Shown here: piece by piece, positions 1 through 64,000 of the stretch
Layout: every line of letters begins with the position of its first letter
How positions within the stretch are numbered: position 1 is the stretch's first letter
Assembly (NCBI GenBank): GCA_963811605.1
Contig: CAWESA010000006.1
Coordinates: 837 to 64,836 of the forward strand
Direction: 5' to 3'
From: an uncultured delta proteobacterium
Lineage (GTDB): Bacteria; Desulfobacterota; Binatia; DP-6
DNA length: 64,000 nucleotides
Notes under the pieces: model-generated
The model's input: the letters and a program-made list of their open reading frames with translations, nothing else
Database searches by the model: none
What the model was told of the DNA's origin: nothing
Translations under genes and position numbers: made by a program

Positions 1-2
1 CC

Positions 3-497
3 GCCTTCGTGCTGGAGGACATCCGCATCGACGGCATCTACGGCTGCGTCTCGGTGAGCTCGCTGTCGCCGTTTGTGTTCGTCGCCGCCCCCGACGAGTC
101 GTCGACCACCACCACGCTGGTCACGGAGACCAGCACCACGACGACATCGACGACGTCGACCACCACGACGACCACGATCCCCGCATGCGCCACGGCGCGC
201 GACTGCCTGGGCGAGCTGAAGGGTCGGGTGGACTGCCCCGAAGGGCTCGTCCCGGCGCTGAGCGCCTTCATCGACAAGAAGGTGAACGCGGTCCGCGGCA
301 AGCTGGCACTGGCCGTCAGCAAGCCGACCAAGGCCAAGCGGTTCGCTCGGCAGGCCAAGGCGCTCCTCACCCAGATCGACAAGAAGGCAGCGAAGCTGGC
401 GAAGAAGAGGAAGAACGGCATCTCGGCGGAATGCCGGCAGAGCGTCGGCCAGGCGCTGGCGCCGACGCTGGGGGAGATCGCCTCGGGCAGCTTCTAG
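3..497 (+). CDS. 3' end of a secreted protein: Thr-rich linker plus basic helical C-terminal domain (5' part outside the window)
   Basis: Frame is open from the window start; contains SSTTTTLVTETSTTTTSTTSTTTTTT followed by a Cys-containing, Lys-rich helical tail; TAG at 495-497. Confidence 0.7.
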   Translation, partial: AFVLEDIRIDGIYGCVSVSSLSPFVFVAAPDESSTTTTLVTETSTTTTSTTSTTTTTTIPACATARDCLGELKGRVDCPEGLVPALSAFIDKKVNAVRGKLALAVSKPTKAKRFARQAKALLTQIDKKAAKLAKKRKNGISAECRQSVGQALAPTLGEIASGSF

Positions 498-660
498 GCG
501 GCGGCGCCCGGGCGGTGCAGCGTCATCGCCCGGGCCGCGCCTCGATCACCGTGACCATGTAGGACGAGAGGGGCGGCGTCTCCCCGTCGAGGAAGCTGCC
601 GCGGAAGCTCCGCCGCGCCGGACGGGATGGGTTGAGTCTCGCGACATGCGCGTCCCCTCG

Positions 661-1449
661 TCACTCCGCGCCACCATGGAGGGTAGCGACGCCGGGGCGC
701 CTTTCTCTCGTCGTGAGGACGATCCCCGCCACCATCAACGCCGCGATGACGAGGGACGACGTGATGCGTCCCAGCCCGAGCCCCCCCTCGGGAGGCGGCT
801 TGGTGAGGGTGTCGCCGAGCGTCGCGCCGAGGGGGCGTGTGAGAACGTATGCGGCCCAGAACAGCACGTTGTCCTGGATCGCCGTGAGATGGTGTGCGGC
901 GACAACGAGCCCGATCAGGCCGGCGAACACCAGCGCACCCCGCTCGAAGCCGAGCCCGGCCGTCGTCGCGGTGAAATCGCCGAGGGCCGTGCCGAGCGTG
1001 TTCGAGACGAGGATCGTCAGCCAGTAGAAGACCTCGTCCCTCCGGTCCGTGATCTGTTCGAACCGTATTGCCCCGGTGGTGTGACGCCACAGCAACAGAA
1101 CGCCGATCACGCCGAGAAACAGGACGATCGAGGACTTCACATAGCCCAGCCCCGCCGTGCGATCGAGGTAGTCCGACATCGTGGTGCCGACCGTCGTGGT
1201 GGCCACCACGACGGCCCAGTACGCGAACGGATGGTAGCGCCTCGAGGCGACCTGGGTCGCGAGCGTCGCGAAGAAGAAGCCCAGGAAGATCAGCGTGCTG
1301 AGCGCATAGCCCAGCTGAAGGGTCATCGAGAGAGCGTCGCCGCCGGTCTCGCCGACCGTGGTCGCGCAGATCTTGATGAGCCAGAACATGAGGGTGACGC
1401 GGGGAACTTTGCTCTGCAGCCCGGCGGCCGCCGTCGTCGAAGATCGCAT
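661..1449 (-). CDS. COG4705/DUF347-repeat membrane protein
   Basis: SKVPRVTLMFWLIKICATTVGETGGD start and the repeated TTVGTTMSDYL / NTLGTALGDF / RPLGATLGD motifs; multiple TM segments. Confidence 0.85.
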   Translation of the reverse strand: MRSSTTAAAGLQSKVPRVTLMFWLIKICATTVGETGGDALSMTLQLGYALSTLIFLGFFFATLATQVASRRYHPFAYWAVVVATTTVGTTMSDYLDRTAGLGYVKSSIVLFLGVIGVLLLWRHTTGAIRFEQITDRRDEVFYWLTILVSNTLGTALGDFTATTAGLGFERGALVFAGLIGLVVAAHHLTAIQDNVLFWAAYVLTRPLGATLGDTLTKPPPEGGLGLGRITSSLVIAALMVAGIVLTTRERRPGVATLHGGAE

Positions 1450-1724
1450 GAACCGGGCACGCTAGCTGCGGCGTCGGCCCTCGATCAAGCCGCGCGACCC
1501 GTTTCGGGTCGAGGCCAAGACGAGAATCGTGACGTCATCATGAAGCGGCCAGCGTCCTTCACGTTCGGTTCACACGAGATCTGCCAGGAGTCGGGTGACA
1601 TGCGCGCTTCGAGCCGCCCATGGTGACGGTGCGGCGCGGATGCGCCGCTCGGTTGCTCATTTCTCGGATTGCCGCTTCCGGGGTCACCAGCCTCGAGGGC
1701 ATGGACCAGCTGACGTTCTGAGAC

Positions 1725-4004
1725 GTGGCTGGCCAGCCGGGAGCGCGAGGGCGGCCGTCGGCGCCGCTGGCACTCGCCGTCGTCACCTTCGTCGCCCTCG
1801 CGTTGTTCTGCATCCGCCTCACCGGGCCACCCAACTGGCTGGACAACGAGTACCGGGTCGGCGCGAGCGTGCTCGACGTCATCCGGGAGGGACACTGGAT
1901 CTGCCCCGAGGACGCGCTCGGCAACACCGACAAGCCGCCGTTGCTCAGCTGGCTGGCGGCCCTCGCGTCGCTGCCGTCCGGGCGCGTCACCCTGTTCACG
2001 ATCTACCTCCCCACCGCCCTTGCAACGCTCGCCGTCGCCTGGCTCGTCCTCGCGGTGGGACGTCGAGAGTGGAGCGCCCGTGCCGGGTTCCTGGCGGCGC
2101 TTGCCTACCTGCTCTGCGGGGTCGGTGCCAAGCAGATCGCCACCGCGCGGTGGGACGGACTGTTTGCCCTGACCGTCACGATGGCGGCGCTCGCGGCGTT
2201 CGACGCATGGATGGTCGGCGGCGCGTGGATCTGGTTCTGGGCGGCCGCCGCGGCCGCGACCCTGACCAAGGGGCCGCTCGGAGTCCTGCTCGGGGGGCTG
2301 GGACTTCTCGCAGCCGTGTGGGAGCGTCGCTCGGGCACCCCGGCGCCGATCCGGGGCAGCCAGCTCCCGGGTATCGGGCTCTATCTGATCATCACGGTCG
2401 GCTGGTTCGTGATCGCCTATCTCCAGGTCGGACCGCACCTCGTCGACAACATGCTCGGCCGGGAGCTCCTGGGCCACGTGGTCGAGCACGCACCCGGACG
2501 GCGGTTCACCAAGCCGGTGCAATGGTTCCTCGGCAACTTCGCCCCCTGGAGCATCGCCACGCTCGTAGGCCTCGTGCGGATCTGCCGCGCTCCCGCCCAC
2601 GAGCACCGCGCGCGACGATTCGAGCGTTTCCTCCTCTGCTGGCTCGTTGGCGGGATGCTGATCTTCTGCCTCTCGCCCCACAACGCCGCCCGGCTCATCT
2701 TCCCGCTGATCCCGGCGGCCGCGCTGATCGCCGGCCGCGAGCTGGCAAGCCTCACCGCGCGCGTTGCGGATGGAGCGCTCGCCCTGGCCTGCGCCGCCAC
2801 GATCGTCGTGGCGCTAGGCATCTCGTTCTTCATCTACCATCACGTCGCGCTGAGGCACACGGAGGTGCGCCAGACCCTCGCGATGCGGGAGCTGGCGGAG
2901 GTCGTGCGGCGATCGGTCGGCACGGGGTTCCCGCTGACGTACGTCGATGTCCCGATGGCGCTACCGCTTCTCCTCGATTCCGTGCGACCGGCCGTGTCCC
3001 TCGACCGGGCCGCCGTCTTGCTCGCGGGCGACGCGGCGGCGTTCGCGGTCGTGGAGAATCTCGCGCGCCTGCGCCAGGCCGTCGGACCGCACGTGCAGCT
3101 CCACGAGGTGGCGACGGCGGCGGTCGATGGCCGTCCGTGGCTGCGAGTCATGGCGAACCGGCCGCGGCTCGAGCGGACGGACCCGATCTCGACCTTCGTC
3201 GGCCCGTTGCTCGTCCGGATGATCGCCCTCGATCTCGACTCCGCGGGGCGAAGCACCATCGCCTTCAGGCGGCGCGGACCGGACGCCGCCGCCACGCTCG
3301 TCAACGTCGGCACCGTTCCGACGACGGTTCGGGTGCGGTTCCTCGACGCGGGTGGATGGTCCGTCGAGCGCACGCTCGAAGCCGGGGAGTCCTGGCAGCT
3401 CCGAGGGGACGCCCTTCCCGCGCCCGACCGCGCGGGAACGACGCTGACATCGCGATCCGAGCATCGTGGTCTCGGCGACGTCGCCATCCTGCCGCTCGCC
3501 GCGCGACGGGACCGCCGGTTCCTCGAGCGTGCCACGCTGATGCTTGCGGGGGCGGAATCCCGCTGGTCGCAGCGGGCGATCGAACCGCCGGCCGATGGAC
3601 ACGAGTCCGGCTTCGGGGGATCAACGGAGCGACCCTCGGTGGACCATGCGTGGACGGGCCTACTTCCGGGACGATCGGGTATTCTACGTCGGACCGGACA
3701 TCCCGTCAGTCCTGCACGCGCACCACGCTGCCCAGGTGTGCATCTCGCTGTCCACGCCTCTTCGCATCCGGTCGTCGTCGTCCGCTGGATGGCGCCGTTG
3801 CGACGGGGCCGTCATCCCGCCCGACGTCCCGCACGAGACCGATCCGCCCGTGCCGCTGATCGCGACCTTCTGGCGCGACGCGGATACCCCGGAGGCGCGA
3901 CGCATCGTCCCGCCGTTCGCGCGCGACGCGATCCGCCCGCTCGATCGGTCGCGGGTGCGGATGCTCGTTCCGGGTCTGCGTCGCTGCTGGGACGGTCGGG
4001 TTGA
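1725..4004 (+). CDS. ArnT/PMT-like (GT-C fold) membrane glycosyltransferase with a C-terminal soluble extension
   Basis: DKPPLLSWL, ARWDG, TLTKGP motifs and about 12 hydrophobic segments. The ORF runs about 360 nt into the next gene, so the true coding end is probably near 3640. Confidence 0.75.
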   Translation: MAGQPGARGRPSAPLALAVVTFVALALFCIRLTGPPNWLDNEYRVGASVLDVIREGHWICPEDALGNTDKPPLLSWLAALASLPSGRVTLFTIYLPTALATLAVAWLVLAVGRREWSARAGFLAALAYLLCGVGAKQIATARWDGLFALTVTMAALAAFDAWMVGGAWIWFWAAAAAATLTKGPLGVLLGGLGLLAAVWERRSGTPAPIRGSQLPGIGLYLIITVGWFVIAYLQVGPHLVDNMLGRELLGHVVEHAPGRRFTKPVQWFLGNFAPWSIATLVGLVRICRAPAHEHRARRFERFLLCWLVGGMLIFCLSPHNAARLIFPLIPAAALIAGRELASLTARVADGALALACAATIVVALGISFFIYHHVALRHTEVRQTLAMRELAEVVRRSVGTGFPLTYVDVPMALPLLLDSVRPAVSLDRAAVLLAGDAAAFAVVENLARLRQAVGPHVQLHEVATAAVDGRPWLRVMANRPRLERTDPISTFVGPLLVRMIALDLDSAGRSTIAFRRRGPDAAATLVNVGTVPTTVRVRFLDAGGWSVERTLEAGESWQLRGDALPAPDRAGTTLTSRSEHRGLGDVAILPLAARRDRRFLERATLMLAGAESRWSQRAIEPPADGHESGFGGSTERPSVDHAWTGLLPGRSGILRRTGHPVSPARAPRCPGVHLAVHASSHPVVVVRWMAPLRRGRHPARRPARDRSARAADRDLLARRGYPGGATHRPAVRARRDPPARSVAGADARSGSASLLGRSG

Positions 4005-4152
4005 CGGTCCGCATGCTGCGGAGGTCCTCGCGGAGTCGATCCGCCTACTCGCCCCGTCGGTCGCGTCTCAGCCTGCGCTCGACCCGCGGGTCGTCCGCGC
4101 CCGCGACCTCCTGCGGGCGGCACCGGAGCCCCGCCACGGGAGCTGCAGCATC
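3646..4152 (+). pseudogene. AraC-family regulator N-terminal domain with the HTH missing, fused in frame to the next ORF
   Basis: LHAHHAAQVCISL...IPPDVPH cupin-like domain and the LDPRVVRARDLL helix, but no following SxxRLxHLF/HTH domain. Confidence 0.65.
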
Positions 4153-4638
4153 ATGATCGATGGAGCGAATACCCCGCGGGTCGTGGCGTGGAGCGCGATC
4201 GTCGTCGCCGCGTTGATCGGCCGCTACCTGGTGCCGGAAGGATCGACGCGCGACCTCGTGGTGCGGGCGATCCTCCTGCTCATGGCCGCGGGTGAGGCGG
4301 CCGCGGGCGTCCTGCAGGTGTTTCGGGCCCGGCAGACGGCAGCGATGGCCGGTCGGACGTATTCGGCGAGCTATCACGGGCTCGTGCAGGACTTCGGCTT
4401 CTACAACCTGGCCATGGCGACGCTGTTCGTGCTGGGCGCCGTCGACCCGGCGCGCAACCGTGTCGTCCTTCCGGTCGCCGTGCTGCTCTACGGCGTGCAC
4501 GGGGGCACCCACGTGCTCCGCGCGTTCGGGATCTACTACGGTGGCGAGACCGCCATCCCGACGCGTCGATCGGCCCATGAGATGCGCGACGGCCTTCCCC
4601 TCCTGGCGGCGGTCATCGGTCTCCTGCTCTTCGGCTGA
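4153..4638 (+). CDS. Small multi-pass membrane protein of unknown function
   Basis: ATG at 4153, in frame with the AraC remnant; several hydrophobic segments; YHGLVQDFGFYNLA motif. Confidence 0.6.
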   Translation: MIDGANTPRVVAWSAIVVAALIGRYLVPEGSTRDLVVRAILLLMAAGEAAAGVLQVFRARQTAAMAGRTYSASYHGLVQDFGFYNLAMATLFVLGAVDPARNRVVLPVAVLLYGVHGGTHVLRAFGIYYGGETAIPTRRSAHEMRDGLPLLAAVIGLLLFG

Positions 4639-4893
4639 CCGCCCGGGTGGCCGCCCCCGTGCCCCTCGGATGACCGGCCGCCCCTGGCCATACGCGAGGC
4701 GACGGCTGCGGCACGGCTCGACCGTCGCGAAGACGCACACCAGGCCCGCGGTGGTGCCGTCGTGGCCGGCGATCTCGCGGGCGCGCGCGCTGTCCGACGC
4801 GTTCCGGCACTGCGAAGGGGTTTTCGCGCGGCGCCGGCGCTACACGGCTCCGTCGGCCAGCGAACCCGCTTGCCCGGGGGTGGCAGCCCGTCA

Positions 4894-5361
4894 ATGATGA
4901 TGCGGCTCTTCATGGAGGCGCGGTGGCGGCGTCCCGGGATGTGGTCCGGGTGGGGATGGCGCGTCCTCGTGCCCCTCCTCGTCGGGATGCTCCTTGCCGC
5001 GGCGGTGGCCAAGCCCCCCCCCGGCCAGAACGTGCATCGTTCCGACGCCGTCTGCACCGGCTGTCACACCGCCGATCAAGGAACGCTCGAGCGGGACCGG
5101 GTCGCGGCACGGTCGCTGCTCGCCGCCGATCTCGAGGAGCGATGCATCCTCTGTCACGACGAAGGCCCATCGCATCACACCGGAATACGTCCGAAGAAGC
5201 CAGTTCCCGACACGCTGCCCCTCTCTGGCGAGGGGCTGATCACGTGTGCGACGTGTCACTTCGTCCACGGAGAGCCCGAGGCCGTCGGGGAGGCACTGCG
5301 CATCGACAACACCCAGGGCCGGCTGTGTCTCACGTGTCACGAGCTGGCAGAGCTCCGGTGA
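4894..5361 (+). CDS. Small periplasmic tetraheme c-type cytochrome (doubled-CXXCH-like)
   Basis: Four CXXCH motifs (CTGCH, CILCH, CATCH, CLTCH) after a hydrophobic signal-like segment; start could be 4894-4939. Confidence 0.85.
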   Translation: MMMRLFMEARWRRPGMWSGWGWRVLVPLLVGMLLAAAVAKPPPGQNVHRSDAVCTGCHTADQGTLERDRVAARSLLAADLEERCILCHDEGPSHHTGIRPKKPVPDTLPLSGEGLITCATCHFVHGEPEAVGEALRIDNTQGRLCLTCHELAELR

Positions 5362-5380
5362 AGTGCTCGAGGGAGGGTGA

Positions 5381-5980
5381 GTGATGGGATTCCTTGGTTT
5401 GCTGCACTCCCATCCGCGACACCGCAATCGACAACTGCGATGGGTGGTGCCGCTCGTGACGCTCGTGCTGGTGGCGACCCTGGCCGCCCTCGCGGTGCAG
5501 TACCAGGTGAGCGACCAGGTCATCGGCACGGAGTTCTTCCGGGCGCACAAGACCATCAGCCACACCGGTGAACTCCTGCGCCGCGGCACGGTCATCGGCG
5601 GCAGCGTCCTCGTCGCGCTCGCGACCGTGCTCGCGGTGTGGGCGTTCCGGGTCACGCACCGCATCGTGCGCCCGGTCCACACGCTGCATCGCGCGCTCGA
5701 TGCGCTCGGGGCGGGCGACCTCGGTGTGCGCGTGGACCTGCATCAGGACGACGAGTTCCAGGAGGTGGCCGCCGCGCTGAACCGGCTGGTGGACGAATTC
5801 GCCGCCGCCTTGGCCACGGTGCACGAGTTGGTCGACCGCATCGCCGCGCACACGGCCCCCGGGACGCGCGCGACGGGCGCCCCGTCCGAGGTCTCCGAAC
5901 TCGCCAGGACGCTCGACGAGACGATGGAGTTCTTCCGCCTCGCGCCGCGCCGCACGATCCGTGAAGACGACGAGGACTGA
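5381..5980 (+). CDS. Short two-TM HAMP-domain protein without an output domain (mini-MCP-like)
   Basis: Two TM helices, HRIVRPVHTL...GDLGVRVDLHQDDEFQEVAAALNRL HAMP pattern, and a short helical tail ending in EFFRL; GGGAGG RBS upstream. Confidence 0.8.
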   Translation: MMGFLGLLHSHPRHRNRQLRWVVPLVTLVLVATLAALAVQYQVSDQVIGTEFFRAHKTISHTGELLRRGTVIGGSVLVALATVLAVWAFRVTHRIVRPVHTLHRALDALGAGDLGVRVDLHQDDEFQEVAAALNRLVDEFAAALATVHELVDRIAAHTAPGTRATGAPSEVSELARTLDETMEFFRLAPRRTIREDDED

Positions 5981-6698
5981 CCTCGCCCGCGCCCTCTTCC
6001 TCGTGGCCGTGGCGCCCGTGCTGGCGCGGGCGTCACCCACCGGGCTCATCCAGATTCCGACCCCGGATCTGGTGCCGTTCAAGCAGCTGACTCTCCAGCT
6101 CCAGAACGGCAACACGGAGGTGAGCGGCGACGCCTCGGTCTGGCACCAGCCGCAGGTGGAGCCGCAGACCCAGTTCGGACTGCCATGGCACGCGGAAGCG
6201 GGGCTGGACGTCGCGCCCATCAACGCGCGCCAGGACTATCGGCCCGAGCTCAACCTCAAGTGGGTACCGATCCAGGAAGACTACTGGATCCCGGCGACGG
6301 CCGTCGGAGCGACGCAGCTCGGGGTGGGCTTCACTCCGAGCTACTACCTCGTCGCGAGCAAGACGCTGAACTATGCGCAGATCGCCTATCAGAAGTTCCG
6401 AGCCCATCACCGCAACATCAAGTTGCGCGGCGTCCGGGTGGTGGCCGGCATCCAGGAGACCGGCAACGCCTGGAGGGCGCTCGTGGGCACCGACATCGAG
6501 GTGAGCGACCATTTCATCGTCGAGGCCGACTGGATATCGGGGGCGCAGAACTCCGTGTCACTCGGCGGCGTGTTGGTGATCAACCAGCACGACAGCATCA
6601 CTGCGGCGCTCTTGCGCGCGAACGATCAGGACCGCCTGAGCGGGGTACTCCTGCAGCTCACCCACACCTTCGACGTGACCAGTCCCTTCGAGTGGTGA
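5961..6698 (+). CDS. Putative outer-membrane beta-barrel protein (YjbH-like)
   Basis: Signal peptide ending ARA-S, PTGLIQIPT start, alternating beta-strand pattern, C-terminal aromatic residue. Confidence 0.6.
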   Translation: MKTTRTDLARALFLVAVAPVLARASPTGLIQIPTPDLVPFKQLTLQLQNGNTEVSGDASVWHQPQVEPQTQFGLPWHAEAGLDVAPINARQDYRPELNLKWVPIQEDYWIPATAVGATQLGVGFTPSYYLVASKTLNYAQIAYQKFRAHHRNIKLRGVRVVAGIQETGNAWRALVGTDIEVSDHFIVEADWISGAQNSVSLGGVLVINQHDSITAALLRANDQDRLSGVLLQLTHTFDVTSPFEW

Positions 6699-7270
6699 GG
6701 GGGCATCGTTGCGCCGGATGATCCACCGAACGAAGGGGCTATCGCCCAGCACGAGTCTGCACCAGTGCACCGCCGTCCAGATGCGCTCAAGCATCCGACG
6801 GTGTGACTTGACGATGGCCTCCGCATTGCTCGACCTCGGTGCCAGCCCCACCCCGTACCAGTTTCCCGTCGCGGGTCGACCTTCCGGGGTCGGTGGTCAC
6901 TCGCTACATCGGAGTCTTCCCGGTCGCATTGTTCCGCCCCTTTCGCCCACGACGCATCTGGTGGACACGAACCCGCCAATCGCGCGTCACGCCGACTTCG
7001 TCGGGAGGTCGGTTGCCGTATCGGCGTTGCCGACTCGAACAGCGGGGTTTTCCTTGCAGGCCGGATGCTGTACCGGACGCTCGTGGAGCGTGGGGAGGAG
7101 GCGGCATCGGGCCGGTGGTACCAGCGGAGGTGCAGCCGGAAGACCGAGACCGGACGGGGCCCCCGACCGTGATCCGTCCACCCACGAAGGAGCCGACGTA
7201 GATGACGCGGTCGTGCGGGTCGATGCGACCGCCGGGAGCGTAGCGCGCGCGCCACGCCGGGAGGTCGGGG

Positions 7271-8650
7271 ATGACTTGGACTCGTGTGCTCTGGATGGTC
7301 TCGTGGACCGCGGTCGCTGCCGCCGGCGTCCCCGGGAAGGCGCAGGCGGGCGATGTGCCGGCAGCACCCGCGCGTGACGGCGACGCGGCACCCGCGAGCC
7401 GCTTCGACGACACCGGACGCCTCTACCTCTGGTTCGAATCGGGGATGAACTTCACGCTCGACCGTCACTTCGCGGGTGACGCGCGAGTGGTCCCGAACTC
7501 CAACGTGGAGCTCAGCCTCGGCGGCGGGGCCGGATACAACATCGACCGCCACTGGGGCGTCGAGCTCCAGGTCGACGGGACCGATCCGTGGGTGCGCTCG
7601 GAGACCCGTGGCGGCATCGACCGGATCAGCGTGATCACCTTCGTGCCGGCCGTACGCTACCGCTGGGCCCTCGGTGACGGCAGGCTGATGCCGTACCTGA
7701 CCGGAGGCGTCGGGCTCTCCTCGAACGACGTGCACGGCTTCTTCAAGCCTCATGCGCAGAGCAACACCGCCTCGACCACGGTCGTCGGCTCGCTCTCCGC
7801 GGGCCTCGACTACTTCATCTCCGAGAACGTGGCCGCAGGGTTCGAGTTCCGGTCTCTCATCCATCCCGACCAGGATGCGGAGGTGACCTTTCAGAGTCCG
7901 CACACGAGGCGGGTCACGCGCTACACCGACTCGCTCAATCTCACCTCGGTCTCCCTGCTCGCGCACCTGCGCTTCTTTCCCGGCCAGCAGGCGAGCGCCG
8001 ACGGCGGCGAGCGCACCTTCTTCCTGGCGGCCCACGGGCCCTTCGACACGGACGAGCTGCGCGGCTACGTGGCGGGCCTCTTCGGGTACGACTACATCTG
8101 GGACACGAACGTCGGCGCCGGCGTCCACGTGCGCGACAAGGGAGGCGACGCGAACCTGACCAAGGGCGGCGCGCTCGGCCTCAACTTCGACGGCCACTGG
8201 GGTGCCGAGGTCCAGCTGCTCTACACCATGCTGAACCTCCGCATGAGCACGGGACCCCGATTCGCCAAGATGAACGTGTTCGAGGTCCTGCCCGCCCTGC
8301 GCTACCGCTACCCGCTGCTCGGCGGGCGGCTCGTTCCCTTCCTGATGGGCGGCGTCGGCGTATCCTATCTCGACACGAACGAGCAGCGACCGGTATCCGT
8401 GACCCAGGGCGGCAAGCCGGCGATCGTGTTCCCGAACTTCGAACCCGGTAGCCCGGCGATCGTCGGCATGATCGGCGCCGGCATCGAGTACTTCCTGAAC
8501 CATCACCTGAGCGTCGGTCTGACGGTGCCCCTGCACCTCTACTCGAGCGTCGACACCGAGCTACGGCAGGCGGGGCGCAAGACGATGACCGGGACCGCGG
8601 ATCTCACGGGCGTCGACGTGTTCCTGCAGCTCAAGGCCTACCTCCCGTGA
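7271..8650 (+). CDS. Outer-membrane protein with two tandem OmpA/OmpW-like beta-barrel repeats
   Basis: Signal peptide; two homologous halves (HWGVELQ/HWGAEVQ, PAVRYRW/PALRYRY, GRLMPYLTGGVG/GRLVPFLMGGVG, AGLDYFI/AGIEYFL). Confidence 0.8.
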   Translation: MTWTRVLWMVSWTAVAAAGVPGKAQAGDVPAAPARDGDAAPASRFDDTGRLYLWFESGMNFTLDRHFAGDARVVPNSNVELSLGGGAGYNIDRHWGVELQVDGTDPWVRSETRGGIDRISVITFVPAVRYRWALGDGRLMPYLTGGVGLSSNDVHGFFKPHAQSNTASTTVVGSLSAGLDYFISENVAAGFEFRSLIHPDQDAEVTFQSPHTRRVTRYTDSLNLTSVSLLAHLRFFPGQQASADGGERTFFLAAHGPFDTDELRGYVAGLFGYDYIWDTNVGAGVHVRDKGGDANLTKGGALGLNFDGHWGAEVQLLYTMLNLRMSTGPRFAKMNVFEVLPALRYRYPLLGGRLVPFLMGGVGVSYLDTNEQRPVSVTQGGKPAIVFPNFEPGSPAIVGMIGAGIEYFLNHHLSVGLTVPLHLYSSVDTELRQAGRKTMTGTADLTGVDVFLQLKAYLP

Positions 8651-8699
8651 CCGGGACGGGCTCGCCCCGCGCGCAGCCGGGCGAGACGTGGTGCTGGTG

Positions 8700-10577
8700 C
8701 TAGAGCGCCGCCCCGTCACCGAGGTACTCGAGGCGCCAGAGCTCGAAGGCGACGAGTGACCAGAGAGCGCTGTCGTGGTCCTGCCTGCCCGCGACGTGCT
8801 CGTCGACGAGGCGCGACACCGCGTTCGGGTCGAAGAGGCGGCCCCGACGCATCCGCTCGGGCGCCAGGATCTCGCGCAGGAGGGGGGCAAGTGGACCGCG
8901 GAACCAGTCGCCGAAGGGCACGCCGAAGCCTTGCTTCCCGCGCCGGCGGATCGCGGGCGGCAGGCGGGCGGCCAAGGCCCGTTTGAGGAGCGCCTTCTGG
9001 TTGCCGAACCCGGAGAGCTTCAGCCGCGACGGGATGCGGCCCAGGAACTCGACGAAGGTGTGGTCGAGAAAGGGGGCACGGAGCTCGAGCCCGGTCGCCA
9101 TGCTCGCCCGGTCGGTGTTCACCAGGTTCTGGCCGGCGAGGTACTGCTTGCAGTAGCGGTAGATCAGGCGAGCCGTGACATCCTCCGTCGTGCAGGACGC
9201 GAGGACCGTGGCGATGTCGCCGTACGGATCGAAGCCGTCGAGGCGCGAGCGGGCCTCACGCGAGAGAATCGTCGCGACGCGGGCGGGCGAGAGCCCGCCG
9301 ATCAGCGCCTGGTTACGGGCGTCCGCGTCGTAGTCCACCGCGGCGAGGAAGTCGCGGAACGGGGTCACCGAAGCAGGCAGCGTGGCCGCGCCTCGCCGAA
9401 GCGCCGCGAGGACGCCGCGCGGCAGGCGCGCGAACGCCCGGTGCCACCGGTCGGCCGCCATGCTCGGGTAGCCGGCGAACAGCTCGTCGCCTCCGTCGCC
9501 GGTGAGCGCCACGGTCACCGACCGCCGCGCGGCGCACGAGAGCAGGTGCAGCGGCACGAAGCTCATGTCGGCCAGCGGCTCGTCGAGGAGGCCGCCGAGC
9601 CGTTCGAGGAGTCCGGCGGCGTCAGCAGCAGACACGACCAGCTCCTCGTGCTGTGTCCCGAAGTGATCGGCCACGATACGCGCGTAGCGCCGCTCGTCGT
9701 GAGGGGTGCCCTCGTACCCGACCGAGAACGTCCGGATGCCGGCGCGCTGGTGGGCGGCCGTCCCCGCGACCACGGTCGAGTCGATCCCGCCGCTCACGAA
9801 GCAGCCGAGGGGCACGTCGCTCACCAGCCTCAATGCCACGGCGCGATCGAAGCGGCGCGCGATCTCCTCGCACCAGACGCGCTCGTCCACCTCCGGCTCC
9901 GGCCGGAAGGGGATGTCCCAGTACCGCCGCGTTTCGATCCGGCCGCCGGCCGCCACCAGCACGTGCCCGGGCGGCAGCTTGGTGATGTCGGCCAGGATCG
10001 AGTGCGGATCGGGAACGTATTCGTAGGCGAGGTAGCGGGCCAGCCCCTCGAGATCGAGCCGGGCCGAGGCGGCGGGATGCGCGAGCAGGGCGCGCAGCTC
10101 GGACGCGAAGATGAGCCAGCCGTCGGCCACCGTGTAGTAGAGCGGCTTCTCGCCCATCCGGTCGCGCGCGAGGAAGAGCTGCTTGCGGGCGCGGTCCCAG
10201 ATCGCGAACGCGAACATTCCGTTCAGGCGATCGGTGACGCATTCGCCGGACTCCTCCCAGGCGTGTGCGATCACCTCGGTATCCGAGCGCGAGCGCAAGC
10301 GGTGGCCGCGTGCGACGAGCGCGGCGCGGTGCTGCTCGAGATCGTAGATCTCGCCGTTCAGCACCACGGTCGCCGACCCGTCCTCCGTGCCGATCGGTTG
10401 GTCCCCGGTCTCGAGATCAATGACGCGCAGCCGTGCGACGCCGAGACCGGCCGATCCGTCGACGTGGTACCCGACCGCGTCGGGCCCGCGGTGGCGCAGG
10501 GACGCGATCATCCGTTCGAGCACCGCCCGCTCGGCACGCACGCCCGGCGGCGCCACGAATCCGGCGATCCCGCACAT
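8700..10577 (-). CDS. asnB: Asparagine synthase (glutamine-hydrolysing)-family amidotransferase
   Basis: MCGIAG N-terminal Cys, HRGPD, NGEIY, RDRMGEKPLYY, SGGIDS, GDGGDELFAGY, LRAPFLD, KQGF. Confidence 0.92.
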   Translation of the reverse strand: MCGIAGFVAPPGVRAERAVLERMIASLRHRGPDAVGYHVDGSAGLGVARLRVIDLETGDQPIGTEDGSATVVLNGEIYDLEQHRAALVARGHRLRSRSDTEVIAHAWEESGECVTDRLNGMFAFAIWDRARKQLFLARDRMGEKPLYYTVADGWLIFASELRALLAHPAASARLDLEGLARYLAYEYVPDPHSILADITKLPPGHVLVAAGGRIETRRYWDIPFRPEPEVDERVWCEEIARRFDRAVALRLVSDVPLGCFVSGGIDSTVVAGTAAHQRAGIRTFSVGYEGTPHDERRYARIVADHFGTQHEELVVSAADAAGLLERLGGLLDEPLADMSFVPLHLLSCAARRSVTVALTGDGGDELFAGYPSMAADRWHRAFARLPRGVLAALRRGAATLPASVTPFRDFLAAVDYDADARNQALIGGLSPARVATILSREARSRLDGFDPYGDIATVLASCTTEDVTARLIYRYCKQYLAGQNLVNTDRASMATGLELRAPFLDHTFVEFLGRIPSRLKLSGFGNQKALLKRALAARLPPAIRRRGKQGFGVPFGDWFRGPLAPLLREILAPERMRRGRLFDPNAVSRLVDEHVAGRQDHDSALWSLVAFELWRLEYLGDGAAL

Positions 10578-10581
10578 CGGG

Positions 10582-11568
10582 TCAGGCTCCCTGCGCGCGC
10601 AGCGCGGCGGCGGACGGCCGCCCCTTGCCAGCGAGGAGGAGCAGCCCCAGAGCGGTCCAGGCCACTTCCCGAACCCGGCGCACCAGGGCCAGGGACAACC
10701 CGGTGGCGCCACTCAGGCCGAGCGCGAGGAACGTGGCGACCGCACCGCCCTCCTCGACCCCCACGTCCGTCGGCAAGAAGAACGTCGCGAAGCTGATGCC
10801 CGTCGCGAAGGCCTCGATGATCAGCGCGGTGGTCATCGAGACCGCCGCGCCGAGGAGGTAGAGGATGAGCCAGGCCTCCGCGGCTCGTGCGATCCAGCCG
10901 AGGAAGTTGCACGCCAGCGACAGGGCCAGCCGTCGCGGCTGGCGCCGGTAGAAGCTGACGAGCGCCTGGTCGACGTGCGTGGCCGCCTCTCCCAGAGCGG
11001 CGCCGCCCGAGAAACCGAGCCGACCGAGCAGCCCGTAGCCGCCGGCCACGATCCCCCGCATCTGCACGGCGACGAACCCGGCGACGCCGATTGCCTCGAG
11101 GAGGAGCAGCCACTCCATGACGCGCACGAGCGCCACGGACGGCGAGACCGTCAACCGCGCCAGCAGGATTCCGAGCAGGAGGAAGAGCCCCTGCGACGAC
11201 GTGCTGGTGGTCTGGACGATGATGAGCGACGAGACCGTCTCGCGAAGCCTCACCCGATCGCGGAGCATCCACGCCATGACGCCGTGACTGCCGATCACGC
11301 CGGCCGGTATCGTCGAGGCGATCGCCTGCCCCGCGAGGACGGCCCTGGCGAGCGAGAGGAACGGCACCCGGTCGGTGGGGAACGCGTACCCCCACGCGAG
11401 GGTGTCGAACATCTTGAGGACGAGGCACGGGAAGACGATCACGACGAGGAGCCGCCAGGAGAGCACCTGGAACGAGGCCAGCACCGTCGCCGGTCCCATG
11501 CTGAGGATGAGATACGCGAGCAGCGCCGCGCCGCACACGAGCATTGCGGCCCGATATCCTCGGGCCAT
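10582..11568 (-). CDS. Lysylphosphatidylglycerol-synthase TM / flippase-like (UPF0104) membrane protein
   Basis: Multi-TM protein with P..VGVEEGG and LVRRVRE motifs; translationally adjacent to the asnB-like gene. Confidence 0.75.
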   Translation of the reverse strand: MARGYRAAMLVCGAALLAYLILSMGPATVLASFQVLSWRLLVVIVFPCLVLKMFDTLAWGYAFPTDRVPFLSLARAVLAGQAIASTIPAGVIGSHGVMAWMLRDRVRLRETVSSLIIVQTTSTSSQGLFLLLGILLARLTVSPSVALVRVMEWLLLLEAIGVAGFVAVQMRGIVAGGYGLLGRLGFSGGAALGEAATHVDQALVSFYRRQPRRLALSLACNFLGWIARAAEAWLILYLLGAAVSMTTALIIEAFATGISFATFFLPTDVGVEEGGAVATFLALGLSGATGLSLALVRRVREVAWTALGLLLLAGKGRPSAAALRAQGA

Positions 11569-12106
11569 CACGTGGTCGCGTCGGCACGGCACACGAGCCG
11601 CCGTCCCTGCTCCTCGGCGAGGGGCCCGACGGACTCCGTCGCCTCGGTGCTGAGGACGGCGAGGCCGACCGTCGTCCTGCCGGTCCCCGGGTGCCGGAGG
11701 CTGCTTTCGACACCGCTCAGCGTGCCGAGGTGCTCCGCCAGATCCGCGAGCCTTTCCGTCTTCTTCGGCGCATCGAGCATGCCGTCTCGGTCTGCCTCCG
11801 GCGCCTCCAAGCAGGGGGGTAGCACCACGGCGAGCGCTTGATCGTCCTCGACCACGAGTAGTCTCGTCGGTGGGACGCTTCGGGGCGTGCTTCGCGACAC
11901 CGCCGCGACTCTAGAACGAGGCTCGTTAAACCAGCATGAAGCCACCAGGGTTCCCTCCCTTCTCGGAAGGCGAACTCCTCCGCCGAAGGCTACCGGCGGC
12001 GCTGGTCCCGCTTCGGGGTCAGGTTTCCGGCAGGTCCTCGCCGCGGGGAATTCCGTGAGCATCGTGCGGCGGGGTCGCCGGGCCGCCCTAGCCCAGCGTC
12101 GGCGCG

Positions 12107-12916
12107 TCATTTCTTGAGGCAGACCGGTCCCAGCTCCGCCGGCGCTCGCCCTCGACGGGATGCGCCCGCGTCCGCACCGCCGGTCGAGAACCAGCGGGTG
12201 TTCTTCCGGGTCGCCCGCAAGGCGAAGTAGAGCACGAGGCTCAGTCCCGAAAGCGCCAGAAAGGTCGAACCGCGAGGCTCCACACGGCCCCGGACGACCC
12301 AGTCGCAGGCGAGCACGATCAGCGTGATCACCACCACGACCTGGGCGAGCGTCGCGCTCTCGCTGGCCAGGACCTTCTTGACCGAGAAGGCGCGTCTGGG
12401 CGCGCGCCAGCGGCGCAGGGCGGGGATGAATGCCGGCGTGGCAGCCGCCCACCCGCGATAGCGAGCACCGAAGCAGCCATCCAGGAACGCTTCCTCGGCG
12501 ATGATGATCCGCTCGTAGTAGAGCCAGAAGCCGAGCGCGACGACGGCGGTGAGCCACCAGACCTCCACCATGGAAACCGCCCCGATGATGATGAGGAGGT
12601 TGCCCAGGTAGAGCGGGTGCCGCACCACGGAGTACACACCGCGAGTGTTGAGGGACAGAGCTCGTTGCGCTTGGGAGTTTCGCCCGGACGTCCCGGGCGG
12701 GCAGTAGCCCACCACGAGACAGCGAATGGCGAGGCCGGCCAGCGCGATCGTGATGCATGCCGCCCCCCACGCCGTCTCTACAACTTGACCGAAGGTCCGC
12801 TCCAGGCCTTCCGACTGGCCAAGGGCCAGGACGACGAGCGGGACGAGGACCAGCGGCAGGTGGTTGCGATAGCGGAACAGCCAGTGGCCGTTCCGTTCCA
12901 TTTCGCGAATCAGCAT
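12107..12916 (-). CDS. Isoprenylcysteine-carboxylmethyltransferase-family membrane methyltransferase, LmtA (lipid A phosphate methyltransferase)-like
   Basis: WLFRYRNHLP, GTSGRN, LNTRGVYSVVRHPLYLGN, YYERIIIAEEAFL, W...TPAFIP motifs. Confidence 0.8.
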   Translation of the reverse strand: MLIREMERNGHWLFRYRNHLPLVLVPLVVLALGQSEGLERTFGQVVETAWGAACITIALAGLAIRCLVVGYCPPGTSGRNSQAQRALSLNTRGVYSVVRHPLYLGNLLIIIGAVSMVEVWWLTAVVALGFWLYYERIIIAEEAFLDGCFGARYRGWAAATPAFIPALRRWRAPRRAFSVKKVLASESATLAQVVVVITLIVLACDWVVRGRVEPRGSTFLALSGLSLVLYFALRATRKNTRWFSTGGADAGASRRGRAPAELGPVCLKK

Positions 12917-13032
12917 GCGACGATGCTTTAGCGGATATCCGGGTACCTGTGCATCTCGAACCATGAGCCGCCGCCCGGGCGACGAACCAGCGCAGGACGA
13001 GCGCGTTGCCGGCGACGGCGGCGGCGAACGCT

Positions 13033-13512
13033 CTAGTCCCCGAGTCGGTGGTTCCTGTACACGACCTGCCCGTCCGGTTTGACGCGCATCTCGAACCCGC
13101 CACCACCGGCGCGCTCCACGCTCGCCTCGTAGGCGATGACCCCGCGCCGCTCGGTGATCGACTCCACCTTCCGAATCGTTCCCTTGCCTGCGATCTTCTC
13201 GAAGACCGCCTTTGCCGGGGCAGGGACGCTCTCGAGTGCCACATCTTCCTCGATCTCCGAGACGGCGCCACTCGCGTCGACGGTGACGTCGCGGCTGTGG
13301 CCGTCGACGACGAGTTCGATCTCATAGCGCGTCCTGCCCCCCTCCACATCTTTCGAGAGACCGTGCATGGTGGCGCCCCGGCTCTGCGCCTTCACCACCT
13401 CCTGAACCGCGGGAGGGAGGTCTGTCATCTGCACCGGGGTCTCCGCCCGTCCGGGCAGCACGGCGGCCAAGACCGCGGCGACGGCAAACGTCGTTGTGAG
13501 TCGCTGGTTCAT
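13033..13512 (-). CDS. Secreted PepSY-like (two-repeat) protein
   Basis: Signal peptide, LPPAVQ.. and VPAPAK.. repeats, YEIEL/YEASV and DVTVDASG/KPDG strands. Confidence 0.75.
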   Translation of the reverse strand: MNQRLTTTFAVAAVLAAVLPGRAETPVQMTDLPPAVQEVVKAQSRGATMHGLSKDVEGGRTRYEIELVVDGHSRDVTVDASGAVSEIEEDVALESVPAPAKAVFEKIAGKGTIRKVESITERRGVIAYEASVERAGGGGFEMRVKPDGQVVYRNHRLGD

Positions 13513-13591
13513 CGGGTTCCTCGATGGCGCGGGCCTCGTAGATCCGGCGAATTGCCGGATGCGTGAAGCGTAGCCGGCCGGCGGTGAAGGC

Positions 13592-13632
13592 ATCGTGAAG
13601 CGAACGCGCTGGGACCGGCATCGCTTCACGAT
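13592..13632. repeat. Perfect 12-bp inverted repeat ATCGTGAAGCGA / TCGCTTCACGAT (17-nt loop)
   Basis: Read directly at 13592-13603 and 13621-13632, between the DUF1329 stop and the PepSY start. Confidence 0.7.
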
Positions 13633-13638
13633 CCCGTC

Positions 13639-13812
13639 GTTCCCTTCCCGCCCGGCAGGTTCGACGACTGTCTCGAGACCACGGAGTCCGCTCCCATCGC
13701 GCCGGGCGATGTCTCGCTCAAGTACCACGTCGCCGGGGTCGGGAACCTGCTCACGGTCGAGCCCAACGGGGACCGCTCGGAGCTCGTGCGGATCGAGCCG
13801 AATCTGGAGTGA
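13639..13812 (+). pseudogene. Orphan 3' fragment of a conserved hypothetical (secreted-type) protein
   Basis: Frame reads PGRFDDCLETTESAPIAPGDVSLKYHVAGVGNLLTVE...ELVRIEPNLE*; no in-frame start after the TGA at 13585. Confidence 0.45.
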
Positions 13813-13853
13813 ACCGCCCCCGGGTTCTCCGGAGGCTGCGTGACGCGACCCCG

Positions 13854-15155
13854 CTAGTCGGTCATGCGCGTGAGCGTTCGCAGCGAGAAGTAGTTCGGAT
13901 CCCAGTTCCGCTCGATGAACGACGACTGGTAGCGCCCGCCCAGCGCGGCCCGGTTCGTCTTGTCGTTCACGCCGATCACGAAGTTCGGGTAGACCGCCGA
14001 GTAGTCGGAGCCGGACTCGACGAAGTGATACCCGCACGCGGCCGTGTAGAAGTACTCGCCCGCCCGGTTGTGCACGAGCTTCCAGTAGATGCGGTAGATG
14101 TCCTTGTCGAAGTACATGATGACCTTGCCGAAGTTGTAGTACGGGTCGGTCGACTGTCCCTCGACGATCCACACCTGGCGGGGCACGAACACGACGTTGT
14201 CCTGCAGCCACCACGGGGCGCCCTTGCTGCCAGGCTTCTCGTAGGCCGCCGAGGCGTAGGGCGTGCTCACCGTGAAGCGCGACTTCGAGTCGGGCGACGG
14301 CGTCATCGAGAACGGCGTCGGCTTGATCACCGGCGCGAGGACGCTGCCTTCGCCGACGAGCTTCCACTTGTAGTACTCGATCTTCCCGGCGTAGCAGTTG
14401 AGATCGTCGGCGAAGATGTCCATGCCGGCGACGGGATCGGAGCGCGAGGCGGCGTTGATGCGGCGGGCCCGGCGGGTGCTGGGGACGTACGCCCAGATGG
14501 CGTCCTGGCTGTCCCAGTCCCAGTAGCGCTTGGTCAACGTCGACACGCCCTCGACGTCCTGCGGCTCGATGGCGCCCCCGATCCCCTGACCGGACAGGTT
14601 GTCGGGATTGCTCTCGATCTTGCCGTCGAGCCGTCCCTGGTAGCCCATGGCGTGGATGAACGCCTTGACGCGACGGAACTCGCCATTCGTGTCCACGCCG
14701 TTCAGCGTGAAGGTCGCGCCGCCACCGCCACCCTGTGCGCCGGCGAAGGCGAAGTTCTGCGCGATCTTGCAGGCGACCTGCGGATCGCTCTTGTCGATCT
14801 TCGGGAACGGCAGGCCGGCGATGAAGTCGGGAATCTTGCCGGTCGACTTGTCCTTGATGCCACACGTGTCGGGGTCGAGCTCGTACTTGCCCTCGTTGGC
14901 CGCGGTGAGGTCCCAGAACTTCTTGGAGTAGTTTTCCTTGAACTTCGCCGGATCGACCGGAACCACGTTGAACCAGTACTGGCCGTCCTTCAGACGCTTC
15001 AGGACGGGATCCGGCAGCAGGTCCTTGCCCTCCTGCCAGTTGTTGGCGTCCAGCACCCACGGCTGGTCGTCGGATGCGGCACGCACCCGGGGTGCGCTCG
15101 CGAGAATCAACGCACCGGCGATCGCCAGCAGCGGGTAACGAAACGTCTTGACCAT
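13854..15155 (-). CDS. DUF1329-domain periplasmic/lipoprotein-sorting-like protein
   Basis: Signal peptide, GLPFPKID, WAYVPSTRRARR, RSDPVAG.D...DD, W.VEG...DPYYNFGK...Y.DK motifs. Confidence 0.88.
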   Translation of the reverse strand: MVKTFRYPLLAIAGALILASAPRVRAASDDQPWVLDANNWQEGKDLLPDPVLKRLKDGQYWFNVVPVDPAKFKENYSKKFWDLTAANEGKYELDPDTCGIKDKSTGKIPDFIAGLPFPKIDKSDPQVACKIAQNFAFAGAQGGGGGATFTLNGVDTNGEFRRVKAFIHAMGYQGRLDGKIESNPDNLSGQGIGGAIEPQDVEGVSTLTKRYWDWDSQDAIWAYVPSTRRARRINAASRSDPVAGMDIFADDLNCYAGKIEYYKWKLVGEGSVLAPVIKPTPFSMTPSPDSKSRFTVSTPYASAAYEKPGSKGAPWWLQDNVVFVPRQVWIVEGQSTDPYYNFGKVIMYFDKDIYRIYWKLVHNRAGEYFYTAACGYHFVESGSDYSAVYPNFVIGVNDKTNRAALGGRYQSSFIERNWDPNYFSLRTLTRMTD

Positions 15156-15211
15156 TGGACCTCCTGGCACTCGGTGGAGCGCACCTGATTCGCGCGCTTG
15201 CGTGGTTCTTG

Positions 15212-15745
15212 TCAAGGCTGCGCGACAGCGTCACGAGCCGAACGGAGCTTGTCGAGCTCCCAGCGGAGCAGCGCGCCGACGAGCAGCACCTCGGAGCGAC
15301 CGGAGCGGCGCGCGTAGCTCCCCGTCCAGGCGGGATTGCGCTTGCCGATGTCCATGGCGAGCAGCTCGGCGCCCGTGCCATCCAGCACGCGCAGGCGTTC
15401 CGTGACGGGCGCCAGCCCGTACTGTGCGTAGTCGATCGGCCCGTCCGAGAGCACCGCATGCGGGTGCAACGACGCCAGCGCGTCGAGCGCGACCTCGACG
15501 ACGTCGTCGGGCCAGCGATGACCCGCCGCGTCGTGCCAGCCCCCGGAAGTGCGCACGAGGGTGAGACGGTCCGCATCGCGCTGCCATTCGACGCGCGCCA
15601 CCGCCGTGATCGGCGCGTCGAGCAGCGCCGGCGTCTCGGGCGTGGGCAGCGGTCGTTCCGGCACCAGGGGCGCGCGATCCATCAGCACCACGACCAGCAG
15701 CGCCGTCGCCACGACGAGCAGGCCGAGCGTCCCGCGCACGGTCAC
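15212..15745 (-). CDS. DUF4340-domain protein
   Basis: N-terminal TM anchor, YGLAP and IGKRNP motifs; GTG start overlaps the upstream stop (GTGA-type coupling). Confidence 0.7.
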   Translation of the reverse strand: MTVRGTLGLLVVATALLVVVLMDRAPLVPERPLPTPETPALLDAPITAVARVEWQRDADRLTLVRTSGGWHDAAGHRWPDDVVEVALDALASLHPHAVLSDGPIDYAQYGLAPVTERLRVLDGTGAELLAMDIGKRNPAWTGSYARRSGRSEVLLVGALLRWELDKLRSARDAVAQP

Positions 15746-17085
15746 GCCGTGCGTCTCCGACGCAGCGCGACGACGAGCGCGCCGATCGCTAGCAGCGTCG
15801 TGGGCACCACGCATGCCGCCCAGAAGACGGCGCGCGCTTCCCGTGCCGTCAGGGCGAGCGTCGAGAAGGCCCCCGAGGAGCCCGGGCGCTTGCGCGAGGC
15901 GGTGAGCGCCTCGTTGCCCCGTGCGGCCACCTCGGCGGCGAGGAGCAGCAGGTCGCGATTGCCGAGGACACCGAGCTGGAGATTGGTGGCGAAGTCGGCG
16001 TCGCCGATCACGACCACGCGCCCGTCGCGCCCGTCCGGAGCGGCGACCCGCACCAGCGCGGAGAGCGGCAACGGTCCGGCGCGATCCACACCCGGACGGA
16101 AGCTCCGTGCCGCCGGCGCGGGGCGCCCGCCGGCATCCGCCCACGAGGTGTCGTCGGTCACCGCGAGATACGCGCCGTCCATGCCCGGCCGTGCCTCGAG
16201 CCGCACGCTCTGGGCGACGGGCAGCAGCGCGCCGGCGACGGGCTGATCGGGCACCAGCTCCGCGTTCACCTCCGCGACGCGGGCGGACAGCCCGTCGGCG
16301 CCGAACAGGGTCGCGCGCTCGTCCACCACCACGTCGTTCTCCAGGATGATGCCGAAGCGATCGAGCAGGCTGGCCACGGAGCGGGGACCGGCCGGATCCG
16401 CCAGCACCAGCAGCCGTCCGCCGCCGCGGACGTAGGCGTCGAGCGCATCGACCTCGGCGGGCAGGAGGTCGCGGCTGGCGCCGGCCAGCACCACCAGCCC
16501 GGCGTCGGGCGGGAGGTGCGCCGCCCCGGGCAGCGGGCGGACGTCGAAGCCGTCGGCGGCGAGCGCCGCGGCCGCGTCGGCCCAGCCGCCGCGCCGATCG
16601 CCGTCGCGCGTGTCCGGCTCGCCGTGTCCCTGGAGCACGTAGGCGATGGTGTCGGCGCGCCCGCCGACCGCGAGCAGCGCGCCGGTCAGTGTCTCCTCGT
16701 TGACGGGATCGACGCGCTCGCGCCGCCCCTCCGACTCGAGCACGACCACGTTGTAGTTGCTGACCCCGAGTCGCTCGGCCTCGCCCGGGCTGCGATCGAG
16801 GTCGAGCATGCGGACGGTGAACGATGGCTGCGCGTCCTGGTAGAGCGCCAGGAGATCCTCGATCTGTCGACGGATCGCCTGCTCCTGTCCCGACGTGAAC
16901 GCCGTCGCCGTGACCGGCGCGTGCATGTGGCCGAGCACCTTGCGCGTGTGCGGTGCCAGCGTGAGACTGCGCTCGGGCGTCAGATCGAGGCGCGCGGGGT
17001 GGCGACCGGCGATCACCAGCAGGCTGGCGAGGATGGAGGCGACGGCGAGCACCTGCGCGGCGAGCAGCGCCACCGCCCGGATCAC
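15742..17085 (-). CDS. GldG-like ABC transporter auxiliary periplasmic component
   Basis: RLDLTPERSLTLAPHT, YVLQGHGE, GGRLLVLADP, RVVVIGDADF, NRDLL motifs; N- and C-terminal TM helices. Confidence 0.85.
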   Translation of the reverse strand: MIRAVALLAAQVLAVASILASLLVIAGRHPARLDLTPERSLTLAPHTRKVLGHMHAPVTATAFTSGQEQAIRRQIEDLLALYQDAQPSFTVRMLDLDRSPGEAERLGVSNYNVVVLESEGRRERVDPVNEETLTGALLAVGGRADTIAYVLQGHGEPDTRDGDRRGGWADAAAALAADGFDVRPLPGAAHLPPDAGLVVLAGASRDLLPAEVDALDAYVRGGGRLLVLADPAGPRSVASLLDRFGIILENDVVVDERATLFGADGLSARVAEVNAELVPDQPVAGALLPVAQSVRLEARPGMDGAYLAVTDDTSWADAGGRPAPAARSFRPGVDRAGPLPLSALVRVAAPDGRDGRVVVIGDADFATNLQLGVLGNRDLLLLAAEVAARGNEALTASRKRPGSSGAFSTLALTAREARAVFWAACVVPTTLLAIGALVVALRRRRTA

Positions 17086-17825
17086 GACACGCCTCGCCAG
17101 TTGCGCGCCTCGAGGGCACGGAGCGCCAGGAACAGAAACAGCGTGATGAAGGCGACGAAGTACGCCACGTCCCGGCTGTCGATGGCGCCCTGGGCGAAGC
17201 CGTAGAAGCGATCGAAGAGTGACAGCGCCATCACGAGCGGCGCCACGCGGGCGCTGAGTGCCGCCTCGTTCCACGCCAGGAACCACGACAGCACGAGGAC
17301 CCCGTAGGTGAGGAGCGCGCTGACGCCCTGGCTGTCGGTCACGGCGGATGCCGCCAGCCCGCAGGCGATGAACGCGGCGCCGAGCAGGACCATGCCCGCG
17401 TACCCGGCGAGCAGCGGGCCGGGCGGGAAGGGATGCATGCAGTAGAGCACCGCCGGCCCGATGAGCGTCGGCAGCAGCATCGCGCCGTACGACAGGAGAG
17501 CCGCCAGGAACTTGCCGGCGACCACGTCGCGATCGCGCACCGGGAACGTCCACAGCAGCTCGAGCGTGCCGAGCTTCCGCTCCTCGGCGAGGAGCCGCAT
17601 GGTCACGAGCGGCACGACCAGCATCGCGACCATGCGGAAGTCGAGGAACATGTAGCGCCAGAGGCCGCTGCCGAGGTTCGCGCCCCCGAAGAGGACGTAG
17701 AACGTGAGGTCGCTGTAGAAGAAGTAGCCCGTGAGGAGCGCGAACACCGCGCCCAGCACCCAGGCGAGCGGGCCGCCGAACATCGAGGCCAGCTCGCGGC
17801 GTGCGATGACGAGCGCCTTCCTCAT
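17082..17825 (-). CDS. ABC-2 type permease (GldF-like)
   Basis: IARREL, PLVTMRLLAEERKLGTLELLWTFP, VAGKFLA, DSRDVAYF motifs. Confidence 0.88.
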   Translation of the reverse strand: MRKALVIARRELASMFGGPLAWVLGAVFALLTGYFFYSDLTFYVLFGGANLGSGLWRYMFLDFRMVAMLVVPLVTMRLLAEERKLGTLELLWTFPVRDRDVVAGKFLAALLSYGAMLLPTLIGPAVLYCMHPFPPGPLLAGYAGMVLLGAAFIACGLAASAVTDSQGVSALLTYGVLVLSWFLAWNEAALSARVAPLVMALSLFDRFYGFAQGAIDSRDVAYFVAFITLFLFLALRALEARNWRGVS

Positions 17826-18766
17826 CCCGCTCGCTCCGGTGGCGCGACGAGCGCCCGGAACGCCTCCTCGAGCGATGCCTCGACCGGCGAGAGCGCATGG
17901 AGCGGCCAGCCGGACTCCGTCACGCGCGCCGCCAGCGCGGCCCGGAGGTCGGCGCCGCGCTCCGCCTCGACCCGGCAACGGGCGTGGCCCGCCGCGGCTG
18001 GCAGGCGCTCGACGCGCCGGACGCCGGGCACCGTCGCGAGCAGCGCTTCGAGCGCGTCGGGCGGGGCGGCGGCGTCGATGTCGACCACGGCCACCGGCCG
18101 CAAGCGCTCCGCGAGCTCCGCGGGCACACCCTCGGCCAGCATGCGGCCGCGGCGCAGGACGACGACCCGATCGCACAGCGTCTCCACGTCCGCGAGCGCG
18201 TGGCTCGACACGAAGATGGCGTGGCGCGCGCCCAGGGAGCGGATGAGCCGTCGCATCTCGGCGCCCTGCGTGGGATCCAGCCCGGCAGTCGGCTCGTCGA
18301 GGAGGAGCGCATGCGGATCGCCCACCAGCGCCACCGCCAGCCCGACGCGCTGGCGGGTGCCGCGCGACAGCACGCCGATGCGACGGTCGGCCAGGCCCCC
18401 GAGCCCGGTGTGCTCGAGGGCGCGCTCGACCGCGTCCCGCCGCCCGGGGGCCGGTACGTCGCGCAGCGCCGCGACGTAGCCCAGCTCGGCGCGGACCGTC
18501 ATCTCGCCGTGCAGCGCCGGGTGCTCGGGCGCGTAGCCGAGGAGGCGCCGCGCGGCGAGCGGATCGCGGGCGAGATCGTGGCCGTCGATCAGCGCCTGGC
18601 CGCGGGTGGGAGGAAAGACGCCCGCCAGCACGCGGAGCGTCGTGGTCTTGCCGGCTCCGTTGGGCCCGAGGAATCCCACCACCTCGCCACGCGCGACGCG
18701 CAGCGAGACGTCCTCGATCGCCGTGCGCCGGCCGAAGCGTTTGGTGAGGTTCCGGGCCTCGATCAC
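17822..18766 (-). CDS. ABC transporter ATP-binding subunit (GldA-like)
   Basis: Walker A GPNGAGKT, LSRGTRQRV signature, Walker B LLLDEPT, SSH switch. Confidence 0.92.
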   Translation of the reverse strand: MIEARNLTKRFGRRTAIEDVSLRVARGEVVGFLGPNGAGKTTTLRVLAGVFPPTRGQALIDGHDLARDPLAARRLLGYAPEHPALHGEMTVRAELGYVAALRDVPAPGRRDAVERALEHTGLGGLADRRIGVLSRGTRQRVGLAVALVGDPHALLLDEPTAGLDPTQGAEMRRLIRSLGARHAIFVSSHALADVETLCDRVVVLRRGRMLAEGVPAELAERLRPVAVVDIDAAAPPDALEALLATVPGVRRVERLPAAAGHARCRVEAERGADLRAALAARVTESGWPLHALSPVEASLEEAFRALVAPPERAG

Positions 18767-21318
18767 CCGACGGCCAGCTGCGCCGGCTCGCCTTCCACCG
18801 CACGCACCGGCCGGTGGGTCAGGAAGCGCGGCCGGACCACCTTCATCCATGCCGGCACGAGCACGAGACCGCCGAAGGTGTTGAACACCATGAGCAGGGC
18901 CAGGAGCAGCCCCATCTCGGCCTGGAACTTCAGGTTGGAGAACCACCAGAAGAGCGTGCCGGCGAGCATCGTCGTGGCGGTGAAGATGATGGCCTTGCCG
19001 GTGGTGGCGGTGGCGTAGTCGACCGCCTCGTCGAGGTCGCGGCCTTCGTCGACGGCGTCGATCATGCGACTGAAGTGATAGATGCCGTAGTCCACCCCGA
19101 CTCCGGCGCCGGCGGCCGCGATGGGCAGCGAGTTCACGTTCAGGTCGATGTGCCAGAGGTACATGAACGCCTCGCAGGCGAGCTGGGAGAGGATGACGGG
19201 GATCATCAGGAGCAACGTCGCCACCACGGATCCGTAGGTGAAGTAGAGACAGAGCGAGACGGCGATCATCACCATGACGAGGGTGGTCCAGTACGAGTCC
19301 TCCACCGCCTCGTTCACCGCCGCCAGCACGCCGAACAATCCGCCTGCCAGGAGGAACTTGACGCCCTCCTTGCTGTTGGCGGCGGCCCACTGCTTCGCGC
19401 TGTCGATCGCGTTCATGATGATGTCGTGCGAGTAGCCGTGGAACAGCGTGATCACCGTGCCATAGCGCATGTCGGTGGACATGAAGCGGTCGAGGTCGCC
19501 GGCCGAAGACGTCTGGGTGAACTGGTAGAACAGCTCCGCGATGTACTTCTGCTTGTCGGGGATGAACGACCACTTCGGCTCGCCCTCGCGGAAGAGCCGC
19601 GACAGCTGCTTCAGGATGTCGACGATGGTGACGGATGCGCCGGCGCCCTCCACCGACTCCATGTGATCGGCCAGCTCCTCCATCGTGTTCAGGGGAGTGA
19701 CGTTCTTCATGCCGTCCGGCTTGCCGGTGTCGGCGATGACGACCAGCTGGTTGGCGCCCTCGAACTTCTCGTTCAGCTTGGCATAGGCGATGTTGTACGG
19801 GTGGTCGGGGAAGAGCAGCGCGGCGCCCGGCGTCATGTCGCCGACCTTGAGCCGCCAGCCGAAGTACGGGCAGACCAGGTAGAGCACGATCGTCAGCAGC
19901 ACGCCCGCCCAGCGGCGCCAGCCGTTGCTCGCGGCGATCGTCCACACGGTGAGGTTGCGGTAGATCGGCTCCTGGTAGCGATAGAGCAGGAAGGCGATCA
20001 CCAGCACGGCGGCGACGCCGGCCGGGTGGAGCAGCTTGGACGAGAGCCAGATCGCGTACCCGAAGAACACCGCCGCGACGATCGCGAGCGTCGTGTGCCC
20101 GAGCAGCTTGGCCCACCCCGGATAGCTGGTCTTCGCGCCCGGCGGGTTCGTCGCCGACAGGATGATGGGATGGAGGGTGACCACGCTGATGATGATCGAG
20201 ACGATCCAGAAGCTCGAGAAGATGGCGCACTTCTGGATGAGCGGGATGGGTGCGATCGAGACCAGCAAGATGCCGATGCCGTCGGACAGGACCGATGCGA
20301 TGGCGGGCGGGAAGAGGTGCGAGTAGCTCTCGACGATCGCCGTGCGCTTGTCGCCGGTGCGGTGATACTCCTCGTGGTAGCGGTCCATCGATTGCACGGA
20401 GTGCGACAGCGCACGCGCCGACAGGAAGATGGGAATCACCAGCACGAGCGGATCGAGATTCAGCCCGAGCAGCGGGACCATGCCGAGCGCCCAGATGCTG
20501 GAGAGGATGCCCGAGAAGACCGGCACCCACACGCCCGGCCAGCTCCGGAAGTAGTTCCACAGGAGGAAGGTGAGCGCGGCGACGGTGATGACGAACACCT
20601 CGCCGACCTCGGGAACGTAGCGCTGGATCGACGTGTACAGCCACGGGAAGCCGGCGATGTAGACCTTGTGGTTGTCGTCCTCCAGCTGCTTCTGGAGGTT
20701 CGTCATCCGGTCGTACAGGTAGTTGAAGTCGAGCTCCTCTTCCCAGAAGCCCGCCGTCACCAGCGCCGCCGTATCGTCCTCGGAGACGTAGATGCCGCGA
20801 ATGCCCTTCGTGGAGTAGACGGCAAACTTGACGCGCTGGGCGTCCTCCATCGTCCGCGGAACGGTCGGGTAGAATACCTCGCGGATCTGGATCGCACCCT
20901 GGGCGTTGGTGATGCTCTTCATCTTCGGGTGCGCGATGGAGAGGATCTGGTACGGAACGACGCCCCTGGTCTCGACCAGCGCCTTGGTCGCCTGATCGAT
21001 CTTCTGGAGCGTCGTCGGATTGTAGATGTCGCCCTTCTTGGTCTCGATGACCAGCGTGAGGACGTTGGCGCTCCCGAACATGCGCCGGAACTCGTTGTAG
21101 ATCTTGATGTAGGGATGCCCTTCGCGGAGCGTGATCTCCTTGCCGAGAAGGCTGATCTTCAGGGGCCCCGGGTAGAAGTCGAGGAATTGCGGCAGCACCT
21201 TGATGTGGGTGCACTGCCACGCGAAGAACACCGTCATCGCGGCGATGACGAGCGCGACCGAGAGCTGATTGCGGAGCAGGAAGCGGAGGTAGGCTTCGAC
21301 CCAGCGCTTGGGGATCAT
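18763..21318 (-). CDS. RND/MMPL-family transporter (HpnN-like class that accompanies DUF1302/DUF1329)
   Basis: 851 aa with two halves of TM bundles and large periplasmic loops; GAGVGVDYGIY and TGKAII motifs. Confidence 0.9.
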   Translation of the reverse strand: MIPKRWVEAYLRFLLRNQLSVALVIAAMTVFFAWQCTHIKVLPQFLDFYPGPLKISLLGKEITLREGHPYIKIYNEFRRMFGSANVLTLVIETKKGDIYNPTTLQKIDQATKALVETRGVVPYQILSIAHPKMKSITNAQGAIQIREVFYPTVPRTMEDAQRVKFAVYSTKGIRGIYVSEDDTAALVTAGFWEEELDFNYLYDRMTNLQKQLEDDNHKVYIAGFPWLYTSIQRYVPEVGEVFVITVAALTFLLWNYFRSWPGVWVPVFSGILSSIWALGMVPLLGLNLDPLVLVIPIFLSARALSHSVQSMDRYHEEYHRTGDKRTAIVESYSHLFPPAIASVLSDGIGILLVSIAPIPLIQKCAIFSSFWIVSIIISVVTLHPIILSATNPPGAKTSYPGWAKLLGHTTLAIVAAVFFGYAIWLSSKLLHPAGVAAVLVIAFLLYRYQEPIYRNLTVWTIAASNGWRRWAGVLLTIVLYLVCPYFGWRLKVGDMTPGAALLFPDHPYNIAYAKLNEKFEGANQLVVIADTGKPDGMKNVTPLNTMEELADHMESVEGAGASVTIVDILKQLSRLFREGEPKWSFIPDKQKYIAELFYQFTQTSSAGDLDRFMSTDMRYGTVITLFHGYSHDIIMNAIDSAKQWAAANSKEGVKFLLAGGLFGVLAAVNEAVEDSYWTTLVMVMIAVSLCLYFTYGSVVATLLLMIPVILSQLACEAFMYLWHIDLNVNSLPIAAAGAGVGVDYGIYHFSRMIDAVDEGRDLDEAVDYATATTGKAIIFTATTMLAGTLFWWFSNLKFQAEMGLLLALLMVFNTFGGLVLVPAWMKVVRPRFLTHRPVRAVEGEPAQLAVG

Positions 21319-21319
21319 G

Positions 21320-22330
21320 TCAGGAGTTCCTCGTCGTATCGGTTCGTGCGCCGAGCTGCTTCAGGGTCGCGCCGTCCACGCGGAAGACGAGGCCGTCGGA
21401 GCCGACGGCGAGACCGCGTCCGCCCGGCGCGAGCCAGATCGATCGGATCCAGTTGGCGGCGAGCTGGATGGGCAAGGGCTCGATCTGCCAGGTCGCGCCG
21501 GCGTCCTCGCTCTTCAGCACCGTGCCCTGGTCGCCCACGATCCAGCCCTGCTGGCCGCGGACGAAGACGTCGAAGAACGACCGGCCCGAGATGGGCGCCC
21601 GCTCGTGGGTCCACGTCGCGCCGCCGTCCTCCGTGCGCAGGATCACGGAGTCGAGCCCGACCGCGATGCCGTGCGAGGCGTCGGTGAAGCGAATCCCGAA
21701 CAGCGTGCTCTCGATCGGGGCGCTCTGCTGCGTCCAGCTCTTGCCGCCGTCGCTGCTCGCCATGATGATGCCGAACTCGCCGGCGATCCAGGCGTGCTCC
21801 GGGTCGCCGTAGCTCAGCGCGTAGAGATTGACGTCGCCCGGCTCGACGCCCGTGTCGAGCGCGCTCTCCGGCAGCTTCACCTCGTCGGGGACGCGCGAGG
21901 GCGTCCACGTCGCCCCTCCGTCCTCGGTGTGAATCATGGTGCCGAAGTCGCCGGCGCCATGGCCGCGCAGCGGCGTGGGGAACTCGAGCGTGAAGACGTG
22001 ACGCGGCGAGCCGGTGTTCAGCTCGGTCCAGGTGCTGCCGCCGTCCTTGGTGGCATAGACGATGCCTTCCTTGCCGGCGATCCACGCGGTCTTGGTATCG
22101 AGGCAGCTGAGCGCGAGGAAGGGCCGCTTGGTGTGGGCGTCCTGCCGATCCCAGGTCGCGCCGCCGTCGGTGGTGTGGAAGATCCGGCCCAGCTCGCCGA
22201 CCATCCATCCCTCCTGGTCGGTGACGAAGCAGGATGCGAAGAGATTCTGCCGGACCTCCCGCAGGTTCACGGGCTCGGCCCCGGCAACCGCCGCGCAGGC
22301 GACGACGAGCGCGGCGATGAGGAACTTCAT
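21320..22330 (-). CDS. YCF48-like BNR/Asp-box beta-propeller protein
   Basis: Signal peptide; repeated W.VG..G.I..T.DGG.TW Asp-box units; AGGAGG RBS. Confidence 0.9.
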   Translation of the reverse strand: MKFLIAALVVACAAVAGAEPVNLREVRQNLFASCFVTDQEGWMVGELGRIFHTTDGGATWDRQDAHTKRPFLALSCLDTKTAWIAGKEGIVYATKDGGSTWTELNTGSPRHVFTLEFPTPLRGHGAGDFGTMIHTEDGGATWTPSRVPDEVKLPESALDTGVEPGDVNLYALSYGDPEHAWIAGEFGIIMASSDGGKSWTQQSAPIESTLFGIRFTDASHGIAVGLDSVILRTEDGGATWTHERAPISGRSFFDVFVRGQQGWIVGDQGTVLKSEDAGATWQIEPLPIQLAANWIRSIWLAPGGRGLAVGSDGLVFRVDGATLKQLGARTDTTRNS

Positions 22331-22351
22331 GCGGACCCTCCTGGGAATACG

Positions 22352-22366
22352 TGCACATGCCGTGCA
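22352..22366. promoter_or_regulatory. TGCA-N7-TGCA site (TGCACATGCCGTGCA) upstream of the YCF48-RND-ABC genes
   Basis: 21 nt upstream of the YCF48 ATG and just downstream of a TACAAT -10-like hexamer (22376-22381, minus strand). Confidence 0.55.
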
Positions 22367-22591
22367 GACACACAGATTGTACCGCACGGTCAGCTTCCGG
22401 CCTTTACCCGTGCCCGGGTCGAAGTGTCAACGGCGTACCGCGTCAGATGGCACCGATGCGCGGAGGCCTCGTCGGGTTTCAACCGGCACTGTGGATGCTC
22501 CGCGCGGAGCACGCGGCCGAGTGCAGCGAGCGGGGAGCGAGACCCGCCGGGCTTCGCCCGCCGGCGCGAGGGGCGGAGCTCCTCGCTGGAT

Positions 22592-24502
22592 TCAGAACAC
22601 GTACTCGACCTGGAAGCGGATGTTGTCCCTGTCGCGCACCGTGCCGAACTGCTGCGCCGCGACCGACGTCACCGAGGTGTAGTCCACGGTGAACCGGAAG
22701 GGATCACGCACGAGCGTGACGCCGGGCTGGACCACCACCCCGCCCGCCCAGTCGTAGAACATGCCCAGGAAGGGCGCGATGCGACCGCCGGAGTAGGACG
22801 TGGTGATGAGGAGCGTCTGCAGATAGCGGTTGCGCTTTTGCGGGTAGAGGCGGGGCTGGAGCCGGCACGCCCGCGTGCCCGGCCGCGGCTTGGCGGTCGA
22901 GTTCGGGTCCTTGGGGCCGCAGCCGCCGCCGAGGGCGCCGAGGGTGTTGTTCGGGTCGGTCGGGTTGCCGATGATGGCGATCCGCGGGTCGACGGGGAGA
23001 TTCCGGAACGGCACCGGCAGGACGAGATCGTCCGGCGCGTTGAAGACGTGCTTGTAGAAGAACTGCGTGCTGATGAAGAACGTCTGCGTGGGGTTCAGCT
23101 GCCGGATGAAGCGGTTGATGTCGAGTCCGACCGACATGTTGAACGAGTCGCGCTGCAGCACGGTGCCCCACAGCGGCTCCTTGCGTCCGGTCGCCAGGAA
23201 GCGCGGGTAGACGAACGGGTTCAGTCCGCCCTCGGTGTTGTTGAACGCGCGCAGGCGCTTCGTCCCGGGGGTGCCGATGCCGGTCTCGAGCGGGGCGAAG
23301 CTGTCGAAGCTGCTGCCCTTGCCCTGGCGGTTCATCGGCTCGCCGCGGAAGTACGCGAACTCCGAGCGCACGATGGTGTAGAGCGAGGTGATCGGGAAGG
23401 TCATCGAGGTGCCGGTGATCTGCACCCGTGGGTAGCGCTGGATGGCGAGGATCGGGTTGTCGAAGCTGGCCGTGTTGCTTCCGTTCTTCATGCCCGGGAG
23501 CCTGAACTGGATGCCGGGGACGTCGAGGTAGGTGTAGTAGTGCGCGACGTTGAAGGTGATGTCCTTGGCGGTGAAGACCAGTCGCGCGCCGCCGCGGATC
23601 TGCGTGGCGTCGGGCGTATCGACGATGGTCCGCAGCGATTGGTTCGGATACCCGAGACCACCCGGCTCCCAGGGTGACCCCTGAGGAATGCCCGGGTTGG
23701 TCGCGACCCTGTTCCCCTGCGCGGCGAAGCCCTCGAGGTAGGCGTCCTGGAACGGCCCCCACGAACCGAGCTGGTAGCTGGTGCGGGCCATGGCGATCGG
23801 GACGCGGCGTTCGTCGAGCGCGATGAAGAAGCCGCCGAAGCTGTCGTCGAGCGGATTGATGTTGTCGAGCAGCCGGAAGACGTCGGTCTCGCCCCAGGCG
23901 AGCACCTGGCGCCCGACGCGGAGGAAGAACGGACCCCTCTCGAAGTCGAGGTAGGCGAGGAAGAGGCGATTGCGCACGCGCGCGTTCCGCCGCAGCCGGT
24001 CGACGCGCTCATCGATGAAGCGGTTGTCGAGCTTGGGGCTCGTGTTGGCGATCCCGGGGATGTTGACCTTCGGAAAGTCGCCGCGGAACCGCTCCAGGGC
24101 GGCGGTCTGGTGCGTGTACTCGTCGGGACCGATGTCGTACAGCGTCTCGCCCTCGAAGCGGTACTCGAGCGTGTACTTGAGGTTCGTCGGGTCGAGGAGG
24201 CGAAACGGCGCCAGCAGTCCCCGGCTGTTCTTCACCAGTCGGGTGAGGTCGTGGTCGTACGACAGCTGGAGGAAGTAGCGGTTCTGCCGCAGATGCCCGG
24301 CGCCCGAGACGGGATAGTTGAGCGGATTGTCCGAGCCGCCGATGCGCTCCGTGCCCACGCGAACGGCGCTGTACGCCCGCATGCCGAGACGGATCTCGCC
24401 GCGCTGGTCCAGGCTGAGCGCATACGCCGCGCGGGTGCCGAGCAGCGCAACCAGCGCAACGAAGGTCCCGGTCAGAAGCCGTCCCAGACACCGCGGCGCC
24501 AT
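22592..24502 (-). CDS. DUF1302-family outer-membrane beta-barrel protein
   Basis: Signal peptide, LRVGRQVLAWGETDVFRLLDNINPLD motif, C-terminal DRDNIRFQVEYVF. Confidence 0.88.
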   Translation of the reverse strand: MAPRCLGRLLTGTFVALVALLGTRAAYALSLDQRGEIRLGMRAYSAVRVGTERIGGSDNPLNYPVSGAGHLRQNRYFLQLSYDHDLTRLVKNSRGLLAPFRLLDPTNLKYTLEYRFEGETLYDIGPDEYTHQTAALERFRGDFPKVNIPGIANTSPKLDNRFIDERVDRLRRNARVRNRLFLAYLDFERGPFFLRVGRQVLAWGETDVFRLLDNINPLDDSFGGFFIALDERRVPIAMARTSYQLGSWGPFQDAYLEGFAAQGNRVATNPGIPQGSPWEPGGLGYPNQSLRTIVDTPDATQIRGGARLVFTAKDITFNVAHYYTYLDVPGIQFRLPGMKNGSNTASFDNPILAIQRYPRVQITGTSMTFPITSLYTIVRSEFAYFRGEPMNRQGKGSSFDSFAPLETGIGTPGTKRLRAFNNTEGGLNPFVYPRFLATGRKEPLWGTVLQRDSFNMSVGLDINRFIRQLNPTQTFFISTQFFYKHVFNAPDDLVLPVPFRNLPVDPRIAIIGNPTDPNNTLGALGGGCGPKDPNSTAKPRPGTRACRLQPRLYPQKRNRYLQTLLITTSYSGGRIAPFLGMFYDWAGGVVVQPGVTLVRDPFRFTVDYTSVTSVAAQQFGTVRDRDNIRFQVEYVF

Positions 24503-24566
24503 GACTGTCGTCATTCCCCACCTCCGACGCAGGCAGATGAAACACGCTGTCCCGAAAAGCCGCGGC

Positions 24567-24596
24567 TTTATAAGAAGGCATGCGCGAAGGTGTCAA
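24567..24596 (-). promoter_or_regulatory. Sigma70-like promoter for DUF1302 (TTGACA-N18-TATAAA)
   Basis: Minus-strand TTGACA at 24596-24591 and TATAAA at 24572-24567, in an AT-rich patch within GC-rich DNA. Confidence 0.55.
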
Positions 24597-24628
24597 GGAC
24601 GACGCGCGCCGGCCGCGCGCGCTCGCGC

Positions 24629-25667
24629 TCACCAGGCGCGTGTTGCGCCGATCGCGGGGGTCAGGATGCGCGCCGGATCGATTCCCTGCCGCACCGCGGC
24701 GGCGTGGAAGCGGCGCGGCGGCTCGTCGAGGGGCTCGTCGGTGAGATCGAACGTCCCGTAGTGGATGCCGAGCAGGCGGTCGGCGCGCGCGTCCAGGCCG
24801 GCCTGGAGCGCTTCCTCGGGATTCAGGTGCACCGGCTGCATCATGGCCGGCGGGTCGTAGGCCCCGATCGGCACGGCGGCGAGGTCGAACGGGCCCAGCC
24901 GGGTCCCGATCTCCGCGAACAGGCGGGCGTAGCCGGTGTCGCCGGCGAACCAGAAGCGGCGGGTCGGGCCCGTGATGACCCAGCCGGACCACAGGGTCCG
25001 GTTCATGTCGCCGAGGCTGCGCTGGCTCCAGTGACGCGCCGGGACGCAGGTGATGGTCACCGCGCCGAGGGAGCGCGACTCCCACCAGTCGAGCTCCTCC
25101 ACCACCCCGCCGATGTCCGCGTCGCGCAGGATCTCGCCGACGCGGAGCGGCACGAAGAAGCGCGTGCCGCGGGCAGCCAGCGCCCGCAGCGAGGGCAGGT
25201 CGAGATGGTCGTAGTGCGAGTGGGAGACGACCACGGCGTCGATGGGCGGCAGCGCCGACAACCGGCATGGGCGGCGGCACGAAGCGACGGGGTCCGAGCC
25301 ACGAGACGGGGCTCGCCGTGTCGGACCAGATGGGGTCGGTCAGGATGGTCACGTGGTCCATCTGGACGAGCACGCTGGCATGGCCCAGCCAGGTCACGCT
25401 CGGCGCGCTGTGGCGGGCATTGTCGCGCAGCCAGGCGCCGTCGTTCGGCACCAGGGCGGGCGCTCCCGGGCGGGAGAACATGGCCCCGACGGCCCGGCGC
25501 AGGAAGAAGGGCAGCGTGATCGCCAGGCCCGGGCGCTCGTAGGGCTCGAGGTTGGTGAAGCCGTCGGCGGTGTGGTGGGGCGGGGTGTCCATCGCGAGGA
25601 CCGACCGGGCCTGGGCGGCGAGACCGAGCGCCAGCAGGCACGCGCACGCATGATACGATCGACCCAC
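24629..25667 (-). pseudogene. MBL-fold metallo-hydrolase (NAPE-PLD/RomA-like), split by a +1 frameshift near 25262
   Basis: TWLGHAS..TDPIWS in one frame, SHSHYDHLD, FAGDTGY, PIGAY and IHYGTF in another; removing one G from ATGCCGGTTGTCG restores MPLSALPP. May be a sequencing error. Confidence 0.8.
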
Positions 25668-25728
25668 CAGCCGAAGCTATCCGCTCGCGGCGTGCCAGGC
25701 GAGGCTCGAGGGGCGTCCTGCTTGAACC

Positions 25729-25743
25729 TGCATTCGGACTGCA
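25729..25743. promoter_or_regulatory. TGCA-N7-TGCA site (TGCATTCGGACTGCA), candidate TetR auto-operator
   Basis: Imperfect palindrome 17 nt upstream of the TetR ATG, immediately after a TTGAAC -35-like hexamer. Confidence 0.6.
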
Positions 25744-25760
25744 ATAACTACCGCACGTCC

Positions 25761-26369
25761 ATGGCGCTGGCGTCTCCCGCTCCCCTGATCGTCGACGGCC
25801 GTCTCGCACGCGGCGCCCGCGCCCGCGCCGCCATCGTCGAGGCGCTCCTCGCCCTCATCGAGCGCGGCGACCTGCGTCCGAGCGCGGCGCGAGTGGCGGA
25901 GCGCGCGGGCGTGTCGCTCCGATCGGTGTTCCAGCACTTCAGCGACGTCGAGTCGCTGTTCGCCACCGCCGCGGCGCGGCAAGCGGAGCGCCTGGCGCCG
26001 CTCGTGGGCGCCGCGCCGGACGAGGGACCGCTGCCACGCCGGCTCGACGCGTTCGTCCGCCAGCGCGCCCGCCTCCTCGAGACCGTGGCGCCGGTGCGGC
26101 GGGCGGCCATCCTGGTGGAGCCGTTCTCCGCCGAGCTGCAGGGGCGCCTCGCCGCCTTTCGCGCCCTCAAGGCCGAGGAGGTCCGCCGTGTCTTCGCCGT
26201 CGAGCTGGCGCGGCGACCGGGGGCCGCCCGGCGCCGATTGCTGGCCGCGCTGGTCGCGATCGCGAGCTGGAACACCTGGCAGGCGCTGCGCCAGCACCAG
26301 GGCCTGTCGCAGCGCGAAGCGCGGCGTGTGCTCCACGCGATGCTCGAAGCCCAGCTGCGGAGGAGCTGA
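25761..26369 (+). CDS. TetR/AcrR-family transcriptional regulator
   Basis: RAAIVEALLALI...PSAARVAERAGVSLRSVFQHFSD HTH; stop overlaps the next ATG. Confidence 0.9.
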   Translation: MALASPAPLIVDGRLARGARARAAIVEALLALIERGDLRPSAARVAERAGVSLRSVFQHFSDVESLFATAAARQAERLAPLVGAAPDEGPLPRRLDAFVRQRARLLETVAPVRRAAILVEPFSAELQGRLAAFRALKAEEVRRVFAVELARRPGAARRRLLAALVAIASWNTWQALRQHQGLSQREARRVLHAMLEAQLRRS

Positions 26370-27259
26370 TGGACGTCCTGCGCACCCCGGACGAGCGCTT
26401 TCGCGATCTGCCCGGCTATCCGTTCTCGCCGCGCTGGCTGGAGACCGACGGCCTGCGCATCCACTACGTCGACGAGGGACCTCGTGACGGTGCGCCCGTC
26501 CTCCTCCTGCACGGCGAGCCGTCGTGGTCCTTTCTCTATCGCACCATGATCCCGATCATCGTGGCCGCCGGCCACCGGGCCGTCGCGCCCGACCTGGTCG
26601 GCTTCGGCCGCTCGGACAAGCCGGCGCAGCGCGAGGAGTACACCTACCAGCGCCACGTCGACTGGATGCGCGCCGTCCTCGGCGAGCTCGCGCTGCGCGA
26701 CGTCACGCTGGTCTGTCAGGACTGGGGCGGCCTGATCGGCCTCCGTCTCGTGGCGGAGCATGCCGACCGCTTCGCGCGCGTCGTCGCCGCCAATACCATG
26801 CTGCCCACCGGCGACGTCGCTCCCGGGGCCGGATTTCTCGCCTGGCGAACGTTCTCGCAGGGCGTTCCCGAGTTCCCGGTCGGGCGGATCGTGCAGGGCG
26901 GCTGCGTCACGTCGCTGCCGCCGGAGGTGGTCGCCGCCTACGACGCCCCCTTTCCCGATGAGCGCTTCAAGGCGGGCGCCCGGCAGTTTCCGCTCCTCGT
27001 GCCCATCAGCCCGGACGATCCGGCGGCCGCGCCGAATCGCGCGGCCTGGGCGGCGCTCGAGCGCTTCGAGAAGCCGTTCCTGACGGCGTTCAGCGACTCC
27101 GATCCGATCACCGGTGGCGGCGACGCCGTGCTCCAGGCGCGCATCCCCGGCGCGCGCGGCCAGGCGCACGCGACCATCACCGGCGGCGGGCACTTCCTGC
27201 AGGAGGATCGCGGCGAGGTCCTGGCCCGCGTGATCGTCGATTTCATCGCGCGCACGTGA
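26369..27259 (+). CDS. Haloalkane dehalogenase (DhlA/DhmA-type alpha/beta hydrolase)
   Basis: VLRTPDERF, LLLHGEPSWSFLYR, DLVGFGRSDKP, CQDWGG nucleophile elbow, GGHFLQED. Confidence 0.92.
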   Translation: MDVLRTPDERFRDLPGYPFSPRWLETDGLRIHYVDEGPRDGAPVLLLHGEPSWSFLYRTMIPIIVAAGHRAVAPDLVGFGRSDKPAQREEYTYQRHVDWMRAVLGELALRDVTLVCQDWGGLIGLRLVAEHADRFARVVAANTMLPTGDVAPGAGFLAWRTFSQGVPEFPVGRIVQGGCVTSLPPEVVAAYDAPFPDERFKAGARQFPLLVPISPDDPAAAPNRAAWAALERFEKPFLTAFSDSDPITGGGDAVLQARIPGARGQAHATITGGGHFLQEDRGEVLARVIVDFIART

Positions 27260-27270
27260 AGGGAGGCGAC

Positions 27271-28269
27271 ATGACCGGCACGTATCGCATCTTCGGCGTC
27301 GAGCTCTCCCCCTACTCGGTGAAGGTACGCTCGTACTTCCGGTACAAGGGGATCCCGCACGAGTGGGTGGTGCGTACGGTGCACACGCAGGCGGAGTTCG
27401 ACCGCTACGCCAAGCTGCCGCTGATCCCGCTGGTGGTCGCGCCCGACGGCACGGCGATGCAGGACTCGACGCCCATCATCGAGCGCCTGGAGCAGGAGTT
27501 TCCCGAGCCGTCGATCCATCCGGGCGATGCGACGGCGGCGTTCATGTCCGCGCTCCTCGAGGAGTACGGCGACGAGTGGGGCAACAAGCCCATGTTCCAC
27601 TATCGCTGGTTCTACGAGGCGGACCAGGAGTCGGGCGCCGATCGCATCGCACGGACCATGAATCCGGACGCGACCGACGAGCTGCTCGACGGCATCCGTG
27701 GCGCCGTGAAGGGCCGCATGATCCCCCGCCTCAAGTTCGTCGGCTCGTCGGCGGCGACGAAGGATCAGATCGAGGGGTCGTTCCTGCGCCTGCTCGCGCT
27801 CCTCGAGCGCCATCTCGAGAGCCGGCCGTTCCTGTTCGGCGGCCGCCCCGCGTTCGGAGACTTCGGCGTCTTCGCGCAGCTGTACGAGTGTCTCTCCGAT
27901 CCCACACCGGGCGCGATCATCCGGACGCGCGCGCCGCGCGTGCAGGCGTGGATCGAGCGCATGCTGGCGCCGCAGGCCTCGGGCGGCTGGGAGCCGTGGG
28001 AGGTGCTCGAGCCGACCCTGCTGCCGGTGCTGCGCGACGAGGTGGCGGGCGTCTTCCTGCCGTGGAGCGCCGCCAATGCCCGCGCCCTGGCGGCCGGCGA
28101 GAAGGAGTTCTCGGTCGAGCTGGGCGGCAAGCCGTTCACGCAGGAGACGCAGCGCTACCACGCCAAGTCGCTGGCGGCGCTGCGCGCCCGCCATGCGGCG
28201 ATCGGCGACCGCGCCGCGGTCGACGCGGCGCTCGAGCGCGCCGGCTGCCGGCGCTGGCTCGCGGCGTAG
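27271..28269 (+). CDS. Atypical long glutathione S-transferase-family protein
   Basis: SPYSVKVRSYFRYKGIP, LIPLVV, QDSTPII, HYRW, GRPAFGDFG motifs; GGGAGG RBS before the ATG at 27271. Confidence 0.85.
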   Translation: MTGTYRIFGVELSPYSVKVRSYFRYKGIPHEWVVRTVHTQAEFDRYAKLPLIPLVVAPDGTAMQDSTPIIERLEQEFPEPSIHPGDATAAFMSALLEEYGDEWGNKPMFHYRWFYEADQESGADRIARTMNPDATDELLDGIRGAVKGRMIPRLKFVGSSAATKDQIEGSFLRLLALLERHLESRPFLFGGRPAFGDFGVFAQLYECLSDPTPGAIIRTRAPRVQAWIERMLAPQASGGWEPWEVLEPTLLPVLRDEVAGVFLPWSAANARALAAGEKEFSVELGGKPFTQETQRYHAKSLAALRARHAAIGDRAAVDAALERAGCRRWLAA

Positions 28270-28276
28270 CGCGCCG

Positions 28277-28888
28277 TCAGTGTGCGGGCGCGTCCGGGCC
28301 CCACACCTCCCGCAAGCGCGCGTCGCGGCCGCAGTTCCAGCGATAGACGCGGTACCGGACCGGATTCTTCTTGTAGTAGTCCTGGTGATAGTCCTCGGCC
28401 GGGTAGAAGGCGCCCGCGGCGACGATCTGGGTGACGATCGGCCCGGGCAGCTTCCTCGCCGCTTCCAGCGCCTGCCTCGACGCCTCGGCGAGCCGACGCT
28501 GCGTCTCGTCGTGATAGAAGATCTCGGTGCGGTACTGGGTGCCGTGGTCGCAGAACTGCGCGTTGGCCGTCGTCGGGTCGACGTTGTGCCAGAAGACGTC
28601 GAGGAGCTTCTCGTAGCTGACCCTCGCGGGATCGTACGCGATCTCGATCGCCTCCGCGTGCCCGGTGCCGCCCGCCGAGACCTCCTCGTAGGTCGGATTG
28701 ACCGTGGTGCCTCCGGTGTAGCCCGACGTGACCGACACCACGCCGTCGAGGGCCTCGAACGGCGGCTCCATGCACCAGAAGCAGCCCCCGGCGAAGGTGG
28801 CCCTGGCGAGAGCGGGCGGATCGGCGGCCACCGCGGGCGCGGCGAGCGCGGCAATGACAGCGAGGGCGACGAGACGGAGCGTGTGCAT
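28277..28888 (-). CDS. msrA: Exported peptide-methionine (S)-S-oxide reductase
   Basis: FAGGCFWC, GYTGG, YEEVS, GHAEA, AEDYHQDYY motifs; N-terminal signal peptide. Confidence 0.95.
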   Translation of the reverse strand: MHTLRLVALAVIAALAAPAVAADPPALARATFAGGCFWCMEPPFEALDGVVSVTSGYTGGTTVNPTYEEVSAGGTGHAEAIEIAYDPARVSYEKLLDVFWHNVDPTTANAQFCDHGTQYRTEIFYHDETQRRLAEASRQALEAARKLPGPIVTQIVAAGAFYPAEDYHQDYYKKNPVRYRVYRWNCGRDARLREVWGPDAPAH

Positions 28889-29067
28889 CTGGGGTTTGAT
28901 GCACTGGCGCGTGGAGTCGATACAAGTCGGCCGTTCGCGCACTCCGAGCTGGCTGCGAATCGGGTGCGTGGGCGCGGCCGCGGCGCTGGCTGCCGGATGG
29001 CGGGCGACTTCCCGCCGCGCGCCGGCGGATGCTTGACCTCGCGCGGACACCTGGGGCACGGAGGCGC

Positions 29068-30132
29068 ATGTCCTACCGAGTGATCCAGTGGAGCACCGGC
29101 AACGTCGGCAAGCTCGCGCTGCGCGGCATCATCAACCATCCCGACCTCGAGCTCGTCGGCCTGTGGGTGCACGGCGCCGACAAGGTGGGCCGCGACGCCG
29201 GCGATCTGTGCGGGCTCGGACGGACGGTCGGCGTGACCGCGACCAGCGACGCGGCCGCACTCCTCGCCCTCGATGCCGACTGCGTGTCGTACACGGCGAC
29301 CGCCGACATCCGGCTGCCGGAGGCGGTCGACGACCTCTGCCGCATCCTCGAGGCGGGAAAGAACGTCGTCTCCACATCGGTCGTGCCGCTGGTCTTTCCG
29401 CCGGGCGCGCCCGCGGAGATCGTCGCTCGGCTCGAGGCGGCGTGCCGGAAGGGTGGCACGTCGTGCTTCACCTCCGGCATCGACCCGGGCTTCGCAAACG
29501 ACGCACTGCCGATCATGCTGCTGAGCGCCTGCGAGCGCGTGGACTCGGTGCGCGTGATGGAGATCCTCGACTACGCCACCTACGACCAGCCCACGGTCCT
29601 CTTCGACACCATGGGCTTCGCGAAGCCGCTCGACCACACGCCGTTGCTGCTCATTCCCGGCATCCTCACGCTGGCCTGGGGTCCGGTCGTGCACGCGATC
29701 GCGGCCGCCCTCGGCACCGAGGTGGACGAGATCCGCGAGACGTACGACCGCCGCGCCACCGACACGGCCTTCACCGTGCCGTCTGGTCCCGTGCCCGCGG
29801 GCACCGCGGCCGCGCTGCGCTTCGAGGTGCAGGGCATCGTGCGCGGCCGGCCCGCGATCATTCTCGAGCACGTGACCCGCCTCCGTCCCGAGCTCGTGCC
29901 GGAGTGGCCGCAGCCCGCCGGCGGCGGCTGCTATCGCGTGATCATCGAGGGCTCGCCGTCGATGATCTGCGATCTCCAGCTGCTCGGCGAGGACGGCGAC
30001 CACAACACCGGCGGCCTCGTCGCCACCGCGATGCGCATCCTGAACGCGGTCCCGGCCGTGTGCGCGGCGAAGCCCGGCCTGCTGGCGGCGCAGGACCTGC
30101 CCTTCTACAGCGCCCGCGGCCTGCTCGCCTGA
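29068..30132 (+). CDS. NAD(P)-dependent amine dehydrogenase / dihydrodipicolinate-reductase-like oxidoreductase
   Basis: YRVIQWSTGNVG Rossmann start, KVGRDAG, AGKNVVS, SGIDPGF, NAVPAVC. Confidence 0.8.
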   Translation: MSYRVIQWSTGNVGKLALRGIINHPDLELVGLWVHGADKVGRDAGDLCGLGRTVGVTATSDAAALLALDADCVSYTATADIRLPEAVDDLCRILEAGKNVVSTSVVPLVFPPGAPAEIVARLEAACRKGGTSCFTSGIDPGFANDALPIMLLSACERVDSVRVMEILDYATYDQPTVLFDTMGFAKPLDHTPLLLIPGILTLAWGPVVHAIAAALGTEVDEIRETYDRRATDTAFTVPSGPVPAGTAAALRFEVQGIVRGRPAIILEHVTRLRPELVPEWPQPAGGGCYRVIIEGSPSMICDLQLLGEDGDHNTGGLVATAMRILNAVPAVCAAKPGLLAAQDLPFYSARGLLA

Positions 30133-30203
30133 GGGCACCTCCGGGCCCGGTATCGCCCGTGTCCCTCCCCCGGGCTCCGGCGGCGGCTGGCGAGATGCTT
30201 CGC

Positions 30204-33200
30204 CTAGTTCTCGAGCTCCCGGCGCGCCGCGGCCGCGCGCTTGCTCTGGCCCGACTGGTTCATGTGGTCGAGGTCGTGCGGCAGGTAGTCCTGGTCGGGT
30301 ATCATCGGCGTGCAGAAGTCGATCAGCTGCTCGCCCGGGAACTCGTGGCGCAGCCGGTTGTCGAGCTGTGCCACCAGCTCGTTCGTCTGGGTGGGGCCCG
30401 TGGTGCCCTGGGGAGGCGTGAGGGCGATGAAGGTCTTCACCTGGCTCGCCGCGGCGCTGGTGACCATGGAGCGGTAGGCGAGCACGATGGCCTCGAGCGG
30501 AGGCGGGACGCCGTAGAGCTGGCCCGCCTCGACCATGAGCGGGATGTCGGCCGTCCCGAACGCCAGGACCACGGCATCGGGCGCATCGAGCGCGAGCGCG
30601 CTGGCGAGCTGGGTCGGGCCGTCGGGAGGCGCCGGGGCATCCTGCGGGTACACGGTCGCGGACGGCGCGGCCCGATTCCGTGTTCGCCAGGTCGGTCGCG
30701 TGACGAGGTCGTCGAGGCCGTCGCACCAGAAGCGCAGCGGCGAGCCGGGCGACTGGGTATTCTCGTCCCCGAGGCACGACGTCGTGATCAGGCCGTCGCC
30801 GTTGATGTCGGTCAGGATGGGCTCGACGCGAATCCCGCCGTGCGCCACCTGGAGCTCGAGGGTGTTGCTCGAGGTCGCGAGAAAGGGCAGCGAGTCCCGC
30901 ACCGCGACGGCGTTCGCCTTGTCGCCGGTCGACAGGGTCGCACGCACCACCGGCGTGGCGGGCGTGGAGACATCGATCACGCGCAGGCCCTGCGCGGACT
31001 GCCTGGTGCTGACGAACGCCCGCCCGCCGTACACCGCGACGCCGCTGTTGTCGGTGCCGAGATTGAGCGAGGACACCAGCTGCAACCCCCCACCGTACGG
31101 GCTGTTCAGCACGAAGAAGTCCGCGGCGGAGCCGGCGTTGTACGTGATCCCCACGGTGACTCCGGCATGGTAGGCGATGCCTCGCCCGGGGTTGTTGCCG
31201 GAGACGTTGTACGCGGAGCGCTCGGCGGGGGCGTTCGGCTTGGAGACGTCGAGGACCAGGAACTCCTTGGTCGAGCTGGCCGTCGCGAGATAGGCGAAGT
31301 CCCCGGCCACGTCGATGTCGTTGACGCTGGCCCCGATCTCGTAGGTTCCGAGGAGCTTGATCGCCGCGGGATTCGCCGCGTCGATGACGAAGAGCTCGGG
31401 CCCCGAGCTGCTCGCGGTCCCCAGATAGACGCGCGTGCCCACGACGGCGAGCGCCAGCGCGTCACTCCCGCCGGGCGAGTCGTACGCGCCGACGAGCTTC
31501 GGCGCGGTCTTCGTGCTCACGTCCAGCACGACGAGCTCCCGGTTGTTCTGGCGCGTCCCCAGGTAGGCGCGTGACCCCTCGACGCGCACGCGGGTCACGT
31601 CCGCCGCGACGTCGTAGCCGCCGACGAAGACCGGGCGCGTGGGATCGGCGATGCTCACGATGCTGAGCTCGGGCGACTTGTCCCCGGTGTTGTCGGTTGC
31701 GACGTAGGCGTAGTCGCCCTGGATGGCGACGTCCTGCGCGTCGGCATTGCTGGTCGCATTGAAGCTGCCGATCACGTGCGCAATCCCGTTCTGGGGACAG
31801 GTCGTGGAGGCGGCTTCCAGCGCACAGGCGGCGTTGCAGCAGTCTCCGCTCACCGCATTGCCGTCGTCGCACTGCTCGCCCGGGTCGACCAGACCGTTGC
31901 CGCAACGCGACGTGGTGTAGCCCACGAAGTCCAGCGGTCGCGACGGGGTGGCGCTCACCCCTTCGACGAATACCGGGTTGCCGTCCAGCGGGAGCGCCAC
32001 CTCGCCCACGCTCGACGTCAGCGTGGTGGCGTTGCTCATGAGATCCGTCACCGTCACGCTCCCCGTGCCGGCCGGCACCTTGACGACCACCTTGCGCCCG
32101 GGCGTCGATCCCCAGACATCGACCCCCGGCGTGCCCTCGCGCAGCACGGCGATGACCGTGCGGCCTGCCCGGTCGAAGACGTAGCCGATGAGCGTGCCGT
32201 CGGTGCGCACCTGGAACGAGCGCACGAAGTCGGCGGGGCCCACCAGATCGCTCAGTGTCCGCATCGCCACCGCGAGCGGCTTCGGCGTGTAGTCCATGTG
32301 GACCGGGTACTCGCCGAACTCCCTGAAGCCCGCGACGTCGTCGAAGTCGTAGATGATGTGGTAGATGAAGTGCAGGAGACGCGATGCCCCGGCGGCGCGA
32401 CTCCGGAACCAGACGGGCAGCATGTCCTTGCCCGGGCGATAGGGGTTGAGCGACCGGCCGTACGCCTCGGTGTTCCAGAGCGCCTTGGCGGAGAGGCCGC
32501 TGGTCTGGAGGAGCGTGCGCGCCCCGGCGACCTCCGGCCCGTCGGCGTAGTGGTACCCGAAGGCGTCGAACGTGTTCCCCGCCGGCGGGAAGAAGGCCGA
32601 CGGAAAGGTCGTGCTGCTCGCATTCGCCAGGTTCAGGATCACCCGGTTGGCAGGGTCGGTCGACCGCAGCGCGCTCGACGCGATCTGCGCCACCTGTGCG
32701 AAACGCTGGCCGGCGAGCGTGCGCTGGTTCGCCGCGCTCAGCGTCGGCTCGAAGAAGAGCGACGAGTCGGGCTCGTTCCACAGCTCCCAGTGGCGGATCC
32801 GGCCGGCGAAGCGCGCCGCCATCGTCCTGACGTAGCGATCCCAGTCGCCCGTCTGCGGCGACGCGAGCCGCCAGTACGGCCCCAGGCCGGCGTCGGTGGT
32901 GTTGTTCGGATCGGACGATGCCCACCGCGCAGAGCCGAAGAGCTGCGCCACGACCTGCACCCCGTGCGCCCGGAGGGCATCCACCCAGACGTCGAACGCC
33001 GCCGTGTCGAGCCACGCGGGATCGGTGACGTCCGGGCGGGCAGCCCGCGCGTCGAGCGCCCACTCCTGATGCCCCATGCGTACCCACTTGATGCCCAGGT
33101 CCTGGAGCTGCTGGGCGACGTCGTCGGCGAGCGCCAGCTCCGAAGGGTCGGGCAGGAGGTAGTAGCCGACCGCTGACCGGTCGTCGAAGTCCGGCGTGGG

Positions 33201-33578
33201 AGGAGGCGGGACCACGCCGATGGTGGTCTCCGCCTGCCAGGCGGGCGGCGAGGTGCGCAGCGGCACGAGCGCACTGGTCGTCACGTCGTAGACGCCGTTC
33301 AGCGCGCCCGTGATCTGGTACCGCTCGCTGACCGACGCGGTGGCCGGGGCCGTGAAGGGACGCTCGTCCTGCAGGACGAGCCGTCCATACGGGTCCCGCA
33401 CCTCGGTCACGAGCCACCCGGAGAAGCCGAAGCTGCCGGACGTCACGCTGACGGCGAAGTCCTTGACGTCGGCGCTGTGGAACAGGTTGCCGAACTTCGC
33501 GGTGCCGATGGTGACCCCGGCCCCTGCCTGCCCGACCGACAGCGCGACCCCGAGGAGTGCGCTCACGAATCCTCGCAT
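30204..33578 (-). CDS. Secreted multidomain protein: clan GH-A (GH39/GH5-like) TIM barrel + DUF4215 Cys repeat + LVIVD repeats + degenerate SGNH domain
   Basis: Signal peptide; WELWNEPD and LWNTEAYG; CGNGLVDPGEQCDDGN..GDCCNAAC; repeated L.IVSIADPT.P / VIDVS.P..P units; CLGDENT...FGTAD...DLDH. Confidence 0.8.
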   Translation of the reverse strand: MRGFVSALLGVALSVGQAGAGVTIGTAKFGNLFHSADVKDFAVSVTSGSFGFSGWLVTEVRDPYGRLVLQDERPFTAPATASVSERYQITGALNGVYDVTTSALVPLRTSPPAWQAETTIGVVPPPPTPDFDDRSAVGYYLLPDPSELALADDVAQQLQDLGIKWVRMGHQEWALDARAARPDVTDPAWLDTAAFDVWVDALRAHGVQVVAQLFGSARWASSDPNNTTDAGLGPYWRLASPQTGDWDRYVRTMAARFAGRIRHWELWNEPDSSLFFEPTLSAANQRTLAGQRFAQVAQIASSALRSTDPANRVILNLANASSTTFPSAFFPPAGNTFDAFGYHYADGPEVAGARTLLQTSGLSAKALWNTEAYGRSLNPYRPGKDMLPVWFRSRAAGASRLLHFIYHIIYDFDDVAGFREFGEYPVHMDYTPKPLAVAMRTLSDLVGPADFVRSFQVRTDGTLIGYVFDRAGRTVIAVLREGTPGVDVWGSTPGRKVVVKVPAGTGSVTVTDLMSNATTLTSSVGEVALPLDGNPVFVEGVSATPSRPLDFVGYTTSRCGNGLVDPGEQCDDGNAVSGDCCNAACALEAASTTCPQNGIAHVIGSFNATSNADAQDVAIQGDYAYVATDNTGDKSPELSIVSIADPTRPVFVGGYDVAADVTRVRVEGSRAYLGTRQNNRELVVLDVSTKTAPKLVGAYDSPGGSDALALAVVGTRVYLGTASSSGPELFVIDAANPAAIKLLGTYEIGASVNDIDVAGDFAYLATASSTKEFLVLDVSKPNAPAERSAYNVSGNNPGRGIAYHAGVTVGITYNAGSAADFFVLNSPYGGGLQLVSSLNLGTDNSGVAVYGGRAFVSTRQSAQGLRVIDVSTPATPVVRATLSTGDKANAVAVRDSLPFLATSSNTLELQVAHGGIRVEPILTDINGDGLITTSCLGDENTQSPGSPLRFWCDGLDDLVTRPTWRTRNRAAPSATVYPQDAPAPPDGPTQLASALALDAPDAVVLAFGTADIPLMVEAGQLYGVPPPLEAIVLAYRSMVTSAAASQVKTFIALTPPQGTTGPTQTNELVAQLDNRLRHEFPGEQLIDFCTPMIPDQDYLPHDLDHMNQSGQSKRAAAARRELEN

Positions 33579-33615
33579 GGTGACCTCCGGGGCGGCCGGT
33601 GCTCGCCATCCGAGG

Positions 33616-33673
33616 CGCCGCCCTCACACGAGAGGCGTGCGCGGGGGCGTCACGACGTGAACGCCGCCCTCAC
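33616..33673. repeat. 12-bp direct repeat CGCCGCCCTCAC x2
   Basis: Exact copies at 33616-33627 and 33662-33673, upstream of the 1124-aa gene. Confidence 0.6.
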
Positions 33674-33822
33674 GAGGTGGCTCGGTGGGTGATTCGTGTC
33701 ATAGGGATACAGATAGACAGCGCGCCACCTGGCGCATGGAGAGCCCGTCGGGGCCGGGGGGTGGCCATGGGCCCTCCCCCGGGGAGTCGCGGCCCCCCGG
33801 TGCCGCTCCACGCACCGGCGGC

Positions 33823-34728
33823 TCAGACGGACCAGGTCGTCGGGCGGTCGGGGTCCGGGAGGTAGACGCAATGCACGCCGGTCCGGATGCGCAGCCGGAG
33901 CTCGTCCCCGAGGGCCGGCAACGCGGCGTGCACGCGCTTGAGGGCCGTCCGGATGGCCTGGGTGACCGTGGATCGTGCCCGCTCGGCCGCGTCGGCCGCG
34001 CGACGATCGCGGCCGCCGAGCCCGACAGCCGCCGCCAGCTGCTCGGTCAGCGCCTCCCGCTCGGCATGGACCCGCGCCGCCCGGCCGTCGTCTCCGAGCC
34101 GTTCGGCCTCCGCGAGCTCGCTCTGCAGGTCGCTGAGCCGTTGCCGGTACGCCGCCTTGGCGGGAGCGTCGAGAACCTCGACGCCATGGGCCGCCGGCGG
34201 CTGCATCCAGCAGCCGGCCGTGGCCAGGTCGAGGACGTGGAACTCCCGTCCGGGATCACGCAGGAGCCGCGCGATGTAGTGCAGCCCTCGCACGTCGCGG
34301 ATCCGCCGCACCTCGCCCCGCCAGGCGATGGTCCAGTACTCCCCCTCCGGCTTGAGGACGCCCGCCGCGCCCGTGGCCGCTCCGCGCTCCTCCGCGCGGC
34401 AGACGTCGGGACCCACGTCGGGCGGCGCGGGGGTGCGCCGCGCGAGGGCGTCGACGAGGAAGGCGAGCTCGGCCAGCGTCTTGGTGAGCAGATGCAGGAC
34501 GTCCCGCTCGCCGGTCGGCTCGCCGCCACCGGAGGACCTGCGGCTGAGCGCGCCGAGATCGCGGAGCAGCTGGAGCGTCGGGGCCGACCAGGGCTCGGCG
34601 GCGGCGTCGGGCCGCGCCCCCGCCGAGCGTCCCGGCGGCTCGCGACCGTCCTTGCCGCCAGTCGCGTCGGCCGGCGCGCCAGCCACGGAGGCGCGGTTGC
34701 GGTGCGCGTCCGGATCGTTCTCGATCAT
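33823..34728 (-). CDS. Putative transcriptional-regulator domain normally found at the C-terminus of large AAA/TPR proteins, here stand-alone
   Basis: EGEYWTIAW.G..GLHYIARLL..PGREFHVLDL, LDAPAKAAYRQRL, ERARSTVT.AIR.A, IRTG..CVY.PDP; low-complexity N-terminus. Confidence 0.7.
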   Translation of the reverse strand: MIENDPDAHRNRASVAGAPADATGGKDGREPPGRSAGARPDAAAEPWSAPTLQLLRDLGALSRRSSGGGEPTGERDVLHLLTKTLAELAFLVDALARRTPAPPDVGPDVCRAEERGAATGAAGVLKPEGEYWTIAWRGEVRRIRDVRGLHYIARLLRDPGREFHVLDLATAGCWMQPPAAHGVEVLDAPAKAAYRQRLSDLQSELAEAERLGDDGRAARVHAEREALTEQLAAAVGLGGRDRRAADAAERARSTVTQAIRTALKRVHAALPALGDELRLRIRTGVHCVYLPDPDRPTTWSV

Positions 34729-34977
34729 GATGGTGCGCGCGTTCCGTGCCCGCGTAGTGGCCGCGGCGGCCACTCGACGACCGCGGCGGACGGCCAGCCG
34801 GCAGAGGCGAAGGCTCGCGATCCCGAGCCCGGCCGCCGACCTGTACATGCGTTCACGGCGATTCGCTCCCCCGGGGCGCCCCTCGGAGGGCGCACCCCAC
34901 TACCTGTCTATCCTCCTGGAATGGCTGTGGGAAGTCCAGGGCAATTTGGGCCGCCCCGGTCCGCGGGCGCCGCGTGC

Positions 34978-37050
34978 CTAGGCGGCGCGGGCGAGCCCGG
35001 CCTGCCGCAGCAGCGCGGCGGTGCTGGGCTCGCGGCCGCGGAAGGCCCTGAACACGTCCATGGGATCCCGGCTGCCGCCGAGGGCCAGCACCGTGTCGCG
35101 GAAGCGCCGGCCGGTGGCGGAGACGGCGGCGGGGTCGTCCAGGCCCGCCTCCTCGAACGCGGAGAACGCGTCGGCAGACAGCACCTCCGCCCACTTGTAG
35201 CTGTAGTACCCCGCCGCGTAGCCGCCGGCGAAGATGTGCGTGAAGCCGCACAGGAAGCGGTCCTCGGGCAGGGGCGGCAGGACGGTGGTGCGGGCCGCGA
35301 CGCGCCGCTGGATGTCGAACACCGATTCGTCACCGCCGGGAGCCCAGCGATGATGGAGCTCGAGGTCCAGGGTGGCGAGGTAGATCTGACGCAGCGTGTC
35401 CGAGCCGGCGCGAAAGGTGCGGGCGGCCACCAGCTTGCGGTAGAGCTCCTCGGGCAGGGGCTCTCCGCCGTCGACGTGGCGGGAGAGGCCGAGCAGCGTC
35501 TCGCGGTGATAGCACCAGTTCTCCATGAACTGGCTGGGCAGCTCGACGGCGTCCCACTCGACGTTGCGGATGCCGGCGGCGAGCGGACGCTCGACGGTCG
35601 TCAGCATGTGCTGAAGGCCGTGGCCGAACTCGTGGAAGAGCGTGTGCACCTCGTCGAACGTCATGCACGACGGCCGATCGCCGACGGGCGGCACCTGGTT
35701 GCAGACCAGGTAGGCGATCGGCAGGCGACCCGGGGCGCGGCCGACACACTCGTCCATCCAGGCGCCGCCGCGCTTCTCGGCCGGGCGGCTGTACGGGTCG
35801 AGATAGAAGGCGGCGACGGGAGTGCCGGCGCCGTCCTCGATGCGGAAGAAACGGACGTCGGGATGCCACACGGGCGCTTCGCCGTCGGCGGGTCGCACGC
35901 GCACCCCGAAGAGTCTCCCGGCGAGCGCGAAGAGCCCGTCGAGCACGCGTGGCAACGGGAAGTAGGGGCGCAGCGCCTCGTCGCTGTACGCGAAGCGCTT
36001 CTCGCGCAGGCGCTCGGCCCAGAACGCGACGTCCCAGTTGCGGAGCTCGGCCGCCTCGGGCGCGCCGGCCTCGCGCGCGAGCGTGCGCAGCTCGTCGAGG
36101 TCGCGCGTGGCGGCGTCGAACGACGCCTCGCGCAGCTCCTCGAGCAGGCGCGCGACCGCGGGGACGTCGGGCGCCATCTTCGTCGCGAGGCTGAGCTCCG
36201 CATAGCTGCCGAAGCCGAGGAGCGCCGCCTGCTCGCGGCGCAGGCCGAGAATGCGATCGAGCAGCGGCGTGTTGTCGTGCTCGCCCGTGCTCGCGCGCGT
36301 GACGAAGGCGCGGTAGAGCTGCTCCCGCAGGTCGCGCCGCCGGCCGTGCTGCATGAAGGGCACGTAGGCCGGCGCGTCCAGCGTGATGCGCCAGGGCCCC
36401 GCGTCGGCCGTCGCCCCCTCGTCCCCTGCCTGCCGGGCCGCCTGCGCCGCCAGCTCGAGCAGGCTCCGTGGCAGCCCGTCGATCTCCTCGCGCGCGCGGA
36501 GCGTGAGTGAGAAGGCCTTGGTCGCATCGAGCACGTTGTTGCTGAACCGCGTCGACAGCTCGGCGAGCTCGGTCTGGATGGTGTTGAAGCGCGCCTGCGC
36601 GTGGCCCTCGAGCCCGACGCCGCCCAGCTCCGCGTCGCGCACCAGCGCCTCGACGATGCGGCGCTGCGCGCCGTCGAGCGTGGCCCACGCGTCCGCGGTC
36701 CGGAGCTCCTTCAGGGCCCGGTAGATGGGCTTGCTCTGTCCGAGACGGATGAAGAAGGCGACCACCTCCGGCTGCATGGTCGCGTGCGCCTCGCGCAGGG
36801 CGTCGCTGTTGCGCACCGCCATGAGGTGGCCGACCGTGCCCCAGGCGAGGCCCAGGCGGTCCGTGATCCGCGTGATCGGCTCGACGACCGCATCCCACGA
36901 TGGAGCGGCCCCGGCTTCGAGCCGGTCGAGGTCGAGGCGCACGTGGTGCAGCAGGGCGCGCAGCGCCGGGACCACGTGCTCGGGCCGGATGTCCTCGAAG
37001 TGCGGCGGCGCCTCGGGGTCGAGGAGGGGATTGGGCTCGATGTCGGTCAC
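34978..37050 (-). CDS. prlC: Oligopeptidase A (M3A metallopeptidase)
   Basis: NPLL start, KRGGAWM, HEFGHGLQH zinc motif, VELPSQFMEN, YAAGYYSYKWAEVL, GGS..P...F..FRGREP. Confidence 0.93.
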   Translation of the reverse strand: MTDIEPNPLLDPEAPPHFEDIRPEHVVPALRALLHHVRLDLDRLEAGAAPSWDAVVEPITRITDRLGLAWGTVGHLMAVRNSDALREAHATMQPEVVAFFIRLGQSKPIYRALKELRTADAWATLDGAQRRIVEALVRDAELGGVGLEGHAQARFNTIQTELAELSTRFSNNVLDATKAFSLTLRAREEIDGLPRSLLELAAQAARQAGDEGATADAGPWRITLDAPAYVPFMQHGRRRDLREQLYRAFVTRASTGEHDNTPLLDRILGLRREQAALLGFGSYAELSLATKMAPDVPAVARLLEELREASFDAATRDLDELRTLAREAGAPEAAELRNWDVAFWAERLREKRFAYSDEALRPYFPLPRVLDGLFALAGRLFGVRVRPADGEAPVWHPDVRFFRIEDGAGTPVAAFYLDPYSRPAEKRGGAWMDECVGRAPGRLPIAYLVCNQVPPVGDRPSCMTFDEVHTLFHEFGHGLQHMLTTVERPLAAGIRNVEWDAVELPSQFMENWCYHRETLLGLSRHVDGGEPLPEELYRKLVAARTFRAGSDTLRQIYLATLDLELHHRWAPGGDESVFDIQRRVAARTTVLPPLPEDRFLCGFTHIFAGGYAAGYYSYKWAEVLSADAFSAFEEAGLDDPAAVSATGRRFRDTVLALGGSRDPMDVFRAFRGREPSTAALLRQAGLARAA

Positions 37051-37261
37051 GGGGCGGATGTACCATCGGCGCCGACCCCGGGCGACCCTTCGCGCGTGCC
37101 CGGCACGGGCGAAGCCCACCCCGCCGGCGCCGCGGCGGCACGTTGCGCGACCACCGCTGCCGCTGTAGCGCGACCGGGCGCTGGTCGACGCGCACGTGCA
37201 CCTCCTGCCGGATGCCGCACGTCTGCTCGCGCCCTGAGCGCGTTTCGGTGTAGGCGAGCGG

Positions 37262-38794
37262 ATGCCGTCCGTCCCGTGGTGGCGCTCCGGCGTCGTGTAC
37301 CAGATCTATCCGCGCTCGTTCGCGGACACGGACGGGGACGGCGTGGGTGATCTCGAGGGCGTCCGCCAGCACCTCGACCACCTGGTCTGGCTCGGCGTCG
37401 ACGCGGTCTGGCTGTCGCCCATCTTTCGCTCGCCGATGGCCGATTTCGGCTACGACGTGAGCGACTACTGCGACGTCGACCCGCTCTTCGGCTCCCTGGC
37501 CGATCTGGACCGGCTGGTGGCCGAGGCCCACGCGCGCGGGGTGCGCGTGCTGCTCGACTGGGTGCCGAACCACACGTCGGATCGGCACCCGTGGTTCGTC
37601 GAGTCGCGGCGGTCGCGCACCAGCTCCCACCGGGACTGGTACGTGTGGCGCGATCCGGCCGGCGGGGGCGGTCCCCCGAACAACTGGATGGCGGCGTTCC
37701 CGCCCGAGACGCGTGCCTGGACGCTCGATCCGGCGACCGGCCAGTACTACCTGCACTGCTTCCTGCCCTCGCAGCCCGATCTCGACTGGTCGAACCCCGC
37801 CGTCGTCGCGGCCATGCACGACGTCCTGCGCTTCTGGCTCGACCGGGGCATCGACGGCTTCCGCGTCGACGTCGTGCACTGCCTCGGCAAGGACCCGGCG
37901 CTGCCTGATGATCCACCCGATCTGGCCGCGCTGCCGCACGCGGCCATCAACGATCACCCCTCGACGCACGTCGCGCTCCGTGGGCTGCGCCGTCTCGTCG
38001 ACACGTATCCCGGAGATCGCATGCTCGTCGGGGAGGTGTTCCAGCTCTTCCAGCCCGACGTCACGCGCTACTACGGGCGCGGCGACGAGCTCCACCTGGC
38101 GTTCGATCTACCGGCGACCCTGTACACGCCGTGGGAGGCCCGCGCCTGGCGCGAGCGCACGGCGTCCGTCCTGGCGGCGCACGGCGCCGCGGGGGCGTGG
38201 CCGACCGTGGTCCTGTCGAATCACGATACCCCCCGGCATCGCACGCGCCTCGGGTCGGAGGCGCGCGCGCGTGCGGCGGCGGTCCTCCTGCTCACGTTGC
38301 CAGGCACGCCGTTCCTCTACGCCGGCGAGGAGCTCGGCCTGGAGGACGCCTTCGTGGCGCGCGAGCGCCGCGTCGATCCCGGAGGTCGGGACGGCTGCCG
38401 CGCGCCCCTGCCGTGGGACGGATCGCCCCGGCATGGATGGGCCGGCGAGCCATGGCTTCCCTGGCCGCCCGACGCCGGCGCGCGCTCCCTGGCGACCTTG
38501 CGGGACGATCCGTCTTCCATCCTGCACCTCTACCGCCGCTTGCTGGTGGCGAGGCGCTCGTCGCCCGCGCTGCGCGGTGGCGGCTGGAGCGCGCGCGACG
38601 CGCCGCCGGACGTGCTGGCGTACGAGCGCGTTGCCGACACCGACAGGCGGCTCGTGCTGGTGAACTTCGGCAGCGCGCCGGCCAGGATCGCAGTCGGGGG
38701 ACGGGTGGCGGTGGCGAGCGACGGCGCCGGCGAAGGCGACGTCTTTGCAGGCGTGCTCGGGCCGGATGCGGCCGTGATCCTGCAGCCCGAGTAG
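37262..38794 (+). CDS. GH13 alpha-glucosidase / alpha-amylase-family protein
   Basis: YQIYPRSFAD, GYDVSDY, DWVPNHTS, GFRVDV, GEV, SNHD, RDGCR. Confidence 0.92.
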   Translation: MPSVPWWRSGVVYQIYPRSFADTDGDGVGDLEGVRQHLDHLVWLGVDAVWLSPIFRSPMADFGYDVSDYCDVDPLFGSLADLDRLVAEAHARGVRVLLDWVPNHTSDRHPWFVESRRSRTSSHRDWYVWRDPAGGGGPPNNWMAAFPPETRAWTLDPATGQYYLHCFLPSQPDLDWSNPAVVAAMHDVLRFWLDRGIDGFRVDVVHCLGKDPALPDDPPDLAALPHAAINDHPSTHVALRGLRRLVDTYPGDRMLVGEVFQLFQPDVTRYYGRGDELHLAFDLPATLYTPWEARAWRERTASVLAAHGAAGAWPTVVLSNHDTPRHRTRLGSEARARAAAVLLLTLPGTPFLYAGEELGLEDAFVARERRVDPGGRDGCRAPLPWDGSPRHGWAGEPWLPWPPDAGARSLATLRDDPSSILHLYRRLLVARRSSPALRGGGWSARDAPPDVLAYERVADTDRRLVLVNFGSAPARIAVGGRVAVASDGAGEGDVFAGVLGPDAAVILQPE

Positions 38795-38839
38795 CAGCGC
38801 GACGCTGCGGCCGGAGCCCCGGGCGGCGTGTGCGCCGAC

Positions 38840-39751
38840 TCAGCGCCTGACGCCCTGCGCCGCTAGCCAGTCCTTGATGGTCTTCGTCACCAGCGCCGAA
38901 GCGTCCTGCTGCACGAAGTGCCCGGCGCCCGGGACGGTCACGAGCGTCCACGGGGCAGCGAGCCACTGCCACGTCCCGTTCAGGCCGGCAGCGAGCAGGA
39001 AGGGATCGGCGAGGCCGTGAATCTGCAGCACCGGCGCCTGCACGATCGGGAACTCGACGTCGGCGTACGGGGCTCTCGGATAGTTTCGCCGGTAGTAGTT
39101 CAGCATGGCCGTGAAGTCCGAGCGACGGAACGCGTCGACGTAGCGCGCCCGCGCGGCGGGATCGACGACCCAGGCCGCGAGGCCTTCGGCGGTCAGGCTG
39201 CGCTCCGCGCCCGCGACCTGGAACACGCGTGCGTACGAGCTGCTCGCCTGCTGCTGGGGATTGGTGCGCAGCTCGCGCAGGAGGCATCGGGGATGCGGCA
39301 GGTTCAGGATGACGAGCCGCTCGGTCATGGACGGGTAGAACATGGCGAACGTCCACGCCACCGCGCCGCCCCAGTCGTGCCCGACGACGACGGCCTTGTC
39401 CGCGCCGACGTCGCGGATCACCGCCGCCACGTCGCTCGCCAGCGTCGCGAGGTCGTACGCCTCGACGCCCGCCGGCTTGTCGCTCAGGTTGTAGCCGCGC
39501 TGGTCGATGGCGACGACCCGGTAGCGGCGCGACAGCGCCGCCATCTGATCGCGCCACGTGTACCAGAAGTCCGGAAAGCCGTGGATCATGACGATCAGCG
39601 GCCCCCGGCGGCCGAGCGCGGCGTAGTGGATGGTGACGCCGCCGTTGTCGGCATAGCCGTCGCGGACCCGGTCGTAGACGTCACGCGGCGCGCCGTGGAC
39701 GGATGCGGCGAGGCCCGTGAGCAGGAGCACGAGCGAGCAGAGACGGGTCAT
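38840..39751 (-). CDS. Exported alpha/beta hydrolase (epoxide-hydrolase-like)
   Basis: [36 protein letters not shown]; signal-peptide-like N-terminus. Confidence 0.88.
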
Positions 39752-39853
39752 GGCGGCGCGCTACCACGGCGGATGCCCGTCCGTCTGCCGGCGCGAGCCG
39801 GGGGGCGTGTGCGCCGGGCCGATCGGCCGTCCGGGCCGCCGAACGGCAGCGGG

Positions 39854-40975
39854 TCAGCCGATCGCGCCGGCCTCCGCCAGCCGGTCGACCTCGTCGCCCG
39901 ACAGGCCGTACTCCGCGAGCACGGCGCGGGTGTGCTCGCCGACCCTGGGCAGGGGACGCGACCCGTCGCCGGGGGTCCGCAGCAGCCGCGGGGCCGGGGC
40001 CGGCTCCCGCTTGCCCTGCGGGTCGGCGATGAGGAGTCCGCGCGCACGATTGTGGGGATGCTCGTGCGCCTCGCCGAGCGACAGGATCGGCGCCACGCAG
40101 GCGTCGGTGCCGTCGAAGACGGCGCACCACTCGGCACGCGTGCGGCTCGCGAACAGCTCGGCGAAGCGCGCCGCCGTGCCCGGCCACGACGCCTGATCCA
40201 TCTGCGCCGGCATGCTGGCGGCGTCGAGGCCCAGCCCCTCGAGGAGCGCGGCGTAGAACTGCGGCTCGATGGCCCCGACCGACATGTACGCGCCGTCCTT
40301 GGTCCGGTAGGTGTCGTAGAAGGGCGCGCCCGTGTCGAGCAGGTTGGTGCCGCGCTCGTCGCGCCACATGCCGGAGTTGCGGAACTTGTAGACGAAGGTC
40401 GCGATGTAGGCGGCGCCGTCGACCATGGCCGCGTCGACCACCTGGCCCCGCCCGGAGTGCGCGCGCTCGAGCAGCGCGAGACACACGCCGAGCGCGCACA
40501 GCATCCCGCCGCCCGCGAAATCGCCGAGCAGGTTGACCGGCGGCACCGGCTTCTCGCCCTTGCGGCCGAGGAGCGAGAGGGCGCCGGAGATGGCGATGTA
40601 GTTGATGTCGTGCCCGGCCATCGCGGCGTACGGCCCGTCCTGTCCGAACCCGGTGAGACGGGCGTAGACGAGACGCGGATTGCGGGCGCACGCGACGTCC
40701 GGACCGAGACCGAGGCGTTCCATGACGCCCGGCCGGTACGGCTCCAGCAGCACGTCGGCGCGCTCGACGAGCCGGAGCACCGTCTCGACACCCTCGGGAC
40801 TCTTCAGGTTGACGGCGACCGATCGCTTGCCCCGCGCCAGCTGGTCGACCGACCCGGCGCCGACCCGATCGACGCGGACGACGTCGGCGCCGAAGTCGGC
40901 CAGGATCATCCCGCAGAACGGCGCGGGGGCCAGCCCGGCCATCTCGACGACGCGAGTTCCCTCGAGAGCGCTCAT
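39854..40975 (-). CDS. CaiB/BaiF family III CoA-transferase, alpha-methylacyl-CoA racemase-like
   Basis: PAPFCGMILADFGADV, YRPGVMERLGLG, AGHDINY, NLLGDFAGG, NLLDTGAPFY, VGAIEPQFY. Confidence 0.92.
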   Translation of the reverse strand: MSALEGTRVVEMAGLAPAPFCGMILADFGADVVRVDRVGAGSVDQLARGKRSVAVNLKSPEGVETVLRLVERADVLLEPYRPGVMERLGLGPDVACARNPRLVYARLTGFGQDGPYAAMAGHDINYIAISGALSLLGRKGEKPVPPVNLLGDFAGGGMLCALGVCLALLERAHSGRGQVVDAAMVDGAAYIATFVYKFRNSGMWRDERGTNLLDTGAPFYDTYRTKDGAYMSVGAIEPQFYAALLEGLGLDAASMPAQMDQASWPGTAARFAELFASRTRAEWCAVFDGTDACVAPILSLGEAHEHPHNRARGLLIADPQGKREPAPAPRLLRTPGDGSRPLPRVGEHTRAVLAEYGLSGDEVDRLAEAGAIG

Positions 40976-41049
40976 GCGCCGCCATCCCTAACGGAGACCG
41001 CGCGACCAACTCAAGCGGAGCGGGCCGGCCGGCTGTCCGACGCGGTTAT

Positions 41050-41064
41050 TGCACCACGAGTGCA
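41050..41064. promoter_or_regulatory. TGCA-N7-TGCA site (TGCACCACGAGTGCA) between the divergent CoA-transferase and GST genes
   Basis: TGCAC-N5-GTGCA palindrome 19 nt upstream of the GST ATG. Confidence 0.55.
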
Positions 41065-41083
41065 CAATCAGGTATCGCCGCGC

Positions 41084-42178
41084 ATGGCCGACTCCCCGCG
41101 TCCGTTCCGGTTCTACGCCGCCGAGATGTCCTACTTCTCGGGCAAGGTCCGTCCGGCCCTGCGCGCCAAGCGGGTGCCGTTCGACGAGATCCTGCCCACG
41201 ACACGGGCATACCGCGAGGTCATCGTCCCCCGGACGGGCCTCGCCATGATCCCCACGATCGTGACGCCCGAGGACGAGACCTGGCAGGACACGAGCGACA
41301 TCCTCGACGCCCTGGAGGCACGCTTCCCGGAGCCCGCCCTCTACCCGGCGACGCCCGTGCAGCGCCTGTCGTCCTTCCTGATCGAGCTGTACGCGGACGA
41401 GTTCCTGATCCTGCCCGGGCTGCACTACCGCTGGAGCACCGCGGAGGGCGAGACGCGGGCCCGCCAGGAGTTCGCGATCATGACCGCGGATCCGCCGCGC
41501 GCCGACAAGTTCGCCAGCGCGGTCCGCATGTTCACGAGGGTGGTGGGCGTGCAGGAGGACACGATCCCCGCCATCGAGGCGCATACCCACGACCTGCTCG
41601 CGGCGCTCGAGGCGCACTTCGCCGAGCATGCGTTCCTGCTGGGTGAACGGCCATCTCTCGCCGACTGCGGGCTCATGGGCCCGTTCTACGGGCACTTCTA
41701 CCTCGACCTCGTTCCCGGCGCCCTGCTGCGCGCGACGGCGCCGCGCACGTGTCACTGGATCGAGCGCATGAACCATCCCGATCCGGATTCCTTCGGCGCC
41801 TGGCTGCCGGACGATACGCTGGCGCCGACGCTGCGCCCGATCCTCGACCTGGTGGGTCGCGACGCCGCACCGCTGATCCTCGACACGGTGCGCGCGTTCG
41901 AGGACTGGGCCGACGGCCAGCAGCCCTCGGACGACGAGCTGCCGCGCGGGGTCGGCATGCACCGCGCGCGCCTGCGGGGCGTCGGATTCGAGCGCTTCAC
42001 CGTGTCGTACACGCTGTGGATGCTGCAGCGCCTCGAGGCAGCGCACGCCGCGCTCGACGACACCGGCCGTGCGGCCGTGGCGGCCGCGCTCGCGGGGACC
42101 GGTGGCGAGTCGCTGCTCGCCTACGCGCCGCGGCATCGGGTGGTGCGGCGGCCGTACCGGCTCTTCCTCGAGCGCTAG
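41084..42178 (+). CDS. Atypical long glutathione S-transferase-family protein (paralogue of 27271-28269)
   Basis: SYFSGKVRPALRAK, MIPTIV, QDTSDI, HYRW, GERPSLADCG, WIERM. Confidence 0.85.
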   Translation: MADSPRPFRFYAAEMSYFSGKVRPALRAKRVPFDEILPTTRAYREVIVPRTGLAMIPTIVTPEDETWQDTSDILDALEARFPEPALYPATPVQRLSSFLIELYADEFLILPGLHYRWSTAEGETRARQEFAIMTADPPRADKFASAVRMFTRVVGVQEDTIPAIEAHTHDLLAALEAHFAEHAFLLGERPSLADCGLMGPFYGHFYLDLVPGALLRATAPRTCHWIERMNHPDPDSFGAWLPDDTLAPTLRPILDLVGRDAAPLILDTVRAFEDWADGQQPSDDELPRGVGMHRARLRGVGFERFTVSYTLWMLQRLEAAHAALDDTGRAAVAAALAGTGGESLLAYAPRHRVVRRPYRLFLER

Positions 42179-42196
42179 GAGCGGCCGCGAACTTCT

Positions 42197-42211
42197 TGCA
42201 GTAGAAGTGCA
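42197..42211. promoter_or_regulatory. TGCA-N7-TGCA site (TGCAGTAGAAGTGCA) upstream of the sulfatase operon
   Basis: Overlaps a TTGCAG-N18-TATGGT promoter-like pair; 21 nt upstream of the ATG at 42233. Confidence 0.55.
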
Positions 42212-42232
42212 TATAGGACTATGGTCCCGGCC

Positions 42233-43801
42233 ATGGGACGCAAGATCCTCTTCATCACGACGGACCAGCAGCGCTACGACGCGCTCGGCTGCAACGGCGG
42301 CACGGTCGCGCGTACGCCGGTGGTGGATCGCCTCGCCGCCGCCGGTCTCAACTTCCGGCGCGCGCACAACCAGAACGTGGTCTGCATGCCGGCGCGCTCC
42401 ACGATGGTGACGGGGCAGTACGTCCGCACGCACGGGGTCTTCGCCAACGGCGTGTCGCTGCCCGCGGACGCGCCCAGCGTGGCGGCTGCGCTGCACGGGC
42501 ACGGCTACCGCACCGCGCTGATCGGCAAGGCGCACTTCGAGCCGGCGATGGACATGCGCGGGCGCTGGTTCGAGAATCGCATGGCACGCGAGGGCTCCAC
42601 CGGTCCGCACCGAGGCTTCGAGCACATGGAGCTGGCCATGCACGTCCCGCTCGGCGGGTGGCACTATTCGCTGTACATACAGAGGGAGCACCCCGAGGCG
42701 ATGAGCGGCTTCGCGCCGCTGCTCTCCGCGCAGGGGGGTGGCGAGACGGGCGCGCCCGAGGTGGCGTACAATCCCATCCCGCGCGAGTGGTATCACACCG
42801 ACTGGGTCGCCGACCGCACCATCGCATGGCTCGACGCCTTGCCCGCCGACGCCGACTGGTTCTGCTGGATGAGCTTCCCCGATCCCCATCATCCCTGGGA
42901 CCCACCGGCGTCGGAAGCGAAGCGCGTGCCGTGGCGCGAGCTCGATCTCCCCCCCGGCCACCCCGGCTCGCGCGACCGCATCGTCGAGATCCTGAAGCAG
43001 AAGCCGTCGCACTGGCTGGCGTGGTGGGAAGGCCGGTGGCGCAACTACGAGGGCGGTCCGATGAGCTTCGTCCCGAAGGACCTGACGGACGATCAGATCC
43101 GCGAGGTGAACGCGCTCACCCACGTCGAGAACGAGCTGATCGACGAGGCGTGCGGCCGGGTGCTGCGCCGCATCGCCGAGCGCGGGTGGGACGCCGACAC
43201 CGACGTCTTCTTCACCACCGACCACGGAGAGCTGCAGGGTGACTTCGGCCTGCTCTACAAGGGCCCGTACCACACCGACGCGCTCATGCGGATTCCCTTC
43301 GTGTGGCGTCCGGCGCCGTCCGCGGGCGTGGCGCCATCGGTCATCGAGGAGCCCGTCGGCCAGCTCGATCTGGCGCCCACGTTCTGCCGGATCGCGGGTG
43401 CGGAGGTCCCCGACTGGATGCAGGGCGCGCCGCTGCCCACGGCCCCCGGCTCGGGCCGCGAGCGCGTCCTCACCGAGTGGGACAGCCAGTTCGCGCAGGT
43501 GGGCATGCACCTGCGGACCATCTACCGCGACGGGTACATCTGCACGGTCTACGAGCCGAGCACGCGGGACGTGGGCTGGGATCTCGCGCGCATGATCGCG
43601 GGTGGCGACGTCCCGCTCCCCGATCTGCGCTACGAGGGGACGGAGGGCGAGCTGTACGACGTGCGCGCCGATCCGCACCAGTGGCGCAACCTGTGGAACG
43701 ACCCGGGCTCTGCGAAGCTCAGGTCCGACCTGGTCGCCGACCTCTACGACTCGCTGCCCCGGCCGCGCGAGGAGCCGCTACCGGTGCAGGCGCCGGCGTG
43801 A
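42233..43801 (+). CDS. Formylglycine-dependent (Cys-type) sulfatase
   Basis: ILFITTDQQR, CMPARSTMVTG (CxPxR), GKAH, FTTDHG, ELYD..DP.QWRNLW. Alternative start at 42221. Confidence 0.92.
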   Translation: MGRKILFITTDQQRYDALGCNGGTVARTPVVDRLAAAGLNFRRAHNQNVVCMPARSTMVTGQYVRTHGVFANGVSLPADAPSVAAALHGHGYRTALIGKAHFEPAMDMRGRWFENRMAREGSTGPHRGFEHMELAMHVPLGGWHYSLYIQREHPEAMSGFAPLLSAQGGGETGAPEVAYNPIPREWYHTDWVADRTIAWLDALPADADWFCWMSFPDPHHPWDPPASEAKRVPWRELDLPPGHPGSRDRIVEILKQKPSHWLAWWEGRWRNYEGGPMSFVPKDLTDDQIREVNALTHVENELIDEACGRVLRRIAERGWDADTDVFFTTDHGELQGDFGLLYKGPYHTDALMRIPFVWRPAPSAGVAPSVIEEPVGQLDLAPTFCRIAGAEVPDWMQGAPLPTAPGSGRERVLTEWDSQFAQVGMHLRTIYRDGYICTVYEPSTRDVGWDLARMIAGGDVPLPDLRYEGTEGELYDVRADPHQWRNLWNDPGSAKLRSDLVADLYDSLPRPREEPLPVQAPA

Positions 43802-43935
43802 GCAGCGGCTGGGGCTACGCGCTCCTCTGCGTGACCATCCCCGCGCTGTGGGGACTCGTCATGGTGGCGGTGTTCGATCGCTGGGAGCGTCGCCGGGGCC
43901 GGCAACGGCGCCACCCCACCGACTACTCCATCTGA
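43798..43935 (+). CDS. 45-aa single-TM microprotein
   Basis: GTG overlaps the sulfatase TGA (GTGA); reads MSSGWGYALLCVTIPALWGLVMVAVFDRWERRRGRQRRHPTDYSI; fills the gap before TauE. Confidence 0.6.
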   Translation: MSSGWGYALLCVTIPALWGLVMVAVFDRWERRRGRQRRHPTDYSI

Positions 43936-43947
43936 CCGGCGCGGCGC

Positions 43948-44850
43948 ATGGAGCCGTGGCTCGTCGTCGACGGACACGCCGTCTGGCTGCCGGGCATCGC
44001 CGCCCTCGGCGTGGTCGTCGGCTGGGTCGCGGGCATGTTCGGCGTGGGCGGCGGCTTCCTGCTCACGCCGCTCCTGACCGTCGTGTTCGGGGTGCCGCTC
44101 GAGATCGCCATCGGCACCGGCCTCTGCCAGATGATCGGCACCGCGACGGCGGCTCTCCTGCGCCATCGTCGGCTCGGACAGGGAGAGATCCGCTTCGACC
44201 TGCTCGCGCTCGCGGGCAGCGTGCTGGGCGTCGGCGCCGGCGCGCGCACGCTCGGCTGGCTCGAGACGCTGGGCTCCGTCCAGATCGGCGCGGGGACGAT
44301 CCCGGTCGTGCGCCTCGTCGCGATGCTGTCGTATGCCGGAGTGCTGCTCGGCGCCGCGGTGGTCTTCGGCCGCGGCGGCCGCGGCGGGCTGGAGAGCGCC
44401 GCGCACACGCGCCGCGGCCCCCTGGCTCGCGTGCGCATTCCGCCCCTGGTCGATCTGCCGGCCGCCCGGCTGCACGACGTCTCGGCGACGCTGATGGCCT
44501 ACGTCGGCCTCGGCCTCGGATTCCTGAGCGGCTTGCTCGGGCTCGGCAGCGGCATCGTGCTGATGCCGCTGCTGGTCTACGGGCTCGGCTTCCCGCTGCG
44601 GCAGGCGGCGGGCACGGGAATCCTCGTACTCGTCACGACAAGCATCGCCGGCACGCTCATCCACGCGCGCCTCGGCCACGTGCACCTGGGGCTGGCCATG
44701 ACGCTGCTCGTGGGCTCCACGGTGAGCGCGCAGCTGGGGGCGCGCGCCAGCCGCCATGTCGCGACCCGGACGCTGCGGCGGGTCTTCGCCGGCCTCATCC
44801 TCCTGACCGTCCTGGCGATCGCGTGGGACCTCGCCCGCCGGCTCGGCTGA
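43948..44850 (+). CDS. TauE/SafE (sulfite exporter) family permease
   Basis: GMFGVGGGFLLTP and GLLGLGSGIVLMP repeats, AIGT/AAGT motifs, about 8 TM segments. Confidence 0.9.
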   Translation: MEPWLVVDGHAVWLPGIAALGVVVGWVAGMFGVGGGFLLTPLLTVVFGVPLEIAIGTGLCQMIGTATAALLRHRRLGQGEIRFDLLALAGSVLGVGAGARTLGWLETLGSVQIGAGTIPVVRLVAMLSYAGVLLGAAVVFGRGGRGGLESAAHTRRGPLARVRIPPLVDLPAARLHDVSATLMAYVGLGLGFLSGLLGLGSGIVLMPLLVYGLGFPLRQAAGTGILVLVTTSIAGTLIHARLGHVHLGLAMTLLVGSTVSAQLGARASRHVATRTLRRVFAGLILLTVLAIAWDLARRLG

Positions 44851-44868
44851 CGCGCCCCGCGCGCGATC

Positions 44869-45609
44869 CTAGGCCAGCACGCGCGCCAGGAAGTCCCGCA
44901 TGTCCTGCCACGAGCGCGTGTCGGCCTCGGCATCGTAGCCGACGGGGAAGCCGCCGAACCTCTTCGCCACCACGTCGGCGTCGGGATTGGTGAAGGCGTG
45001 GTGTGCGCCGGGGTAGGTGACGATCCGGTAGTCGGCCTTCGCCTGGTCCATCTCCGCCGTGAAGGCGGCGACGTCCGTGTCGGGCACGAGGCTGTCGGCC
45101 GCGCCGTGACAGACGAGGATCTTGGCCTTCACGCTCCCGGGCGCCGGCGTGTGGAACGAGCTCAGCGCCCCGTGGAAGCTGACCACGCCGCGCAGCGGCA
45201 GCCCGGTGCGGGCGGCGTGCAGGACGACGGCGCCGCCGAAGCAGTAGCCGATGGCGGCGATGCGCTCGGGGTCGACCGACGGCTGCGACCGCAGCAGCTC
45301 GTATCCGGCGCGAAAGCGCGCCTCGGCGGCCTGCCGGTCGGACAGGACGGCGTTCATGATCGCCCCGGCATCGGTCGGATCGTCGGCGACGCGGCCGCCG
45401 CCGTACATGTCGACCGCCAGCGCCGGGTAGCCGAGCTCGGCCAGCATGCGCGCGCGCCGCCGGGGATAGTCGTTCAGACCCCACCACTCGTGCACCACCA
45501 GCACGCCGGGACGGGGGCCCGGTCTCGTCGTGTCCGTGGCGAGGAAGCCGCGCAGCGGGGTGTCGCCGGCGGCGTAGGTGACGGTCTCGGTCCGGATCGC
45601 GTCGTTCAT
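44869..45609 (-). CDS. Dienelactone hydrolase-family protein
   Basis: VVHEWWGLN, GYCFGG nucleophile, SFHG, HGAAD, HAFTNP. Confidence 0.92.
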   Translation of the reverse strand: MNDAIRTETVTYAAGDTPLRGFLATDTTRPGPRPGVLVVHEWWGLNDYPRRRARMLAELGYPALAVDMYGGGRVADDPTDAGAIMNAVLSDRQAAEARFRAGYELLRSQPSVDPERIAAIGYCFGGAVVLHAARTGLPLRGVVSFHGALSSFHTPAPGSVKAKILVCHGAADSLVPDTDVAAFTAEMDQAKADYRIVTYPGAHHAFTNPDADVVAKRFGGFPVGYDAEADTRSWQDMRDFLARVLA

Positions 45610-45696
45610 GATGGCGTCCTGCCACGGGCGTCCGCTCGACGCCACCGCCGGGACGCCGCTTGAGTCGTCGGGTCGCTCTGGCCTACGACGTCGCGC

Positions 45697-46305
45697 ATGA
45701 AGCTCTATGATGCGAAGACCGCTCCCAATCCCCGCCGCGTCCGCATTTTCCTCGCCGAGAAGGGGATCACGGTGCCGGTCGAGCAGGTCGACATCATGAC
45801 GGCGCGCAACCGCGAGCCGGCGTTCCGCGCCAAGAACCCGCTGGGGACGCTGCCCGTGCTCGAGCTCGACGACGGCACGACGATCGCGGAGAGCGTCGCC
45901 ATCTGCCGCTACTTCGAGGAGATCCACCCGGAGCCGCCGCTCATGGGAGCCGACGCGAAGGATCGCGCCCTGGTCGAGATGTGGCAGCGGCGGATGGAGT
46001 ACGAGGTCTTCCTGCCCATCACCCAGGTGTTCCGCAACGAGCACGCCTTCTTCGCGGGCCGCATCCCCCAGGTGGCGGAGTACGGCGCGGTCTGCCGCAC
46101 GCACGCGGTGCAGCGGCTCGCCTGGCTCGACGAGGTGCTCGCCGAGCGTCCCTTCGTGGCCGGCGAGCGCTACACCATCGCCGACATCACCGCGCTGTGC
46201 GCGATCGACTTCGGCCGTGTGAGCGCCATCCGCATCCAGCCCGACCAGCGGAACCTGCAGCGCTGGCACGACGCCGTCTCGAGCCGGCCCAGCGCACGCG
46301 CGTGA
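45697..46305 (+). CDS. Glutathione S-transferase-family protein (canonical size)
   Basis: APNPRRVRIFLAEKG, NPLGTLPVLELDDG, ESVAICRY, YTIADIT. Confidence 0.92.
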   Translation: MKLYDAKTAPNPRRVRIFLAEKGITVPVEQVDIMTARNREPAFRAKNPLGTLPVLELDDGTTIAESVAICRYFEEIHPEPPLMGADAKDRALVEMWQRRMEYEVFLPITQVFRNEHAFFAGRIPQVAEYGAVCRTHAVQRLAWLDEVLAERPFVAGERYTIADITALCAIDFGRVSAIRIQPDQRNLQRWHDAVSSRPSARA

Positions 46306-47681
46306 TCGGGCGGGGGTGCCACCCGCGGCGCGGGCAGCGGCTCGTCGTCGCCCTGTGCGTCGTCTGGAGCCTGCGGACCGCTGCATCGGCGCGCGCCGTG
46401 CCGGACGCGAGCGATCTGGCCGCGTTCACCGCCACCCTCGACGCCATCGTCGCGCGCGAGCGCCCGGACGGCGGCTGGACCTTCGAGGGCGCGGGTGGCC
46501 AGCGTCCGCATCCCTTCACGCTGGTGATGCAGGCGGCGGAGACCGTGGCGTCGCCGCTCGGGCTGGCCACCTGGGACCTGCTGGTCGTGCGGAGCCCGGG
46601 CACGCCGGCGGCGGCGTCGCTCCTGCTCGCTGGCCATCGCCTGACCGGCCGTCCCGCCTACCTCGATGCGGCCCGGCGCGCCGGCGATCTGCTGGTCGCG
46701 ACGCAGCTCGCGTCGGGCGGCTGGTTCTCCGAGATGCCGGCGGAGGGTCCGCGGCTCAGCGCCTGGTTCCCGTTGATCGCGGTGCGCACCACCCTGGACG
46801 ATGACGTCACCCCCGGCGCGATCCGCGTCCTGCTGGCCCTGTGGGAGGAGACCGGCGATCCGCGCTACCGCGAAGCGGGAGAGCGCGGCCTCGACCTGCT
46901 GGTGCGCGCGCAGCTCCCGGCGGGCGGCTGGCCGCACGTATGGCGTCCTGGCTGGCTGCGCGCGCTGCGCGCGTCGCGCGAGGATCATCCGAGCCTGAAC
47001 GACGGACTCACGCCGATCATCGTCGAGACGCTGCTGGCGGCGTCTGACATGCTCGAGCGTCCCGACCTGGCCCGCGCGGCGGCGCGGGGTGGGGACTGGC
47101 TGCTCGCCGTGCAGCGGCCCCCGCCGCGTGCCGGCTGGGCGCAGCAGTACGACGAGGCCGGCCGTCCCGCGGGCATGCGACGCTTCGAGCCGGCGGCGCT
47201 GGCGACCTGGGAGTCACGCCATGCCATCGACGCGCTCGAAGCGCTGGCGCGCGCCACCGGCGACGGGCGCTGGTGTCCTGCCGCGCGCCGCGCCGCCGTC
47301 TGGCTCCGCGACGCGGCAGGACGGCCCGGCTGCTGGGCCCGCTTCTACTCGCTCGACGACGGTGCGCCGCTCTATCTCGCCGGCGACGGCACGCGCGTCA
47401 CGACCGTCGCCGCGGCGCGGCCGGGATACGACTGGCAGGGCGACTTCGGCATCTCCGCCGTGGTGCGGCGCATGGCGCTGGGCGGAGGGGAGACGGCCGA
47501 CGTGCCGCTGCCCGGCGATCCGGGTGCGTGTCCCGGGGCGCCCGACCCGATGCGTGCGGGACATGGCGTCCGCAGCCTGATCGCCCGGGCGGGGGCGCAG
47601 CTCGCCGCGCTCTCGCCGCCGCCGCCATCCGCCTGCGCGCCCGTGCCGCTCGAGGTTGTTGACGCGCACGGCCTTCGCTAG
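46302..47681 (+). CDS. PL10 (pectic acid lyase, PelA/Pel-15E)-like alpha/alpha-barrel secreted protein
   Basis: GTG overlaps the GST stop; Q...GGW repeats, [20 protein letters not shown]...P..MRRFEP..L...ES. Confidence 0.7.
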
Positions 47682-47692
47682 GGTCGGCGCGC

Positions 47693-48307
47693 ATGATCGC
47701 CTGTCTCGACCTGGAGGGAGTGCTGGTCCCGGAGATCTGGATCGCCGTCGCGGAGCGCACGGGTATCGCGGCGCTGCGGCGGACGACGCGCGACGAGCCC
47801 GACTACGACAAGCTCATGCGTGGCCGGCTCGCCATCCTCGACGAGCATCGCCTGGGACTTCCCGACATCCAGGCCGTGATCGGTACGATGGAGCCCCTCG
47901 ACGGCGCGCTCGAGTTTCTCGACTGGCTGCGGAGCCACACCCAGGTGATCATCCTGTCGGACACGTTCGAGCAGTTCGCGGCTCCGCTGATGCGCAAGCT
48001 CGGCTGGCCGACGCTCTTCTGCCACGCGCTCGCGGTGGACGCCGGCGGCCGCATCACCGGGTACCGCCTGCGTATCCGCGACGGGAAGCGGCGCGCGGTC
48101 GAGGCGCTGCGTGCCCTCGCGTTCCGCGTGGTCGCGGCCGGCGACTCCTACAACGACATCACCATGCTCGCCGCCGCCGACGGCGGCATCCTGTTCCGTC
48201 CGCCGCAGAACGTCATCGACGACTTTGCGCAGTTTCCCGTGACGCGCACCTACGCCGAGCTGCGGGACGCGTTCGTGCGCCACGCCAACGGCGAGCTCAC
48301 CGCGTAG
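47693..48307 (+). CDS. thrH: Phosphoserine phosphatase / homoserine phosphotransferase
   Basis: [44 protein letters not shown]. Confidence 0.93.
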
Positions 48308-48546
48308 TGACCCTGGCGCCGACGCGCGGGCGACTGGTCGCCGCCGTGGCGGTCGCGCTCGTCGCGGGCGCGTGGTTCTGGGCCGGCACCTGGCTGACGC
48401 TCGAGTGGGTGGATCAGGGCCAGATCGTCTACGGCGCGTGGCGGGTCGCGCGCGGCGATCTGCCGTACCGCGACTTCGACCACCTCTACGGACCGTCGCT
48501 CTTCTTCCTGAACGGCGAGCTCCTGCGCTGGTTCGGCGAGGACACC
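48307..48546 (+). pseudogene. 5' stub of a GT-C-like membrane glycosyltransferase, truncated at the junction
   Basis: TM helix then DQGQIVYGAWRVARGDLPYRDFDHLYGP; reading stops 4 codons into foreign sequence. Confidence 0.6.
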
Positions 48547-48547
48547 C

Positions 48548-49890
48548 CTCGCGGCTGAGCGCCATCATTGAGAGCTGCTTGAGGCGCGCCCACAACCATT
48601 TCAGCTGTCGTTGCCGCATTGCCCGCTCCTTGGCGACGCGGCTGGCGCTGTCGGCGAAAACATAGAGTTCGCCGTCGCGCGGCAAGAGCTTGACCCGGAC
48701 CCCCGGCCGGGCCTGCTGCCAGGGCTTCGCGAGGAGGTCCTTCTCCAATCGGGTCAGGCGGCCCTTGGGCGTGCCGACGAGGTATTGGACCGGGGGATCG
48801 GCCCCCCGCATCTCGGCCAGCACCACCTCGGTCGGGATTCCGCGATCCATCAACCAGATGCGCCGCGCCTTGCCGTACTGCCGCTCGATCCGCGCCAGGA
48901 AGTCGCGCAAGGTGGTGTTGTCGGCGGTGTTGCCAGGCAGCACCTCGTAGGCCAGCGGCAACCCCTCCGGGGTCACCACCAAGGCGATGACGACCTGCAC
49001 GCAGTCCGGCCGGTGGTCGCGCGAATAGCCGTGGCGTCGCTTGTCGCTTTCGGCAAACGGCGGATCGGCCTCGAAATAGGTGCTGGTCAGATCGTAGAGC
49101 AGTACATCGAAGCTGATGTTGAACAGGTCGCGCCAGCGCCCGACCAGATGATCGAACAACGCCTGCTTGTGTTCGAGCAGCCGGTCGTGACAGCGATACA
49201 GCTTGTGGATTTCGGCCAGCCCGAGGTCTTCGCCGAGCAGATCGGCCATGGCACTGCGCTCAAACCATTCGCGGTGCAACCGCCACTCGCTGCCCGGCGC
49301 CAGCAGCCGGTAGGTCGCCAGCAGTAGCAGCACCCGGTCCCACCGCGTGCCCTTGCGGCTCGGCGGCAGCCGTCCGCCCCAAAAACCATCGAGCTCAAGC
49401 TCGCGCCACAAGCTCAGCGCCAACCAGCATCCGCCCCACTGGCGCGGTCGGCACAACCGCAGTTCGTTTAGCCGCAACCGAACAATCGAGGCGTCCGGCA
49501 GCAATCCCTCGCAACGGTCCTCCGGAAACAGCGACAGCGTGCGCGGCTGCAGTGCCCCTTCCTCCAGGATGGCGATTGACTTGCGCCAAGCCAGTTCCTG
49601 CAAATCGTTGATTTCGCCCAGGTACAGCAGCGGCCGCTGCACCACCCGGCCGCCGCCGATCCGGCAATTCTCCACAATGCTCCAATAACGGTGCTCCTTG
49701 CCGTCCTTCTTGCGCTTGGTGTGCCGGAGAAACATGACGGCTGCGCATTATAAAGGCGGCCACTACCCGGGAAATGACCTTGGTCTTCACTACACGGCTT
49801 TACCGCCGATTGTGACCTCCTGCCCCTATTCCGATCAGTTACTTGGGACGCGAAAATTCTGGTGCCCCGGAGCCAATCGGCCAAGTCAGG
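48548..49890 (-). mobile_element. IS1634-family element, 3'-truncated (transposase 49735 to about 48548, roughly 396 codons)
   Basis: MFLRHTKRKKDGKEHRYWSIVE, LLYDLTSTYFE, RDHRPDCVQVVIAL, WLMDRGIPT. The C-terminal catalytic-Glu region and right end are absent. Putative left end CCTGACTTGG at 49890-49881 is tentative. Confidence 0.88.
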
Positions 49891-49899
49891 TTAGCTTCG

Positions 49900-50237
49900 A
49901 GGACAGGGCGGCAATCCCGCCTACAACGTCAAAACCTACCGGAACCGGAACAACGCCGTCTGGGAAGGGAAAGTGGACGCCAACTCCAGCCAGGTCATCG
50001 GTCAGGGCAAGACCATTCTCGAAGCCAGCTCGACCCGGAGTACAGAGCCGAACATAAAGGCCTCCAGAGCGCTAAGGTGTCGCTCTCGCAAGCCGTGGGA
50101 ATGGCCGAAAAGCACGCCAACGGCAAGGCGATGAACTCCGGCGCGAGGAACGCAACGGCAAAATAGCGTACGAGATCGAAATCGTGAAGAACGGCGCGAT
50201 TCAGACCATGACGGTCGATCCGGCGAGCGGTCAGTAA
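49900..50237 (+). pseudogene. PepSY-domain protein remnant (frameshifted)
   Basis: AKVSLSQAVGMAEKHANGKAM in one frame and ERNGKIAYEIEIVKNG...VDPASG* in another. Confidence 0.6.
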
Positions 50238-50333
50238 CCTCCGGATAAAACGAGCTCCGATCGCCAGCGTGGTCACAAGGCATAGTTCCGGAAACGAAAC
50301 GTGACAGAGCAGAGCGAAGCAACGGAGCGTATC

Positions 50334-51369
50334 ATGGCTGAACCCTTCGGCAAAACTTCAGACGGAAGAACGGCCAGTCTTCATACCCTGATAAATGCAA
50401 ATATTCGGGTCCGAAATCACCGACTTCGGCGGGCGCATCGTTTCGATCGAGGTGCCCGACAGGGCGGGTAAGCGCGATCACGTGGTGCTCGGTTTCGATA
50501 GCGTCCATCAATACGTTTCTGCCGGCGGTTGTTTTGGTGCGCTGCTCGGCCGCACCGCCAACCGGATCGGCGGCGGCGCTTTTACCCTCGACGGGCGCAT
50601 GTATCACCTTTCGAAGAACGAGGGCAACGCCACCCTACACGGCGGGCGGGCTGGGTTGGACAAACTCTTTTGGCAGGTCGAGGAGGCCAATACCGCTCGT
50701 CTTGTCCTTAGCATTATCAGCCCCGATGGCGATCAAGGCTTTCCGGGAGAGCTGTCGGTCAGAGCCAGCTATCGGCTGGAGGCCAACACCTTGTGGCTGG
50801 TTCTGGAAGCCGGCACCGACAGACCCACTCCGGTCAGCCTCAGTGCTCATCCCTATTTCAATCTCGCCGGCCTCGCTGCCGGCGATGTCCTCGAGCACCA
50901 GATAGAAGTCAATGCCGATGCGTACCTGCCGACCGATGCAACACAAATTCCCACGGGCGAAATCCGGCCCGTGAACGGAACAGTTTTCGATTTTCGTCAG
51001 TCCATCCCGATTGGCTCACGCATTCGTCACGCCGATCAGCAACTGATCTTTGGAAAGGGCTATGACCATTATTTTGTGCTTGGTGCAGCTGACGGAGACC
51101 ACCCCCGTCTAGCCGCGCGAGTTCACGAGCCCGGAAGCCGGCGAACCCTCGAAGTCTTGACCACACATCCGGGAACGCAATTCTACACGGGCAATAATCT
51201 GAACGGTTCGGTCGCTGGACGCGGCGGCGCCTATCGTCAGTCTGCTGGGTTTGCCGTCGAACCGCAGGGCTTCCCGGACGCACCAAACCGGCCCGAATTC
51301 CCGAGCACAGTCTTGCATCCGGGCAGCACTTATCGGGAGGTTATAGGCTACCGGTTCACGACAGATTGA
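50334..51369 (+). CDS. galM: Aldose 1-epimerase (mutarotase) with a +1 frameshift near 50410
   Basis: MAEPFGKT from 50334, then EITDFGGRI, GRTANRI, LHGG, HPYFNL, QFYTGN, AVEPQ in the 50395 frame. Confidence 0.88.
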
Positions 51370-51815
51370 CCATCCTGCAGGCCAGCCGTTCTGTCGATTG
51401 CCTGCTCCCGGACGATAAGTCCGCCTCGAACGCACTAAAGAGCGCCGAACCCTCTTTCATGACGCTGACCTCTTCGGAGCCGACTTTTGCCCTCCCGGGC
51501 GCTTTGAGGCGCGGAGCGACCGCTGGGCACGATGCCGTCATTCAACAAAGTCGTTTCACGCAAATCAATTCGATTGGAAAGCAATTGCGTGAGCTCCTTG
51601 GAACGGCGGGTGCTTGCTGGCGTTGAGTGGATGGGCCCGCCGAAGTAGGCGATGACGACAGCACTCGGCAAATCATTCACGATCAGGTGAAAGCCCGGAC
51701 CCGGACAAGGCTGAAGACGAGCTGCGGGCTTCGCTGCAGTGAGCGGTCCGGGGAGCGGTGCGGTGGCGGCCGAGCTTTTCAAAGTGGCCGAACAGCATGA
51801 AGCGCGAGGTATGGC

Positions 51816-53610
51816 ATGGCCAAGACAGTAAGTGACTTTTTCTGGGAGCGGCTTTCCGCGTGGGGCGTAAAGCGGATCTTCGGGTTCCCCGGCGATGGCA
51901 TAAACGGCCTTATCGGCGCCCTCGCCCGCGCGAGCGAGCGCTTCGATTTTGTCCAGGTGCGGCACGAGGAGATGGCCGCCTTTATGGCCTGCGGTCACGC
52001 CAAGTTCACCGGCGAGCTAGGCGTCTGCCTCGCCACCTCGGGGCCAGGCGCCATCCACCTGCTGAACGGCCTCTACGACGCTCAGATGGACCACCAGCCA
52101 GTGCTGGCCATCGTCGGGCAGCAGGCGCTCACCGCATTGGGCGGCAACTATCAGCAGGAGGTCGATCTGGTCTCGCTGTTCAAGGATGTCGCCGGCGAGT
52201 ATGTCCATATGGCGACGGAGCCAGCGCAAGTTCGCCAGCTGATCGATCGCGCGGTGAGGATCGCCTTGGCGGAACGCACCGTCACCTGCGTCATCATGCC
52301 GAACGATTTGCAGGAAATGGACGCGGTCGAAGTCGCCGCCGCGGAAACACGGCGCAATTCTGACCGGCATCGGTTACCAGGCGCCGGAAATCCTGCCGGC
52401 CCAGAAAGACCTCGAACGCGCCGCCCGGGTGCTCAATGAGGGGACGAAGGTGGCGATCCTCGTCGGGGCCGGAGCGCTCCACGCTACCGACGAGGTTATC
52501 CAAACCGCCGACAAGCTCGGCGCCGGCGTAGCCAAGGCGCTGCTCGGGAAAGCGGCATTGCCCGACGATTTGCCGTTCGTGACCGGCTCGATCGGATTGC
52601 TCGGCACCCGGCCGAGCTACGAGATGATGATGGAGTGCGACACCTTCTTCATGATCGGGTCGCGCTTTCCCGTACACCGAATTCCTCCCCGAGGAAGGCC
52701 AGGCGCGCGGCGTGCAGATCGACCTCGATCCGCCGCATGGTCAGCATGCGCTATCCGATGGAGGTCAACCTGATCGGGGACAGCGCAGCAACGTTGCGCA
52801 AGCTGCTGCCGCTCCTTGACCACAAGCCGGACCGTTCCTGGCGCGAGACGATCGAGAAGAATGTCGCGAGCTGGTGGGAGGTGCTGGAGAACCGGGCGAT
52901 GAACGACGCCAATCCGATCAACCCGCAGCGGGTTTACTGGGAATTGTCACCGCGCTTGCCCGAGAACTGCATCATCGCCTGCGACACCGGTTCGGGGACT
53001 AACTGGTATGCCCGCGACGTCAAGATCCGCCGCGGTATGATGGCTTCGGTGTCCGGCTCGCTGGCGACGATGGGGCCGCGGCATGCCCTACGCTATCGCC
53101 GCGAAATTTGCCTATCCCGACCGGGTCGTTTTGGCCCTTGTCGGCGATGGCGCGCTGCAGATGAACGGCATGAACGAGCTGATCACGGTCGCCAAGTACT
53201 GGAAGAAGTGGAGCGATCCGCGGCTCGTCATCCTCGCTCTCAACAACCGCGATCTCAATCAGGTTACCTGGGAGATGCGCGCGCAGGCGGGCGACCCGAA
53301 ATTCGAGGCATCGCAGGACGTGCCCGACTTCCGCTACTCGCAATATGCCGAGCAGCTCGGGCTGAAGGGCGTTTTTGTCGATCGGCCAGATCAGCTCGGC
53401 GCCGCCTGGGAAGCCGCTTTTGCGGCGGATCGACCATTTGTGCTCGAGGCTTATACCGATCCCGACGTGCCGCCATTGCCGCCGCATATCACTTTGAAGC
53501 AGGCCAAGGCCTTCGCCTCGACCCTGGTGAAGGGCGATCCCAACGAGTGGCACGTGATCAAGGAGACTGCCAAGGAGTTGGTTTCCGATCTGCTGCCGAG
53601 CCGCAGCTGA
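51816..53610 (+). pseudogene. Thiamine-diphosphate-dependent enzyme (pyruvate oxidase/PoxB-like) with four +1 frameshifts
   Basis: RHEEMAAF, GPGAIHLLNGLYDA, GDGALQM...NN; shifts near 52333, 52671, 52731 and 53078 restore one ORF. Possibly sequencing errors. Confidence 0.85.
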
Positions 53611-53711
53611 TTACGCGGCCCGGCCGTAATGGAAGGAGGCGTAAGTATAGCGCCGTCCCGGCGCCGCGCCGCCGGGACCATCCCGGCGCAGCCGCTGCAG
53701 CGGCGCTCGTC

Positions 53712-54642
53712 GATGCAGCGGCGAGTCGGCGCTGGGGTGCTGGCGGCCGGCCTTGCAGCGCTGGGCGCGATCCTGATCTATCGCCTGACCGAGAGGGCGC
53801 GCAAGACGGTCCCGGAGACGACCGAGGCCGAGCCCGAGTTCATCGGGGCAGCGCGCCGCCTTAACGGCGCCGCCGCGATCCTCTCCTTTAGCGTGCTGAC
53901 CGACAGCGCCATCGAGCATTACCGCGGCGCCTTTCACAATCCGGCCATGTACACCGCGCCGGCCGTCGCCGCGGCCTCGCTCGCCAACAGCCTGCAAATG
54001 ACATTGACCCCGGCGCATTTCGGGGTCGGCTCGAACGGCGTTGTGCGGCCTATCCCTTGTCACCGGCCTCACCGGCACCGGCTTTCATCTCTACAATGTT
54101 GCGAAACGGGATGGCGGGTTTGACCTGTTGAACCTGTTCTACGGCGCGCCGCTCGGCGCCCCGATGGCGATCGCTCTGGCTGGGCTGGCCGGCCTTGCCG
54201 CCTCGCGCCTCGTCGTCGAAGCCGAGGGGCGGGAAGCCGCGACCCTGCTCGGTCAGCCCGCCGGGACGCTGCTCGCTCTCGGCGCCGCAGCAGGCCTTGT
54301 CGGGACGGTCGGCAGAAGCGGCGCTGCTCCATTTTCGCGGCGCCTTTCACGACCCTTTCATGTTCCTGCCGGTCACGATACCGCCGGCGACCGCCGTGTT
54401 GCTTGCTGCGGCAACGATTTGGCCAGAGCTTTGTCCCTTTGCTCGGCCAATGCTGTGGGCGACTGCGCTGCTCGGGATCGCCGGGGCGGGATTCCACGCC
54501 TATGGCGTGCAGCGCAATATGGGGGGCTTCTACAATTGGAGTCAGAACATGCTGCAACGGGCCGCCGCTGCCCGCGCCGCCTTCTTTCACTGGCGTGGCT
54601 CTGGCTGGCCTTGCTGCGGTCAAGCTGATGGAAGCGGCATGA
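53712..54642 (+). pseudogene. Internally duplicated membrane protein with at least three frameshifts
   Basis: Repeat pairs EHYRGAFHNPAMY/LHFRGAFHDPFMF, GFHLYNV/GFHAYGV, YGAPLGAP/NGPPLPAP; final TGA overlaps the next ATG. Confidence 0.7.
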
Positions 54643-55262
54643 GCGAAGTCTTCCGAGACCGGTTTCCGGCCTACGATGTCCTCGACAAATGGGACACGCC
54701 GTCATGGAACGAGCAGACCCGAGCAGTCGTCAACAAACGGTTGCACCAAGTGCCCGACCGCCGGTTCTTCACTGAGACCGAATGGGCCATCCTGAGCGCG
54801 GTGTGCGATCGCCTGATCCCGCAGCCCGATCGGCCGCAATCACCGGTTCCGATCGTGCCGTTCATCGACGAGAAACTGTTCAAGAACCAAGGCAATGGTT
54901 ACCGGTATGACGGGATGCCGCCGATGCGGGACGCGTGGCGGCAGGGCATCAAGGCGATTGACGAGGAGGCCCGGGCCCGTTGGGGGGGCGGGTTCCGCGA
55001 GGTGGCGCACAATCAGCAGGACGCTGTGCTGCGCGCGATCCAACACAACGATACCCGCAGTCCGGCTTGGCAAGGTTTGCCGCCAAAGCGCTTTTTCTCC
55101 AGCGTCTTGTTGCGCGACGTCGTGAGCGTCTACTACGCGCATCCGGCCGCCTGGAGCGAGATCGGTTTTGGCGGCCCGGCCTCGCCGCGCGGCTATGTGC
55201 GGCTCGGCTTCGACCGGCGGGACCCGTGGGAAGCGGAAGAGAGCCATGCCCGACAGCCCTAA
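54639..55262 (+). CDS. Gluconate 2-dehydrogenase subunit 3-family protein
   Basis: AVCDRLIPQ, PFIDEKL, YYAHPAAWSEIGFGGPASPRGY motifs. Confidence 0.85.
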   Translation: MSEVFRDRFPAYDVLDKWDTPSWNEQTRAVVNKRLHQVPDRRFFTETEWAILSAVCDRLIPQPDRPQSPVPIVPFIDEKLFKNQGNGYRYDGMPPMRDAWRQGIKAIDEEARARWGGGFREVAHNQQDAVLRAIQHNDTRSPAWQGLPPKRFFSSVLLRDVVSVYYAHPAAWSEIGFGGPASPRGYVRLGFDRRDPWEAEESHARQP

Positions 55263-56890
55263 CGAGAACCCCCGGGCAAAGGACGGGCGCGCGCCGGACG
55301 TATTTCGTCGCGGCGGCTGGGTTCCGATGCGCTGTTATCGCGACGAGCACGAGGTTGATTTTGCGATCGTCGGCACTGGAGCGGGGGGCGGTACGCTCGC
55401 CTGCATTCTCGCAGAAGCTGGCTTCTCGGTGGTAGCGCTCGATGTCGGCACCTTCTGGCGACCACTCGAGGATTTCGCTTCAGACGAGTACGAGCAGGAA
55501 AAGCTCTATTGGCTCGGCGAGCGCATCACCGGCGGTGACGATCCGATCGAGCTCGGCAGCAACAATAGCGGCCAGAGCGTTGGCGGCAGCACCGTCCATT
55601 TCCAGATGGTGTCATTGCGCCTGGGTCCGCGCCGCTTCAAGGCCCGCTCGCAGCTCGGTTACGCCGTCGACTGGCCGATCTCGCCCGAGGAGATGTGGCA
55701 CTACTACGATTTGACCGAAGATGCGTTGAAGATCTCCGGTCCAGTGAATTACCCTTGGGGCCCGCCGCGTCGTCGCTATCCGTATCGTCAGCATGAGGTC
55801 AACGCGGCGGGACTCGTCCTGGCACGCGGCTGCGAAGCCCTCGGGATCAAATGGGCAGCGACCCCGCTCGCGACGATTTCGGCTCCGCGCGGCAAGTCTC
55901 ACCCCTGCGTTTACCGTGGGTTCTGCAAGACCGGCTGTTCAACCAATGCCAAACAGAGCGCGCTCGTCACTTGGATCCCGCGCGCCATTCATGCTGGTGC
56001 CGAGATCCGCGATCTGGCAATGGTCGGCCGGATCGGGGTCGGGCGCGACGGGAAGGTCACCGGTCTGGACTACCACCGCGAAGGCCAGTGGCGCCGGCAG
56101 CAGGCCAAAAACGTCGTCGTCGCCGGCTACGCAATCGAAACGCCGCGCCTGCTGCTGAACTCCGCCTGCCCGGAATTTCCCGACGGGCTCGCCAACAGCA
56201 GCGGCATGGTCGGAAAATTCCTGATGACGCAGTCGAACCACGCTGCCTACGGCACCTTCGAGGAGGAGATCCGCTGGTACAAGGGCCCCCCGTCATTGGC
56301 GATCACCGAGCACTGGAACTACACGGATACCGGTAAGGATTTCCCTGGCGGATACGCTTACATGAGCCAGGGGCCTTTGCCGATCGATTGGGCGCATACG
56401 GTAACGGGCCAGCGCGGCCTCTGGGGCATCGCAGCTGCGCAACGAGATGGCGAAGTACAATCACCAGGCCGGACTGAAGATTGTCGGCGAGGTGCTGCCT
56501 CAGGAGCGTAATCGTGTCGAACTGGCGGACGAAACCGACGAATACGGTCTGCGCATTCCGCGCGTCGTCTTTTCCTATGCCGAGGAAGACAGGAAGCTCT
56601 ACGAACACGCACTGCGGTTCATGAGCCGACGCACTGGAGGCCGCCGGCGGAAAGATATCTGGCGCACCGAGGACACGTGTCACCTGCTCGGCACCTGCCG
56701 GATGGGCAGCAATCCCAAGGACAGCGTCACCAATGCCGACGGGCGTTGCTGGGATATACCCAATCTTTGGGTCTGCGACGGTTCGCTGTTTCCGACGAGC
56801 GGCGGGGTGAACCCATCGCTGACGATCCAGGCGCTCGCTTGGCGGATCGGCGACCGCATTCGCGAGCTCGCGCGCCGCGGCGAGTTGTGA
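55246..56890 (+). CDS. GMC-family flavoprotein oxidoreductase with a +1 frameshift near 56431 and a compensated shift near 56630
   Basis: IVGTGAGGG, VGGSTVH, GYAIETPRLLLNS, HLLGTCRMG, NLWVCDGS.FPTSGGVNPSLTI. Confidence 0.88.
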
Positions 56891-57025
56891 GGGCGACTGA
56901 GATGGACCAGATCGAGCACTTGCCGCGAAGAACGGCCGCGCGACCGCGCGCTAAGCGCCGGATCCCGGAAGGACAACTGGGACAAGGCCGGTTGGCGCGG
57001 AGGGGCCGCGCTCGCGGCGTTCGGA

Positions 57026-58360
57026 TTGGCTGCCGGCGCTGCTGGCGCTTGCCAACCGGCGCGCGATGCGCGCCGGGGCGGGCGGGTGGCGCCAGCCTTC
57101 GCCCCTGCCGAAAGGACCCTCGCATGGAGCTCGCCTGCCGTCCTCGGCAGGAGTCCGCAGCGCCGGTTCTACGCCGGCAGCAATCTCGACCGGGCGGTCA
57201 CGATCGAGGATTTGCGCGCCATGGCGCATCGCCGCCTGCCGGGCTTCGTGCTCGAATATCTCGAAGCCGGCGGCGAGGACGAGGCGACGCTGTCGCGCAA
57301 TATCGCCGCCCTTGCGGAGTGGCGTTTTCTCCACCGCTCATTGGTCGACGTCTCGCGGCGCGACGTCTCTACGGGGTTGTTCGGGCGCAAAATGGCGATC
57401 CCGGTAATCGTCGCGCCCACCGGCCTCAACGGGCTCTTCTGGCCCCATGCCGATTTGAGGCTGGCCGAGGCGGCTGCCGCGGCCGGCGTTCCATTCGCCC
57501 AGAGCACGATGTCGAACGATGGCATGTCCAGGGTCGCCCGCGTGCCAGGGCTGCGCTATTGGTGGCAGCTCTATGTCTTCGGCCCGCCCGAAGTGCGCGA
57601 GACGCTGATCGAGCGGGCGCGGAATGCCGGCTGTGAGGCACTGATCGTCACTGTCGATGCGCAGATTTACGGCAACCGCGAGTGGCACAAGCGCACCACC
57701 TCGGACCCGAAATCACTGACCTGGAGTTCTAAACTCGATGCGCTGATGCACCCGCGCTGGCTGTCGGCCGGGATATTGACCCACGGCATGCCGCGCTTCG
57801 AAAATGTCATCCAGTTCGTGCCAAAGGGCAGGCGCGGGTTTTTTGACAGCGCGCACTGGATCCGCTCGCAGATGGATCGGGCGTTGTCGTGGGATACATT
57901 GGCACGAATCCGTGATCGTTGGGATCGCAAGTTGATCATCAAGGGCCTGCTGAGCGTCGACGACGTTGTGCGCGCTGCCGAGATCGGCGCCGACGCCGTC
58001 GTGATCTCGAACCATGGCGGGCGGCAGCTCGATTGGGCAGTGGCGCCGCTCGACCTTCTTCCGTCGGCGCGTCAGGCGGTTGGTGACCGGATTACGATCC
58101 TGGTCGACGGCGGTATGCGTCGCGGTACCGACGTGATCAAGGCAGTGGCGCTGGGCGCCGATGCGGTGCTGGCCGGGCGCGCTGTGCTGTACGGCGTTGC
58201 TGCCGCCGGTAAAGAAGGCGCGCAGCGGGCGCTCGGAATACTGCAAGAAGAAATCGTCCGAGACCTCGGCCTTTTGGGCGTCCCCTCGATGGCCGAACTC
58301 AGCCCGCGTTTGCTGGTTCGTTCCGGCTCGAGCAAGCTCGAATTCCGGGGCGTCGCGTGA
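57026..58360 (+). CDS. FMN-dependent alpha-hydroxy-acid oxidase/dehydrogenase (lactate/mandelate type); start uncertain
   Basis: YLEAGGEDE, APTGLNG, LIVTVD, KLIIKG, SNHGGRQLD, DGGMRRGTD. Confidence 0.9.
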   Translation: MAAGAAGACQPARDARRGGRVAPAFAPAERTLAWSSPAVLGRSPQRRFYAGSNLDRAVTIEDLRAMAHRRLPGFVLEYLEAGGEDEATLSRNIAALAEWRFLHRSLVDVSRRDVSTGLFGRKMAIPVIVAPTGLNGLFWPHADLRLAEAAAAAGVPFAQSTMSNDGMSRVARVPGLRYWWQLYVFGPPEVRETLIERARNAGCEALIVTVDAQIYGNREWHKRTTSDPKSLTWSSKLDALMHPRWLSAGILTHGMPRFENVIQFVPKGRRGFFDSAHWIRSQMDRALSWDTLARIRDRWDRKLIIKGLLSVDDVVRAAEIGADAVVISNHGGRQLDWAVAPLDLLPSARQAVGDRITILVDGGMRRGTDVIKAVALGADAVLAGRAVLYGVAAAGKEGAQRALGILQEEIVRDLGLLGVPSMAELSPRLLVRSGSSKLEFRGVA

Positions 58361-58397
58361 GAGTTGGCGGATGGCGCCGGGAGAAAATGGACCAGGC

Positions 58398-58943
58398 ATG
58401 AGGGACGTGAACCGGTTCCGGCCGATGCCGTCGCACCTCATCACCCACGAAGGCCCCGCCTTTGTGATCACCGATCTCGACGGTTTTATCGGCAGGGGGA
58501 TTGAAGGCTTCTATTATCAGCAGACCCGGTTCTTGTCGAAGATGCGCTTCGCCGTCGACGGCGCGGCACCGTTGGGCGTATCGGCCAACTCGGTCGACAG
58601 CTATTCGTCGATTGCTTATTACCTCGCGGCCTCGCCCGTAGGCCGGCGGGCTGGTCCCGTGCCCGACAAAGGTGAGAAGGGTGGGGGCGAAATGGGGTGA
58701 GCGCCGACAAGACGCGCCGATCCCGATCGCCGACATCGCCTATCACAACCTCCATGCAATCTTACCCCGTGACTGACGTGTATTAGGCTGTCGATCCGTA
58801 CACCAGGTGAAGATCGTGGTGCATACCACCGCCGACAAAACGGTTGATCTGCACCTCGATACCGTGGCGGACCTTGGTCGGCTTCGCTGAGGTTCCCAGG
58901 ACAGCACGATTTCCGCCGGTGCGAGGGCATGATTGGTCACATG
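58398..58943. pseudogene. Scrambled remnant of a glycogen-debranching-enzyme N-terminal domain (GDE_N_bis-like)
   Basis: Plus strand: EGFYYQQTRFLSK...GGGEM then GERRQDAPI. Minus strand: HVTNHALAPAEIVLSWE, LSEADQ, VRHGIEVQINRFVGGGMHHDLH. Confidence 0.65.
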
Positions 58944-59033
58944 GTTGTTGTCGCCCTGGAAACGGCCGTTGCCGCTCAAGAGACGCTTGTCCTCGAAACG
59001 CCGCACCGGCTGCCCAATTCCGAACTCGCCCAT
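58944..59033 (-). pseudogene. 30-codon 5' stub of a xanthine-dehydrogenase/CoxL-family molybdopterin large subunit
   Basis: MGEFGIGQPVRRFEDKRLLSGNGRFQGD matches the family N-terminal pattern; GGAGAG upstream. Confidence 0.7.
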
Positions 59034-59084
59034 TACTTGACCCGCTCTCCATGGTGGCAGGGAAACCCGTGCTCCAGTGAGCTC

Positions 59085-59225
59085 CTACAATTGCGCGACA
59101 TCGGCACGGGCGCAATCCTCGACCTGTTGAGTGGTCCCCCCGTTGACGCCGCAGGCGCCCTCGAGGACGCCGTTACGAATGATCGGCACCACTCCCTCCC
59201 ACGAGGGGGTCCCCTGGTCGGCGCG
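59085..59225 (-). pseudogene. 3' fragment of a GlcG/HbpS heme-binding protein
   Basis: WEGVVPIIRNGVLEGACGVNGGTTQQVEDCARADVAQL* resembles the GGVPI...G.IGVSGG...D..CA pattern. Confidence 0.6.
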
Positions 59226-59329
59226 CTCCGCCACTTCGCCGCTCGCGCGCGCCAAATGCAGCCGAGACGACGCCCTTCCCTGGCTGGCATGACGGCTTGT
59301 TCGACCTTTCCGCCCTTCCCCGCTCGGGA

Positions 59330-59375
59330 GGGACCGGGGGTTCGAATCCGCCTTCCTGCAGAGAGCCTGCGAACC
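59330..59375 (+). repeat. tRNA-3'-end-like dispersed repeat, copy 1
   Basis: GGGACCGGGGGTTCGAATCCGCCTTCCTGCAGAGAGCCTGCGAACC. Confidence 0.65.
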
Positions 59376-59408
59376 AAGGGTTCCTCAGCTGCAGAGTCCA
59401 TCCGTGGG

Positions 59409-59535
59409 CCGGCAGAGGAAGCATATCGCGTCCGGTGGAAGTTGCCAGCGGATCACCCAATCACCGCGCCGGCCTACTCGGAACGGCGTTCGACGCTGGC
59501 AAAGCGGATCGGTCCCGGTCGCAGACCCAAGAAGC
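59409..59535 (+). pseudogene. 3' fragment of a MucR/Ros zinc-finger regulator
   Basis: EEAYRVRWKLPADHPITAPAYSERRSTLAKRIGPGR matches the YR..W.LP.DYP..AP.Y...RS.LAK..GLG pattern; the N-terminus is missing. Confidence 0.75.
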
Positions 59536-60618
59536 CGTCGCGTCGACGCCCACACCGGAAGTGGTCGCTCCGCCCCGAAGCGGCGTGGCCGCAAACCGCG
59601 ATCGGCAGCCGCGGATCCCCAGGGGACTTGACGGCGCTCGACACCGATCCCAGATGAAAATTGTCGTCAACCAAGCAGGAGGATGGTTGATAGCATGATG
59701 CCACCGAAGAATTCCGAGTTGCCGACCACTTGGCATCGGCAACTGAGCGCATAGTCCAAGATTTCGCTCGGCAAATATTTCTGAGCGCGAAGCGCAGCTT
59801 CATAGGGACCCCCGCCTGACAACCCGGGCTGATGCTCCGTGTTGCGCGGGGGTCTTTCGTTATCGAAGGTCTCATTGGACGGATACACGGAGTTGAGCAA
59901 TGGGAGGTCAGCCCGGAAAGCCAAAGCCGCCAGGCAACCCGCCGGTACGACAGGAACCGCAGCGGCCTCAGCCGATTGAGGAGCCGCCGCGGCCGCTTCC
60001 GGTACCGCCGGTGGAACGGCCGCCCTTTCCAATCCAGGCGTCTAATTTGACCTGATGAAAATGCAGAGAATGCCGCAACGGGTCTGGGAGAATGCGAATG
60101 GCCACCACATCGCCAAGGCGTATCCACAGACGGTACACACGCGAGAAGGCGACAATCGACCACCTGGTCAAAGAATGCTACGAAGCAAAGGTCCCGGAAC
60201 GGCGCGTTCACAGCTCTAGAACCGAGAGCGGCCAATCGGTCGAAGAACAGGTTCGCAAGGAGTGGAGCCCGAGTAAGGGTGGACTGCCAGTCTTCTGAAC
60301 GCGCTTTGCTCATCAGCGCGGACCTTCAGAGCATACGGCAGGCAGGCTCTTTGCGCTTGCTTCCGTCGAGATCGATCCTGATGGCAGCAGGCCGATAGCT
60401 CGCGGATCATAGTGATACCGGATAATTACGTAGAGGATCGATGAGGTTTGACGCCCCGGTCGTTGTAAACGACAGCAAGGGGGGCGGGAGCCCCCCTTGC
60501 TGTCCGGGAGATCCCCTTTTTGCCAGGCAACACATGCAGGCGGGGCCGTTTTGTCGGGTTGTCTGCATAGAATAATGAAGACCTTGCGCACCCACCTGGC
60601 CGAACGAGGAGGAACGGA

Positions 60619-60750
60619 ATGGCCCGCCGCAGCCCGCCCCGCAAAGTCAAGTTTTTCGAACCGGTGCCGCCGCGCTTCGAGCGTAACACCATCATCGAAT
60701 CGAGGTTCGAGGTCATCGGGTCCAATCCCGGTCAGCTGGATCGATCGTGA
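60619..60750 (+). pseudogene. 43-aa 5' stub of a small hypothetical protein (paralogue of 63721-63990)
   Basis: GAGGAGG RBS; MARRSPPRKVKFFEPVPPRFERNTIIESRFEV shares RNTIIES[RT]FEV with the ORF at the window end. Confidence 0.5.
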
Positions 60751-60766
60751 AACCGCGGAGGCCGCC

Positions 60767-61246
60767 ATGGCAAACACGCGCGAGCATCGCTATGCAGTGT
60801 CGCTGACCTGGAACGGTAATATCGGTAGCGGCACCTCGGGCTATCGAGACTATTCCCGCAGTTTCGAGATCGGCGCGGATGGCAAGCCGGCCATTCAGGG
60901 CTCCGCTGACCCGGCCTTTCGCGGAGATCCCTCCCGCTGGAACCCGGAAGAGCTGCTCGTTGCGTCGCTCTCGGCTTGCCACAAGCTCTGGTATCTCCAC
61001 CTTGCCGCCGAAGCCGGGATCATCGTGACAGCCTATGCCGATCGAGCCGAGGGCGTAATGGAAGTGGGGCGAGACGGCGTTGGCCGGTTTACAAGCGTAG
61101 TGCTGCACCCAACCGTGACCGTGGCGGCGGGCAGCGACCTAGGCCGGGCACGAACTCTCCACAAACCCGCGCACGAGAAGTGCTTCATTGCCAATTCTGT
61201 AAATTTCCCTGTCGGGTGCGAGCCGGAGATCGTTGTAGCCGGCTAA
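60767..61246 (+). CDS. OsmC/Ohr-family protein
   Basis: GSADPAFRGDP..WNPEELL..SLSACHKLWYL and AHEKCFIANSV (both Cys present); GGAGG RBS. Confidence 0.9.
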   Translation: MANTREHRYAVSLTWNGNIGSGTSGYRDYSRSFEIGADGKPAIQGSADPAFRGDPSRWNPEELLVASLSACHKLWYLHLAAEAGIIVTAYADRAEGVMEVGRDGVGRFTSVVLHPTVTVAAGSDLGRARTLHKPAHEKCFIANSVNFPVGCEPEIVVAG

Positions 61247-61720
61247 GCGGCACGAGGGAGCACTGAGCGGGTGAAGGTCCTCCAACAGGCGCCGCCGCCT
61301 GCCGACCAGGAGCGGGCGACCCAGGGAAGAACAGCCCAGGAGGAGGACATCCCTGGCGCCGCCCAGCAAATGAGGGGCTTGGACCGCTGGGAAACACCAA
61401 ACCCACGGATTGATCCTACCCACCGAGCGTCAATGCGATGTCCGTGGGCAACAGGGTGGCGCCGCATCGGCGGCGTTGGAATCGGAGATCATAACGTTAC
61501 GCAGCGCTCTCGCCAGTGCCCGAGATGTAGGAAGGGCGGCCCTGGCCGCGCCACGAACCGACCTCACAACGGTGCCAGAAGGGCCCTCTTCTCCCGCTCG
61601 TTGGCCAGGGGAGGACGCGGTTCGCCTGAACCGCGTGTCGCAGAATAGGTAACCGATAGCACCGGCCGGCGCCACCGGCTAACCTCCGCCTCCAGACACG
61701 ACCCAGCAAGGGAGAGGGAC

Positions 61721-62557
61721 ATGCATTTCGGCGGGGCGATGTTCTTTACCGATTATTCAATGTCGGCGCCTGAGCTTGCCCGCGCGCTGGAGGAGCGCGG
61801 TTTCGAGTCAGTCTGGGCGCCCGAGCACTCGCATATCCCGCTGTCGCGCAAGACGCCGTTTCCGGGAGGCGGCGAGCTGCCGAAACCGTACTACGACGCC
61901 ATGGACCCGTTCGTAGTGCTGGCCGCGGCCGCACAGGCCACCAGGAAAATCAAACTTGGGACCGGCGTGGCGCTCATTCAGCAGCGCGACGCGATCCAAA
62001 CCGCCAAACTGGTCGCCTCGATCGACCAGGCAAGCCAGGGACGGTTCCTGTTCGGCATCGGCGGCGGCTGGAACCAGGACGAAATGGAAGACCATGGCAC
62101 CGTCTATGCGACGCGCTTCAAGCGGGTGCGCAAATCCATCGAGGCGATGAAGGAAATCTGGACGAAGGAGAAGGCGGAATATCACGGCGAGTTCATCAAT
62201 TTCGACCCGATGATCGCCGGGCCGAAACCGGTTCAAAAACCGCACCCGCCGATCCATGTCGGCGGCGCTTTCCCGCATGGCGCACGGCGCGCAATCCGCT
62301 ATGGCGATGGTTGGATTCCAGGTGGCGATATCCGCGAGGTCCTGCCGAAATTCCGTGAGATAGCGCGGGAAGCTGGCCGCGACGCGGCTGGCATCGAGAT
62401 CACCTCGTTCGCGCTCGGCGAGGATCTCGACCGGGTGAAGCGCCTCAATGAAATGGGCGTGACCCGCGTGGTGCCGATGTTCCCGCCCGAGAAGGCCGAC
62501 AAGGTGCTGCCGATCGTCGAGCGGTGGACGAAAATCATGCAGCAGGTCAACGGCTAG
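61721..62557 (+). CDS. LLM-class (luciferase-like, probably F420-dependent) oxidoreductase
   Basis: EERGFESVWAPEHSHIP, DPFV.LAAAA, KLGTGV, GRFLFGIGGGWN, PKPVQKPHPPI. Confidence 0.9.
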   Translation: MHFGGAMFFTDYSMSAPELARALEERGFESVWAPEHSHIPLSRKTPFPGGGELPKPYYDAMDPFVVLAAAAQATRKIKLGTGVALIQQRDAIQTAKLVASIDQASQGRFLFGIGGGWNQDEMEDHGTVYATRFKRVRKSIEAMKEIWTKEKAEYHGEFINFDPMIAGPKPVQKPHPPIHVGGAFPHGARRAIRYGDGWIPGGDIREVLPKFREIAREAGRDAAGIEITSFALGEDLDRVKRLNEMGVTRVVPMFPPEKADKVLPIVERWTKIMQQVNG

Positions 62558-62594
62558 ATCGGAACGAGAGGTCGATTGCGGATGGAGGCGTGTC

Positions 62595-62693
62595 GTGCCT
62601 GAAGACGTGGCGCGACCGCTCGCCAGACGCCGGCGCGCCGAAGCGACGGCGCTGCCGGCTTGGATCAAACCGCAACTCACCAGACTGGTCGAC
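62595..62693 (+). pseudogene. 5' stub of an ATP-dependent DNA ligase (LigD-like ligase domain), ending at repeat copy 2
   Basis: ALPAWIKPQLTRLVD is the usual lead-in to P.G..WLHEIK.DGYR, which is absent. Confidence 0.6.
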
Positions 62694-62694
62694 A

Positions 62695-62734
62695 ACTCTC
62701 CGCGGGAGGGAGGCGAATTCGAACCATCGGTCCC
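62695..62734 (-). repeat. tRNA-3'-end-like dispersed repeat, copy 2
   Basis: Minus strand: GGGACCGATGGTTCGAATTCGCCTCCCTCCCGCGGAGAGT. Confidence 0.65.
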
Positions 62735-62874
62735 TGTCGTACGACCAGTACCCGAATGGCTTGAAAAAGGAGCCAGAGCTTTGTGCGCATGGAGCCGAGA
62801 GGCGTGCGCATCCGTGAAATGCGCGGGCGGAGCCGCTATCCTGACAATCGAATGGTTAGACGGGGACCGATGTC

Positions 62875-63516
62875 ATGCCCGAGCGCTTTACCGAAACTAT
62901 GCGCGCCGCGAGTGAGGCTGGTTGGTCGCACGCTGTGCAGCACCGCTTTGTGAATGAGCTATTCGCCGGAGCTGTGCCCGATGCGGTGATGGCGCGTTAT
63001 CTCATTCAGGACCACCGCTTTCTCGACAGTTTCTTGGTTCTGCTCGGTGCGGCGCTTGCCAGCGCCGACACATTCGCGGCCAGGCTGCGCTTTGGTCGCT
63101 TCATCGGCATGGTGTCGGCCGAGGAAAACACCTATTTCCTTCGGGCGTTCGAAGCGCTCGGCGTCACCAAGTCCAGGCGCGCAGCCGATCCCGATACGCA
63201 GCCGACCATAGGCTTCAAGGCGATCATGCGCGAAGCGGCGGATACGCGCAGCTATGCGGCCGCGCTTTCGGTCCTGGTGGTGGCCGAATGGCTGTATCTC
63301 GATTGGGCCTCCGGTGCGCCGCAGCCGCTGCCGAACAACTTCGTACACGCGGAGTGGATCACGCTGCACGACAATTCGAATTTTCGTGGGTTCGTCGATT
63401 TCCTGCGCACCGAGTTGGACCGTGTCGGCCCGGCGCACGCAGATCTGTGCCGCGACTTCTTTTCTCGCGCTGTGGCGCTCGAACTCTCCTTTTTCGAAGC
63501 CGCCTATACGACCTGA
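62875..63516 (+). CDS. tenA: TenA-family protein (TenA_E-like, no catalytic Cys)
   Basis: W...VQHRFV, YLIQDHRF, EENTYF, VAEWLYLDW, EWI.LH, ELSFFE. Confidence 0.8.
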   Translation: MPERFTETMRAASEAGWSHAVQHRFVNELFAGAVPDAVMARYLIQDHRFLDSFLVLLGAALASADTFAARLRFGRFIGMVSAEENTYFLRAFEALGVTKSRRAADPDTQPTIGFKAIMREAADTRSYAAALSVLVVAEWLYLDWASGAPQPLPNNFVHAEWITLHDNSNFRGFVDFLRTELDRVGPAHADLCRDFFSRAVALELSFFEAAYTT

Positions 63517-63620
63517 GTTCTCCTGAGGATCTCGGCACCGCTTAGGCGGAATAAACGACACCCTGGGAACTTCACGGCTGCAACAGATTAAGTGGCCAAG
63601 GTGGCGATGGCCGCTTTCGC

Positions 63621-63672
63621 GGAACCGATGGTTCGAATCCGGCTTCCTCCACCAGCGAGTCTGCTGCGAACC
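63621..63672 (+). repeat. tRNA-3'-end-like dispersed repeat, copy 3
   Basis: GGAACCGATGGTTCGAATCCGGCTTCCTCCACCAGCGAGTCTGCTGCGAACC. Confidence 0.65.
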
Positions 63673-63720
63673 CCTCCGGCGGCGTGTTCGGCGATCAGCG
63701 ACAATCTTTAACCTCGCGAG

Positions 63721-63990
63721 GGTGAGCACCGCCGGTCCACCCGCCTCGCGCGCAACACCATCATCGAGTCGACGTTCGAGGTCGGCCGCCGCTTCCGCTG
63801 CACGATGCGCGTCGATTGCGGCCAGCTCGACCCCGGCGCGGTGATCCGGCCGGTGCCCGGCGAATGGCAACCGCGTATGCCCGAGCAGCTCGACGAAGAG
63901 GAGCTCGCGGACTGGCGCGCCGGCCGCAATGCGGTCTATCAGCTCGCCGCTCTCACGATCGGCGCGCGCCTCGCGGTCGCCGACGCATAA
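63721..63990 (+). CDS. Small hypothetical protein, probably missing its 5' end
   Basis: Open frame ...RNTIIESTFEVGRRFRCTMRVDCG...EELADWRAGRNAVYQLAAL...*; strong GC3 bias; no clear start upstream of the shared motif. Confidence 0.5.
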   Translation, partial: GEHRRSTRLARNTIIESTFEVGRRFRCTMRVDCGQLDPGAVIRPVPGEWQPRMPEQLDEEELADWRAGRNAVYQLAALTIGARLAVADA

Positions 63991-64000
63991 AGGACGGCCG

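Follow-up and report, generated by a model that had tools for sequence, protein, structure and literature searches.

Background

The closest described relative of the present locus is AmeABCD of Castellaniella defragrans, which is composed of the same four protein families (in the case of the RND, probably so) in the same envelope locations and behaves as an exporter (PMC6394551). The quartet of DUF1302, DUF1329, BNR (COG4447) and RND (COG1033) genes has also been reported as cofit in clusters of Shewanella, Kangiella and Pseudomonas (10.1101/072470; 10.1101/2020.07.04.188060), and a complex between DUF1302 and DUF1329 has been predicted by AlphaFold-Multimer with an ipTM of 0.84 (PMC13499233). 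A second group of systems, the gliding-motility ABC transporter GldA/GldF/GldG of Flavobacterium and the widespread 'ABC-type uncharacterized transport system' with DUF4340, is made up of four genes in the order ATPase, ABC-2 permease, GldG-like protein with a GIFT domain and DUF4340, and the same make-up and order are found in the ABC module described below.

Combinations of RND and ABC transporters are known as well. Export of PDIM in mycobacteria requires the RND protein MmpL7 and the ABC-2 (type V) transporter DrrABC, plus the lipoprotein LppX (PMC11539658), while PG1175-PG1181 of P. gingivalis and operons of Prevotella intermedia have the arrangement TetR-ABC-ABC-MMPL-'outer membrane lipoprotein-sorting protein', with 13- to 220-fold co-induction of the genes at low iron (PMC10434189). 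The first-pass annotation of the present locus had stated that its components have not been described as a unit; this stands for the composite of an RND quartet with a GldAFG-like module, of which no description was found in the searched literature, but not for the combination of ABC, MMPL and LolA-like proteins, which is published in the two cases above. In the present locus, a set for pumping greasy molecules, presumably proton-driven, is joined in an operon to a presumably ATP-driven GldA/F/G-like set, so that two poorly understood pump systems are linked by a conserved pairing.

Results and discussion

Organisation of the locus

The window, i.e. the whole stretch of 64,000 nucleotides that was analysed, comes from an uncultured soil bacterium of the class Binatia, as the first-pass annotation had guessed. 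Gene calls and Pfam profile matches identified eight co-oriented genes on its minus strand at 13854-24514, in the order DUF1302, Ycf48-like, RND, ABC ATPase, ABC-2 permease, GldG-like, short DUF4340 and DUF1329. The single orientation noted earlier is thus borne out, and the span of 13854-24502 given then may reach 24514, depending on which of two start codons is used by DUF1302. All four of the previously noted 4-nt overlaps are present in the sequence, namely RND/ATPase (GTGA at 18766-18763), ATPase/permease (ATGA at 17825-17822), permease/GldG (GTGA at 17085-17082) and GldG/DUF4340 (GTGA at 15745-15742), and the Ycf48/RND junction is a 1-nt gap. The earlier gene content also holds, with the start of DUF1329 most likely shifted to ATG 15155, which would leave a gap of 57 nt after DUF4340. 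DUF1302 and Ycf48 are spaced by 261 nt and, because this gap contains a conserved palindrome, the locus may comprise two transcription units instead of one; the gap and the candidate operator within it point to separate transcription of DUF1302. A search for RNA runs of this organism found none. Hydropathy, signal peptides and AlphaFold2 models indicate that each of the eight products belongs to the envelope and has a topology to match.

The quartet proteins

The DUF1302 outer-membrane barrel (22592-24514, or 24502; PF06980, 4.3e-23, above the cut-off) starts at ATG 24514, which is preceded by GGAGG 6 nt upstream, or at ATG 24502. It carries a signal peptide cleaved between AYA and L and ends in EYVF, i.e. 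with a C-terminal Phe, and its orthologues in relatives occupy the same position with 52-76% identity. The exported Ycf48-like BNR beta-propeller (21320-22330; PF14870, 1.7e-39) scores 127.6 against the NCBIfam Ycf48 equivalog, below the cut-off of 326. Its cleavable signal peptide, of the signal-peptidase-I type (cleaved between AGA and EP), is kept in orthologues; a lipoprotein was ruled out, the N-terminal Cys being variable among them.

The inner-membrane transporter (18763-21318) is an 851 aa RND protein of the HAE3/MMPL type (PF03176 MMPL, 1.3e-31, above the cut-off), in which the motif GxGVDYGIYHFSR (D743-Y744), recognised by motif and hydrophobic-segment reading, is invariant. Its best NCBIfam match is TIGR00921 (HAE3; 4e-41, 140.8 bits, below the cut-off of 351.9) and its relatives in the PDB are MmpL3 (3.5e-13), MmpL4/5 and HpnN; as judged from its sequence, it is akin to the lipid exporters MmpL3/4/5 and HpnN. 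The periplasmic DUF1329 protein (13854-15155; 433 aa) has a LolA-like domain (PF07044, 3.7e-35; PF17131, 1.1e-11) and matches the LolA-like proteins 3bk5 and 9tp6 among PDB sequences. Its start is most likely ATG 15155, since a signal peptide (cleaved between VRA and AS) begins there and the N-terminus is kept in relatives.

The window therefore has the DUF1302 protein, the DUF1329/LolA-superfamily protein and the COG4447/Ycf48-like propeller of AmeABCD. However, AmeABCD has exactly four genes and no second transporter, whereas in the window a four-gene ABC-2/GldG/DUF4340 module, translationally coupled to the RND gene, stands between RND and DUF1329. The order also differs, AmeA (DUF1302)-AmeB (DUF1329)-AmeC (COG4447)-AmeD (RND) being replaced by DUF1302-Ycf48-RND-...-DUF1329. 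Plain AmeABCD-like versions are represented by unlinked Binatia orthologues (DUF1302-Ycf48-RND-DUF1329) and by a plasmid cluster of Aromatoleum.

The ABC module

The ATPase (17822-18766; PF00005, 2e-31) is a 314 aa protein of the GldA/DrrA type with intact Walker A (GPNGAGKT), signature (LSRGTRQ), Walker B (LLLDEP) and H-loop, and with a C-terminus extended by about 90 aa. GldA and DrrA are its best NCBIfam matches, at 222.4 bits for the GldA equivalog TIGR03522 (cut-off 402.6) and 207.8 bits for the DrrA subfamily (cut-off 312.5). The GldF-like ABC-2 permease (17082-17825; PF12679, 3e-10) has 247 aa and about six transmembrane segments by hydropathy; it matches the GldF equivalog TIGR03518 (6e-34) at 118 bits, under the cut-off of 288.5, and no sequence relative of it was found among solved structures.

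The GldG-like accessory protein (15742-17085; 447 aa; PF09822, PF23357 and PF14258) has transmembrane helices at 2-28 and 414-446 on either side of a periplasmic part consisting of a thioredoxin-like domain and a GIFT domain. Its AlphaFold2 model (pLDDT 86) was matched by Foldseek to the IFT52 N-terminal domain and OST48/Wbp1 at 1e-9. It reaches only 25.5 bits against the GldG equivalog TIGR03521 (cut-off 389.85) but belongs to the broader Pfam ABC_transp_aux family and has the GIFT fold. The short DUF4340 protein (15212-15745; 177 aa; PF14238, 3e-7) is anchored in the membrane by an N-terminal segment (3-22), which is followed by a beta-rich domain in the periplasm and a helix at the C-terminus, and its conserved N-terminus, M-T-x-R-G-T, starts precisely at the overlapping start codon; its AlphaFold2 model (pLDDT 93) gave no PDB fold match at E<1e-3.

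All family matches of the ABC and RND parts thus miss the curated NCBIfam cut-offs. Relative to GldAFG of Flavobacterium, the module falls far under the equivalog thresholds of GldA, GldF and, most of all, GldG, apparently lacks a gliding-motility context and is embedded in an RND operon; its DUF4340 is a short, single-domain form compared with the GldAFG-type systems. Binatia do not belong to the Bacteroidota.

Conservation and distribution of the RND-ABC linkage

The eight-gene order was found in all orthologous loci examined, in the family of the window and in a second Binatia family, and the same arrangement was seen in upwards of 20 independent MAGs, drawn from different studies, whose proteins are as little as 37-60% identical. 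An assembly or binning accident, or a neutral, functionally meaningless insertion of recent date, might be suspected, as the genome is a MAG with a second contig about 98% identical to that of the window and a neighbouring gene in the window is frameshifted; this is scarcely credible, and is refuted by the cross-genome conservation, all reading frames of the locus being intact and the overlaps conserved. The RND/ATPase overlap of 4 nt is retained in all 16 loci of the window's clade, the permease/GldG overlap in 19 of 24 orthologues and the GldG/DUF4340 overlap in 21 of 23, and the Ycf48/RND junction in 18 of 23.

Uniqueness to this genome had been set beforehand as the outcome that would speak against the coupling. 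The coupling is instead conserved in the two families, in a paralogue and in other gene orders. The paralogous locus of the same genome, with identities of 26-48%, reads Ycf48-RND-ATPase-permease-GldG-DUF4340-DUF1329, and other Binatia have Ycf48-RND(-RND)-DUF1302-ABC module, RND-ABC module-DUF1329-Ycf48-RND or Ycf48-RND-ABC module; a variant without RND, Ycf48-DUF3108_like-ABC module, also occurs. In the RND tree, the ABC-linked state forms two well-supported clades and the unlinked state a third. The tree of 75 ABC modules has four clades, two filled by linked modules and the other two purely standalone, and the linked/standalone label changes 5 times, against 25 with shuffled labels. Thus, within the Binatia lineage, the RND-ABC linkage has been retained and has evolved on more than one occasion.

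Within the samples examined, the linkage is confined to Binatia: among some 70 GldF-like loci sampled in other phyla, not one has an RND, DUF1302 or DUF1329 gene within 9 kb. The expectation that GldAFG-like modules usually occur separately agrees with these standalone loci, and standalone modules are present on contigs C1 and C10 of the same genome and likewise in many phyla. A location of the module elsewhere in related genomes, also anticipated earlier, is not seen in the families of the window type but is seen in Binatia with the plain DUF1302-Ycf48-RND-DUF1329 locus (genomes G029, G037 and G045), where the sister ABC module forms a separate operon elsewhere in the genome. Since these plain-locus Binatia keep an orthologous ABC operon, linkage in one operon is not obligatory, and the module could transport independently. 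The locus might then hold two independent transporters in one operon and the same regulon (e.g. one that responds to hydrophobic stress or to a hydrophobic substrate), with the ABC-2/GldG/DUF4340 part having its own cargo and neither contact nor hand-over with the RND part. Two Binatia module clades out of four, and every module sampled from other phyla, are standalone, which is consistent with this, as is the comparison of linked with unlinked RND orthologues, which revealed no indel, only two fixed substitutions, and no docking signature or distinguishing insert in the ABC-linked proteins. However, several gene orders and two distinct module clades acquired or retained the linkage, the module sits within the quartet and not beside it, the RND/ATPase overlap is invariably retained, and the variant of module, Ycf48 and DUF3108-like protein without RND points to shared periplasmic partners. 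Two independent transporters therefore appear somewhat improbable. In view of its retention and repeated origin, the pairing suggests that the RND quartet and the GldA/F/G-like set probably work together. The earlier picture of a single trans-envelope trafficking machine is thereby supported in part, the two sets being linked but only conceivably one physical assembly.

Proposed working and direction of transport

We consider it an evenly balanced proposition that the locus encodes a four-part HAE3-RND system of the AmeABCD type with an inserted ABC-2 exporter, the two being functionally tied and moving hydrophobic cargo from the inner to the outer membrane. The base system would comprise the DUF1302 outer-membrane barrel, the LolA-like DUF1329, the Ycf48-like propeller and the MMPL/HAE3 RND. 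An ancestor of the two Binatia families would have gained, between RND and DUF1329, a complete ABC-2 exporter module of GldA/DrrA-like ATPase, GldF-like permease, double-anchored GldG-like protein with periplasmic GIFT domain and anchored DUF4340. A single message from Ycf48 to DUF4340 would yield the products in coupled amounts, and two inner-membrane engines, one using the proton-motive force and the other ATP, would share one hydrophobic or amphiphilic cargo or serve consecutive stages of its route. Cargo removed from the inner membrane would pass by way of the Ycf48-like, GldG/DUF4340 and DUF1329 proteins to the DUF1302 barrel, and so to the outer membrane or the outside.

MmpL7, DrrABC and LppX, the last of which has a LolA-like fold, provide, by analogy, the best precedent for a lipid route served by two engines, combining an MMPL RND, an ABC-2 transporter with a DrrA-like ATPase and a carrier; genes for all three classes stand together in the window. 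That system serves a mycomembrane, has another genetic layout and lacks GldG, DUF4340, Ycf48-like and DUF1302 proteins, and the likeness is one of logic and not of common ancestry of the whole. The Bacteroidota operons likewise combine transporters bearing ABC ATPases with an MMPL RND and a LolA-like protein and are repressor-linked, but, by annotation only, they have another ABC class and are without GldG, DUF4340, Ycf48-like and DUF1302 proteins.

The first-pass annotation had linked such quartets to the uptake of hydrophobic substrates, which is doubtful as both the HAE3/MMPL RNDs and the ABC-2 transporters belong to classes that export or extract; we know of no import by the characterised members of the former (HpnN, MmpL3, MmpL7) or by ABC-2 (type V) transporters. 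An uptake system would bring growth substrates (alkanes, terpenes, fatty esters, sterol-like compounds) from the outer membrane inward for catabolism of the beta-oxidation type. Genes for thiolase-like/DUF35-type proteins and an acyl-CoA dehydrogenase do follow the paralogous locus on C12, the Aromatoleum EbN1 quartet lies within beta-oxidation genes, and hydrolase and GST genes adjoin the window locus. Furthermore, quartet mutants of P. putida show a fitness defect on Tween 20 and on butyl stearate (10.1101/2020.07.04.188060), and growth of ameABCD mutants is poor when monoterpenes are the only carbon source (PMC6394551). The catabolic setting of the paralogous and proteobacterial clusters and the failure of the P. 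putida mutants on fatty esters suit uptake and export alike, and conservation of the catabolic genes beside the window locus does not extend past the closest genera. AmeABCD, moreover, lowered the accumulation of Nile Red, indicating efflux (PMC6394551). Uptake is thus unlikely, and by analogy with the characterised transporters the cargo is more likely moved outward than inward between the two membranes.

Upstream region and control elements

A palindrome, TGCACATGCCGTGCA, lies at 22352-22366, 22 nt ahead of the ATG of Ycf48; it is a candidate operator at which a repressor would act on an internal promoter, and expression would probably be controlled through it. Sites of the form TGCA-N7-TGCA number 4 in the window against 0.55 expected, and a site of this form precedes Ycf48 also in the C7 copy and in loci L030 and L011. 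A sigma-70-like promoter candidate, identified by pattern match only, was read from the sequence on the minus strand before DUF1302 at 24567-24596 (TTGACA at 24596-24591, an 18-nt spacer and TATAAA at 24572-24567); it had been missed by the consensus promoter scan, which requires T at position 6 of the -10 hexamer. It sits in the 115-nt gap past the stop codon (24631-24629) of a gene for an exported MBL-fold hydrolase (Lactamase_B_2; 24629-25640, minus strand; PF12706, 1e-44 on the C-terminal part).

Besides this hydrolase, an alpha/beta hydrolase and a GST adjoin the locus. The MBL-fold gene is frameshifted near 25262 in the window, so that its N- and C-terminal parts lie in different frames; it is a single frame in the C7 copy and in relatives, and in the closest genera its place upstream of the locus is conserved.

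Gene organisation of the locus

The G+C content of the window is about 70% and mechanical ORF lists are therefore crowded; the gene chain was called by start-codon mapping together with Pfam searches. Eight minus-strand genes were identified in one chain, bearing out the eight co-oriented genes reported by the first-pass annotation. These encode a DUF1302 protein (24514 or 24502 to 22592), a Ycf48-like BNR propeller (22330-21320), an MMPL-type RND protein (21318-18763), an ABC ATPase (18766-17822), an ABC-2 permease (17825-17082), a GldG-like protein (17085-15742; ABC_transp_aux, DUF7088 and DUF4350), a short DUF4340 protein (15745-15212) and a DUF1329 protein with a LolA_like domain (15155-13854). 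The earlier claim of 4-nt overlaps holds at RND/ATPase, ATPase/permease, permease/GldG and GldG/DUF4340, each overlap having the form xTGA. The start of the DUF1329 gene is most likely the ATG at 15155, 57 nt past the DUF4340 gene, because a conserved signal peptide begins there; the TTG at 15215, which would add a fifth 4-nt overlap, was rejected. The DUF1302, Ycf48-like, RND and DUF1329 genes are hereafter referred to as the quartet, and the ATPase, permease, GldG-like and DUF4340 genes as the ABC module.

The topologies of the products, as predicted from sequence, are in keeping with an envelope system. Cleavable signal peptides are present in the DUF1302, Ycf48-like and DUF1329 proteins; the signal peptide of the Ycf48-like protein carries a VVAC motif, and assignment as a lipoprotein was rejected since this Cys varies among the orthologues. 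The motifs of the ABC ATPase are intact, and the RND protein, a relative of MmpL3/4/5 and HpnN, retains the GxGVDY motif. The nearest NCBIfam families are GldA/DrrA for the ATPase, GldF for the permease and HAE3 for the RND protein, all with scores below the curated cut-offs, and the terms 'GldAFG-like' and 'HAE3-like' are therefore apt rather than an assignment of family membership. In the AlphaFold2 model of the GldG-like protein (pLDDT 86), a GIFT-type domain is enclosed by two terminal transmembrane helices; Foldseek matched the model to IFT52 and OST48 at 1e-9. The model of the DUF4340 protein (pLDDT 93) comprises an N-terminal anchor and a beta-rich domain, for which Foldseek returned no significant solved fold; a likeness to lipocalins, LolA or thioesterases was discounted, the corresponding rows being weak (all E>0.01, TM <0.45).

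The genome of the window (5.85 Mb, 24 contigs) carries a near-identical copy of the locus, with all eight genes, on a second contig, C7. Positions 1-49000 of the window (contig C6) and C7:1-44073 (loci L005 and L006) align collinearly at 96-98.6% identity, with small indels, which means either that the bin is redundant at strain level or that a large duplication took place recently. Contig C12 bears a diverged paralogous locus in the order Ycf48-RND-ATPase-permease-GldG-DUF4340-DUF1329, after which come genes for a thiolase-like/ChsH2-OB protein and an acyl-CoA dehydrogenase; the RND protein of this locus (7728-10421, plus strand, of locus L001, G000:C12:308000-327000) carries a PDZ insert in the first periplasmic loop (PF13180, 2e-13). 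Contig C10 carries a plain Ycf48-RND-DUF1329 locus, and two standalone ABC-GldG modules are found, one on C10 and one on C1.

Distribution of the RND-ABC linkage

The first-pass annotation had named a position of the ABC module unique to this genome as grounds for refutation; the same order was found in relatives and in the paralogue of the same genome. In a survey of 60 relatives, the RND orthologue of members of the family of the window is followed 2-3 kb downstream by a GldG match. Among 20 fetched loci, the full order DUF1302-Ycf48-RND-ATPase-permease-GldG-DUF4340-DUF1329 is present in all complete loci of this family and in a second family (genomes G038 and G054). This conservation in many independent MAGs excludes an assembly artefact. 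A scan of 185,579 species genomes with the RND alignment returned 80 loci, every one from a Binatia-type MAG, about 22 with the eight-gene order and about 30 with DUF1302-Ycf48-RND-DUF1329 lacking the module. Six MAGs (loci L036, L041, L059, L065, L069 and L082) belong to the family or class of the window in the genome-kinship table and carry NCBI labels of other phyla. The conflicting labels include Acidimicrobiales, Limnocylindria, Margulisiibacteriota, Terriglobales, Enterobacteriaceae and Alphaproteobacteria, and also Myxococcales; given the conflict with the kinship table, they were rejected as evidence of spread past Binatia. Searches with the GldG-like protein reached less far: the homologous-protein search recovered close Binatia relatives only (at least 53% identity) and the locus search with the single protein only 2 loci. 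The GldG alignment and a nine-permease alignment held no stretch conserved enough for scanning; the RND and four-permease alignments were usable.

Three supported clades were obtained in the tree of the main RND orthogroup, two ABC-linked (21 and 10 rows) and one unlinked (37 rows). Linked RND proteins have no insert that sets them apart from unlinked ones, and the two groups differ by just two fixed substitutions. The RND/ATPase overlap of 4 nt is conserved in 16/16 loci of the clade of the window; in the second ABC-linked clade the two genes are 16-115 nt apart. Overlaps of 4 nt also occur at the permease/GldG (19/24 loci), GldG/DUF4340 (21/23) and Ycf48/RND (18/23) junctions.

Tandem duplicate RND genes lie in or beside the cluster in four loci (L011, L028, L092 and L043); in L011 (genome G006, contig C1, 5824-11056, plus strand) two RND proteins, 84% and 75% identical to that of the window, are encoded between the Ycf48-like and ATPase genes. 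RND orthologues with 57-59% identity in L076 (9977-12466), L059, L060 and L068 have no Ycf48, DUF1302 or DUF1329 gene within 10 kb and sit amid unrelated genes (CoA-transferase, peptidase M3, amidase, GFA).

A cross-phylum scan was run with an alignment of GldF-like permeases whose first sequence came from Bradyrhizobium; it gave 80 loci, spread over Latescibacterota, Chloroflexota, Nitrospirota, Rokubacteria, Gemmatimonadota, Myxococcota, Spirochaetota, Bacteroidota and others. Linked loci were found in Binatia only (L194 and L207). None of the approximately 70 loci outside Binatia, a similarity-ranked and non-exhaustive sample, has an RND, DUF1302 or DUF1329 gene within 9 kb, which agrees with the earlier statement that GldAFG-type systems usually occur separately. 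DUF1329 is absent from the Acidobacteriota genome of locus L008. Two plasmids illustrate the quartet and the ABC module as separate forms: plasmid 2 of Aromatoleum EbN1 carries Ycf48-MMPL-DUF1302-DUF1329 among beta-oxidation genes, and plasmid p195_1 of Bradyrhizobium sp. 195 (L150) carries a standalone ATPase-permease-GldG-DUF4340 module at 5188-10974, with an N-acyl-homoserine-lactonase-family (MBL-fold) gene ahead of it and HupE/UreJ behind it.

Evolution of the ABC module

The concatenated ATPase, permease and GldG sequences of 75 non-redundant Binatia modules resolve into four clades, two of which (21 and 7 rows) are wholly standalone. In the clade of the window (35 rows), all 27 embedded modules form one group (support 96), whose sister is a set of three standalone modules (support 99); outside these branch five modules located after DUF1302 in Ycf48-RND(-RND)-DUF1302-ABC loci. 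The sister trio of standalone modules belongs to G029, G037 and G045, exactly the genomes with the plain four-gene RND locus, and genomes without an embedded module therefore keep its orthologue at another place. The fourth clade (12 rows, 9 linked) includes the PDZ-type loci, RND-ABC-DUF1329-Ycf48-RND loci and Ycf48-DUF3108-like-module loci without an RND gene. Two separate module lineages thus show linkage to HAE3/Ycf48 clusters, in no fewer than five gene orders. On the module tree, 5 changes of the linked or standalone state are required, as against 25 with shuffled labels.

Loci with a Ycf48-like gene followed by the ABC-GldG-DUF4340 module and no RND gene were found in other Binatia families (L132, 9185-11203, minus strand; L138, 2967-4946, plus strand; L129, 9003-11286, minus strand), and the propeller can therefore pair with an ABC engine alone. 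A DUF3108_like gene lies between the Ycf48-like gene and the module in L132 and L138, while the ATPase gene directly follows Ycf48 in L129. A small upstream gene is also present, for which an NTF2-like match, a weak one, was obtained just in L129.

Probable functional associations

To our knowledge, the quartet and the GldA/F/G-DUF4340 ABC systems are two widespread envelope systems without a known cargo, gliding motility being the sole phenotype known for the latter; the quartet has been linked with hydrophobic compounds, through growth on them or tolerance of them. The locus links the two, with a natural comparative series at hand. The quartet has been described as a cofit unit and proposed exporter of a cell-wall component (10.1101/072470). 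It has also been described under the name AmeABCD, an HAE3 RND system on which monoterpene tolerance and Nile Red efflux depend (PMC6394551). Growth of P. putida on fatty esters requires the quartet (10.1101/2020.07.04.188060), and AlphaFold-Multimer predicts that the DUF1302 and DUF1329 proteins form a complex (PMC13499233). Two precedents are known for an ABC exporter that shares a route with an MMPL RND: MmpL7 with DrrABC and LppX for PDIM (PMC11539658), and operons of the type TetR-ABC-ABC-MMPL-LolA-like in P. gingivalis and Prevotella, which are co-induced by low iron (PMC10434189).

The searched literature holds nearly nothing on DUF4340 apart from passing mentions, and nowhere combines the quartet or module families with GldG or Binatia; in this literature the composite is not described as a unit, as had been stated earlier. 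New here are the three-clade RND tree with its pattern of presence and absence of the module, the retention of an orthologous module elsewhere in unlinked genomes, the four-clade module tree, the counts of overlap conservation, the null RND docking signature and the cross-phylum sample without linkage.

On its gene content, the locus is a predicted ABC-augmented AmeABCD-type system. A functional association is argued for by the insertion of the module within the quartet, conserved translational coupling, long retention and repeated independent linkage, and by the variant in which the ABC module takes the place of the RND beside Ycf48. The reading we favour, with about even credence, is that the products would form a co-expressed system whose two engines serve a single route for a hydrophobic cargo, linking the inner and outer membranes. 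Independent transporters that are co-regulated, as the separate existence of the two forms would permit, are a less likely alternative. For the shared route, export is the likelier direction, since the RND and the ABC engine both belong to classes of exporters or extractors; an inward-directed uptake system, with which the growth requirement in P. putida could be reconciled, is unlikely.

It is likewise improbable that the eight proteins constitute one envelope-spanning conveyor with two motors, in which the ABC-2/GldG/DUF4340 unit would be driven by ATP and the HAE3 RND by proton-motive force, with a shared periplasmic relay (Ycf48-like protein and DUF1329) followed by a shared DUF1302 barrel. 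Two results count against a single rigid machine: the orthologous module is unlinked in a whole Binatia clade, and linked RND proteins are set apart by two fixed substitutions and by no insert. If true, such a conveyor would imply that GldG-type ABC systems in general are lipid or hydrophobe extractors docking to Ycf48-like or LolA-like partners, and would provide the first functional handle on the GldAFG and DUF1302/DUF1329 families together. Physical coupling would make the locus a diderm counterpart of MmpL7/DrrABC, a transport route driven by both proton-motive force and ATP. The observation in the first-pass annotation thus stands, and its interpretation as one trans-envelope trafficking machine is supported in part; function, direction and physical coupling are what we infer.

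The repeated and long-kept fusion into one operon in Binatia is comparative evidence that both systems can serve one pathway. Eight-gene, four-gene and RND-less Ycf48-DUF3108-ABC loci in related genomes offer a natural series usable as an experimental design. The Binatia, soil bacteria that are abundant but uncultured, are held to have a hydrocarbon and methylotrophic metabolism, and the system may for this reason bear on their handling of hydrophobic carbon.

Regulation and neighbouring genes

Pattern matching identified a promoter-like TTGACA-N18-TATAAA in the gap 5' of DUF1302, no Rfam family was matched in the locus, and a search for RNA runs containing the locus found none. The palindrome TGCACATGCCGTGCA lies at 22352-22366, 22 nt ahead of the Ycf48 ATG and within the 261-nt gap between DUF1302 and Ycf48. 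Its form, TGCA-N7-TGCA, occurs four times in the window (0.55 expected), at 22352-22366, 25729-25743, 41050-41064 and 42197-42211, once upstream of a neighbouring TetR-like gene (25760-26369), and is also present ahead of Ycf48 in the closest relatives, including L030 and L011. As candidate operators, these sites may belong to a local repressor regulon. Given the gap and its palindrome, the locus may be split into two units, DUF1302 alone and a putatively repressor-controlled unit from Ycf48 to DUF1329.

Among the further neighbours, the alpha/beta hydrolase, GST and MsrA genes are conserved at most in the closest genus. Downstream of the locus (8700-13593, minus strand) lie a weak PepSY-like ORF and genes for a PEMT/ICMT-family methyltransferase, a flippase-like LPG_synthase_TM protein and an asparagine synthase, which look like a membrane-lipid modification set; the last three are kept beside the locus only in the near-identical C7 copy. 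An exported MBL-fold hydrolase gene (24629-25640, minus strand) lies upstream of DUF1302, a position kept in the nearest genera. It shifts frame near 25262 in the window and is in a single frame in the C7 copy and in loci L010, L012 and L038. Either sequencing or assembly has introduced an error here, or the gene is a pseudogene in one strain; public DNA contigs do not cover the critical site. An MBL-fold gene precedes both the window locus and the ABC-GldG-DUF4340 operon of the Bradyrhizobium plasmid, and a putative lactonase is reported in the BNR/RND operon of P. putida (10.1101/2020.07.04.188060); the association of MBL-fold/lactonase genes with such loci may thus be recurrent.

Follow-up and report, generated by a model that had tools for sequence, protein, structure and literature searches.

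A shared TGCA-N7-TGCA palindrome at four promoters as candidate operator of a TetR-family regulator in an uncultured Binatia bacterium

In a 64-kb stretch of DNA from an uncultured soil bacterium (Candidatus Binatia), hereafter the window, four gene units are preceded by the same spaced palindrome, TGCA-N7-TGCA. Judged by comparative sequence analysis, this palindrome is likely to be the operator of the TetR-family regulator encoded at 25761-26369, which would repress the four promoters until released by a ligand. A candidate TetR regulon had been proposed in the first-pass annotation of the window, and it is supported by the enrichment of the motif, which is confined to intergenic DNA, conserved at the four promoters and linked to the TetR gene in two phyla, and by the TetR fold of the regulator.

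An exact-match scan of the window for TGCA-N7-TGCA (TGCANNNNNNNTGCA) returned exactly four matches, at 22352, 25729, 41050 and 42197, confirming the number and the sequences of the copies as first quoted. Dinucleotide-preserving shuffles of the window gave a mean of 0.55 matches and a maximum of three, and none of 100 shuffles reached four or more. As had been claimed, all four copies are intergenic, with no match in coding DNA of the window, and intergenic DNA makes up 8.1% of the first 48.5 kb in our gene map. TGCA is 1.8 times denser in the intergenic DNA of these 48.5 kb and one site requires two TGCA, so the per-site intergenic chance was raised to about 0.22, a rough correction of our own, under which four of four intergenic sites correspond to p of about 0.002. 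With a weight matrix derived from 24 collected sites and symmetrised, the four sites score 13-25 bits; the next best hit, at 10.9 bits, lies within a gene, and below this clear gap in scores no fifth site was found in the window. The fuller consensus, TGCAyt-N3-aSTGCA, covers 15 bp, its half-sites being centred 11 bp from each other. The distances to the start codons used, namely 21 nt for the YCF48-like gene (ATG 22330, minus strand), 17 nt for TetR (ATG 25761), 19 nt for GST-like protein 2 (GST2; ATG 41084) and 21 nt for the sulfatase (ATG 42233), are those given in the first-pass annotation; their similarity is partly coincidence, with three different promoter geometries behind it.

The candidate operator at the TetR gene, O-tetR (TGCATTCGGACTGCA, 25729..25743), fills the 17-nt spacer between a -35-like TTGAAC (25722-25727) and a -10-like TAACTA (25745-25750), and this position is conserved at the related loci L001, L002, L084, L085, L086/L087, L088, L089 and L090. 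O-ycf48 (22352..22366; TGCACGGCATGTGCA in minus-strand reading) stands between a conserved TACAAT box (22381-22376), which precedes it by 9 nt, and the Shine-Dalgarno sequence AGGAGGG that follows; it is kept in L084 (position 5178) and L085 (position 5320) and carries one mismatch in L086. The other two candidate operators share a different geometry, their first TGCA being part of a -35-like hexamer. For O-gst2 (TGCACCACGAGTGCA, 41050..41064) this is TTGCAC (41049-41054), followed after an 18-nt spacer by a -10-like TATCGC (41073-41078) and, 5 nt further on, by the ATG; for O-sulf (TGCAGTAGAAGTGCA, 42197..42211), the most symmetric of the sites, it is TTGCAG (42196-42201), again with an 18-nt spacer, a -10-like TATGGT (42220-42225) and the ATG 7 nt further on. 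O-gst2 is conserved in L004, L005, L024, L027 and L066 and decayed in a sub-lineage (L006-L008, L086), the right half being lost in L007 and one mismatch being present in L006, L008 and L086, while the boxes of the GST2 promoter remain. O-sulf is conserved in L004-L008 and L086 as TTCTTGCA-N7-TGCAAGAA. The position of the site relative to -35 and -10 differs among the promoters, as suits the operator of a repressor, not an activator site or part of the core promoter. The overlap or abutment with -35/-10-like hexamers that was noted in the first-pass annotation takes three forms: at the -35 (GST2, sulfatase), in the spacer (TetR) and behind the -10 (YCF48). These boxes are putative and were assigned by conservation; a strict sigma-70 scan left all four sites without a called promoter. 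Among 13 orthologous GST2 and sulfatase promoters, a conserved TAnnnY hexamer stands 5-9 nt before the ATG and no Shine-Dalgarno sequence was present, and these promoters look leaderless. RNA runs yielded short contigs from relatives only, with 16-21 of 23-32 per run being less than 90% alike.

The proposed repressor (25761..26369, plus strand) has a length of 202 aa. Its match to Pfam TetR_N (PF00440; E=1.5e-4, 21.9 bits) is below the gathering score of 24. A phmmer search against the PDB gave eight matches, all of them TetR-family proteins aligned over the helix-turn-helix (HTH) region, with a best E of 4e-5. The AlphaFold2 model (pLDDT 86.7, pTM 0.76) displays ten helices, in agreement with the all-helical two-domain fold of 9-10 helices of this family. 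Every one of the top 50 Foldseek matches in the PDB is a TetR-family regulator, with NalD, FasR, PhlH and NalC at the top; the TM scores span 0.42-0.69 and, among the better superpositions, 0.6-0.69. Identities among the 50 matches listed are 13-27%, the top match NalD having 27%. Across 36 homologues, the HTH segment AERAGVSLRSVFQHF hardly varies, and the gene is the only regulator gene in a conserved syntenic block of 30 kb. A palindromic operator over the own promoter, as is characteristic of the family, is suggested by comparative evidence.

Phylogenetic footprinting, one of the checks recommended at first annotation, revealed the motif upstream of orthologues of all four targets. Counting the window, L001, L002 and L084-L090 as carriers and L091 as the non-carrier, 10 of 11 orthologue loci (57-83% identity) have the exact motif, its N7 interior being variable, 16-20 nt ahead of the TetR start codon; L086 and L087, which encode the same protein behind identical upstream DNA, were counted separately. 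In L091 (64% identity, same HTH sequence), no promoter site was found within one mismatch. The YCF48, GST2 and sulfatase sites are conserved in close relatives. In a background set of 90 loci comprising 554,680 bases of related DNA, 22 of 27 exact matches fall at the four promoter types and four in coding DNA, with about 4.8 matches being expected by chance at the shuffle rate of the window; the motif is therefore not equally common inside genes, an objection anticipated in the first-pass annotation, as it is absent from coding DNA of the window and occurs there at about the chance rate in the 555 kb. In distant relatives, TetR, dehalogenase and sulfatase appear by gene order to form one operon: L089 shows the row TetR-HLD-DUF1330-sulfatase-MBL (HLD, haloalkane dehalogenase; MBL, metallo-beta-lactamase) and L090 the row TetR-HLD-sulfatase, each with a single motif at the operon head, and contig P0099 shows TetR-(265-aa ORF)-HLD-DUF1330-MBL. 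In another phylum, the Actinomycetota, a TetR homologue with 45% identity has a palindrome of the same type, TGCACTACTAGTGCT, overlapping a TATAAT box just upstream of its gene, and the following gap between genes, ahead of an MFS transporter gene, contains an exact TGCACTCTGCGTGCA.

Binding of the palindrome by the TetR at 25761, and repression rather than activation, are what we infer from these features. A TetR dimer on the palindrome would block RNA polymerase at the four promoters: in its own operon (TetR-haloalkane dehalogenase-GST) the operator would occupy the spacer between -35 and -10; at the leaderless promoters of GST2 and of sulfatase-(small ORF)-TauE it would cover the -35 box and half of the 18-nt spacer; and in the YCF48-MMPL/RND-ABC operon it would lie just downstream of the -10 box. 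Release of the repressor by a small-molecule ligand would then turn on each of the four units.

The palindrome could instead be the operator of another regulator encoded elsewhere, a TetR paralogue or a member of another family, which would also control the TetR gene. This is in keeping with L091, where the TetR and its HTH sequence are retained without the site, but we regard it as improbable given that the site stands at the TetR gene's own promoter in nearly all orthologue loci, that a related palindrome accompanies the 45%-identical homologue of another phylum, and that no further regulator gene is conserved in the block. Moreover, no other promoter family with the site was found in the 555 kb of related DNA, which is a poor fit to a global regulator.

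Very improbable is a reading of the motif as core-promoter architecture, with TTGCA as the -35 of this lineage and the second TGCA as a spacer or extended element or as the -35 of an opposed promoter. The first TGCA of the GST2 and sulfatase sites indeed belongs to a -35-like TTGCAy with a constant 18-nt spacer, and its conservation there could be partly promoter-driven; the reverse complement of TGCAAGAA is TTCTTGCA, and the sites at 25729 and 41050 lie between divergent genes. At the TetR promoters, however, the -35 box is another one (TTGnnC) and both TGCA are placed within its spacer; in the YCF48 promoter the pair follows the -10 box; and the sulfatase site, for all its symmetry, has no divergent gene. 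In L006-L008, the second TGCA has decayed beside a retained GST2 -35 box, which shows the two to be separable, and leaderless-looking promoters elsewhere in the window do not carry the motif.

Sites of NtrC have the form TGCACC-N5-GGTGCA (TGCA-N9-TGCA) and are found upstream of sigma-54 promoters, whose -24 box contains a near-invariant GG doublet at -25/-24 and which have GC at -13/-12. The motif shares with them TGCA words about one helical turn apart, and the sigma-54 consensus TGGCAC-N5-TTGCA aligns to it with one mismatch; nevertheless, a -24/-12 promoter or an NtrC-type enhancer site is scarcely credible here and is contradicted by the sequence. In 24 of 24 collected sites, a T replaces the first G of the doublet, leaving no GG at -24, and the predicted transcription start would leave leaders of 6-10 nt and cut the Shine-Dalgarno sequence of the YCF48-like gene. 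Every site is spaced by N7 instead of N9, a difference already pointed out in the first-pass annotation, and the sites are at or over the promoter, not at least 100 bp upstream. That the pattern arises by chance or from base composition, or marks methylation or restriction, deserves practically no credence even with TGCA being denser in the AT-richer intergenic DNA, as it is contradicted by the shuffles, by orthologous positions that are conserved while the interior varies, and by coding DNA with no motif beyond the chance rate.

Profile matches in Pfam and NCBIfam bear out the gene labels originally given to the four units of the proposed TetR regulon. In the TetR operon, the regulator is followed by a haloalkane dehalogenase (26369..27259, plus strand), whose start codon overlaps the TetR stop. 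Its score for NCBIfam NF002043 is 482.8 bits against a cut-off of 265, and the motifs QDWGG (nucleophile) and GGHFLQED (histidine) supply the Asp-Trp and the catalytic His predicted for an HLD. The third gene encodes GST-like protein 1 (27256..28269, plus strand; 337 aa; Pfam GST_N_3, GST_C_2), with the gene order being kept in L084, L086 and L088. GST2 (41084..42178, plus strand; 364 aa; Pfam GST_N_3, GST_C), with 80 homologous loci found, is divergent from a family III CoA-transferase gene. Behind O-sulf lies a type I (formylglycine) sulfatase without a signal peptide (42233..43801, plus strand; Pfam Sulfatase 1.3e-31), in which CMPARSTMVTG provides the CMPAR motif of the C/S-x-P-x-R pattern; no equivalog-level NCBIfam match was obtained for it. 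Orthologues and the conserved MGRKILF place its start at 42233, not 42221. A 45-codon ORF read from the sequence (43798..43935, plus strand), apparently coding for a small hydrophobic protein, has a GTG overlapping the sulfatase stop (GTGA) and ends 12 nt before the gene of a predicted TauE/SafE-family anion exporter (43948..44850, plus strand; Pfam TauE), and this tight packing indicates that TauE is probably co-transcribed with the sulfatase. On the minus strand, the first gene behind O-ycf48 encodes a YCF48-like BNR-repeat (propeller-type) protein with a signal peptide (21320..22330; Pfam PSII_BNR 1.7e-39). It is followed by an MMPL/HAE3-type RND transporter (18763-21318), an ABC ATPase (17822-18766), an ABC-2 permease (17082-17825), an ABC_transp_aux protein (15742-17085) and a DUF4340 protein (15212-15745); with these five genes spanning 15212..21318, neighbours in the row overlap by 4 nt or sit 1 nt apart, and the order is kept in L084 and L086.

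This gene content suggests a module that would take up hydrophobic compounds, halogenated or sulfated, and detoxify them, and the probable ligand is an alkyl compound of that kind or a product formed from it. More speculative, and in our view rather doubtful, is that the regulon marks a conserved undescribed pathway, in which the cytoplasmic HLD, the cytoplasmic sulfatase and the GST-like enzymes act on the same natural alkyl compounds with halide and/or sulfate leaving groups, YCF48-MMPL-ABC moves the substrate and TauE exports the released anion. Examples of such substrates would be halogenated or sulfated lipids and electrophilic alkylating agents in soil. If true, this would provide a native context for widespread haloalkane dehalogenases and make the TetR a natural sensor of such compounds.

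To our knowledge, the Binatia (Binatota) have no cultured member, and our paper search found nothing on their gene regulation. In a phylum-wide genome study of the Binatota (PMC8262859), promoters are absent from the text and TetR is mentioned once; a dehalogenase of this kind was reported in all genomes. What is presented here is a concrete candidate regulator-operator pair in the Binatia, and a first view of the apparent promoter layout in this lineage, with a TTGCAy -35, an 18-nt spacer, a TAnnnY -10 and frequent leaderless-looking starts. The haloalkane dehalogenase is tied to a sulfatase, two GST-like proteins and a lipid-type transporter by the proposed shared regulation and by operon membership in distant relatives. 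The TetR ligand would point toward the natural substrate, and would bear on the native role of haloalkane dehalogenases outside pollutant degraders.

A TetR repressor on a palindromic operator is a textbook mechanism, and a regulon of this kind is solid but ordinary. Like TetR/tetO and the family members QacR, KstR, NalD, NalC, MexL and FasR, the regulator has about 200 aa, a predicted N-terminal HTH and a modelled all-helical ligand domain, its gene adjoins genes that it would control, the 15-bp palindromic candidate operator lies over promoters including its own, and the putative targets include an RND-type transporter and detoxifying enzymes. In contrast to these systems, it has no close characterised relative, as the PDB and Foldseek matches indicate, and its regulon would comprise four promoters spread along 20 kb, not a single divergent pair. 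A literature search turned up no mention of the half-site TGCA(C/T)T. AefR, a KEGG/JGI pipeline label on many TetR homologues and orthologues, also denotes a TetR-family member, but the label stems from automatic transfer and is not evidence of the same function; the AefR structure 3cdl shows marginal similarity (E=5e-3) in the HTH region only. In haloalkane-degrading Rhodococcus, a TetR-type repressor gene, dhaR, was reportedly described by Poelarends and colleagues in 2000 as adjoining the haloalkane dehalogenase gene dhaA. The likeness is one of gene arrangement, a TetR-family gene directly upstream of the dehalogenase gene, whereas here a sulfatase, two GSTs and a transporter would also belong to the regulon and the host is of an uncultured phylum. 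The YCF48-like BNR protein, the RND transporter and a neighbouring DUF1302 gene belong to a DUF1302/DUF1329/BNR/RND gene set for which RB-TnSeq in Pseudomonas showed co-fitness on Tween 20 and fatty esters (10.1101/2020.07.04.188060). There, the module has a link to a LuxR-type regulator, whereas here the TetR-type operator motif is found on the BNR-RND-ABC part only, the DUF1302 gene upstream of it being without the motif.

A search of the 64-kb window with the pattern TGCANNNNNNNTGCA returned exactly four matches, at 22352, 25729, 41050 and 42197, situated 21, 17, 19 and 21 nt from the respective start codons, as the first-pass annotation had described them in position, sequence and distance. 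Dinucleotide-preserving shuffles of the window contained 0.55 matches on average, and none of 100 reached four. According to a gene map built on GC3 together with Pfam and NCBIfam scans, all four sites are intergenic, intergenic DNA making up 8.1% of the first 48.5 kb. A symmetrised weight matrix, with 24 sites as input, scored the four at 13-25 bits, the runner-up (10.9 bits) lying in a gene, and revealed no one-mismatch site above background in the window. Past about 48.5-49.7 kb, up to about 64000, GC3 and coding density fall sharply and the gene caller found few good ORFs; all four sites fall before this drop.

The same map and scans bear out the gene labels previously given to the four operons. 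Behind the first site, on the minus strand, lies the gene of a YCF48-like BNR protein (21320-22330), followed on that strand by those of an MMPL/HAE3-type RND transporter, an ABC ATPase, a permease, an auxiliary protein and a DUF4340 protein. The TetR gene (25761-26369, plus strand) is succeeded by a haloalkane dehalogenase gene, whose product matches NF002043 with 483 bits (cut-off 265) and keeps the nucleophile and histidine motifs, and then by that of a GST-like protein. Another GST-like protein, GST2 (41084-42178), is encoded divergently from a family III CoA-transferase; both GST-like proteins are long. The formylglycine-type sulfatase (42233-43801; type I, cytoplasmic, CMPAR signature present) precedes TauE, a family member predicted to be an anion exporter. 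Between them lies a 45-codon ORF (43798-43935, plus strand), whose GTG shares bases with the sulfatase stop (GTGA) and whose end is 12 nt short of the TauE start; it apparently encodes a small hydrophobic protein and, judged by this layout, joins sulfatase and TauE in one tight unit. Divergent from TetR, a gene of the metallo-beta-lactamase (MBL) fold (24629-25592, minus strand) shows a frameshift near 25257-25270, the alignment with its 319-aa orthologue in the related locus L084 passing from frame -3 to frame -1. This points either to a pseudogene or to an error in the MAG assembly. The window lacks the PMT_2-like gene that L084 and L086 carry between MBL and TetR.

For comparison, 91 related loci were used, namely three from genome contigs, 80 metagenomic ones around GST2 homologues and eight around TetR homologues, the latter obtained by exact look-up; the TetR orthologues among the genome contigs stem from Candidatus Binatia MAGs, which assigns the window to an uncultured member of this lineage. 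At 10 of 11 orthologue loci, with protein identities of 57-83%, an exact TGCA-N7-TGCA stands 16-20 nt before the TetR start (window, L001, L002, L084, L085, L086/L087 with the same protein, L088, L089 and L090). Inside this site, the seven bases between the TGCA halves differ among orthologues, and its flanks are kept, with a TTGnnC box 1-2 bases upstream and ATAAGT/TAAnnT directly downstream. The L091 TetR promoter has no site even at one mismatch; its TetR is 64% identical, with an identical sequence of the DNA-binding segment (HTH). Among 36 homologues, this HTH region, AERAGVSLRSVFQHF, is almost invariant. Related sites also lie near a TetR homologue of 45% identity in an Actinomycetota MAG (L003): TGCATTTAGAGTGCT (9614-9632), TGCACTACTAGTGCT (9797-9811) and TGCACTCTGCGTGCA (12720-12734). 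Of these three, two overlap TATAA-type -10 boxes, TGCACTACTAGTGCT doing so at a TATAAT box just 5' of the TetR homologue gene, with the second one-mismatch copy 180 bp further upstream; the third, TGCACTCTGCGTGCA, is an exact match that precedes an MFS transporter gene in the following intergenic gap.

The target promoters are conserved as well. Before YCF48, L084 and L085 carry the site exactly and L086 carries it with a single mismatch. The GST2 site is exact in L004, L005, L024, L027 and L066, differs at one base in L006, L008 and L086, and no longer has its right half in L007; GST2 homologues of other lineages, at 67% identity or less, have no site. Before the sulfatase, L004-L008 and L086 all have an exact site, which in them extends to a 23-bp palindrome, TTCTTGCA-N7-TGCAAGAA; relative to L005, L006, L008 and L086, both flanks are altered jointly in L007 (1716-1746), to TTATTGCA-N7-TGCAATAA; such a symmetric change would fit a dimer recognising a longer, 23-bp site. 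In L024, L027 and L066, a Shine-Dalgarno sequence links GST2 to the sulfatase and no site lies between them, so that one site before GST2 would there control both genes. Altogether, 90 loci (554,680 bases) held 27 exact matches, 22 of them at these four promoter types, one at the L003 intergenic site and four inside genes, where about 4.8 would be expected by chance at the shuffle rate of the window. Coding matches thus occur at about the chance rate and footprinting finds sites at orthologous promoters, so the two patterns named in the first-pass annotation as counting against a shared regulon, equal abundance in genes and absence upstream of orthologues, are not seen.

The palindrome is probably the operator of the TetR encoded at 25761-26369. 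This interpretation, proposed in the first-pass annotation, is supported by the footprints at the TetR gene and its predicted targets, by gene linkage and by the TetR fold. That another regulator occupies the same sites is unlikely; TetR is the sole regulator gene in the syntenic block common to the window, L084 and L086 (ABC, MMPL, YCF48, DUF1302, MBL, TetR, dehalogenase, GST, MsrA ... CoA-transferase/GST2-sulfatase). In distant relatives, genes dispersed in the window form one operon behind one site, with the order TetR-dehalogenase-DUF1330-sulfatase-MBL in L089 (10001-14469) and TetR-dehalogenase-sulfatase in L090 (10001-13031); the P0099 contig, represented by gene order only and no DNA, has TetR-(265-aa ORF)-dehalogenase-DUF1330-MBL. 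These gene orders are independent neighbourhood evidence that TetR, dehalogenase and sulfatase belong together. The structure model of TetR is a confident ten-helix TetR fold (pLDDT 86.7), whose top PDB structural matches are all TetR-family regulators, including NalD, FasR, PhlH and NalC. No characterised close relative was found, the best PDB sequence match having E=4e-5, and AefR, the name carried by JGI homologues, is an automatic label.

Aligned sites give the consensus TGCA(C/T)(T/G)-N3-(A)(G/C)TGCA, with half-sites TGCAyt centred 11 bp apart, and their placement differs between promoters, whose boxes were inferred from orthologue conservation alone. At GST2 (ATG at 41084) and sulfatase (ATG at 42233), the first TGCA falls within a TTGCAy -35-like box, followed by a constant 18-nt spacer, a TAnnnY box (TATCGC, TAGCGC, TATGGT, TATCGT) and, 5-9 nt on, the ATG without a Shine-Dalgarno sequence, a layout predicted to yield leaderless mRNA. 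The TetR promoter uses another -35-like box (TTGAAC, TTGTGC or TTGAGC) and a 17-18-nt spacer enclosing the entire palindrome, then TAAnnT with the ATG 9-10 nt on (window, L001, L002, L088), and at YCF48 the palindrome lies 9 nt after a conserved TACAAT box, before a strong Shine-Dalgarno sequence. The similar distances of 17-21 nt remarked on in the first-pass annotation are correct as values and partly coincidental, because they arise from three different geometries. A strict sigma-70 and terminator scan called nothing at the four sites. Among public RNA runs, only three contained 5-7% of the words, in short contigs of diverged relatives, and these gave no usable 5' ends for mapping transcription starts.

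A site that is retained while its promoter position varies is more typical of a repressor operator than of a core promoter element or an activator site. The readings of the palindrome as part of the promoter only, as a sigma-54/NtrC site or as a chance occurrence share the little probability left beside TetR and another regulator, sigma-54 and NtrC being rejected because the GG is missing and neither spacing nor position agrees. A MerR-type activator distorting the spacer was rejected, as at GST2 and sulfatase the palindrome, centred near -28, overlies the -35 box, and the spacer measures 18 rather than 19-20 nt. An RNA hairpin (TGCAC-N5-GTGCA, a possible 5-bp stem in the YCF48 leader) was rejected as an account of all four sites, since those at the other three promoters fall upstream of the inferred transcription starts.

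As a repressor, TetR would control the haloalkane dehalogenase, two GST-like proteins, the sulfatase, the 45-codon ORF, TauE and the YCF48-like BNR protein with the MMPL-type RND pump and ABC system. From this gene content, the shared theme may be to strip hydrophobic alkyl compounds of halide or sulfate leaving groups and to transport these compounds. Haloalkane dehalogenase genes are reported in all Binatota genomes (PMC8262859). In Pseudomonas, the gene set co-fit on Tween 20 and fatty esters includes a BNR/RND pair and a DUF1302 gene (10.1101/2020.07.04.188060); a DUF1302 gene also neighbours the BNR/RND pair in the window. The literature search yielded no description of the operator or regulon, no mention of TGCA-N7-TGCA, and nothing relevant on TetR operators of haloalkane dehalogenase genes. 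The mechanism would be the standard TetR repressor-operator scheme, making the regulon a further case of it; new here are the predicted operator and regulon in an uncultured lineage. Useful by-products are the dehalogenase-sulfatase linkage, not found in the literature search, and the predicted leaderless promoter layout.

The YCF48 site lies within a leader of about 120 nt that hardly varies across four genomes (window 22331-22460, minus strand, L084, L085 and L086, with TetR proteins 74-83% identical to that of the window). Its conserved block, GTCTGACGC..ACGCCGTTGACACTT..CGGGTAAAGGCCGGAAGCTGACCGTGCGGTACAATC, includes an ACCG-TG-CGGT palindrome. An Rfam scan of the window, this leader included, matched no family, and therefore no known RNA element accounts for it; conservation far beyond the operator hints at another regulator site, an additional promoter (TTGACA-N18-TAAAGG) or an RNA element. 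Further genes (661-1449, 10582-11544, 12107-12916, 37262 and 38840-39751) likewise have a TAnnnY hexamer 5-9 nt ahead of the ATG and no Shine-Dalgarno sequence, and this Binatia lineage may often use leaderless mRNAs.
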